Shown: positions 1 through 37,403, counted from the first letter of the stretch. The stretch is 37,403 nucleotides of DNA from an uncultured virus (IMG/VR IMGVR_UViG_2687453420_000004) (IMGVR_UViG_2687453420_000004); one strand, 5' to 3'. Program-made: numbers and translations. The notes: generated by a model not told the origin, from the sequence alone.

Positions 1-1
1 T

Positions 2-139
2 GAAACTGGATTATTGGTTTTAAAGGTTCCAAAGGAAGATATAAACTTAGATAAATTAAAAATGAAGGTTTGTCAGCAATATGCTCTAAAAGAATTTGCA
101 GAAAATATCGTAATACTAGATACTGGCCATTCAAGGTGA
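2..139 (+). pseudogene. 5' part of interrupted host gene (probable FAD-dependent oxidoreductase, GidA-like family), truncated at attL
   Basis: Open frame from base 2 reads ETGLLVLKVPKEDINLDKLKMKVCQQYALKEFAENIVILDTGH, then SR-stop (TGA 137-139) in phage DNA. It continues seamlessly with the frame at 37300. The family call is from recalled clostridial protein motifs. Confidence 0.8.
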
Positions 140-155
140 ACATAAATGCAACATT
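103..155. other. attL (host half-site, CAT core 128-130, phage arm TCAAGGTGAACATAAATGCAACATT)
   Basis: The phage arm 131-155 is an imperfect inverted repeat of 37274-37298, and the host reading frame breaks here. Confidence 0.9.
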
Positions 156-405
156 TAAAAAGATTTTTAAAACAATTGAAACTAATGAATCTGTAGCCTA
201 TTCTAGACTACCTGAAGACACCATAGCTGAAAAAATTTATAAATTAAGAATGATTAAAGGATGCACTCAACGTGAATTTGCTAAAATGTGTTCAATTGGA
301 TATTCAAGTTTATGTAAATATGAATTAGGGTTTAATCCTAGTATTAAAAACTTAAATAAAATTAGTAATGCATTCAATATTGATATAGGCTATTTTTTAA
401 AGTAG
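130..405 (+). CDS. Xre/Cro-C1 HTH domain (91 aa), the C-terminal part of the integrase in the excised (attP) form; no convincing start of its own
   Basis: KIYKLRMIKGCTQREFAKMCSIGYSSLCKYELGFNPSIKNLNKISNAFNI is a canonical Xre HTH. It is in frame with the integrase when the ends are joined. Confidence 0.85.
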   Translation, partial: FKVNINATFKKIFKTIETNESVAYSRLPEDTIAEKIYKLRMIKGCTQREFAKMCSIGYSSLCKYELGFNPSIKNLNKISNAFNIDIGYFLK

Positions 406-432
406 GAAATTTTATTAATTTCCTACTTTTTT
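399..432. terminator. Bidirectional intrinsic terminator
   Basis: AAAGTAGGAAAT-7 nt-ATTTCCTACTTT followed by a T tract, between convergent ORFs. Confidence 0.75.
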
Positions 433-498
433 ATTTTTAGTTTTTATTATTAATATAACCCTTGTTTTTTTACCAGATTTAGCTTGTCTTTTTTTCAT
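415..498 (-). CDS. Unannotated 27-aa basic micropeptide MKKRQAKSGKKTRVILIIKTKNKKVGN
   Basis: ATG preceded by a GGGGGAA RBS. Has its own sigma-A promoter and LexA box upstream and a terminator downstream. Confidence 0.65.
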   Translation of the reverse strand: MKKRQAKSGKKTRVILIIKTKNKKVGN

Positions 499-539
499 AT
501 GTATTCCCCCGGTAATCACTAATTTTACTTTACTACTAA

Positions 540-581
540 ATTATACCTCTAATAACCCAAACACTCAAGAACATTTGTTCG
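540..581 (-). promoter_or_regulatory. Sigma-A promoter (TTGAGT-17-TATAAT) with abutting LexA/Cheo box CGAACAAATGTTCT
   Basis: -10 at 540-545, -35 at 563-568, GAAC-N4-GTTC at 569-580. Confidence 0.8.
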
Positions 582-767
582 AGTAAAATATTTTAAATAT
601 TACTTTAAAGTTCTTATAATCTAGTATTTTCCTTTAATGCTATTATACATCAAAAAATATTCATACCATGAATATCGTTCGTCTTTTTACCACAATTTTC
701 TTATTTATTATTGCTATATTTTGTCGTAAAATTAAAAAGAATAGGATATTTACACGAGGTGATACAA

Positions 768-1004
768 ATGATAAGGATTTTCCGTGAACATAAAGGAATT
801 AGGCAAGAAGATTTAGCAAGCAGATTAGGTATAACACAACCTTATTTAAGTAAATTGGAAAATAACTCTATATATAAGATTAATGTTAATGTAGATCTTA
901 TAGAAAACTTAGCAATGGAACTTAATGTTTGTCCAATAGCTGTATTTTTGTATTTTTTAAATGTCAATATTTCATGTCCTTTTTATTTAAAAAAGACACA
1001 ATAA
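768..1004 (+). CDS. Xre-family HTH regulator
   Basis: REHKGIRQEDLASRLGITQPYLSKLEN motif. The GAGGTG RBS places the start at ATG 768 rather than 711. Confidence 0.85.
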   Translation: MIRIFREHKGIRQEDLASRLGITQPYLSKLENNSIYKINVNVDLIENLAMELNVCPIAVFLYFLNVNISCPFYLKKTQ

Positions 1005-1080
1005 CATGAATTGAAACTTATAACTTTATTAACTGCTATAAACTTATTTTATATAAAGTAAGTTTATAGGAGGATCTATT

Positions 1081-1359
1081 ATGTTTGGGGATAGACTTAG
1101 AGAATTAAGAGAAGAAAAACAACTTACACAAGAGGAACTTGGTAAGTTACTGAATGTTTCTCGTCAAGCGGTATCTAGCTATGAAAAGGGAGAAAATGAA
1201 CCAACTATAGATGCATTGGTTAAAATTGCGAATATATTTAATGTGAGCTTAGATTATTTATTGGGTAGAACAAAAGAGAGATATAATTTAAATCTAAAAG
1301 ATAAAAAGAATAAGGAATTATTATTAGATTTAATAAAAGTAATAGATAAGCATAAATAA
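1081..1359 (+). CDS. Xre-family HTH regulator
   Basis: MFGDRLRELREEKQLTQEELGKLLNVSRQAVSSYEKGENEP; AGGAGG RBS. Confidence 0.92.
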   Translation: MFGDRLRELREEKQLTQEELGKLLNVSRQAVSSYEKGENEPTIDALVKIANIFNVSLDYLLGRTKERYNLNLKDKKNKELLLDLIKVIDKHK

Positions 1360-1391
1360 AAACTCTAAAGGTTAACCCTCTAGAGTTTTTT
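1358..1391. terminator. Bidirectional terminator
   Basis: AAAACTCTA...TAGAGTTTT hairpin between convergent genes. Confidence 0.7.
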
Positions 1392-1395
1392 ATAT

Positions 1396-1914
1396 TTATT
1401 TTCCCTCTTTGATCAATTTATCAAATATTTTTTGGTATTCTTCTTTACCAAAAGTACCACTATCAAATGTCAAAAAATTATCTACACTTTCTTTAGAAGT
1501 GTACATTAAAATGCCACCTAATTGCTTAGTTGTAAATGCTATTCTTTTATAACAATTATATTTTTTATCACTGCTAACAATTCCTGATATAACATTAGAA
1601 TATGTGTAAAAATCTTTTATTTTTTGTTCCACACTTCCATCCTTAGTATTCAATTCTACAAATAATCCTTTATCATCACCTTCTCCATCTTCCCTTAATT
1701 GAGTAATCTCTAAAGGAATTACGGTTGAAAGTCCTTTATTTAATTCTGTATTTTTTAAATCTATTGATTCTTTTTTTTCATCTTTTTTATCTTCCTGTTT
1801 TAAATCCTGGTTAATATTTTCTTTATTATATTCCTTAGTTGTTTGTTTAGATCCACAAGCAACTAATCCTAAGGCTAAAACTCCTGCTATTAATATAGAT
1901 ATTAGTTTTTTCAT
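1396..1914 (-). CDS. Lipoprotein (moron)
   Basis: Signal peptide with LVAC lipobox, charged linker, GAGGGGG RBS, and an upstream TGTTATAAT extended -10. Confidence 0.85.
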   Translation of the reverse strand: MKKLISILIAGVLALGLVACGSKQTTKEYNKENINQDLKQEDKKDEKKESIDLKNTELNKGLSTVIPLEITQLREDGEGDDKGLFVELNTKDGSVEQKIKDFYTYSNVISGIVSSDKKYNCYKRIAFTTKQLGGILMYTSKESVDNFLTFDSGTFGKEEYQKIFDKLIKEGK

Positions 1915-1995
1915 GTACTAATCCCCCTCTTAGTAATATAGCTTAATTATAACAAAAATGTTATATTTGTAAATAAATAAACAAATCTTGTATAT

Positions 1996-2031
1996 AAAAA
2001 AAGTAGTTCCACTTGGGAAACTACCTTTTTG
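1996..2031. terminator. Intrinsic terminator
   Basis: AGTAGTTCC...GGAAACTACC stem with A and T tracts on both sides. Confidence 0.6.
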
Positions 2032-2034
2032 TTT

Positions 2035-2280
2035 TTACTTTAATTCTGTTAATTTAATAATTTTATTTGTATTTGGTTGTCGAAAATAAATAAATTTTTC
2101 TTCTTGATGTACATCATATATAGATGTCCACAACGGTCTATTCTTGTCTAGACAATACATATATTCTCCATTCTCTGGACAATTATCGTCCGCAGGTTCA
2201 ATTGCTCTAGCAACACCGATAAATCTTGTACATGCTCCAATTAACAAGCCTACTATTAAATATCTTATTCCCTTTCGCAT
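2035..2280 (-). CDS. Small secreted or membrane-anchored hypothetical protein
   Basis: Hydrophobic N-terminus; overlaps the upstream gene in an operon. Confidence 0.7.
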   Translation of the reverse strand: MRKGIRYLIVGLLIGACTRFIGVARAIEPADDNCPENGEYMYCLDKNRPLWTSIYDVHQEEKFIYFRQPNTNKIIKLTELK

Positions 2281-2459
2281 TTTAAATTCCCTTCTCTTTC
2301 TTTTAATAAATTCCTAAGTTCTTCTATATCTTCTAGTGTTGCTTTATTCCTTATAAAGCTTCTAGCACTGCTTCTGCTTTTTAAATAGCTTGCATACTCT
2401 CTATTTTTTTTCTCCCAATTTTGATTTGCTATTGTTTGTTTGGATTTTTCTTCAGTCAT
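2265..2459 (-). CDS. Small basic conserved phage protein, possibly DNA-binding
   Basis: AGGAGG RBS; ANQNWEKKNREYASYLKSRSSARSFIRNKATLEDIEEL resembles small Firmicute phage proteins. Confidence 0.8.
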   Translation of the reverse strand: MTEEKSKQTIANQNWEKKNREYASYLKSRSSARSFIRNKATLEDIEELRNLLKEREGNLKCERE

Positions 2460-2461
2460 AA

Positions 2462-2617
2462 CTATTTCCTCCTAGACAATATTATGTTTAATATTAATGC
2501 TATAATTAACAATGTAAATTTCATACAATCTAATAGAGATGGATTTATAAAATCTCCATTGAATATATTTAAAATAACTATAGCAATTAAAATTATAGTG
2601 ATATACTTTTGTTTCAT
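2462..2617 (-). CDS. Unannotated 51-aa two-TM membrane peptide (MKQKYITIILIAIVILNIFNGDFINPSLLDCMKFTLLIIALILNIILSRRK)
   Basis: Hand translation gives two hydrophobic helices. Its 3' end supplies the RBS of the next gene, but it has no clear RBS of its own. Confidence 0.6.
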   Translation of the reverse strand: MKQKYITIILIAIVILNIFNGDFINPSLLDCMKFTLLIIALILNIILSRRK

Positions 2618-2641
2618 ATTTTTAAGTGGTTGTGTTATAAT
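2613..2641 (+). promoter_or_regulatory. Antisense sigma-A promoter (TTCATA-17-TATAAT, extended -10)
   Basis: Points into the small hydrophobic peptide gene on the opposite strand, with no credible + strand CDS downstream. Confidence 0.6.
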
Positions 2642-2678
2642 ATATTTAAAAGGTTGGGGGATTTCTCCCCCTTTTAGC

Positions 2679-2777
2679 TTAGGACTTCTTGTTATTGTTT
2701 TTTAGTTCATTGACCAATGTGCAGATTGTTAGAACTAATACAACAATTTCAAGTAAGTCCTTTATTGTTTCAACCAC
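2679..2777 (-). CDS. Unannotated 32-aa type I toxin-like peptide MVETIKDLLEIVVLVLTICTLVNELKNNNKKS
   Basis: GGAGGTG RBS, GTG start, one hydrophobic helix and a Lys/Asn tail, followed by a GC hairpin (2648-2675). Confidence 0.7.
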   Translation of the reverse strand: MVETIKDLLEIVVLVLTICTLVNELKNNNKKS

Positions 2778-2801
2778 TTATCTCACCTCCCTACAATTAT
2801 A

Positions 2802-2830
2802 ATTATACTACGTGTAGTATAAGAAGTCAA
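2802..2830 (-). promoter_or_regulatory. Sigma-A promoter (TTGACT-17-TATAAT) overlapped by the 20-bp palindrome TTATACTAC-GT-GTAGTATAA
   Basis: Read directly from the sequence; palindrome at 2803-2822. Confidence 0.8.
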
Positions 2831-2875
2831 CACCTTTTTATGAATTTTTTATATAATTTATAACAATTTTTCCAA

Positions 2876-2912
2876 TAAAAAAAGAGGTACTCCCATAAAA
2901 GAGAGTACCTTT
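2876..2912 (-). terminator. Terminator after endolysin
   Basis: AGGTACTC...GAGTACCT stem with a T tract on the - strand. Confidence 0.7.
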
Positions 2913-2916
2913 AAAA

Positions 2917-3681
2917 TTAATCTGTTAATCTTTTTCTACCGCCATTACCTTTATTGTCATTCCAGTAGCAATCCATGAATCCTTTACCGATTGCTATATA
3001 ATTCCCCCTATCTTTGTGTATTATTAATCTTCCATCTGTAGCCTGTTCTATGTATCCAGTAGTTCCTGGAATTTTAAATATAGTTTCTCCTGTTGGTATA
3101 GTCTTATCATCATATTTTGGTTTTTCCACTTTTACCACTTCCTTTGGTTTATTTGGTGTCGCTACTGTAGTACCTACTAGTCCTTTAACTATAGCATTAG
3201 CCATATTTTCAGCATTATATCTATTTATATCTCCTGCATTATCGCAGAAACAACATTCTATTAGCATGGCTTTAGCTTTTGTATGTTTTAATACATAAAG
3301 ACCAGAACCATCTTTTAACCCTCTATTTGTATAGCCTAAAGCACAAATATTATTTAATACCGCTCTAGCTTGCGGTAATTCTTTCCCTCCATATGTGAAT
3401 ACTTCTGTACCATAAGCACTACCGTTATAACAATTAAAATGAATAGATACATATAAATCTACATTGTTATTATTGGCTGTATTAGTTCTATAACTTAAAC
3501 TATCATTTAGGCTAGAACAACTATCCTTATAACACTTAATAACTGTATGCCCTAATGCTTGTAATTTACTTATTACTTTTGTTCCTACTTCTCTAGTTAA
3601 ATTAGATTCTGCTTTTATTCCTACTGCTCCATAATCTGCTCCTGACATTGTATGCCCACAATCTATTCCGTATGTAGCCAT
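2917..3681 (-). CDS. Endolysin, N-acetylmuramoyl-L-alanine amidase (Amidase_3) with C-terminal binding domain
   Basis: IDCGH, E, SIHFN and LIECCFCDN zinc-amidase motifs; follows the holins. Confidence 0.95.
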   Translation of the reverse strand: MATYGIDCGHTMSGADYGAVGIKAESNLTREVGTKVISKLQALGHTVIKCYKDSCSSLNDSLSYRTNTANNNNVDLYVSIHFNCYNGSAYGTEVFTYGGKELPQARAVLNNICALGYTNRGLKDGSGLYVLKHTKAKAMLIECCFCDNAGDINRYNAENMANAIVKGLVGTTVATPNKPKEVVKVEKPKYDDKTIPTGETIFKIPGTTGYIEQATDGRLIIHKDRGNYIAIGKGFMDCYWNDNKGNGGRKRLTD

Positions 3682-3723
3682 TTAACACTCCTCCTAAAAT
3701 TTAATATAAAAAAAGAACAGGCA

Positions 3724-3933
3724 TTAATCCTGCTCTTTACTTTCTTTTACCGCTTGTCTAGCTGAACTTTGTCCAAAGTAAAACCCTATTATTAATGTAA
3801 ATACAGAAAGAAATTCCGTACTGGATAGATTCCCTTTTGCGCTTAAAATGCAAAATACTATAGTAGTTAATAATGCTATTATCTTTTTTATCTGTAGAAA
3901 TTGTTTTAGAAATTCCATATTATTTTCTTTCAT
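3724..3933 (-). CDS. Holin
   Basis: Two TM helices, GFYFGQS motif, charged tail; immediately upstream of the endolysin. Confidence 0.8.
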   Translation of the reverse strand: MKENNMEFLKQFLQIKKIIALLTTIVFCILSAKGNLSSTEFLSVFTLIIGFYFGQSSARQAVKESKEQD

Positions 3934-3936
3934 ATA

Positions 3937-4215
3937 CTAGTCCTCCTTTTCTAATCCATCAATTCTATGGTGAGCACTCTTAGTACTCTCTTCTACTTTA
4001 ATTAGCCTAGTATTAACGTCTTCTATCTTCCTATCTGCTGCTTTTAGATCTAATCTTATATCATCTACACCTTTTGAAATATAATCTAATTTTAAAGCAG
4101 TTATTCCTTCATTTTTCCCTTCTTCTTTATTATCCTTTTCTTTAAGTCTTTTATATCCTAAATAGCTTAATGCAGCACCTAAAATAGTGTACAGTATTGA
4201 CATTTCAATATTCAT
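3937..4215 (-). CDS. Lysis-module membrane/coiled-coil protein (holin-associated)
   Basis: N-terminal TM followed by KLDYISKGVDDI...VEESTKSAHHRID. Confidence 0.7.
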   Translation of the reverse strand: MNIEMSILYTILGAALSYLGYKRLKEKDNKEEGKNEGITALKLDYISKGVDDIRLDLKAADRKIEDVNTRLIKVEESTKSAHHRIDGLEKED

Positions 4216-4285
4216 ATGTCACCTCTCTTAATTAAAAATAGGCAAAATAAAAACACCTATTCGGTGCATACTTTGCCTTTATAAT

Positions 4286-4432
4286 TTATTCTACTTCAAA
4301 ATATATCTTTGTTATTTTATAATACTCATCTGGGGTTATTTCTCCAAACGGAAACTTTTCCGTCTTAACTGCTCCTTTTAATTGTTCAGCATCTATCCAA
4401 TTTTGTTCAAAAGCTAAAATCCAAAATTCCAT
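4286..4432 (-). CDS. XkdX-family small protein (48 aa, unannotated)
   Basis: MEFWILAFEQNWIDAEQLKGAVKTEKFPFGEITPDEYYKITKIYFEVE; GGAGG RBS; TAATG coupling to the upstream gene. Confidence 0.8.
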   Translation of the reverse strand: MEFWILAFEQNWIDAEQLKGAVKTEKFPFGEITPDEYYKITKIYFEVE

Positions 4433-4632
4433 TATAAATTACCTCCTCTGCTTTGTAACATTTCTAATTTTATTTGAGTTAATTCTTTACCTAAATTATT
4501 TATTATAGCATCTTTTTGCATATTCTTAATTTTTTCTTGTGTTAGTTGTTGTCCTAAACTTTGCAATGTAAGATTATTTTTTTCTTTTTCCTCTCTTTTT
4601 TTTATTATTGTGTTATTAATATAAATTCCCAT
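4432..4632 (-). CDS. Small coiled-coil tail-associated protein
   Basis: LGQQLTQEK/LGKELTQIK repeat; lies between the fibre gene and XkdX. Confidence 0.7.
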   Translation of the reverse strand: MGIYINNTIIKKREEKEKNNLTLQSLGQQLTQEKIKNMQKDAIINNLGKELTQIKLEMLQSRGGNL

Positions 4633-4652
4633 ATTTGTACCTCCTAATATTC

Positions 4653-7295
4653 TTAGTAGTTATAGTAATATAATGTTGTCAATTTAGTATTTCTTCCTTT
4701 GATATTTATGTCTCTTTGTGATTCTGCTTTTGTAAATTGTGCATCATATTCATAATAGTCTTCTGTTATATCTAATGGTTTTACTGTTGCTATTTCTTCT
4801 CCTGCTTTTACTTCTAAGTCGTAGTCTAGAAATTTGATTGTCTCCCCCGCATGGGCTGAGATTGGTTTATCTAGGGTTAATTTATTATCCCTCGGTTCTT
4901 CCATAGTATAATCTGACCTTAGCATTACTCTATCTGTTTTACTAGATGCGTCATACTCTAGCAACAATAATCCTGGGTATTGACCATAGGCATATGGGTT
5001 ATAGTCTACCACTTCAAAGATATGTTCTGAATCTCGACTAGCTACTTGGGTAACTTGACTAATGTCGCCCCACTCCTTCTCGATTGCTACTGTTGATGTT
5101 TGATTTATTATTCCGTCTGAGAATGAGTACAATAACATGAAACCGTGTAATTTATCATAAGTTAGTCTAAGGAACGGTATTCTACTGTACTCTGGGGTTA
5201 GTGTAGCCCAATAACTCTGGTATGAACCTTTCTCTTTTGTCTGAGTATACGTTGCAACTTTCATTTTATTTGCACCTTCTTGATAACTGTAAGCAATTAT
5301 CCAAGTATGCTTTCCGTTCTCCCCCTGAAATAACCTACTATATACACATGAGTTAACTGCATTTATACCATCTTTAAAAACTCGACCCACATTACTTATT
5401 TGTCCTGAAGCTGTATATATAGCCTCTACTAATTGTAATTGCGTTTCATCATATTTCTTTACAAAACTTATAGATATGTTACCCTCACGAAAATCTTGTA
5501 TATCAGTCACATATGGAAAGCTGACATTGTTGTTATTTTCATCGTTAAACATCACACTTCTAGCATCGATAGTTATCTTGTCTGGATTTGACATGTTAAA
5601 CCAATAACCTACGATATTGTAAGTACTGGTACTTAAGTTCAGTTCCTTAGTTGCTACGACTAGGTGATTTGTTTTACTATCCACGGTAGCGCTTACTGAC
5701 ATGACTGAGTTATCCATAGCTACACTTTGAAACTTAGATTTATTTGTATCAGTGTTGATAGTTAAGAAAGTTAATTCTCTAGGTTCAGCAATTACCATAT
5801 ATACCTTATTGTCTTTACCTGTTATAGCTACACTCTTTAAGGGGTTACTGTTCATTGACCCATGAGCTTTAGGCGCTGTTCCATCTAAGGCAATACTTCT
5901 AATATTAATACCGTACTTAGGTGATGTTGTTCTAGTGTGTATGTCTGGAAAATATATTCTTCCATTATGGACATAAGATTTTTGACCTCTTCCCATAGCA
6001 AACAATTGGGTTGGCTTTTCTACATCTTCTTGAGTAATTAATTCCGCTACTACATTAACTTCTTTTGCTCCACCTATTATACTTGATATTGTATATATTT
6101 CTTTATCCTTTATTAGTCTATCCCCCACGACTGGTGCTTTTGTTGATGTTGTATATTCTAATTCCTTACTATTTAGTGTATTCCATTCCGTAGTTGTTAA
6201 GCTATTCATAACTTGAGGGACTAGTCTTAGCCTTGAGTTCTCTGTCTCTGGAAATGTTTGTGGTTTCATTACTAAGGATTCTCCGCTTGTATATGATTTA
6301 ATAGGGTCAAACTGCTTTATCGTAATTGGTTCTGATAGCTTATATTTTTCTAATTCTCCCCCGATTACATAGAGTCCAAGCCATTCCTTAGCAAACCCAC
6401 CTGTTCCTTTGTGTCTTACTGTTATCTTATAATTGTTACCCGCCTTGAATGTTACTGGAAGTTTCATTGATCCTGTTGTATTGTCTACCATTTCAGATTG
6501 GTATTCAAATTTTTGTTGGGTGTAATTATATACTGACACATCCATTTGTTCTAATTGACCTTCGCCGTTATACTTGGTTTGTAAAGTAATTTCACCTTTT
6601 ACTGGCTCTGGATGTGTTCTATCTTCTGATGTTGGGTATACTGGTATTGGTTTTTCTGGTGGGTCTATTTCGATATACTCTAAAACTGGTCGCCAACCTG
6701 CATCCTTAAATGAAGCACTAGCACTATAATAGGTAACCTTGTTAACATTTGAATAACCTCTTTCCATTACGCTTCCACTAATAGTTTCCTGACATGTTGT
6801 CCAGATTCCCCACCAATTCCATAATTGGTTGTGTTGTCCATCTAATTGACCATAGGTGTTAGTATCTGTTAAATCTTCCTGTGTCGGCATTGGTAGACCT
6901 GATATATTATAGACATTACGGATAATACCAATCCACTCGTTCTCCGCTAGTACTCTAAGTTTATAGTCCTTTCCATCTATTGTAACTGGTGTTCCGTATA
7001 TCCTACCTAACTTGTTTAGGTAATCCCATGAGACATTAGTAAATATCACTCTATCGGATATATATAGGTGTTTGTTACCATCCTTTAAATGAATCCATGT
7101 TAAGTTATAGGTTTCATCCGTGTCTGAATTTCCAATATGACAAGTATCTCCCGATGCGTAGGCTCGTATATCGCCCTTACCACGTCCAGATAGGTCACCT
7201 GGGTAGCTATCTGTAATCCAGGGTCTAGTCGGTATTGCACGTATAACTCCGTTAGTTTTAAACGTTCCGAACTTTTCTTTCCCTATATACTCCAC
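4653..7295 (-). CDS. Putative receptor-binding/tail fibre protein (N-terminal C-type-lectin-like domain, beta-rich C-terminus)
   Basis: Position after the BppU-like gene; LWNWWG...RG...GWRPVLE motif; visibly more GC-rich codons. Confidence 0.7.
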   Translation of the reverse strand: MEYIGKEKFGTFKTNGVIRAIPTRPWITDSYPGDLSGRGKGDIRAYASGDTCHIGNSDTDETYNLTWIHLKDGNKHLYISDRVIFTNVSWDYLNKLGRIYGTPVTIDGKDYKLRVLAENEWIGIIRNVYNISGLPMPTQEDLTDTNTYGQLDGQHNQLWNWWGIWTTCQETISGSVMERGYSNVNKVTYYSASASFKDAGWRPVLEYIEIDPPEKPIPVYPTSEDRTHPEPVKGEITLQTKYNGEGQLEQMDVSVYNYTQQKFEYQSEMVDNTTGSMKLPVTFKAGNNYKITVRHKGTGGFAKEWLGLYVIGGELEKYKLSEPITIKQFDPIKSYTSGESLVMKPQTFPETENSRLRLVPQVMNSLTTTEWNTLNSKELEYTTSTKAPVVGDRLIKDKEIYTISSIIGGAKEVNVVAELITQEDVEKPTQLFAMGRGQKSYVHNGRIYFPDIHTRTTSPKYGINIRSIALDGTAPKAHGSMNSNPLKSVAITGKDNKVYMVIAEPRELTFLTINTDTNKSKFQSVAMDNSVMSVSATVDSKTNHLVVATKELNLSTSTYNIVGYWFNMSNPDKITIDARSVMFNDENNNNVSFPYVTDIQDFREGNISISFVKKYDETQLQLVEAIYTASGQISNVGRVFKDGINAVNSCVYSRLFQGENGKHTWIIAYSYQEGANKMKVATYTQTKEKGSYQSYWATLTPEYSRIPFLRLTYDKLHGFMLLYSFSDGIINQTSTVAIEKEWGDISQVTQVASRDSEHIFEVVDYNPYAYGQYPGLLLLEYDASSKTDRVMLRSDYTMEEPRDNKLTLDKPISAHAGETIKFLDYDLEVKAGEEIATVKPLDITEDYYEYDAQFTKAESQRDINIKGRNTKLTTLYYYNY

Positions 7296-8659
7296 TATAC
7301 TACCTCCTCTATTGTTAATAGTTTATCTCCTACTTTTATTGAATCCCCCACATTTAGTTTCTCCCCGACTAGTTCAATTGTATCTGAATTGGTTACGCCT
7401 TGATATACTGTTTGCTGAACTTCTGGACTTCCGAAATCCACTGTAGTATCTGCTTTGTTGTAAGTTGCTGTAGTAGATTCTATATATTCATCTGTCTCAA
7501 ATGTATCAAAGAATCCTATTCCTGACTTGTTTATAAAATCTACTGCTAGTTTCTCTTTTAGTTTAAGTTTAATATCTATTATTTCTTCTCTAGCATGTTG
7601 GTCATTTGCATTTAAAGTATTAAATTTATTATTAATATCGGTTACGTTATATGTTATAAATCCATCTGTTATAGATTCAGCTTTATCAACTATACCATTA
7701 TTATTTTGGTCATAGGTGTCTGTATGCATGTTTCCGCTGCCCAATCCATCTTTACCTTTTTTAGCTATAAGAATCCAGTATTCTTTATTAACTGGGTATA
7801 TGTTAGTACAATCTTTTAAACATTCACAACAACTACCATTATAAACAACTCTATTGTATTTTTTATATTCTTTAGTTAAATCAAATTCTTCGCATATAGA
7901 AAAATCATCAATAGTATTTTTTATTTCTGTATATCCTTGCTGCCTATCTGTTTCATTTACCTTTCTTTCTTCTTCCGCATCTACTCTTTCAGATTCTTTA
8001 GCAATTCTATTTTCTTCATTCTCTTTTCTCTGGTTTTCATTTTCTAGCCTAGTTTTTTCATTTTCAACCCTTTGATTTTCATTTGCTTCTCTTCCTGCTT
8101 CATTTTCTACTCTAATGTTTTCACTATCTACTCTTTTAATTTCTTCTAGTTTCCTGTTTTCTTCACTTTCTACTCTAGCATTTTCAACATTTTTTCTATT
8201 ATCTTCATTTTTTACTCTTTCATTTTCTGCTCTTATTCTTTTATCTTCTTCAACCCAAATGCTCTGTATTAAATCCAAATCTTCTTTATCTATATAGTCA
8301 TTTCGATAAACACTAGAATCTACAAACATAGAAAATGTTGCACTTGTTATTTTTCTATTATCTTTATCAAAAATACTTAAATCTGCTTTAATTTCTCCTA
8401 TACTTTCTAATGCTTTAGTAAGTATATTTATTTTTACTTCCCCATCTGTAGCATTTGTTATATCTGCCATTTGGAGAAATATTTTATTGTCTGGTCTTTT
8501 ATAATTTATTCTTATGGTTGTTCCAGTTAAATCAAAAGGGACACTATTCTGCACTAAAATAATATTTAATACAGAATTATTGTCCCCCTGTTTTAATCCT
8601 CTTACAGCATTGAAACCTGTTCGTTTTGTATCTATAAGTAAATTAAACGGTTTATCCAT
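7295..8659 (-). CDS. BppU-like baseplate upper protein with heptad-repeat stalk
   Basis: KQGDNNS...INYKRPD N-terminal domain followed by E..R heptad repeats. Confidence 0.8.
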   Translation of the reverse strand: MDKPFNLLIDTKRTGFNAVRGLKQGDNNSVLNIILVQNSVPFDLTGTTIRINYKRPDNKIFLQMADITNATDGEVKINILTKALESIGEIKADLSIFDKDNRKITSATFSMFVDSSVYRNDYIDKEDLDLIQSIWVEEDKRIRAENERVKNEDNRKNVENARVESEENRKLEEIKRVDSENIRVENEAGREANENQRVENEKTRLENENQRKENEENRIAKESERVDAEEERKVNETDRQQGYTEIKNTIDDFSICEEFDLTKEYKKYNRVVYNGSCCECLKDCTNIYPVNKEYWILIAKKGKDGLGSGNMHTDTYDQNNNGIVDKAESITDGFITYNVTDINNKFNTLNANDQHAREEIIDIKLKLKEKLAVDFINKSGIGFFDTFETDEYIESTTATYNKADTTVDFGSPEVQQTVYQGVTNSDTIELVGEKLNVGDSIKVGDKLLTIEEVV

Positions 8660-8674
8660 ATAATCACTCCTTTC

Positions 8675-10348
8675 TTATAATACTTTTACCCCATCTTTAT
8701 ACAGCCCATCTTTTTTAAAAGTCCAATAAGCGTGTGAACCGCCACCACCTGAAAAAAATAAACTTATAGCTTCGTTGTTACCATCCGCACAAACATAGCA
8801 GTATCTATTTGCACGTAACCTTATAAAGTTATCTCTGTTTTGCCCCGAACTATCTCTAGTATCTATACTTGTACCATTACTAAAATTTATTACTCCGTTA
8901 TTTGGTATTAAATTTATAGTGTCAGCTAACATATTAATAGAACTGCTATCATTAGCTATGGCTAAAGCAATTTGTGCAGCCTTTATACTTCCTCCACCAT
9001 CTACAACCAAATTTATTTTATCTGCCTGTTGTTCAATTTTACTATTCACGTTTGATATTTGATTATTAACTGTAAATGTTATTGTTTCTGCTGTTTGCTC
9101 AATCTTACTATTTAAACTTCTATTAACATCATTAACTTCTGTCATTATATGCTTTTCAGTTATCTCCAACTTACTAGACAGGCTTTTATCTAAATTGGAA
9201 ACTTCCATTTCTATTTTTTCTTTAGTGAATTCTATATCAGCAACAGTCTGCTTTATCTGTAAAGTTAAATCTTTTTTTCTCATACCCATTTCTATTTTTA
9301 TATATTTTTTTAATAAACAGTCATAATCATAGGCTATCATTCTTCCCTTTAGATCCAATCCTAGTTCCTCATGTCTAATTGTTACAGTATCACCAAGATT
9401 AATCTTTTCTAAGTTCTTATATTGTTTATATTCTTCCGTTTTTCCTAACTCTTCAAACTCCACCTCATAATTGAAAAAAGGTATGTCAATTTTAGTCTCA
9501 GAAAATAGTCTTTGTGTTTGCTTTCTCATTTCTGCATAAGCTTCTTCCTTAGTTTCAAAGCCCTCACTATCTTCATCCTCTAAAGCTTCCTCACCTTCTA
9601 AATTTTTTTCTTTTACCTTTATATCTTCAAATTTCACATGAGCTATTAAAGGTTGATAATAAGCTCCAATATTAGGACTATCAATATAATACTCTGGTAA
9701 TAATAATTCATTGTACCCTTGTGGTATTATTCTAGTTGCAACCTCTTTCATATCAAGTGTTTCATGTATGCCTAATAAGTTTTTTCTATATGCAATTAAT
9801 ACTCCTGTATCCTTTCCTATTTTTTCTTTAGCTATTATTTTATAGTTATCAAAATCAAGTTCTAAACCCCATCTATTTCTTACAGTATTATCATTATCTC
9901 CAATAAGAGCTTCTACAGGATTTTCTCTTACTAGTCTACAGTTATTTTGTCTTCCACCTTCTTCACTTTCTAGAGTAAAATTGTGTGGATTTAAAGTTTT
10001 ATCTAATACCTGTTGCACTGCCTGTATTCTTGTTTTTCCAACTATATTAGTATCAGCTATAAAATTTTTAGCTAAATCAAAGAAAATATGTGTAGCATAC
10101 ACTCTAACTACACTTAAATCCCTCTCTCTTTCTTGTATTCTGAAAAGTTGTTCGCCTTGAGGTGTAGGTGCTTTAATTATCATATGCTTTTCTATCTTAT
10201 CGCCCATTTTAGAAAATATAGGGTATTCCAATTCTAAAGAAAAAAGACCATTTATTTCCCTGTGTAATTCACATTGTAAACAGTCTTTTAATATTCCTAT
10301 TCCATTATGAGTAAAGTTAGTTTCTACTTCTTTATATAAAGTAATCAT
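8675..10348 (-). CDS. Tail-associated endopeptidase/spike (Tal-type) protein
   Basis: NGIGIL...EINGLFSLELEYP, QLFRI, ATRIIPQG and LGDTVTI motifs; start placed after the GGAGGTG RBS. Confidence 0.9.
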   Translation of the reverse strand: MITLYKEVETNFTHNGIGILKDCLQCELHREINGLFSLELEYPIFSKMGDKIEKHMIIKAPTPQGEQLFRIQERERDLSVVRVYATHIFFDLAKNFIADTNIVGKTRIQAVQQVLDKTLNPHNFTLESEEGGRQNNCRLVRENPVEALIGDNDNTVRNRWGLELDFDNYKIIAKEKIGKDTGVLIAYRKNLLGIHETLDMKEVATRIIPQGYNELLLPEYYIDSPNIGAYYQPLIAHVKFEDIKVKEKNLEGEEALEDEDSEGFETKEEAYAEMRKQTQRLFSETKIDIPFFNYEVEFEELGKTEEYKQYKNLEKINLGDTVTIRHEELGLDLKGRMIAYDYDCLLKKYIKIEMGMRKKDLTLQIKQTVADIEFTKEKIEMEVSNLDKSLSSKLEITEKHIMTEVNDVNRSLNSKIEQTAETITFTVNNQISNVNSKIEQQADKINLVVDGGGSIKAAQIALAIANDSSSINMLADTINLIPNNGVINFSNGTSIDTRDSSGQNRDNFIRLRANRYCYVCADGNNEAISLFFSGGGGSHAYWTFKKDGLYKDGVKVL

Positions 10349-10350
10349 TT

Positions 10351-11052
10351 TTATAAGCACCTCCAATGAGGTATAATTTCTATTTTATTAATGTTACCTG
10401 TCCAACTTATTTTATTTTCTCCCACTTTTAAAATTGGGAATTCTCCATACATATGATTATTTAACGCTTCATCATTCTTATAACATTCCATAATTTCAGA
10501 ATCTAATTCTATATAACTATTAATATTTTTTAATTTAATAACTTCATCATTTATATTTAAAGTTATATCTCCTGACCCAAATATTTTTAAATATGGTTGA
10601 CTTTCAAAAGTTCCTTCATTATATATGGAAATTGGTTTATCTATAATTAAAAGCTCTTCATCTATATATCCAAATGGATCACATGTAAAAAGTACCGTAA
10701 ACTTTCCTAAGCTCTTTATACTTCTTTCAATATTATCTATCTTCACATTTTTAACTTTGTAATATGTTTCAATATCATCAGAAAGATATAACTTGTAATC
10801 TTTTATCTTATCTAATAACCACATTTTTATTTGCCTGCATTTATTATTTATATTAACTTTATCTTGAAAACCAAATGTAATAGAGATACCTATATCCTCA
10901 TAACTTCCCAGGTCCTCTGTTAATGTCCCATTTTTACCTGGTATATAAATATTTTTAATATTTCTTTCAGGGGCAGGAATATTGGGTCTATGTTCTACAA
11001 CTAATCCTAGATCCTTATAAGAATTATAATTATTAAACTGTATACTAAACAT
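10351..11052 (-). CDS. Distal tail protein (Dit)
   Basis: IPGKNG, FTCDPF and GENKISWTG motifs; directly after the tape measure gene. Confidence 0.9.
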   Translation of the reverse strand: MFSIQFNNYNSYKDLGLVVEHRPNIPAPERNIKNIYIPGKNGTLTEDLGSYEDIGISITFGFQDKVNINNKCRQIKMWLLDKIKDYKLYLSDDIETYYKVKNVKIDNIERSIKSLGKFTVLFTCDPFGYIDEELLIIDKPISIYNEGTFESQPYLKIFGSGDITLNINDEVIKLKNINSYIELDSEIMECYKNDEALNNHMYGEFPILKVGENKISWTGNINKIEIIPHWRCL

Positions 11053-14000
11053 ATCCTAATCCCCCTCTCCTATTTAACTTTCCCAATTCCTCTGACATTG
11101 GTTTCGCTGTTACTCTTGCAATTTCTCTACTATCCAAATTAACTGGAACTATAATAGTCTGATCTTGCCTACCTGCTGTTAACCCTTTAAAATTTTTTAA
11201 TACACTATTAGCTACTTTAGATGCTACATTTTCAGCTGTCTTAATAACTAAATCTTCGCTAGCATCATGGTTATAGATTCGACTTCCCCTTGGTAGATCA
11301 TAAAGTTCATAATTATTATTTTTCCCTGGTGCATCATGTAGATATGTTAATCCACCTGTGAAATATTTATCCCCTGTCCATCTACGCGGTATATATGTAG
11401 GTGTGTTAGGGTGTAATACTTGTTGAACTACACTAGCAATAAAAGGATGGTTACTTAACCAACTTTGTGCGTTAGAATGTGCGTCATGTATCCAATTAAA
11501 TAAATTATAATTTGTCTTAGCCTGTGCTTCTATCGCACGCTTCCATATTCCTTCTTTTACACGATCGTAACTATCACCAATTGGCTTAAATTTTTGTCCA
11601 TTTTTCAATTCCTGATCTATTTTTTCTTGCGCCTTTATAGGATTCCCATAAATTTTATTTGTTCCCCTATCCCATGCTCCAACTATTTGTCCAGTACTTT
11701 TATCAACTTCTACATAACACTCTCTCATTTTCCCAGTTGTAGTATCTTTGATTTTGTAGTATCCAGTTTTAGTAATACCTAAAAATCCCTCCATTTTAGA
11801 ACCATACTCTAATAATTCCGCCTGTTTTTGTTGCTGTTCTTTGGTTAGCATTGTTCCGTGTTGCATATCTATATAGTTTATTAGTTGCGGATATTTTTCT
11901 ATTGCGGCATCTAAATAGCCTTTATATTTTTCATTTTCCACACCTATTTCTTTATTCTTTGCTGTCTCTAACTGTTCTATTTTTATGTCAATTGCCTTTT
12001 TAGTTTCACTATCTACATTAATCGAATTTAGTTTTAATAGCTCAATTTGTTTATCATAGTTTTCTTTTATTTTCTTTACTTCTGTATCCCTAGCTTTTGC
12101 CTTTGATTCCATTAATTTTGAAAGACCGTTCATATCTAAGTTTTTCATACGCACATTAAAATCAGCTTGTGCTGCCATTAATTCTTCTTTTGATTTAACA
12201 GTATTCTTTAATTCTATATTTCCAATTTCTTTAGTTAATTTATCAACCTCAGCTAAAGTTGTTTTTTTAGCTTCCCCAGTTTGTTTACCTGCTTTTTTCT
12301 CTAGTTCTAAAATTTTAGATTTAATATCGTTAACCTTTTTTATTTGCTCTTGGCCATTTTTATTTATTGAAGCCAAAATCTTTTTTTCATTTTCGTCGAT
12401 TTTACCATCTGCAGCAAATCCATCAGCTAAAGTTTTTTGTAGTTCCGGTTGTTTCTCCTTAATTTTTTTAATGGCACTATTGCAAATATCATCTAGTTTT
12501 GTTTTTAATCTTATTCCAGCCTCACTATCTACCAAATTATCAATTTTTTCAGCATTCTTTAGCTCCATACTATAATCTGCTATTTTATTTGCACATTGAT
12601 CTAGGGACTTTTGGGTATCTTTAGAAACTTTATTACTCCATTCCTTATGTTTAACATTCATTTCTTCTAATTCTTTATTAGTGTGAATAACATGTCCATT
12701 TAATCCTGCCATTGCAGTTTCCATAGTTCCCATATCTTCTGCACTCTTTACACAGCTATCATTTAGATATTGTGTGTTTTTATGTGCTAAATAAACAGCT
12801 CCTCCAACTGCGGCTATAACACCAATAACTGGCAATGCTATTGAACCTAATCCTGCCAATCCAGCACTAGCTGCTCCAGTTGCACTTGTTGCCGCTACAC
12901 CAGCTGTAGCAGTCGCTGCTTCCACTCCTTTTGTAGCAAGCGTTATCTTACCTATTATTCCAGTTACTTTACTTCCAACACTTAAAATACTTCCAAATCC
13001 AGTTGCTAATTTTCCTACACCTACTATAGCAGGGCCTGTAACAACTGCAAACATACCAAATTTAGCTATCATGTTTTGTGTTTCAGGGCTTAATGCTGCA
13101 AATCTTCTTGTTAATTCTGTTATTTTGTCAGCTATATCTCGTATAGTTGGTGCTAATGCACTTCCCATGCTTATCATTGCACCTTCTGCGGCGGATTTAA
13201 GGCTTCTCATGCTTCCGCCTAAATTATCTTCCATTGTTTTAGCTGCTTTTGCTGCACTTCCATCTGCATTTTTTAATTCACCAGAATATGCTCTTACGCT
13301 GTTTCCGCCTTCCTTTAAAAGAGCATTCATACCGGAAACGGCTTCTTGTCCAAATAATGTTACAAGTGTATTCATTTTTTGCTCTTCTGTTAAATTAGAT
13401 GTACCTTTTTTAACTTCGTCTAAAACTTCTGGTAAAGACTTCATTTTGCCTTTTGTATCAAATATCTTTATACCTAATTCGTCCATTTTTTCAGCTGCAT
13501 CTTTAGAAGGTTTAACAAGTCTAGAAATAGCGCCACGTAAAACTGTACCACTCTGGCTACCTTTAATTCCATAGTTAGACATAAGACCTATTGCAGCAGT
13601 AGTATCCTCTATGCTCCAGCCTGCTGTATTCGCCATAGCACCAGCATATTTCATACTCTCTGCTAAATCTCCAACACCTAAGTTAGCTTTATTGGCTCCA
13701 AGACTTAATACGTCAGCTACATGTGCTGCGTTTTCTGTTTTAATTCCAAACTGTGACATACTGGACACTAATACATCAGTACTTTGTGTTAAATCAATAG
13801 CTCCTGCCTGTGCCAAATTTAACACTGCTGGAGTAGTATTTAAAATTTGATTTGTAGAATATCCAGCTTGTCCGAGCATAACCATAGAATCACTTGCTTC
13901 TTTAGCGCTATAACGTGTTTGTATTCCCATGTCTTTAGCAGCTTTATCAAGTTTCCCCATATCTTCTGCACTGGAATTAGTTATAGCTTTCAATTGGCTC

Positions 14001-14884
14001 ATACTATCGTCATAATCTGCGGTAGTTTTTAATGCAATTGCACCTAATCCAGCAAGTGGTACTGATACTTTTGTAGTTATACTTTTCCCTACATCAGTTA
14101 TCTTTTGTCCTGTATCCTTTAACTTTTTAGAATGTTCTCCTAGTTTTTCACTTGCTTGAACCCATTTATTGTTTTGCTTATCTAATTCTTCATTTATCTT
14201 TTTTAGTTCTCCCTGTGCTTTATTCATCTGGGATTGTGCTTTATTTAGATTAGTATCATACTGTTGTATTTTTTTTGCATTACTATCTATTGCTTTTTCA
14301 TTTTTTTCATACTCTTTTGTTGTTTTGTCAACTTCTGTTTTAGCTTTTTCATATGCTTTTATTTCTTTTTCTTTCCCCGCTGTAAGTTTTTTTTGCTCAT
14401 TTTCTAGCTTACTAATCTGTTCTTTTAATTTATTAGCTTCTGTACTATTTTCTCCATATCTTTTTTTAGCTGTTTCATATTCTTTATTTAATTTTGATAA
14501 CTCTTCTTTATTTTTTATATATCCTTGTAGCTCTTTCCCATGAGTGTCTATAACTTTTTTTAACTGGCTCTCTGCTTTAGATAAATTATCTTTTAACTTA
14601 TCTCTAACTTTTATATTATCTTCTAGCTTAGATTTAGTTTTTTCTATAGACTGTGTATATATGCCTACTTTTTTGGAATGTAACTCTACCTGTTTAGAAA
14701 GTGCCTCCTGTACAGATTTTAGTTTTTCGCTATCCTTCCCAAACGCTTGTATACCGCTAGACGCTAATTTCATCTGGGATTGTGCATTTTTTAATTCTGC
14801 ATTTACACCTTTAAGAGAGCTATTAAATCCGCTGCTATCTAATACCATTTTTGCGGTTATACGTTTCTCTGTATTACTAGCCAT
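11045..14884 (-). CDS. Tail tape measure protein (TP901-type core)
   Basis: 1279 aa with a coiled-coil N-terminus and GIKGSQSGTVLR and LFGQEA motifs. Confidence 0.95.
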   Translation of the reverse strand: MASNTEKRITAKMVLDSSGFNSSLKGVNAELKNAQSQMKLASSGIQAFGKDSEKLKSVQEALSKQVELHSKKVGIYTQSIEKTKSKLEDNIKVRDKLKDNLSKAESQLKKVIDTHGKELQGYIKNKEELSKLNKEYETAKKRYGENSTEANKLKEQISKLENEQKKLTAGKEKEIKAYEKAKTEVDKTTKEYEKNEKAIDSNAKKIQQYDTNLNKAQSQMNKAQGELKKINEELDKQNNKWVQASEKLGEHSKKLKDTGQKITDVGKSITTKVSVPLAGLGAIALKTTADYDDSMSQLKAITNSSAEDMGKLDKAAKDMGIQTRYSAKEASDSMVMLGQAGYSTNQILNTTPAVLNLAQAGAIDLTQSTDVLVSSMSQFGIKTENAAHVADVLSLGANKANLGVGDLAESMKYAGAMANTAGWSIEDTTAAIGLMSNYGIKGSQSGTVLRGAISRLVKPSKDAAEKMDELGIKIFDTKGKMKSLPEVLDEVKKGTSNLTEEQKMNTLVTLFGQEAVSGMNALLKEGGNSVRAYSGELKNADGSAAKAAKTMEDNLGGSMRSLKSAAEGAMISMGSALAPTIRDIADKITELTRRFAALSPETQNMIAKFGMFAVVTGPAIVGVGKLATGFGSILSVGSKVTGIIGKITLATKGVEAATATAGVAATSATGAASAGLAGLGSIALPVIGVIAAVGGAVYLAHKNTQYLNDSCVKSAEDMGTMETAMAGLNGHVIHTNKELEEMNVKHKEWSNKVSKDTQKSLDQCANKIADYSMELKNAEKIDNLVDSEAGIRLKTKLDDICNSAIKKIKEKQPELQKTLADGFAADGKIDENEKKILASINKNGQEQIKKVNDIKSKILELEKKAGKQTGEAKKTTLAEVDKLTKEIGNIELKNTVKSKEELMAAQADFNVRMKNLDMNGLSKLMESKAKARDTEVKKIKENYDKQIELLKLNSINVDSETKKAIDIKIEQLETAKNKEIGVENEKYKGYLDAAIEKYPQLINYIDMQHGTMLTKEQQQKQAELLEYGSKMEGFLGITKTGYYKIKDTTTGKMRECYVEVDKSTGQIVGAWDRGTNKIYGNPIKAQEKIDQELKNGQKFKPIGDSYDRVKEGIWKRAIEAQAKTNYNLFNWIHDAHSNAQSWLSNHPFIASVVQQVLHPNTPTYIPRRWTGDKYFTGGLTYLHDAPGKNNNYELYDLPRGSRIYNHDASEDLVIKTAENVASKVANSVLKNFKGLTAGRQDQTIIVPVNLDSREIARVTAKPMSEELGKLNRRGGLGYV

Positions 14885-14941
14885 TTTCTACCTCCTTTCT
14901 AAATTTTTATATAAAAAAAGACACTCTATTGAGTGCCTAGC

Positions 14942-15190
14942 TTATAGAAATGGTATATCCTCTATATTTACTCTTTTGTAATTTACATCATTTGTAGAGT
15001 TATTTTCTTCTTTATTGTTTTTAATTTCCCAACCATTAAACTTAATATGTGATTTCCACATATTATAGAGTTCCTTATGTGTACTATCCCAAAATTCTTC
15101 TTTTGTGTAATTTAAATGTACTTTTGCTATATAAAAAAGCCAGTCAAAGTCTATTAAATAATCATCAATAGTCCTTAACTGGTCTTTTAG
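14942..15190 (-). CDS. -1 frameshift extension of the tail assembly chaperone (gpGT-like)
   Basis: Start-less open frame LKDQLRTIDDYLIDFDWLFYIAKVHLNYTKEEFWDST...EDIPFL entered at the slippery site A AAA AAC (15190-15196). Confidence 0.85.
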   Translation of the reverse strand, partial: LKDQLRTIDDYLIDFDWLFYIAKVHLNYTKEEFWDSTHKELYNMWKSHIKFNGWEIKNNKEENNSTNDVNYKRVNIEDIPFL

Positions 15191-15564
15191 TTTTTTTCTT
15201 TTTTATCTTCTTTATCTTCTGTTTGATTCATTCCCATGTAATCTAAGTATAAATCTACGGATAAGTTTGTAATTTCTTGATATTGTTGTCCTGTTATAAT
15301 ATCTTCTAATTCTTCTATATTCCATTCTTTTATTTTTTCTTCATATTTATTTTCTTCTTTATTTACAAGTACTTTTTCTTTATCTACACAACACATAGAT
15401 ACTAATTTTAAAGCATTTGTGTAGAATTGTTGTCCTTCCATTAATCCATAGATAACAGAACCATAGTTACCATACTTTTCATCTATTTTACGAATTGTTT
15501 TATTTGTCATTTTAAAAGAGTATTTTTTATCACCTATTTTTTGTTTTCTTATTTTATCCAACAT
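15187..15564 (-). CDS. Tail assembly chaperone (gpG-like)
   Basis: Between the major tail and tape measure genes; ends EKN-stop at the slippery site. Confidence 0.85.
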   Translation of the reverse strand: MLDKIRKQKIGDKKYSFKMTNKTIRKIDEKYGNYGSVIYGLMEGQQFYTNALKLVSMCCVDKEKVLVNKEENKYEEKIKEWNIEELEDIITGQQYQEITNLSVDLYLDYMGMNQTEDKEDKKEKN

Positions 15565-15595
15565 ATTATCCAGTCCTTTCATCAACAAAATAATA

Positions 15596-15616
15596 AGGGT
15601 AGTATTTGACTACCCT
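15596..15616 (-). terminator. Hairpin after major tail gene
   Basis: AGGGTAGT-5 nt-ACTACCCT. Confidence 0.6.
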
Positions 15617-15621
15617 ATAAA

Positions 15622-16230
15622 TTAAGCTTCCTCACTTTTTTTATTTTCTACTTCCTCATCCACTTTTGGGGTTGGTATTATTACTTCTTTAAAGAATTTT
15701 TCATCTGTCATTCCATCTTCTTCGTCTACTTTCCAATTCCACATCTCATTACTTCTTAGAGGTGCAAATGTGCCCTTTAATTTTTTTGTTTGGAAATTAG
15801 CCTTTCCTTCTTTACCTTTATAACTTTCATCACTTATAGAAAATGTTCCTTTGTACATTATTCCATATCTGGCTTTATTATTACCTTTCATTGCCTTATA
15901 TAATAATGCAACTTCTGGCGCTTCATCATTGGAACTTCTTATAATCCCACCCTCAGCTGCCAATTTATGGCCTAATAGAAATGCTTCCTCTTCTTTTTTT
16001 AAATCTGTAATATCTATTTCTACATCTATATTAGCTAGTGTACTTTCGCTAATCCACAAAATACCTTCTGCATAAAAGTCATCACTATTAACTTTGGGTT
16101 TTAACCCTAACTCTTTTACCCCTTCAAAATATCGTGGCATATCAAAAGTTGTGGTTAACCTATCTGTTAAAACTTTAGCCACATATAACTTTTTCAAGTC
16201 TACTATCGGAACTACTTTTTCTTCTGACAT
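15622..16230 (-). CDS. Major tail protein (phi13 family)
   Basis: LKKLYVA, DFYAEG, LLGH, APEVAL and YKGTF motifs. Confidence 0.9.
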   Translation of the reverse strand: MSEEKVVPIVDLKKLYVAKVLTDRLTTTFDMPRYFEGVKELGLKPKVNSDDFYAEGILWISESTLANIDVEIDITDLKKEEEAFLLGHKLAAEGGIIRSSNDEAPEVALLYKAMKGNNKARYGIMYKGTFSISDESYKGKEGKANFQTKKLKGTFAPLRSNEMWNWKVDEEDGMTDEKFFKEVIIPTPKVDEEVENKKSEEA

Positions 16231-16274
16231 ATATTATCCCATCCTTTTTAATTTATTTTTTACACTAAAAAAGA

Positions 16275-16636
16275 CTAGCCTTTGCTAGTCGGTAAATCTA
16301 TATTGAAACGCATTGCCTTGTGATTTAATTTAGTTTCTTTTTCATATAGATCCGCTGCCATATCCCTGTTAAATCCATTTTGTATCATTATTTTTTTACT
16401 ACCTCTTCACATTCTGTATAATCTCCAGTAGAAAATATATCTACCTGGGCCACATAAGTAGTATAATCTTCTTTCCCTTCGGAATAATCTGCACCATATT
16501 CATTTATAATCTCATACTCTAAATACATGCTTTTATTAGGATTATTTGTATGGAGAAAATATACTTTTTTATCTGGTAACAGATCTAATATCTCCTTACT
16601 ATTTAATACTTTTAAAAGGTATTGCTTTATGTTCAC
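16275..16636 (-). pseudogene. Tail completion/terminator protein with a frameshift in an A7 run
   Basis: Frame 0 stops at EEVVKK. The -1 frame continues IMIQNGFNRDMAADLYEKETKLNHKAMRF..., the expected C-terminus. Confidence 0.75.
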
Positions 16637-16643
16637 ATATAAT

Positions 16644-17003
16644 CTACCTCACTTTGTCTAATAATTCTTTAGCTAATATACTTAATGCTTTATCTTCTGT
16701 GTTCTTAACACTTCTATCAAAATATCCTATATTGTGCTTGGCCATACTTGTGCCAAATTCTTCAAAGATATCATAAAATTCTTTTGTTTTAACTTCTCCA
16801 ACTGTTGCTAATCCTTCTTTTTTAACTTTTTCTTTTACTTTGGCTAATTTACCACTTCTTTTAGTTGTATTCTTCTCAATCTCATCAGCTATAGGTTTTA
16901 TAGCTTCTCTTACAGCCTTTTTCTCGTCAGCTTCATCTATGGTCATGTGTTGTAACATATCAGTGAATTCTTCCATACCCTCAATTTCTATTCCATCAGC
17001 CAT
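16644..17003 (-). CDS. HK97 gp10-family tail component
   Basis: IEIEGMEE, RSGKL and FEEFGTS motifs; synteny. Confidence 0.88.
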   Translation of the reverse strand: MADGIEIEGMEEFTDMLQHMTIDEADEKKAVREAIKPIADEIEKNTTKRSGKLAKVKEKVKKEGLATVGEVKTKEFYDIFEEFGTSMAKHNIGYFDRSVKNTEDKALSILAKELLDKVR

Positions 17004-17007
17004 TAAA

Positions 17008-17247
17008 TCACCAAATAATAAGTTTCTCATTATTATTTATATTGGTAGCAAGTTTGTATCCTAAAGATTTAATTTCCTCTTTTATTTTTTCAGGGATATA
17101 AAAATTCACATGTAGTTTTCTATCACCATTTTCACAAGCTTGTTTAATTTTATTATTTATTTTTCTTCTTATACATTCAAAACAATATTCCTCAGCTTCT
17201 CTAGCACTATTCATTATTAATTTATTATCAATATATTTATCCCACAT
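17008..17247 (-). CDS. Hypothetical protein inserted in the head-tail joining operon
   Basis: 79-aa ORF abutting both neighbours; preceded by GAGGTG. Confidence 0.65.
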   Translation of the reverse strand: MWDKYIDNKLIMNSAREAEEYCFECIRRKINNKIKQACENGDRKLHVNFYIPEKIKEEIKSLGYKLATNINNNEKLIIW

Positions 17248-17619
17248 TTATATCACCTCAATAGCCTTTATCTTAAGCCATTTATTTTTATATTGTATAT
17301 TATCTATAAAAGTAATATTAAAATATCTATATTTATCTTTTTCTTTTATTGCATTTTTATCTTTTATAGTTTTGATTCTATATTCTTTAGTATTTATATT
17401 TTTTAAATCTTTAGAATATCTAACTATAAATTCTACTGTATTTTCTGCTTGGACTGCTTTTGCTGCATAAAATTCTTTTCCCCAAAGATTATTCATAGAT
17501 GCCCGAACAGCTTTATAATCTATCCATCCTTCTATATCAAATCCATTTTCATTCTGGTTTATAATATACTTTTGTATAACTATCCTTTTATTTAAATCTC
17601 CTATATTAACCTTAAACAT
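17248..17619 (-). CDS. Head closure protein (SPP1 gp16-like)
   Basis: GDLNKRI, GKEFYAA and FIVRY motifs. Confidence 0.9.
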   Translation of the reverse strand: MFKVNIGDLNKRIVIQKYIINQNENGFDIEGWIDYKAVRASMNNLWGKEFYAAKAVQAENTVEFIVRYSKDLKNINTKEYRIKTIKDKNAIKEKDKYRYFNITFIDNIQYKNKWLKIKAIEVI

Positions 17620-17896
17620 TTATATCACCATCATAGTTACTTAATTTGTCAAGTATGCTAGCTGTAATTCTATCCTGTTTGACACTTTGTGGTACTTCTG
17701 TACTTCTGTTTTCGTACATATCAGCACAAAGTTTCCTTTGTAGCAAACTAGCTAATTTAATCATTTTTTCATCTTGTTTATATCCTTCTCCTACCATAGA
17801 ATCTATATAAATTTGACTTATTTCCATTAATTCCTCTGGGAAACTATCAGATTCATCATCAACTATTATATAATCTTTTATTTCCTCAACCGTCAT
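17612..17896 (-). CDS. Head-tail connector (gp6/gp15-like)
   Basis: EEIKDYI and MYENR motifs; follows the capsid gene. Confidence 0.88.
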   Translation of the reverse strand: MTVEEIKDYIIVDDESDSFPEELMEISQIYIDSMVGEGYKQDEKMIKLASLLQRKLCADMYENRSTEVPQSVKQDRITASILDKLSNYDGDINV

Positions 17897-17941
17897 ATTA
17901 TCACCTGCTTATTAAAAGGGTAGCATTAAGCCACCCAATCA

Positions 17942-19018
17942 TTAAAATTCTATTTTCTTTATAGATCTCTTAGCTCCTAGAACTGGTACAAACCTTTCAA
18001 GGATTCTTAATTTTACCGTATCATCTTTAAACCCTGCTTCTGTACTTCTTGCGATAGTTACAGCTTTTCTATCGCAATATTTAACTGCTTCATTCATATT
18101 AGCTACATAAAATACTTGTGTTTTTCCCTCTGATACTGGTAATAAGATATCATCTACAGTAATAATTGGTTTCTCGTGGAAATACTCAACTCCGTTTATA
18201 TTTGTTATAAGGTTTAATGATCTACCTTGTTTATCTTTTTTGTTCTTTAATTCTACATATCCTGCCACATTAGTCAAGGTAACTAATCCAGCTTTTATAG
18301 AAGGTAAAGACCCATCAATAGCTTTCTCTACATCTTCATAAGAAGTCACCCCAACAACCTCAGTAGCATTGTCCTTTATTACTTTCAATATTTTAGCATT
18401 TTCTTTAACTGTTGCTATATTAGCAAAGTTCTTTTTAACTAAACCTTCCATTTCAACTTCTGCATCATCTACAGTTTCAGACGCTAAAGATTGAATTAAA
18501 CCTACTTTAGCACACTTAAAAGGTACATCAGTAGTTACAAGTGTTCCATCTACTATATCTTCGCCCTCTGCAACATCTGCCATTTCGTTCTGATCTAGGT
18601 CAATAACTGGTATAGTACCTTCATTTTTTGTAACTGGTATAACATCACATAACCCTTTCAGTGAGCCAAAACCTTTTTGTATTTCAATTAATTTATTTAC
18701 GAATTGCTTTGGAATAACTGCAGCATTATCTACAGATTTTATATTTGCTCTTTCTTCTGTCGTTGTTTCCTCTCCCATTACTGTTTTAACTATAGCCCTA
18801 AACTCATTGTTCTCTTCTGGTTGAGTTTTCTTTTTTCTTTGATTTTCTAGATCTCTTTTTTCCTCTTCCTCTAGTTCCTCTGCTGCCTTAATTAACTTTT
18901 CTAGACCTCTCTTTTCTTCCATTGCTTTTTCAGCTTCAATTACTTTTTTATCCTTTATAAATTCTCTAATTTCTACCTTCTTAGCTTCTAATTGAGCTCT
19001 TAATTCTTCTAATCCCAT
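17942..19018 (-). CDS. Major capsid protein (HK97 fold with delta domain)
   Basis: Coiled-coil N-terminus, AVIPKQF and KDKQGR motifs; follows the protease gene. Confidence 0.93.
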   Translation of the reverse strand: MGLEELRAQLEAKKVEIREFIKDKKVIEAEKAMEEKRGLEKLIKAAEELEEEEKRDLENQRKKKTQPEENNEFRAIVKTVMGEETTTEERANIKSVDNAAVIPKQFVNKLIEIQKGFGSLKGLCDVIPVTKNEGTIPVIDLDQNEMADVAEGEDIVDGTLVTTDVPFKCAKVGLIQSLASETVDDAEVEMEGLVKKNFANIATVKENAKILKVIKDNATEVVGVTSYEDVEKAIDGSLPSIKAGLVTLTNVAGYVELKNKKDKQGRSLNLITNINGVEYFHEKPIITVDDILLPVSEGKTQVFYVANMNEAVKYCDRKAVTIARSTEAGFKDDTVKLRILERFVPVLGAKRSIKKIEF

Positions 19019-19066
19019 TATCTGTTCACCTTTCCTTTACTAATTTTTTGTATAAAAAAAGAACTG

Positions 19067-19663
19067 TTATAATTCCAGTTCTAAATTTAATAATTTAAGT
19101 TTTAATTCTCTTTCTTCATTTTCTTTAGTTTTAACTTCTTCAATAGAAATTTCAACATTATCGGCCACAGCCCTTTGTTCAATATTAATTTCTATATTAT
19201 CTCTATTCTCTATGGAAGTTCCAAAGTATGCTGGTGTTCTAGTGTCATCTAGTACTGATACTTCGGTTACATCTATCTCCTCTAAGTATCTTCTATCCAC
19301 TCCACTATCAGATTTCCCCCAACTATCTTTTATCTTAGAAAATCCAAAACTCCAACCTGTTAATTCATTATTTTCAGCCTTTTTTATTACTTCTTTATCA
19401 TATACTCTAGCTTCTGCATAAAGACCTATATTGTCCTCTATTAACTTTAACGTTTTTTCTTTTGTTGAGGCTAACTTTCTATTTTTATTGTGATTTAGTA
19501 GCATAGGTATATCATCTTTTTTAGATATTGCATTTTTCCATGTTCCACTTCTAACCTGTTCCACGAAACCACCTTTAGCAGTTGTCATTTCTCTACTATC
19601 TCTTTCAACTGCATTTATATAGCCTTTTATAATTGCGTGGTCACTTCTTATCTCTACCCTCAC
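19067..19663 (-). CDS. HK97-family prohead protease
   Basis: LLNH, GWSFGF and EVSVL..PAY motifs. Confidence 0.93.
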   Translation of the reverse strand: MRVEIRSDHAIIKGYINAVERDSREMTTAKGGFVEQVRSGTWKNAISKKDDIPMLLNHNKNRKLASTKEKTLKLIEDNIGLYAEARVYDKEVIKKAENNELTGWSFGFSKIKDSWGKSDSGVDRRYLEEIDVTEVSVLDDTRTPAYFGTSIENRDNIEINIEQRAVADNVEISIEEVKTKENEERELKLKLLNLELEL

Positions 19664-20888
19664 TTACATCACTTCCTTTCTTTTTTATATAACTTACATC
19701 TCCATTAAGTAAATCTCTTAACAGCACTTGTCCTGAAGGTAATGTTATTATAATTTCTCCACCTATTTTTTCTACTCCTAAAACATCCCTTGCTTTATCT
19801 AAATCATAAATTCCATTTTTTACATAAGTACTTATTACCTCAGCTTGTGTTTTACTATCTGTTCTAAGCAATACATTTATATTGAATCTTATTTTATATC
19901 CTAGTTTTCTTTCTGTATCAGTTAGTAGTTTCCAATCCATTTCCTGTTCTATCTGTTCAAATATAACAAGTAAACACTCACCTAAATATTTTATATTGTC
20001 TTGTTCTTCAGACCTAGCATTTTCTTTTACGAATCCTAATTTTGTTAAAGGTACTCTAAAAGACATTGCTATTTCTTCTTTAGACAACTTTCTTAATTCT
20101 GTATATTGTGCATCTGATAAACTTAAATTTAATGGCTGTATATTATAGCCTGCTGGAATAGTAAATATCTTACCATTATTTGAATAAACTCTATCAAATT
20201 TAGCTTGTACCTTTTTTAACTCTTTTTCCTCTTTAATATCTGAGGTCATTTGCACAACAATTTTATTAGTTAATCCATTAGTAAACAGCTTGTTTAAATA
20301 ATTTTGACTTTTTAAGCTACTATCTAAGCTTTCTGATAAAATACTTCTATTTGCTTTGCCCTTTATTCCATCAAGTGTAAAATCTCTTAGGATAATTATA
20401 TCTTTATCAAAACAACAACTTGTTTCACCATCTACCCCTTCAAAATCCCATAGAATTTTATTATTCTTAGTGCTATTAATTAATCCTGTATTATCAATTG
20501 TACAATTAGTTATTTTAACAGGATATAAACCTTTTACCTTTCCTCTTTGCCTATCAATAAAAAGTCCTGCATATCCCCAATGTTTAGCTAACGCTACAAA
20601 AGCTTTATAACAATCTATAGCACTCATATAAGGATTAGGTCTTAATCTTAATAAATCATATAAATAATGTTCTTTTGCTAATACTTCTCCTTTTTCAGTT
20701 TCTTTTTTTATTTGTAATGTACACTTTGCAATGTCTTGAGATATATTATTTATACAACTAAAATATGTGCTTTCCCTCATTTCAAGTTCAAAAGGTGTAA
20801 TATCAAATCCATTTTCAAAAGAATACACTGACTTCCAATCATTTACGTCAACTGCTTCTCTTCTTTCAATTAATTTATCAAAAATCAC
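19641..20888 (-). CDS. HK97-family portal protein
   Basis: LLRLRPNPYMSA, EIAMSFRVP and LLRTD motifs. Confidence 0.95.
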   Translation of the reverse strand: MIFDKLIERREAVDVNDWKSVYSFENGFDITPFELEMRESTYFSCINNISQDIAKCTLQIKKETEKGEVLAKEHYLYDLLRLRPNPYMSAIDCYKAFVALAKHWGYAGLFIDRQRGKVKGLYPVKITNCTIDNTGLINSTKNNKILWDFEGVDGETSCCFDKDIIILRDFTLDGIKGKANRSILSESLDSSLKSQNYLNKLFTNGLTNKIVVQMTSDIKEEKELKKVQAKFDRVYSNNGKIFTIPAGYNIQPLNLSLSDAQYTELRKLSKEEIAMSFRVPLTKLGFVKENARSEEQDNIKYLGECLLVIFEQIEQEMDWKLLTDTERKLGYKIRFNINVLLRTDSKTQAEVISTYVKNGIYDLDKARDVLGVEKIGGEIIITLPSGQVLLRDLLNGDVSYIKKKGSDVSEGRDKK

Positions 20889-20894
20889 TTATGT

Positions 20895-21113
20895 TCACCT
20901 CTTTTCACCTCGATTTCCTCTAAATTTATATAAAAATATACTAAAAGCTATTAGAATGATACCTAAAAAATACAGTCCAAAGTATAAGTTCACCTTAAAA
21001 TTGGTGTAAATAATGATAAGAAATCCAATAAAAAAGACCATTTCCATGATAAAAATATCATTTAAAATAGTCTTGTTAAGTAATTTATTAAGTTTTTTCT
21101 TCATTTTTATCAC
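20895..21113 (-). CDS. Small two-TM protein between TerL and portal
   Basis: Hydrophobic ORF in a commonly conserved position. Confidence 0.7.
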   Translation of the reverse strand: MIKMKKKLNKLLNKTILNDIFIMEMVFFIGFLIIIYTNFKVNLYFGLYFLGIILIAFSIFLYKFRGNRGEKR

Positions 21114-21120
21114 CTTCTTT

Positions 21121-22815
21121 CTACCAATCTGTTTTTTCTAATTCATCCACTGGATTATAATTTGTATCTCCTCCTAATAATTCTGTAAAAGCAAATATTA
21201 AAACTACAACCATATCAATTCTTTGCTTATTTTTATTTTCCTTAATAAGCATTTCATCATCAGCTTTGCCCTTAGTAGTACTTGCTTTATTCATATTCCA
21301 GTCAAGAAGTTCATTTTTAACATATCTTATCTTTTTATCATATACAGCTTTTCTATATTCCTTTGTGGCAGGGCTTAAATTAGTAAAAGTTTGCTTTAAT
21401 AGTACAACATCATAATCCTCTGCAAGCCTTTCCATCATTTCTTTTGCATTCATTGGATCTGTTACTATTACCTCAATTTCACATTCATATTCAGTTTCTA
21501 TATTTCGTATATATTCTTCAACCTTCGTATAACTTACTGTCATTCCTGAATGAATATCACAATAACCTGCTTTTTCATATTTTCTATAATCTATATGCTT
21601 TTCTCTTCTATTAGGTAAACTATCTTCTGGCAAAAATCCATGTGAATTGCAATAAATTATGCCTTCATCTTCAAACTCTATCCCTACTGCTGTCAAGTCT
21701 GTAGTTACTGATAAATCAACCCCAACTTTAACCTTTTTTCCTTTAATTCTTTGCTTAAATTCTTCCTCAGTAATAACCCACTTTTTCCAGTGCTTTATAT
21801 CAAGATATTTATTTTTCTCATTAGTTTCAAGAAATATATTAAAGTTTTTGGTCAATAATTCTTCCTGTTCACTTGTCTTTATTTTAGCCTTTTCCCTGTC
21901 TGCTCTAATCTCTTCATAGTTTTCTTCAACTCTTAGAGGATTGGCTTTATATAATCCTCTATCTGTCCAAGCTTCTTCTTTTGTACAATAATATAACAGA
22001 CAAAATAACTTTGGATCAGCAACAACTCCATTTAATACGGCTCTATCATATTCTAATTCTTCCAACATAATTGAATCACTTTCAGCATAAGCAGTAGTTG
22101 TTTGCATTTGAATTGGATTTAATACACTTAACTGACCTTTTCTCATTGCCTGAATATTATCATTTGTTGTAAAAGCTCCTACTTCATCAGCAACAAAACA
22201 TGCAGGTCTTATAGAGTTGTTTTTATTTGCTTTTGCAGTCCTCGGAACATAATAACTATTAGTTATTAAACATTTAATTATACCTATTTCACTATCTGAT
22301 ACAAAAAAATGTTTTTTAATATCTGGACTTGATGCAATTAATTGTGCCATAGCTTTTCTTGTTTCTTTTGCCAAATCCCTATCTATACATATACTATAGA
22401 ATTCGCTAAAATTTTGTTCTGTAAGCATTAAAAGGAGGATTACTAAAGCTGCTATAAAACTCTTTGCATTTTTACGAGGTATAAATAAAACTATATCTCT
22501 ATATCTAAACTTCTTTTTATTTTTCTTATATCTCCATCCAAAAATGGCAGCAATAAATAAAGCTTGAAACCCTTCTAAATTTTCTAATACTTGTTTACCA
22601 GCCACAAATCCAGTAGCATAATTAAACAATTTCAAAAGATTATTTATTTTTTTAAGTTTTTTTTCACTAAAGCAAAATTCAAACCCTTTTTTATATTGAT
22701 TTATATTATAATCACATAAAAACATTTCACATTGTTGCTTCACTTCATCAGTCGTAATCTCTTTTTCTTCAATAACATCATTACAATATTTTAAAGCTTT
22801 ATCTAGAAGTATCAA
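21121..22815 (-). CDS. terL: Terminase large subunit
   Basis: IPRKNAKS Walker A, VADE Walker B, TTTA, GVDLS..DLTA and RID motifs. Confidence 0.96.
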   Translation of the reverse strand: MILLDKALKYCNDVIEEKEITTDEVKQQCEMFLCDYNINQYKKGFEFCFSEKKLKKINNLLKLFNYATGFVAGKQVLENLEGFQALFIAAIFGWRYKKNKKKFRYRDIVLFIPRKNAKSFIAALVILLLMLTEQNFSEFYSICIDRDLAKETRKAMAQLIASSPDIKKHFFVSDSEIGIIKCLITNSYYVPRTAKANKNNSIRPACFVADEVGAFTTNDNIQAMRKGQLSVLNPIQMQTTTAYAESDSIMLEELEYDRAVLNGVVADPKLFCLLYYCTKEEAWTDRGLYKANPLRVEENYEEIRADREKAKIKTSEQEELLTKNFNIFLETNEKNKYLDIKHWKKWVITEEEFKQRIKGKKVKVGVDLSVTTDLTAVGIEFEDEGIIYCNSHGFLPEDSLPNRREKHIDYRKYEKAGYCDIHSGMTVSYTKVEEYIRNIETEYECEIEVIVTDPMNAKEMMERLAEDYDVVLLKQTFTNLSPATKEYRKAVYDKKIRYVKNELLDWNMNKASTTKGKADDEMLIKENKNKQRIDMVVVLIFAFTELLGGDTNYNPVDELEKTDW

Positions 22816-23279
22816 TCTTCATCATCTTCTCTTAAGGCTTTTAATAATGGATCCTCTTGTTCTTCCTTATTGTTCAATGCTAAGTTTCCAAGTTTTGCTC
22901 TACTCTGTGGAGATAAACTTAATTCATTACAACATCTATATAAATCCTTAGTATATTTATCTTTAGCTGACATTAAATCCTTATTGCATAAACTACCTAA
23001 ATTTTTATTTATTATTGTTTCTATAGTTCTTAATCTATCTACTGATATTGCACATGTAGATAAAATATAGACATCTAGATTAGTTAATATTCCAGTCATT
23101 TTTAATTCTTCTACAATAAATTTATATATATTTTTTTGTTTTTCTGAAAGATATTCTGGAGGCTTCTCAATTTTATCAGCTAGACTTTTTATTCTTTCTT
23201 CTTTTTCTTTTCTAGCTTCAATTTCAGCTTTTGTATTATGTCTACTTTGACTGTCTATTACTTTGCATGGTCTAGCCAT
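22812..23279 (-). CDS. terS: Terminase small subunit, P27 family
   Basis: MARP, PPEYLS and ELSLSPQSRAKL motifs; start after the AAGGTG RBS. Confidence 0.9.
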   Translation of the reverse strand: MARPCKVIDSQSRHNTKAEIEARKEKEERIKSLADKIEKPPEYLSEKQKNIYKFIVEELKMTGILTNLDVYILSTCAISVDRLRTIETIINKNLGSLCNKDLMSAKDKYTKDLYRCCNELSLSPQSRAKLGNLALNNKEEQEDPLLKALREDDED

Positions 23280-23397
23280 ATTTTTCACCTTCTTTACTTT
23301 AAGTTTTAAAACTTTCATTTTGGGAATTTTATGCGACTGAGAGGGCACCAGGGACTTTCTAAGTTTGTATAAAAATTTTCAACCCTCCCCCCGGGTA

Positions 23398-23826
23398 CTA
23401 ATAAAATTCTTTATTAAACTTTTTTATTAAATCTTTTAAAAATTTTTCTATCATGATTTTATCTTTATCGCTCTTATTCATTAATGTATGCACTCTAATG
23501 TGGTTCTCTTGTGTTAGTCCTATTAGGTTACTACTATCTAATCTCTTAGACCAATCACTCTTAATAGGTTCAATGTGATGGTAAGTCTCTGCTTGTACTA
23601 TGTTTCCTTTAGACCACTCAATTAAATCTAATCCAAATTGATGAACTGCTACGCTATCTCTACACCTTATCCATGTTGTACTAGAATAGAAAGACTGTTC
23701 TTTCTTATCGTTCCTATTCATTCTATACTCTTTATATCTTTCTTTTCTCCTCTTCTCTTCACACTTACACAAAGTACCTTCTAATACTTTCTTACCGCAT
23801 TCAGTACATTTTCTATATATAGGCAT
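23398..23826 (-). CDS. HNH endonuclease (packaging-associated)
   Basis: FYSSTTW..R, HHIEP and NLIGL..NH..VH motifs; upstream of terS. Confidence 0.85.
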   Translation of the reverse strand: MPIYRKCTECGKKVLEGTLCKCEEKRRKERYKEYRMNRNDKKEQSFYSSTTWIRCRDSVAVHQFGLDLIEWSKGNIVQAETYHHIEPIKSDWSKRLDSSNLIGLTQENHIRVHTLMNKSDKDKIMIEKFLKDLIKKFNKEFY

Positions 23827-24317
23827 TATATATCTATAACCTTTGAGTTAACTTCTTTTTCTTTAAGCTTAGTAAGCTTTTTATCATTAGCAGTTTTGTG
23901 TGGATCTTCTTTCCACTTAGCTTTCTCTTTATTGTTCAACCAATACTTTTCTGCATTTAACTCAGGGCCTCTATATTTTTTAACTTTACTGATAATAACA
24001 TCTTCATTTGTTATTATTTGTCCATCAACTACATCTTCTGTTTTAACTTTTGTTACTACTTCTTCATAGTAATGATATCCAATACAACATTTATACAATG
24101 CCTTTTCAACTTCCTGGTTCTTCTTATCTTTTGCCGTAGCAATTCGGCTCTTAAGTGCTACGTTAGTACTCTTATATTTCCTATATGTGGAATATGCAAT
24201 TCCTAACTTTTCAGCTATTTCCTTATCCGTGTTATTACTTTCAACCCATTGCTCTATCTCATCTAGACGCTTTTCAATTATGTCTTCAAAGCTATCACTT
24301 CTTGCCAATTTTTTCAC
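23826..24317 (-). CDS. HTH protein resembling another terminase-small-subunit-like family
   Basis: DKEIAEKLGIAYSTY HTH, VEKALYK..IGY.Y.E and P...A.KYWLNNK motifs. Confidence 0.6.
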   Translation of the reverse strand: MKKLARSDSFEDIIEKRLDEIEQWVESNNTDKEIAEKLGIAYSTYRKYKSTNVALKSRIATAKDKKNQEVEKALYKCCIGYHYYEEVVTKVKTEDVVDGQIITNEDVIISKVKKYRGPELNAEKYWLNNKEKAKWKEDPHKTANDKKLTKLKEKEVNSKVIDI

Positions 24318-24605
24318 CTCATTATCGTAGCACTTGCTTTGTAAAGTGCTACGCTATTTTTTTATATTTCCTAACTTTTTAAATTTACTGTAAAAATATA
24401 AAATAGCATTTATTAACAAAACACTTGCTAAGTATTGATATATCTAGCTTTACTATGTATCATCAAAATAAGGTCGAATGTTTAATTATATATGTGAATA
24501 GCACATTCATTTTAAAAATTAACTTCTAATATATGCACTTAATTTTATACCTTCAATACTTACTATATATTTTTTTAAACATTGATTAATAAAAAAAATA
24601 AAATA

Positions 24606-25211
24606 TCATCTGATATATTCCTCTAATGATTTTGAATACTGATGATATTTTTCTTTATCTAGTCCTATATATTTTTTAGTTTCTTCTATACTTCTGTGCC
24701 CTAATAATTCTTTAACTGCAACTATATTTTTATCACTTTCCATGTATATTTTATATGCATAAGTCTTTCTCATACTATGTGCAGTTATATCATGTAAGTC
24801 AAAATATTCTCCTGCCTCTTTTAATATATTGCTTACTGCTTGTACTCCTATATGCTGATTAATACCTTTTCTAGATTGGAATACATATTCATAATCTTTT
24901 TTATTTTTAATCCAACCTTTTAATATTTTAGCCAGCTTAGGAATTACTTCAACTGATCTTGGTTTTTTATTTCTCTCTTTTATGTTTTTACAATTCATTT
25001 TCTTTCCTTCATAAATTGTAAATTCATTTCTTTTTAAAGCTTCTTTAATATCTCTAACTTTTAATTTAACTAAGTCACCTGCTCTATACCCTGTTGTAAT
25101 CCCTAGTATAAATAACACATAATCTCTTTCATTTTTATATCTGAGATAGTCTTGTATATCCAATACTTTAGTTGTACTAGTAATTGGTTTAGCAGGCCTT
25201 TTTATCCCCAA
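24606..25211 (-). CDS. Small tyrosine recombinase (catalytic domain only)
   Basis: TGYRAGD, HSMRKT, LLGH and Y catalytic residues all present. Confidence 0.92.
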   Translation of the reverse strand: MGIKRPAKPITSTTKVLDIQDYLRYKNERDYVLFILGITTGYRAGDLVKLKVRDIKEALKRNEFTIYEGKKMNCKNIKERNKKPRSVEVIPKLAKILKGWIKNKKDYEYVFQSRKGINQHIGVQAVSNILKEAGEYFDLHDITAHSMRKTYAYKIYMESDKNIVAVKELLGHRSIEETKKYIGLDKEKYHQYSKSLEEYIR

Positions 25212-25424
25212 CTATCTCACCTGCCTTAATACACCTTTAATTCTTCTATAACTTCTTTCTTGCATACATTCTTTTAAATTATCTGCTATATTTTCTCTCT
25301 TAACTCTTCTACTAGAACAATAAGGACACACTAAGTATCCTTTTATATTTTGTAATTCTTCTGTTAATAATACAAATTCTTTATTACAACAAATGCACAT
25401 ATAGCTTGTATACATACTTAGCAT
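25212..25424 (-). CDS. Small zinc-ribbon protein
   Basis: CxxC...CPYC. Confidence 0.75.
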   Translation of the reverse strand: MLSMYTSYMCICCNKEFVLLTEELQNIKGYLVCPYCSSRRVKRENIADNLKECMQERSYRRIKGVLRQVR

Positions 25425-25641
25425 ATCCTCACATCCTTTTTTATATAATCTCCTGTACTTTTACAGGTATGTAAAAAGCACCTGGATTATAGATTAAAAA
25501 TCTCCAAGTGCTTTTTAGTACATACACAATATATTATATATTTTTTTATTTTAGCAGTTGCCTTACTATACGATAAAACCCCTGCGTGGGCTTTTAACCC
25601 TTATATCATATATTATATTATATTTCTTACTATTGCATTAA

Positions 25642-25672
25642 AATTGTCTGTAATTTGTCTGTAATTTGTCTA
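25642..25672. repeat. Three tandem copies of about 11 bp (AATTTGTCTGT), candidate late-activator binding site
   Basis: Directly downstream of the ArpU-like gene. Confidence 0.65.
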
Positions 25673-25682
25673 ACTTTTTTTA

Positions 25683-26078
25683 TTATCTTAAATATCCTAT
25701 TGCTACCATAAATTTTTTTAATGCCCTGTTCCTATAATAATAAAATTTATTTTTATCTATGTTTAATTCTTTTAATAATTCTTCTCTAGAATTATTATCT
25801 CTAAAATACCATTCTTCAATTATTTTTTTACTCGTAGGATCTAAGTGTTTTAATACTTTACTTATAATATCAACTTTCCATCTTCTTTCCATATCTTTTA
25901 TCATATCTTCTTCAACAGTACTTGTTTTAAAGTATCCACTTTGACTTACTTGTCCTTGTCCCCATCTATTTGGTGAACCTAAACCTGGAGTTTCTATAGC
26001 CAACAGCCAATATGGATAATTTCTTAAATCATTCTCTACACTTTTTTTATGTCTCTCATAAATTTTTTTATTCATCAT
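25683..26078 (-). CDS. ArpU/RinA-like late transcription activator
   Basis: LRNYP, STVE and a sigma-4-like HTH ending FYYYRNRALKKF. Confidence 0.8.
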   Translation of the reverse strand: MMNKKIYERHKKSVENDLRNYPYWLLAIETPGLGSPNRWGQGQVSQSGYFKTSTVEEDMIKDMERRWKVDIISKVLKHLDPTSKKIIEEWYFRDNNSREELLKELNIDKNKFYYYRNRALKKFMVAIGYLR

Positions 26079-26238
26079 AGTTCTTTGTTGCTCCTTTCTT
26101 TATGCCACAAACATCATTCTCACCACAATATTCACAATTAAATTTACACATTGAATTTTCTTCTTTATCTATCTTTTTAAATGCCACTAACCATATAAAA
26201 GTTAATATTGCAATAGCTCCTAATATTTTATTTAACAC
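26068..26238 (-). CDS. Unannotated 56-aa membrane-anchored Cys-containing protein
   Basis: GGAGGG RBS and GTG start; MLNKILGAIAILTFIWLVAF...CKFNCEYCGENDVC. Confidence 0.65.
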   Translation of the reverse strand: MLNKILGAIAILTFIWLVAFKKIDKEENSMCKFNCEYCGENDVCGIKKGATKNYDE

Positions 26239-26249
26239 AATGCTCCCTC

Positions 26250-26399
26250 CTAGAACTGACCATTTTTTCTATTTCTTGATTTCTCAATACTCTTAATCCT
26301 TAAATCTGCAATATCTGAATATAATAATCTTTTCTTATATTCTTTTTGCTTTAATCTTAAATTTGCATAATCCATGAATCTTTTTTTATTTTCCTCCAT
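26250..26399 (-). CDS. Unannotated 49-aa basic protein
   Basis: GAGGTGG RBS; MEENKKRFMDYANLRLKQKEY... Confidence 0.6.
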   Translation of the reverse strand: MEENKKRFMDYANLRLKQKEYKKRLLYSDIADLRIKSIEKSRNRKNGQF

Positions 26400-26571
26400 G
26401 ATTACCACCTCTTACTTTTCTTTTTACCCTACCTAGTTTCATCCTTTTCTTATACAAGATGTTTCTATTCTTAACTCTTTTTTTATATCTTTTCAAAGGC
26501 TTGTCTTTTTCTTTTAAATACTTTTTAATATTCTCTAATGCTCTATCTAATATTTCATCTATCCAACTCAA
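26386..26571 (-). CDS. Hypothetical basic protein
   Basis: Coupled to its neighbours. Confidence 0.65.
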   Translation of the reverse strand: MSWIDEILDRALENIKKYLKEKDKPLKRYKKRVKNRNILYKKRMKLGRVKRKVRGGNHGGK

Positions 26572-27281
26572 GCTATCACCTGCCTAATTCCACATATAGG
26601 AATAGGTATATATCTATTTCCCTCAATTATGTTGCAAGTATATCTATTATTATAAATGTGGACTACTTTTCCCTGTATAATGTCATCTTTATATTCTGTT
26701 TCAACTATATTACCTAGCTTTAAAGTTTTTCTAAGATCTTCATTTATACTATTTGCATTTATTTTTTTGTACTTTTCTATATCTACTATCTTTATGTTGT
26801 CATATTCCAATATCCAGCCATTTTCTATTACACTTATTACTTTATTGCCCTGATTAAAAATTATATTTTCGTCTCCTGGTCTTTTTAGAGCCTGTCCTTT
26901 TATTTTCTTTATTTTTTCTTTCTGTATATTATTTATTTCTAAATCTTCTCTAAAATAAATAATCTTATCCCAAGGCAGAACACTTGATTTCTTCTTAATT
27001 ACAAATTCTTCTTCACCTTTTTTATTTACATAAATTGTTTCAAATCTATCTTTATACTTAACTTCTATCCCTAAAGCTCCACCAACATATCCTATTATTC
27101 TATTTAGATTCTCATATGTTTTATATTTTGCTATTATTTTTGTTTGATCTATATTGTCTATTTTTATTTCTTTATTTTCTAATTTTATAACTGGTTTATC
27201 ATTACCTTTCTTAATTGTCTTATTTATTTCCCAAATACTTACCTGCCCATCAATCAAGACATTTTCCTGTTTTTTAGCCAC
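26568..27281 (-). CDS. Hypothetical phage protein
   Basis: 237-aa ORF; GGGGGTG RBS; N-terminal DGQVSIW motif. Confidence 0.8.
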   Translation of the reverse strand: MAKKQENVLIDGQVSIWEINKTIKKGNDKPVIKLENKEIKIDNIDQTKIIAKYKTYENLNRIIGYVGGALGIEVKYKDRFETIYVNKKGEEEFVIKKKSSVLPWDKIIYFREDLEINNIQKEKIKKIKGQALKRPGDENIIFNQGNKVISVIENGWILEYDNIKIVDIEKYKKINANSINEDLRKTLKLGNIVETEYKDDIIQGKVVHIYNNRYTCNIIEGNRYIPIPICGIRQVIA

Positions 27282-27393
27282 TTATAACACCCCTTCTTAA
27301 TGTTATACGGTTCTAATATACTAGTACAGTTAAGGTGCAAGAATATGCATTTTAATCCTTACACCTATTTACTTTTATTTCTCGAATTATAAT

Positions 27394-27825
27394 TTATAAT
27401 CTTCCTAATTTTTTTGTTTTTTCATATAGCTTTTGTCTATTTATAACCCGTTTTTTATATTTAGATTGCTTTTCATTCATATTATCTTTTATATAGTTGT
27501 AAAGGCTTTGTATTATATCTATAGGTACATACCCCGCAACCATTCCATCATATAATTGTAAAAATTTATTTCTATGTTTCCAGTTATTAAAAAAGGTATC
27601 TTCTTCTAAGTCAACCCATGCATCCTTATTAAATATTGCTACTTCCATTTCTTTATATTTATATAAATCAGTAATTGTCTCTCTTGGTGTACAATAATGA
27701 AATTTTGAAGCTTGGATAGACAACTCATATTCTCCAATTTTTATGCGTTCCATTATTCTGTTTTTTAAATGAAATGTTTTTTCAATACAATCTCCATTTA
27801 ATAATTTTCTAAAATTATTATTCAT
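27394..27825 (-). CDS. Hypothetical protein
   Basis: AGGAGG RBS; LSIQASKFHYCTPR...VAGYVP. Confidence 0.8.
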   Translation of the reverse strand: MNNNFRKLLNGDCIEKTFHLKNRIMERIKIGEYELSIQASKFHYCTPRETITDLYKYKEMEVAIFNKDAWVDLEEDTFFNNWKHRNKFLQLYDGMVAGYVPIDIIQSLYNYIKDNMNEKQSKYKKRVINRQKLYEKTKKLGRL

Positions 27826-27881
27826 ATTGGCCTCCTATTATTTATTAGATTCTCTCTCATTTATTTCATTCCTGAACCTTA

Positions 27882-28106
27882 TTATTTGTATCGTGCCTGT
27901 TCTCCTTGAAGTAATATTTTATAAACATCATTAATTCTTGCTTTTTTACTCTTTCTTTGAGATGTTTCTATAAGCTGTAAAAATGTATTTTCTTCTACAT
28001 TCTTAAATCTTGATTCAGTACATATACAAACGTCCGAATATGGTTCTCCACAATGGTCTATTATTTTACAACTTCCACAATACATTCCTAATTCTCCTAT
28101 TTTCAT
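27882..28106 (-). CDS. Cys-rich small protein, paralogue A
   Basis: About 75% identical (52/69 by hand count) to 28889..29098. Confidence 0.8.
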   Translation of the reverse strand: MKIGELGMYCGSCKIIDHCGEPYSDVCICTESRFKNVEENTFLQLIETSQRKSKKARINDVYKILLQGEQARYK

Positions 28107-28147
28107 TTCTCTAACCTCTTTATTTCATTTAATCTTTGAATTGTGAA

Positions 28148-28300
28148 TTAATCTAAATCACATCTGTATCCACAAAAACTGCCACACTCTTTTATTGCCT
28201 TTCCATTACAACTGCCACATTCTCCACTGCAATCTTCATCTTCCCAACGTGTATCACAATATTTACATTGACATTTTTTACATTCTTCTTTATATCTCAT
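28148..28300 (-). CDS. 50-aa protein with 10 Cys
   Basis: The GGAGGGGG RBS places the start at MRYKEECKKC. Confidence 0.7.
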   Translation of the reverse strand: MRYKEECKKCQCKYCDTRWEDEDCSGECGSCNGKAIKECGSFCGYRCDLD

Positions 28301-28319
28301 TTTTCCCCCTCCTGTGCAA

Positions 28320-28502
28320 CTAATTTTCTCTTTGCTTAAATGCCTTACAATCTGTTTCTCCATCTAATTTAAATTTTTTATAATGCCCTCTTTTACAATC
28401 CAGTTCTTCTGAATAATCAGATACATAAGAATGACCATAAAAACTTTCTTCCTCTCCAGATGTTTCTAAAATACAATATTCACACTTTTGACATTTTGGC
28501 AT
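28320..28502 (-). CDS. Small Cys-containing protein
   Basis: GAGGAGG RBS; CQKCEYC. Confidence 0.75.
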   Translation of the reverse strand: MPKCQKCEYCILETSGEEESFYGHSYVSDYSEELDCKRGHYKKFKLDGETDCKAFKQREN

Positions 28503-28569
28503 ACTTTATTCCTCCTCAATTTTTAGTACATAATAATTTCATTTCCGAATCTAATAGTTGAATTACGTC

Positions 28570-28842
28570 CTAATTTATTGGGCTAATAGAATGTACTAAA
28601 AACAATTCTATTAAATTATTTTTTATATCCAATATGCTAATATCTTTCTGCCTATTTACATATGTTTTCTCTTTATATTTCAAAGGCTTATTTACTATTT
28701 CTTCAATAATATGAGGTTCTTTAAAATCTATATATTGAACAGTTATCTCTAATTCATTAGCTTTAATTATTGTTCCTGGTGTAATTTTTTCTTCATCTTT
28801 ACTTTTAAAATAAACTATATCTCCGACTTGCACCCTTCTCAC
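28570..28842 (-). CDS. Hypothetical protein (SH3/KOW-like start VQVGDIVYF)
   Basis: ORF bracketed by the intergenic repeats. Confidence 0.7.
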   Translation of the reverse strand: MRRVQVGDIVYFKSKDEEKITPGTIIKANELEITVQYIDFKEPHIIEEIVNKPLKYKEKTYVNRQKDISILDIKNNLIELFLVHSISPIN

Positions 28843-28888
28843 TCCTTCACATTAATTTCAGCTCCTGCGGCTGCTCTTTGTATTGTGT

Positions 28889-29098
28889 CTATTCTCCTTG
28901 AAGCAATCTTTTATGAACATCGTTAATTCTTGCTTTTTTACTCTTTCTTTGAGATGTTTCTATTAGCTTTAAAAATTTAGTTTCATCTACATCCTTAAAC
29001 CTTTCTTCACAACATATTGCAATATCTGACCATGGCTCTCCACAATGTTCTATTAAAATACATTCTCCACAATGCATTCCTAATTCTCCTATTTTCAT
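28889..29098 (-). CDS. Cys-rich small protein, paralogue B
   Basis: Paralogue of 27882..28106 with a shared leader. Confidence 0.8.
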   Translation of the reverse strand: MKIGELGMHCGECILIEHCGEPWSDIAICCEERFKDVDETKFLKLIETSQRKSKKARINDVHKRLLQGE

Positions 29099-29156
29099 TT
29101 TTCTAACCTCTTTATTTCATTTAATACTTGTTTTAAAGTCATGCTGTGTTGATACT

Positions 29157-29429
29157 TTATCCCATATTTTTTAAAAAATTTAGTATTTCTCTTTCTCCAC
29201 ATTTCTTCAAACTTTCTAAATAACATTCTCCGTTCACTTCTCTCTCAATTAACTCTATATTATTAGCTAGATCCATTTCAGTATTTCCTTGAAATTCTTC
29301 TCTAATTATATATTCTTTAATTTCATCAATGATTTTTTGGCGTTCTAAAAATTCTTTTGATAATTTATTAAATTTATCTGACATATTAAAATAGTTTGAT
29401 AATGTCAATTTAACTTTTAAATCAATCAT
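29157..29429 (-). CDS. Hypothetical protein
   Basis: GGAAGTG RBS. Confidence 0.7.
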   Translation of the reverse strand: MIDLKVKLTLSNYFNMSDKFNKLSKEFLERQKIIDEIKEYIIREEFQGNTEMDLANNIELIEREVNGECYLESLKKCGEREILNFLKNMG

Positions 29430-29445
29430 TTAATCACTTCCAATA

Positions 29446-29610
29446 TTATTTAAAATATAATTCTTTTAAATCATTTATTATTTTCTCTCTAACTCTTTCC
29501 GCCATTTTACTCTGTGGTATTTTATCATTGTTTATATAAGCTGATATAATCTCTTTTTTATCTTGTTTTACTAATTCAATTAAATAAGGTATATATTTTT
29601 GTTCTAACAC
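29446..29610 (-). CDS. Unannotated 54-aa protein (MLEQKYIPYLIELVKQDKK...)
   Basis: GAGGGAGTG RBS and GTG start. Confidence 0.6.
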   Translation of the reverse strand: MLEQKYIPYLIELVKQDKKEIISAYINNDKIPQSKMAERVREKIINDLKELYFK

Positions 29611-29663
29611 AGAATCACTCCCTCAAAATTATTTCATTCCTGGATATACTTTTGTATTCTGAT

Positions 29664-29975
29664 TTATTCTTCAATATATTCATTTCCTATTAATCCATCT
29701 TCCCAATTAGGATTAAGTGCTTTACAAGTCTCATATAATGCTTGTAAATAATCACTTCTATCATTGAAATAAATAGCATTATTAGCTATAGCAAAAGCTT
29801 TCTCCATTCTTTCTTCCGCGTTATTCACTGATCTACATATGAATTCAGCTTCAGCACTTCCTACATTTTTACAATAAGTAGCCCCATTTGCTCCAATAAC
29901 ATCATAACTTCTGATACCGTCAAATTCTGCTTTTTTACTTTCTTCATATTTCAAATGAATCATATGAAATTTCAT
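29664..29975 (-). CDS. Hypothetical protein
   Basis: AGGGTGG RBS before MKFHMI; IANNAIYFNDRSDYLQALYE. Confidence 0.75.
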   Translation of the reverse strand: MKFHMIHLKYEESKKAEFDGIRSYDVIGANGATYCKNVGSAEAEFICRSVNNAEERMEKAFAIANNAIYFNDRSDYLQALYETCKALNPNWEDGLIGNEYIEE

Positions 29976-30039
29976 TTTTACCACCCTTTCACAAATTCGC
30001 CTTAATTTCATTTCTGGATCTTATCTTTGAATTGTGACA

Positions 30040-30462
30040 CTAAAACACTACAACCATACTTGGAAATGGCGCTGAGTTTTTAGCATCTCCGAATTTTAAC
30101 CTACCTTTTACAAATCTTATTTCCTTAACTTTATGATAAATATATTCATGAAAATACTTTGTATCTGTTCTAGCTGGTATTAACATTACTACTGTTGTAT
30201 TAGGTTTTAGACTTTCTTCATAACACTTTTTAACCCAATCCTTTAAAACCCTACCATATGGAGGATTACAAAATACTTTATATCCTTGCCAATCCTGTTT
30301 TAGTCCATCTATTTCTTTGGTAAAATATTTAGAACACTTAGCATTTTCATGGGTAGCACATGGATCTAGATCAAAGTTAAACTCTTTATTTAATTTATCA
30401 AAGAAGTCTTGCGGTGTTGCCCATAAATCCGTTTCACTACTAAACATTACCGCTGTATTCAA
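30040..30462 (-). CDS. Phage DNA N6-adenine methyltransferase (Dam-like)
   Basis: WATPQ, FDLDPCA, CNPPY, LIPARTDT and GRLKF motifs. Confidence 0.92.
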   Translation of the reverse strand: MNTAVMFSSETDLWATPQDFFDKLNKEFNFDLDPCATHENAKCSKYFTKEIDGLKQDWQGYKVFCNPPYGRVLKDWVKKCYEESLKPNTTVVMLIPARTDTKYFHEYIYHKVKEIRFVKGRLKFGDAKNSAPFPSMVVVF

Positions 30463-30497
30463 TTTATCACCTTCTTTTCTGTCGCCTTAATTTCAAA

Positions 30498-30776
30498 TTA
30501 CGAATTAATATAAAAATTAATTTTACTTTTAAATTCCCATCTTCTTTTTAGCAACTTTCTATTGTGTTTATTTATTTCTTTTTCTAAGTCCATATTTTCT
30601 GTTTTTACTTTTGTATACAACATACCGATAAGGACTTGCATATTGTCCAATATCTCTTCAGTAGTGTTTTGTTTATCTCCATTTATAATTGCTTCCTTAA
30701 CTTCCTTAAATTCTTCCTGTAGCTTTAAGAGTTCTTCTGGTAATGTTTCTTCTTTATCTAAAATCATTAAATGCAC
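30498..30776 (-). CDS. MazG-like NTP pyrophosphohydrolase-fold protein
   Basis: KLQEEFKEV...EEILD motif. Confidence 0.65.
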   Translation of the reverse strand: MHLMILDKEETLPEELLKLQEEFKEVKEAIINGDKQNTTEEILDNMQVLIGMLYTKVKTENMDLEKEINKHNRKLLKRRWEFKSKINFYINS

Positions 30777-31090
30777 TATTCTTCTTCCTCCAATATTGAT
30801 TTAAAATCGTCATAATCTTCTTCAAAACAATTTTTATAATCTTTTATGCAATTTCCTTGATACTCAAATATGTCATTTAACTGTATGCAGATATACCCAT
30901 TCACTAAAAACACCTCTATTTGATTTTCTGGTTCAAAATACTCTGTACCAACAGCCTTTTGAAATTCTGTTAATTCATCAAAATCAACAAATGTTATAGC
31001 TTCTACATTTTCTGGTTCATTATCATTGTGGTATAAATGTGTTTCATGCTCTTTTAGGAATTCATATAATTCTAAATTTATTTCAATCAT
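30776..31090 (-). CDS. Acidic hypothetical protein
   Basis: Coupled ORF with RBS. Confidence 0.7.
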   Translation of the reverse strand: MIEINLELYEFLKEHETHLYHNDNEPENVEAITFVDFDELTEFQKAVGTEYFEPENQIEVFLVNGYICIQLNDIFEYQGNCIKDYKNCFEEDYDDFKSILEEEE

Positions 31091-31599
31091 TATTTATCTC
31101 CCTCATTTCCTTTTATAGTATATTTAAAATCATTCATCCTAATTGGAAGTGTTACATAAGTTATGTCTTCAGATTTAAATATTACTGGTGTTACTGGACT
31201 TTCAGCATAAATTTCATAATGCCTAATATTTATATTTTTTAATAACTCTTTATTTATAAATATCAACTCATTGTTTACTTTAAATATTTGCATTTTACAA
31301 TAACTATCTTCATACACAAAAGGTAACATTGTAGCTTCTATTTTATTAGACATATCAAAGTATTCTAATACGTTTAAATTGCCCCATTCTCTTAACTCAC
31401 CATTTTTAACACAAAATCCATTCTTTAAATCTTGGAAAGTTTGCTTTTTTATTACCTTCTTATAACTACTAAGCTTATTAGATATCTTAAACCCTGTGTA
31501 TTCATCTATTACTACGAAAAACTTTTTACATGGAATAAATACAAAGGTGTTCGTTAAAGCATTTTTAACCCATCTTTCAAATAGTTTTATATCTGTCAT
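31090..31599 (-). CDS. Hypothetical protein with a beta-clamp-like C-terminus
   Basis: SPVTPVIFKSEDITYVTLPIR. Confidence 0.6.
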   Translation of the reverse strand: MTDIKLFERWVKNALTNTFVFIPCKKFFVVIDEYTGFKISNKLSSYKKVIKKQTFQDLKNGFCVKNGELREWGNLNVLEYFDMSNKIEATMLPFVYEDSYCKMQIFKVNNELIFINKELLKNINIRHYEIYAESPVTPVIFKSEDITYVTLPIRMNDFKYTIKGNEGDK

Positions 31600-31601
31600 G
31601 A

Positions 31602-32144
31602 TTACCTATCCCCCTCAATCATTTTATTGCCTATATTTCCTAACATTTTTTTTATTGATGTAGGTATTTGTTTTTCTTCTTTTTTTCTTATTACTGTTGC
31701 TTTGTAGCTTCTCATAAAATTAGAACCTATTACTTTTTCAATTCCGTCTACAGTTTCCTGGCTCCAATTATGAAGTATATTGTGACTGCCTATTGCCTGT
31801 TGAATCTTTTCAGGCAACTTATTAAATTCTTCTTCAGCATTATAAGCAGAATTTTTAATAGCCTTTCTAACTAGTCCCCATGCTTCAATCTCTGTCATTT
31901 CACTTTGTCCGCCACTAGTTATATAATTTATAGCTTCTATTACTTCCGCCACACTTGGTGGAAACTTATTAGTTGCTATAATCTTTTTAATAGCTATTTG
32001 TACTACGTTATATGGATAGTCCTCTAACATAGTGCTCCATAAATTGACCATAGTTTTAGCATCCGTAGGCTTTAAATCTCTAGCCCATTGTGGGTATGCT
32101 GCCTTTATAATACTTAATATTTTTATAGTTTCTTCTAGTATCAT
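31602..32144 (-). CDS. Replicative helicase loader/inhibitor (G39P-like)
   Basis: IIKAAYP, LWSTMLEDY and KFPPSVAE motifs; follows the replisome organizer. Confidence 0.85.
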   Translation of the reverse strand: MILEETIKILSIIKAAYPQWARDLKPTDAKTMVNLWSTMLEDYPYNVVQIAIKKIIATNKFPPSVAEVIEAINYITSGGQSEMTEIEAWGLVRKAIKNSAYNAEEEFNKLPEKIQQAIGSHNILHNWSQETVDGIEKVIGSNFMRSYKATVIRKKEEKQIPTSIKKMLGNIGNKMIEGDR

Positions 32145-32978
32145 CTACATACCCCCATTCAACATATTTAAAAATGGGTTGCTTGAATCAGTATTACTTG
32201 AATTTTGTTTTATGGATTCTTGCTTCAATGGGAATACACCTTTCCAACTGTTCATTATTGATTGTTCTAATATTTTTATTTTTATATCATCATCATTAGA
32301 TAATTTATCTAGGTTTTTAAGCATTAAGTCTAATGCATTATTTGTCATTTTAGATTTTATTAGAGTTCTCATTTTTATAAATTCTAATATAGTATTTTTT
32401 AATTCTTCATTTTCTGTATATTCATCAATTATTGTATTGTAAGTTTTCTTAGTACCTTCTTTCTTACTTCCTTTCTTTTTTTTCTTTTTCTCTAACTCTG
32501 TATCTTTCTCTATATCTAACTCTATATCTATCTCTTTCTCTAACTCTATCTCTGGTGGACGTTCGTCAGACATTTGTCCTTTTGGTAATAAATTTTGTTT
32601 TTCCGTTTCTATTTTCTTTCTATATGCTCTTTTTCTATCTCCCTCTGAACTACTCTTACCTATAAAGTTTTGTATATCTAGCATGTAAATAGCTCCATTG
32701 TCCAATATTTCTATTAATCCTAACTCTATAAATACTTTTATAGCCTTTTCTACAATTGCAATGTTGTGCCCTGTTACTGTAGCAACCATCTTAGGGTTGT
32801 ATGGAATATGTTCCTTAAACATTAATCTTCCTTCATTTTTAAGTGATTTTAAATATAGTTTCATTAATATATCTGAGTATAAATACCCATTATCCATGCT
32901 TTGTAAAATCTTTATATCTTCTGTATCATAAAAATTTTCTTTAATTCTTAGATAATAATATTTTTTATTATCACTCAA
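32145..32978 (-). CDS. Phage replisome organizer/initiator
   Basis: KKYYYLRIKENFY...KLYLKSL N-terminal domain; SIMNSWKGVF. Confidence 0.9.
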   Translation of the reverse strand: MSDNKKYYYLRIKENFYDTEDIKILQSMDNGYLYSDILMKLYLKSLKNEGRLMFKEHIPYNPKMVATVTGHNIAIVEKAIKVFIELGLIEILDNGAIYMLDIQNFIGKSSSEGDRKRAYRKKIETEKQNLLPKGQMSDERPPEIELEKEIDIELDIEKDTELEKKKKKKGSKKEGTKKTYNTIIDEYTENEELKNTILEFIKMRTLIKSKMTNNALDLMLKNLDKLSNDDDIKIKILEQSIMNSWKGVFPLKQESIKQNSSNTDSSNPFLNMLNGGM

Positions 32979-33182
32979 GGTTTGACCCTCCTAACTTTGT
33001 AGAAATTCTATTATGTCTTTTAAACTTTACAAATACTTCAATTTCTTATAAACTGTACTTAACGTTTTTTATTTAAGTTTTTTGGTGGCTTAAGCCATCT
33101 CTTTTTTTATCTGAAAATATCCTAAAGTTTGGTTACTATAACCAATGTCTTTAAATTTAACTATCATTTTTACACCTTCTTT

Positions 33183-33365
33183 CTATGCACATCTTTTAAA
33201 AATACTTGCACTTCTTATTGCAATGTCTAAAACATAATCTAAGCTTGTACACTTTCTAAAGCTAACTCTATTGAACTTAATATCATCTGTTGTAATTTCA
33301 GCAACTATTGCAAATTCTTCTTTTGTTAAATTGATTCCCCTTTCTTTTAATAACTTTCTTAACAT
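33183..33365 (-). CDS. Hypothetical protein
   Basis: AAGGAG RBS. Confidence 0.7.
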   Translation of the reverse strand: MLRKLLKERGINLTKEEFAIVAEITTDDIKFNRVSFRKCTSLDYVLDIAIRSASIFKRCA

Positions 33366-33366
33366 T

Positions 33367-33627
33367 CTAAATCTCCTTTACTATCTCAACATTTTTAAAT
33401 ATCCAATTTAGTGCAAATATTTTTAAATCGTTATGATCTACAATGACCTCATCCTCTAGCAAATCAACTTCTTCGAAAAATTCATAATTCTCTCCATCGA
33501 GTATTTTAATAGTTAAGTTAAATATTTCTTGATCGTATGAGAATCTAAAAATATCTATATCCACATAAAGCATTGTTCCTGTAGAAACATTTAAATTTAA
33601 ATCTGTTGTTTTTATTTTTTTACTCAT
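33367..33627 (-). CDS. Hypothetical protein
   Basis: AGGAGG RBS. Confidence 0.75.
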   Translation of the reverse strand: MSKKIKTTDLNLNVSTGTMLYVDIDIFRFSYDQEIFNLTIKILDGENYEFFEEVDLLEDEVIVDHNDLKIFALNWIFKNVEIVKEI

Positions 33628-33638
33628 TTTTAATCCTC

Positions 33639-34442
33639 CTAAAAACTTACTTGGTTATTTAATATTTCAATTTCATTTGCTAATGCTCTTGGTAATTTAT
33701 ATTCACTTATAAATTTCTTGGCATCTTCTAAATATTTTCTTTTTATTGCTGCACAACTTGTTACATCAAATTCTCTCCAAACTTGTTTGTATATGTCTGA
33801 GAATACTTTTCTATTTAATTCCTTATATGCTGGAGTACCCTTACCACCTAAACATTTAATTGCAATTTTGCTAACTACTTTACTTAATTCCTTACTATCT
33901 ATAGTAAATAAAGGGAATTCCTCAAGTTTTTCTTTATTTTCTTCTGATGCATGCTTAGCTTCTAAAGCAGTGTAATTTACTTGATTAAGTTGTTGCTTTA
34001 CATCTTTCATTTGTTGTAAATTTTCTATTAAAATATCCTCTATACTCATAGGTGGCAAATTCTTTTCTTTAACTCTAAAGTAAGTTTCCTCTAAGTTGTC
34101 GAATTGCTCCCATGCCTTATCGGTGTCTAGAATTTTACAATGTCTATTAGCTCCTCGTTCTGTCCATAGATATAAACAATTGATTCTTAACATTGACGGA
34201 TTATCTTTAAGATAAATTGTTTTAAAATCTTTTAATTTTGAACCTTCTAACTTAAAATAATGTTTACCTTCTTTAAACTTTTCTTGATTTCTATTAAAGC
34301 CTTGCTGTATTCTTATAGGATCAACCTCATAAACTTCTCCAAGTTGCTCTGTTGTTAAAACTCTTTCTCCACTAACTTCTACTGGCTTTATTTCCGTTAT
34401 TACAGGTTGTCCATTTTCTACAGTTAGATTTATCTTTTTCAT
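33639..34442 (-). CDS. Antirepressor-type protein (ORF6N and ORF6C domains)
   Basis: RVLTTEQL...FKEGKHYFKLEG, LWTERGANRHCKILDTDKAWE and VFSDIY...F.V motifs. Confidence 0.9.
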   Translation of the reverse strand: MKKINLTVENGQPVITEIKPVEVSGERVLTTEQLGEVYEVDPIRIQQGFNRNQEKFKEGKHYFKLEGSKLKDFKTIYLKDNPSMLRINCLYLWTERGANRHCKILDTDKAWEQFDNLEETYFRVKEKNLPPMSIEDILIENLQQMKDVKQQLNQVNYTALEAKHASEENKEKLEEFPLFTIDSKELSKVVSKIAIKCLGGKGTPAYKELNRKVFSDIYKQVWREFDVTSCAAIKRKYLEDAKKFISEYKLPRALANEIEILNNQVSF

Positions 34443-34498
34443 ATTGTTACCTCCTATGTTTAGTGTTGATTACTTTACATCTATAAGTATTTAAAAGA

Positions 34499-34642
34499 TT
34501 AATTTTTCTTTTCAAGCTCCTGGATTAAATATTCAAGTTCTTCGGTTGTCAGTCTTTCTACTACTATATCAGCTAATACTTCTGAATACTTATCCTCCAA
34601 AATAGTCATATCATTTGGCAAAATTAAAGTTACTTCATCCAT
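34499..34642 (-). CDS. Unannotated 47-aa acidic protein
   Basis: AGGAG RBS; MDEVTLILPNDMTILEDKYSEVLADIVVERLTTEELEYLIQELEKKN. Confidence 0.65.
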   Translation of the reverse strand: MDEVTLILPNDMTILEDKYSEVLADIVVERLTTEELEYLIQELEKKN

Positions 34643-34696
34643 AATCAAACTCCTAAAATATTATTAATTTATACTATGTCTATTAACTGGTTATAG

Positions 34697-34762
34697 TTAC
34701 GCACTTTTTTTAGTTTTCTTCTTTTCATTCTTCTTTTTTATTTTAAGAATTACTCTTTTCAT
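34697..34762 (-). CDS. Unannotated 21-aa basic micropeptide MKRVILKIKKKNEKKKTKKSA
   Basis: AAGGAG RBS right after the cro stop; similar to the 415..498 peptide. Confidence 0.55.
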   Translation of the reverse strand: MKRVILKIKKKNEKKKTKKSA

Positions 34763-34775
34763 ATATAACTCTCCT

Positions 34776-34964
34776 TTAGATTAAACTCTCAACCTTTTCT
34801 TCTAAAGCATTCGCAATTTTTGTTATTGTATCTATTCTTGGATTTTTAGCTTTGCCGCTTACTATGTCATGTAAAGTCGAATATGCTACTTGACTTTTAA
34901 TAGATAGCTTGTACAATGTTAGCCCGCTTTCTCCTATCTTTTGTTTTAACTTTTCTACATTCAA
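34776..34964 (-). CDS. Cro-like HTH regulator
   Basis: Xre HTH, AAGGAGGGG RBS, divergent from the repressor. Confidence 0.88.
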   Translation of the reverse strand: MNVEKLKQKIGESGLTLYKLSIKSQVAYSTLHDIVSGKAKNPRIDTITKIANALEEKVESLI

Positions 34965-34978
34965 TTCTTCCCCTCCTT

Positions 34979-35187
34979 ATCGCTTTACCGATTATATTAT
35001 TATCATATATCATCTTACCGATATTTCAAAATTCACTTTGTTTCATTTAAATAAAATATCTTGTAAATGCTTCCAATTTCTTAATTTTTTTTAATTTTCC
35101 TTATCAGTTTACCGATATTTTCCTTTAATGCATGTCGGTTTTTATCCTATTTTTGTTCTTTACTAATTATCGGTTTGACGATATAAT
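34979..35187. promoter_or_regulatory. Lysis/lysogeny switch with four 14-bp operators (ATCN-N6-CGAT) and divergent promoters
   Basis: ATCGCTTTACCGAT 34979, ATCATCTTACCGAT 35009, ATCAGTTTACCGAT 35103, ATCGGTTTGACGAT 35169; TTTACT-17-TATAAT at 35159-35187. Confidence 0.8.
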
Positions 35188-35221
35188 ATATATAAAGTTT
35201 CTATTATACGAGGTGACAATT

Positions 35222-35596
35222 ATGGGAATATCCGAATTAGGATTAAATATAAAAAAAATCAGAGCACAAAAAGGATGGTCGTTAAGTAAACTAAAACAAG
35301 AAAGTGGGGTTGGATACGCTACTTTACATGACATAGAAAATGGTAAAAGTCAAAAAATGAACTCAAAAAATCTTGAAAAAGTAGCAAATGCTCTTAATGT
35401 AACTACTAATGAATTATTAGGTATTGATATAGTGGAACATACGGTTACAGATTTAGAAGGAACTCTTAAGATTATTTTACAATCAGATGAATTAGAAATA
35501 GATGGATTACCAGTTAGTGAAAATGAAAAAGCTGAATTAGAAGATTTCTTTAATTTAGCCATCAATAGCATAAAAAGAAGGAGGAAAAAAGAATAA
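35222..35596 (+). CDS. CI-like Xre repressor (124 aa, no peptidase domain)
   Basis: GAGGTG RBS before ATG 35222; N-terminal HTH; divergent from cro; 1 nt upstream of the integrase. Confidence 0.88.
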   Translation: MGISELGLNIKKIRAQKGWSLSKLKQESGVGYATLHDIENGKSQKMNSKNLEKVANALNVTTNELLGIDIVEHTVTDLEGTLKIILQSDELEIDGLPVSENEKAELEDFFNLAINSIKRRRKKE

Positions 35597-35597
35597 G

Positions 35598-37403
35598 ATG
35601 AAAACAGTAGCAATATACTCTAGAAAAAGTAAATTTACTGGTAAAGGCGAAAGTATAGAAAATCAAGTCCAAATGTGCACAGAATACATAAAACAAAGAT
35701 TAAACAAAGATACTGAAATTTTAATATATGAGGATGAAGGGTTTAGTGGTGGAACAACTAATAGACCTAAATTCAAGGAAATGATTAAAGATATAAAATC
35801 TAAAAAAATCCATATTCTTATATGCTATAGATTAGATAGAATATCTCGTAATGTAGCTGATTTCTCTAACACATTAGAAATTTTACAAGAAAATAACTGC
35901 TCTTTTATTAGTATAAGAGAGCAGTTTGACACCTCCACACCAATGGGGCGTGCAATGATTTATATAGCCTCTGTATTTGCACAGCTTGAAAGAGAAACCA
36001 TAGCAGAGCGTGTAAGAGACAATATGCTAGAACTAGCTAAAAATGGACGTTGGACTGGCGGAAAAATCCCATTAGGTTTTACTTCTGAAAGAGTTAAATA
36101 TACTGATGATACTGGACTTCAAAGAGAATATTCAAAGCTTAAAATAAATAAAGAAGAAATAAAATTCGTTGAATTTTTATATAAAAAATATTTAGAACTG
36201 GGTAGCTTGCATAAGCTAGAAGTATATATAACACAAAATGAATTAAAATCAAGAAATGGCATTATGTTTGAAAAATCAAGTCTAAAATTGATATTACAAA
36301 ACCCGATATATGTTAAAGCAAATTATGAAGTTATAAATTATTTAAAAGAAAACAATTGGACCATATATGGTGAAATAGACAATAAACATTCCCTTTTAAG
36401 CTATAATAAAACAGAGCAATCTTTTAAAAATGGTAAGCATACTAAAGTAAAAAAATCTGAAAATGAAAGATTTGTAGCTATAAGTAATATTGAAGGTTTT
36501 ATAAATCCAGATTTATGGTTAAATGTACAAAGACAATTTGATAAAAATAGAACTAGATTTCCTAGATTAGGGAAAACCCATAATGCTTTACTTGTTGGTA
36601 AATTACGTTGCGGTAAATGCAAAGAATATATGCTAGTACAACATGGGCGTGTTTCAAAAACTACAGGGAAAAAATTATTTTATTACACTTGTTCTTTAAA
36701 ACGAAAATCTCATAAAAAGTTATGTGATAATGGTAATGCAAAAGCAGATTATGTAGAAAATTTAGTGATTAATAGTTTGAAATTATTATCTAAATCAAAA
36801 AAGAAATTTATAAACGGATTAAAAATTTTATATAAAAACAAATTGAAGTCTAATGAAACATCAATTGAAAGATTGTCTTTAGAAAAATCTCTAAATGAAA
36901 AGAAAAATCAAATAGATAACTTGGTTTTAGCATTATCTAAAAGTAGCGAAATAGAAGATATACTCCTAGATAAAATTAAATCATTAAAAAATGATTGTGT
37001 TGAAATTGAAAATAAAATTAAAAACATAGAAACCTCTACAAAAGAACAAAAATTAAATAATATAAATTTAAGTCTAATTGAATCTATAATAGATGAATGC
37101 TCAATGATAGATCAATTATCTAGAAACGAACAAAAAAGAATAATAGATATTCTAATAGATACAATTTATTGGTATGGGTCTGGTAACGGAAAGGGTAAAA
37201 TTAAAATTAAATTTATAGGTGCTGATGAAAACACTAAAGAAATTGTATTATCTGAAGAAAAACTGCAACAAAGAATGTTGCAGTTTTATTCACCTAGCAC
37301 ATGCAAAATTAATGACTTCTTATTATCCTTTAGAAAAACTAAGAAAACTAAAGGGATTGGAAAAGGTAAAATATATAGATCCTTATGCAGGTGGAAAAGG
37401 TAA
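35598..37403 (+). CDS. Large serine recombinase (integrase); last 33 aa encoded by host DNA beyond attR
   Basis: YSRKS catalytic motif, DEGFSG, RLDRISR, FAQLERE, recombinase domain, CGKC..C..C zinc ribbon and coiled coil. Confidence 0.96.
   Translation: MKTVAIYSRKSKFTGKGESIENQVQMCTEYIKQRLNKDTEILIYEDEGFSGGTTNRPKFKEMIKDIKSKKIHILICYRLDRISRNVADFSNTLEILQENNCSFISIREQFDTSTPMGRAMIYIASVFAQLERETIAERVRDNMLELAKNGRWTGGKIPLGFTSERVKYTDDTGLQREYSKLKINKEEIKFVEFLYKKYLELGSLHKLEVYITQNELKSRNGIMFEKSSLKLILQNPIYVKANYEVINYLKENNWTIYGEIDNKHSLLSYNKTEQSFKNGKHTKVKKSENERFVAISNIEGFINPDLWLNVQRQFDKNRTRFPRLGKTHNALLVGKLRCGKCKEYMLVQHGRVSKTTGKKLFYYTCSLKRKSHKKLCDNGNAKADYVENLVINSLKLLSKSKKKFINGLKILYKNKLKSNETSIERLSLEKSLNEKKNQIDNLVLALSKSSEIEDILLDKIKSLKNDCVEIENKIKNIETSTKEQKLNNINLSLIESIIDECSMIDQLSRNEQKRIIDILIDTIYWYGSGNGKGKIKIKFIGADENTKEIVLSEEKLQQRMLQFYSPSTCKINDFLLSFRKTKKTKGIGKGKIYRSLCRWKR
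37274..37325. other. attR (phage arm AATGTTGCAGTTTTATTCACCTAGCA, CAT core 37300-37302, host half-site)
   Basis: The arm is the inverted counterpart of 131-155, and the host frame resumes at CAT. Confidence 0.9.
37300..37403 (+). pseudogene. 3' part of the interrupted host gene
   Basis: Reads HAKLMTSYYPLEKLRKLKGLEKVKYIDPYAGGKG, open to the window end, in a different frame from the integrase. Confidence 0.8.

Follow-up and report, generated by a model that had tools for sequence, protein, structure and literature searches.

Large serine recombinase (LSR) integrases recombine attP with attB without host factors, and excision requires a directionality factor. To our knowledge, attP lies next to the integrase gene in the model LSR systems that have been described. 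Recombinase genes that span their own attP, and are altered by the reaction of their product, encode Mx8 IntP/IntX and the SSV1 integrase, which are tyrosine recombinases: in Mx8 the C-terminal segment of the catalytic protein changes, and in SSV1 the gene is split in two. We know of no loss of a separate HTH domain in either. Poly-A slippage gives two protein lengths in OrfA/OrfAB of IS elements and in dnaX. In mycobacteriophage BPs and its relatives, according to the available portions of two reports, attP lies in a phage gene whose product differs at its C terminus by integration state (PMC8092301; PMC4557955), and the available portion of a third describes, for tssM of Citrobacter rodentium, frameshifting at the transcriptional level caused by a poly-A run (PMC4256274).

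The stretch of DNA analysed here (the window, 37,403 nucleotides) is a 37.2-kb temperate phage of Clostridium botulinum, the name being that given by the sources of an identical protein. The prophage extends from 130/131 to 37302, inside a 425-aa GIDA-family FAD gene of the host, and its LSR is the enzyme that put the phage into codon ~261 of that gene (Table 1). In the lysogen, the host-gene frame entering from the 5' part terminates at TGA 137–139. The uninterrupted gene (L027:1717–2991; Pfam GIDA, E 1.4e-40) was present in four of the five relatives fetched, where it reads ...GG(N)CAT and then GCAAAATT...; in the fifth, a related prophage occupies that position of the host gene. The GIDA-family gene is also split in genomes G005, G193 and G247. 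A radical-SAM assignment of the host gene, from a weak, sub-threshold ELP3_N match, was overruled by the Pfam GIDA match.

Logan contigs from two public runs (X5 and X6) contain the empty site. They show zero differences from window 37300–37403, and the 30 letters upstream of 37300 appear, read by eye, to match window 98–127. At the attR region, only lysogen and empty-site forms were present among the Logan contigs. Because of the empty sites in the relatives and in the two runs, T131 is phage-born and the exchange lies within the shared CA(T), to which identity between attP and attB is confined. An earlier note on this DNA, made from the sequence alone, had joined 37302 to 131 at the shared CAT, and the empty sites confirm that join.

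Table 1. Coordinates of the integrase, attachment-site and host-gene features in the window.
Feature	Coordinates	Strand	Remarks
GIDA-family FAD gene, 5' part	2..130	+	~codons 218–261 of 425; ends at attL
Crossover (central) dinucleotide CA, attL	128..129	+	common to both junctions; empty sites align up to CA; centre of 17/22 palindrome
P' arm of attP, 24 nt	130..153	+	codes first 8 residues past junction; outer motif at 144–153
3' integrase part (circular phage): 91-codon linker and Xre-type HTH	130..405	+	orphan in prophage, without conserved start codon
Terminator-like hairpin with T run	399..429	+	overlaps HTH stop codon
cI-like Xre repressor gene	35132..35596	+	directly upstream of int, 2-nt gap
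Integrase ORF, prophage form	35598..37403	+	601 aa
Integrase core, 568 codons, common to both forms	35598..37302	+	Resolvase, Recombinase, zinc ribbon with long helical insert
Perfect inverted repeat, 12 nt, 5-nt spacer	37259..37287	+	right arm is outer motif of P arm
P arm of attP, 24 nt	37276..37299	+	codes ...MLQFYSPS; outer motif at 37276–37285
Crossover (central) dinucleotide CA, attR	37300..37301	+	twin of 128–129
GIDA-family FAD gene, 3' part resuming	37303..37403	+	empty-site alignment

The empty-site boundaries and an in-frame join bear out the proposal of the earlier note that attP lies within the integrase gene. Past ...SPST, the prophage integrase reads through attR, as had been claimed, into 33 more codons, which read the 3' part of the host gene in an alternative frame, and it stops at TAA 37401–37403 in host DNA. 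Computed joining of 35598..37302 to 131.. gives a single open frame of 659 aa (568+91) with the stop TAG 403–405, upholding the distinction drawn in the note between a 659-aa phage form and a 601-aa prophage form. The tail domain of the 659-aa form matches HTH_3 (E 8.1e-10) and HTH_19 (E 6.1e-10), and the hairpin follows, in agreement with the claim of a complete Xre HTH and then a terminator after the junction. A hairpin scan of 34500..37403, the stretch holding the integrase gene, found no other terminator-like hairpin, and the one at 399–429 is the sole such element found for the predicted int transcription unit. The cI-like gene upstream probably shares one operon with int and is not itself split by integration.

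The domains retained in both forms are Resolvase (PF00239), Recombinase (PF07508) and Zn_ribbon_recom (PF13408). The PF00239 match (E 7.4e-40, residues 4–152) covers a resolvase-type catalytic domain, and its Ser/Arg motif Y7-S8-R9-K10-S11 does not vary among the fused homologues described below (20/20). In an AlphaFold model of one of the natural homologues (P0014), helices 383–519 sit between the zinc-ribbon strands as a coiled-coil-type insert. The tail added by the host is of another kind: in 10 prophage pairs, host-coded tails are arbitrary and 3–46 aa long. The earlier note had described a swap, on excision, of the host-encoded tail for the HTH; the loss of the HTH stands, and a meaningful host tail does not. 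Because host-coded tails have no conserved content, integration amounts to loss of the HTH and not to a meaningful swap. In all probability, the attP-split gene specifies an LSR with an HTH from circular or infecting phage DNA and an HTH-less LSR from the prophage.

attP is a ~48-bp imperfect palindrome centred on CA, with 17/22 positions symmetric in the window. Across 16 attP regions, DNA identity is 0.72–0.93 between −27 and +38 of the centre and 0.5–0.64 beyond; as judged from these values, attP is conserved as DNA, not as peptide. In the G057 lineage attP is read in codon phase 2 instead of 1, and compensating indels keep the frame on both sides. The attP-coded residues of P0014 (551–588) have pLDDT <50 in the AlphaFold model, with the LSR core and HTH confident (HTH helices, 601–658), and the attP-coded stretch is a predicted disordered linker that joins the two. 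The central dinucleotide sets polarity: phages with CA and phages with TG occupy opposite orientations within the same site of the host gene. The inverted repeat at 37259–37287 holds an additional copy of the outer attP motif, and the LQQxMLQF peptide matching it was found in part of the integrase family only. The repeat can be named at most as a candidate target for the Xre HTH.

Natural LSR-HTH proteins of 643–663 aa make up 20 of the best 120 homologues of the integrase, and 17 of these 20 have precomputed PF01381/PF12844 annotations; the remaining 100 are 544–619 aa long. An alignment of the 20 fused homologues contains tail residues invariant in 20/20. Eight HTH-less homologues were fetched, and their tails diverge past ..LQFxS(P/H)S(T/M), save for P0005 and P0070, which are without the motif. 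Free-phage genomes, where the earlier note had suggested looking for an LSR with a C-terminal HTH, contain one in vB_CpeS-CP51 (655 aa with an HTH-like tail; tail-profile match E 2.4e-17). An intact attP palindrome is present within the fused ORF in each of L038, L001 and L047. One complete chromosome (G237) has a fused int-HTH in a 667-aa frame with attP intact, alongside an uninterrupted GIDA gene that includes attB. Either the fused form can thus occur outside free phage DNA, or the G237 element is inactive or misassembled.

In other prophages, int and an orphan HTH lie on one contig and on the same strand, 24–70 kb apart. Conservation of the frame across attP, which the note had proposed as a check, was found in 12 of the 16 fetched pairs, which restore a palindromic attP (13–21/22 symmetric) in frame. 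The genomes behind the 12 rebuilt pairs are kin, so these are not 12 independent events. On the genomes compared, the split arrangement is kept across a whole clade of Clostridium phages with the same host site, and the in-frame continuity seen in 12 prophages, 20 fused ORFs, CP51 and the compensated shift of G057 is, on this sequence evidence, more than chance would give.

Sister clades have another arrangement, in which the integrase ends shortly past a conserved T-A9 run. The run is exactly A9 in 24/28 loci with a run of at least 7, the base before it is T in 28/28 (24 loci and 4 genomes), and the 0-frame stop lies 0–5 codons downstream. From the run, the −1 frame leads through attP to the HTH match in L065, L068, L106, L123, G095, G339 and G401, which suggests that a long Int-HTH form of these clades may be made by slippage at T-A9. 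Such a form would come only from non-integrated DNA, because the downstream HTH lies across attP. The window's own clade is without the A9 run, and Int and HTH are fused directly. Covalent Int-HTH linkage appears to be kept by two routes, in-frame fusion or the −1 frame at T-A9.

With attP inside the integrase ORF, circular DNA (on infection or after excision) very probably codes for the 659-aa Int-HTH, followed by the terminator. Integration cuts the gene: the 568-aa LSR core stays whole at attR, where host DNA adds a tail without meaning, and the HTH part is stranded at attL, 37 kb away and without a conserved start codon. The core enzyme, presumably together with a directionality factor, would be enough for excision, and thus the HTH would be available to the enzyme only before integration. 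Our preferred reading, held tentatively, is that the HTH may be an accessory DNA-binding module of the recombinase in the integration phase, acting at an auxiliary site at or near att or on the int operon in cis. We regard as rather doubtful the wider proposal that the whole Clostridium-type LSR lineage makes a long Int-HTH across attP, by fusion or by −1 slippage at T-A9, with a C terminus that would read out integration state, a tethered HTH that would steer or license integration and an HTH-less prophage enzyme that would be the excision form. The conserved layout hints at a virus reading its own integration state. The functional roles suggested in the earlier note for the changed C terminus (directionality, stability, targeting or autoregulation) are likewise speculative.

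Nearly as probable as the accessory module is a state-specific transcription regulator, for which fusion to Int would be merely convenient for expression. Made from circular DNA and not from the prophage, it would tell the lysis-lysogeny circuit that the phage is not integrated; until integration, or after excision, it might for instance repress or activate early promoters. The tail is a standard Xre HTH, with PHROG matches to regulator families (PHROG 8/4/3) and an ICEBs1 Xre-family regulator chain (7t8i, E 7e-5) as the closest solved sequence, and this generic fold would suit an ordinary transcription factor no less than other functions. The P0014 model has no docking of the HTH on the LSR core (pTM 0.38) and so does not point to allostery; the ~40-residue linker, predicted to be disordered, likewise leaves the HTH in no predicted contact with the core. 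The annotation of TPELB_ph1, a virion-derived phage, gives the homologous HTH an ORF of its own (103 aa), which starts 2 nt past a 16/22 palindrome. In G095 the int stop is overlapped by an ATG preceded by a GGAGG-like stretch. These two cases make it plausible that relatives produce a free HTH protein from a gene that integration cuts. Such a regulator would have a parallel in integration-dependent immunity, in which it is the repressor gene that contains attP, as the available portion of the report describes (PMC8092301). For a regulator, however, a separate ORF over attP would suffice, yet the main clade keeps the fusion (20 ORFs, CP51 and 12 prophages). In the sister clades the HTH frame is open up to the slippery A9 at the end of int, which argues that linkage would matter. 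The presumed recognition helix (..YSSxCKYE..) looks well conserved by eye, in a clade with a common attP and attB, which would be unlike fast-evolving immunity specificities.

It is unlikely that the arrangement is a neutral by-product, with attP having reached, by drift, a tolerant and disordered linker in an ancestral LSR-HTH protein and both forms being equivalent. The attP-coded peptide is unconstrained, read in two frames across lineages and predicted to be disordered; the host-coded tails, of 3–46 aa, are arbitrary; and the prophage form retains all LSR domains, as this explanation would have it. The HTH itself, however, is intact and in frame at integrase identities down to ~58–60%, and a homologous HTH is linked across attP in the sister clades through another device. 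A dispensable domain without a start should have decayed in some lineages at least; among the best 24 HTH matches one has a stop (G326), and a further, weaker match in G055 has two.

It is highly improbable that HTH 131–405 is a gene in its own right, starting at TTG 70 or GTG 136 and abutting attP, with its continuity with int coincidental: an ORF 70..405 with a TTG start is present in the prophage, and GTG 136–138 overlaps the stop TGA 137–139 (GTGA), making coupled translation from the host gene possible, but TTG 70 belongs to the host DNA, where it is read in an alternative frame of the interrupted gene, the start codon at the GTG position is not conserved because the codon varies among 10 readable sequences (GTG in four, ATG in two, and GTA, ATA, GAG and GTC in one each), and in all cases examined, natural single ORFs included, the HTH frame runs on unbroken from int.

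Compared with LSR integrases of the phiC31, Bxb1, A118 and SPbeta SprA type, the window has the same Resolvase catalytic domain, Recombinase and zinc ribbon with a long helical insert, the same kind of short (40–50 bp) quasi-palindromic (dyad) attP with a 2-bp centre, and integration within a host coding sequence. It differs in that attP lies within the integrase ORF, followed by a whole extra domain, a helical tail of the Xre / Cro-C1 type (Pfam HTH_3). The portions of the literature searched mention neither an LSR gene with attP within it nor an LSR shedding a domain upon integration, and our search found no paper describing an LSR-HTH gene split by its own attP. The LSR-HTH layout is new among attP-in-gene switches, themselves already known. 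Likeness to poly-A slippage genes is confined to the sister clades, where an A9 homopolymer stands at the 0-frame end near the stop and the −1 frame is open into a domain; in contrast to those genes, the downstream domain lies across attP, and slippage there is putative. As in BPs-type immunity, attP lies inside a phage ORF and the viral and prophage products differ, but in the window the split gene is not the repressor, integration removes no degradation tag, and the integrase is not a tyrosine recombinase. BPs splits a repressor and has a tyrosine integrase, whereas the window splits the serine recombinase itself; and BPs loses a short degradation tag, which is activating, whereas the window loses a folded DNA-binding domain of ~70 residues.

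Within the window, an integrase ORF whose product carries Resolvase, Recombinase and Zn_ribbon_recom domains runs to the right-hand end, and its final 33 residues are an alternative frame of the interrupted host gene. An identical protein is named "recombinase family protein [Clostridium botulinum]" at its source. A second frame, open at the opposite end of the window, encodes an HTH_3/HTH_19 domain (E about 1e-9), and scripted joining of 35598..37302 to 131.. gave a single open frame of 659 aa (568 + 91), the long Int-HTH form. A terminator-like hairpin spans the stop of the HTH frame; a scan of 34500-37403, the stretch of the integrase gene, gave none. The ORF, domain search, scripted join and hairpin scan thus agree with every sequence statement of the earlier note, which had described a 601-aa prophage form with a 33-aa tail in a host-gene frame, a 659-aa in-frame join, the HTH and the terminator.

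Feature coordinates in the window and what each feature holds
Feature	Position	Description
Host gene, 5' part	2-130	frame 2; window starts inside gene
Frame with HTH domain	70-405	open frame
Xre-type HTH frame	130-405	
GTG in HTH frame	136-138	lies in window 134-139
TGA	137-139	truncated host-gene stop
Outer attP motif	144-153	
Terminator-like hairpin	399-429	
Xre-type HTH frame	711-1004	
Xre-type HTH frame	1081-1359	
Xre-type HTH frame	34776-34964 (-)	
Xre-type HTH frame	35132-35596	
Integrase ORF	35598..37403	601 aa
Inverted repeat	37259-37287	perfect, 12 nt, spaced by 5 nt; the P-arm outer motif forms one arm
Outer attP motif	37261-37270	
Outer attP motif	37276-37285	
Host gene, 3' part	37303-37403	same host gene; window ends inside

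The phage has five Xre-type HTH frames, three of them on the plus strand and adjoining attP in the circular map. The GTG of the HTH frame overlaps the truncated host-gene stop (GTGA), and coupled translation of a free HTH could be conceived in this lysogen. GTG 136 was rejected as a conserved coupled start of the HTH because the codon varies among relatives.

The left flank of the prophage (37.2 kb between the two host-gene parts) was searched in 41 related genomes and the site was fetched from five. The host gene is uninterrupted in four of these, reading ...GG(N)CAT|GCAAAATT(A/G)ATGAC, and the fifth (G005) holds a related prophage, with an 89% identical integrase, at the identical position. 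Two public sequencing runs, X6 and the bioreactor metagenome X5, also have the empty site in their Logan contigs, with zero differences from 37300-37403; the 30 letters ahead of 37300 appear, read by eye, to equal window 98-127. The empty sites therefore assign T131 to the phage and place the exchange within the shared CA(T) at 128-130 / 37300-37302, where the earlier note had put the crossover. The lysogen form is present in runs X1 and X2 (8 differences); the assembled contigs of the public runs hold lysogen and empty-site forms only, and the absence of the attP junction from them is uninformative on excision. The closest virus record, G002, is likewise uninformative, being a 15-kb fragment that includes neither int nor HTH. 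Uninterrupted, the host gene encodes 425 aa of the GIDA family (E 1.4e-40), with the insertion at about codon 261; against NCBIfam models, equivalogs included, it falls below every curated cut-off. A radical-SAM assignment was discarded, as it rested on a weak ELP3_N match and the full gene scores as GIDA family.

Fused proteins of the long type occur in nature. The best 120 homologues fall into two length classes, 20 of 643-663 aa and 100 of 544-619 aa. The long ones align from end to end, with invariant tail residues, and 17 of them have precomputed HTH Pfam matches. The tails of eight HTH-less homologues whose sequences were fetched diverge past a common ..LQFxS(P/H)S(T/M), a motif that P0005 and P0070 lack. 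The isolated temperate C. perfringens phage vB_CpeS-CP51 has an annotated 655-aa integrase whose tail matches the HTH profile (E 2.4e-17) and whose gene contains an 18/22 palindrome where expected, so that a large serine recombinase (LSR) with a C-terminal HTH is indeed found in a free phage. Among 80 IMG/VR loci the fused form is present in L038, L047 and L053 (the CP51 locus), at 53-64% identity to the query, and in the more distant L067 (41%). At least 15 other IMG/VR loci (55-73% identity) encode HTH-less proteins of 567-619 aa, and there the contig mostly stops at the integrase stop.

The 568-aa core was searched in 384 and the 91-aa tail in 386 scored genomes of the family. Core and tail matches form pairs on the same contig and strand, in which the HTH is "upstream" at a distance of 24-70 kb. 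Of the 16 pairs fetched, joining 12 (all of the closer clade, 58-89% identity) restores both a palindromic attP (13-21/22) and one frame through int and HTH, and conservation of the frame across attP, a mark by which the earlier note's reading was to be judged, is thereby borne out in other prophages. The automated palindrome join yielded none for G095, G339, G401 and G330; shared 6-nt cores served to rebuild attP in G095 and G339, and the register tried for G095 gives a palindrome of just 8/22 at best. In G057 an in-frame and an out-of-frame register scored equally in the automatic search; the in-frame one alone keeps the host gene colinear with the empty sites. The frame across attP in G057 is one base off all others and is restored on either side, an offset that is the strongest sign that selection maintains continuity, not peptide. 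The host-coded tails range from 3 to 46 aa and have no common content.

Upstream of one integrase in G055 (C1 2692116-2746544), at 52-108 kb, are four HTH matches resembling the tail, of which one has two stops; two further matches elsewhere are weak. They may be remnants left by earlier insertions or by several prophages. At attL of G401:C33 (L119) the host arm is directly followed by the final bases of an integrase gene, a full copy of attP and the HTH, a layout that resembles a scar left by a tandem or rearranged prophage.

Around CA, the rebuilt attP forms an imperfect palindrome with two arms of 22-24 nt, 17/22 positions being symmetric in the window. Across 16 attP regions (13 script-rebuilt and three natural intact) DNA identity is 0.72-0.93 over -27 to +38 and 0.5-0.64 beyond. 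Third codon positions within attP also look conserved in the alignment, read by eye, which suggests that conservation of the peptide ..MLQFxSPST-CKVNKTAT.. stems from constraint at the DNA level. An AlphaFold model of P0014, the closest natural fused homologue (20-sequence alignment), has a normal LSR core, a confident HTH (589-660) and pLDDT < 50 across the attP-coded residues 551-588; attP thus falls, by this model, in coding sequence for a predicted disordered linker. A perfect inverted repeat shares one arm with the P arm of attP, and the outer attP motif occurs three times around attP, with no exact match elsewhere in the window. The third copy (37259-37270) was rejected as a conserved element, its matching peptide being present in only part of the family.

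More distant LSRs, 40-54% identical to that of the window, form sister clades (24 IMG/VR loci within L055-L110, L123, G095, G339, G401 and G330) in which the integrase ORF stops 0-5 codons past a homopolymer. Seven or more consecutive A residues lie near the stop in 28 loci, and in 24 of these the run is exactly A9; a T precedes the run in 28 of 28 sequences (24 loci and four genomes), and TAA at the run start closes the -1 frame in 22 of the 28 loci. Beyond this run the -1 frame continues, in intact forms across attP, into a homologous HTH: it stays open for 128-177 residues in L065, L068, L106 and the virion-derived phage TPELB_ph1, and G095 and G339 with attP rebuilt, as well as an intact attP copy in G401, likewise have it open into the HTH. 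At prophage-end loci with downstream sequence it is open for just 21-46 residues, as expected with attP 20-35 codons past the run. An ATG overlaps the integrase stop only in G095 and L062. We infer that T-A9 is a candidate -1 slippage site, which would give the long Int-HTH from circular DNA only. The window's clade has no such A run, int and HTH being fused outright. A candidate slippage site ending many LSR genes is a useful side result.

Sister phages use the single host site in both orientations (L007-L026, L111-L118). Phages with centre CA (window 128-129 / 37300-37301, G005, G193, G206, G224) are co-directional with the host gene, and those with centre TG (G247, G293, G347, G388, G345, G282) are opposite to it, the pattern predicted if polarity depends solely on the asymmetric dinucleotide. 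The GA centre of G057 matches an altered host codon, as the TT centre of G055 probably does. The natural CA/TG swap of centre, reversing polarity at one host site, is a further useful side result. The GIDA-family gene is an insertion hot spot. G193 (C1 1619038-1728592) and G247 (C1 593864-673944) carry it in three pieces, with a second LSR element of a different kind (integrase ~45-49% identical) inserted near codon 100 or 332, and a similar LSR lies immediately upstream of the unoccupied site in G001 (C21 23806-26001).

The sequences establish how the gene is built, that integration splits it, and that the arrangement is conserved. Excision would be performed by the prophage enzyme, which retains all LSR domains, and the HTH would therefore be attached to Int only ahead of integration. 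The Int-HTH linkage seems to be kept by two genetic devices, and the recognition helix of the HTH looks conserved, read by eye, in the clade with common attP and attB. Based on the two devices and the helix, we tentatively favor an HTH that acts during integration as an accessory DNA-binding module, or that controls the int operon in cis. Counter-evidence comes from the complete chromosome of G237, which encodes a fused int-HTH (667-aa frame; C1 3763523-3765493, L028 8494-10497) with an intact attP palindrome, among cI-like, ImmA-like, SNase, histidine-kinase and amidase genes, together with an intact GIDA gene (2304269-2305534) that retains attB. In addition, contact between HTH and core was not found in the P0014 model, and the HTH is generic in type. 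The HTH could instead be a pure transcription factor reporting the integration state, a reading to which the same evidence lends only slightly less weight, and a neutral arrangement is improbable in view of the paired devices and the helix. That the HTH is a directionality factor is unlikely, since one fused to Int should keep the infecting phage from integrating (available text of PMC5737554).

If true, the gain or loss of a DNA-binding domain by an LSR through its own reaction would be a new layer of control. The usual view of LSRs is of self-contained enzymes that take their direction solely from a separate directionality factor. An LSR obtained by mining an integrated prophage of this clade is truncated, with a junk host-coded tail and no native C-terminal domain. 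A large LSR discovery study rebuilt attP and attB from prophage ends, and its available text leaves att sites inside the recombinase gene unmentioned (PMC10083194). An LSR gene spanning attP was not found in the full-text literature searched, in which subscription journals are few. Phage phi6013 of C. pasteurianum was dismissed as a relevant case, its att system differing, with a 28-bp core, in the accessible text of PMC5027557. Neither an LSR losing its HTH upon integration nor slippage in an LSR gene was found in the same full-text literature. Among known systems, Mx8 IntP and SSV1 Int are close cases. The closest also include integration-dependent immunity, in which attP lies within the repressor gene and the integrases are tyrosine integrases, as described in the accessible text of PMC8092301.
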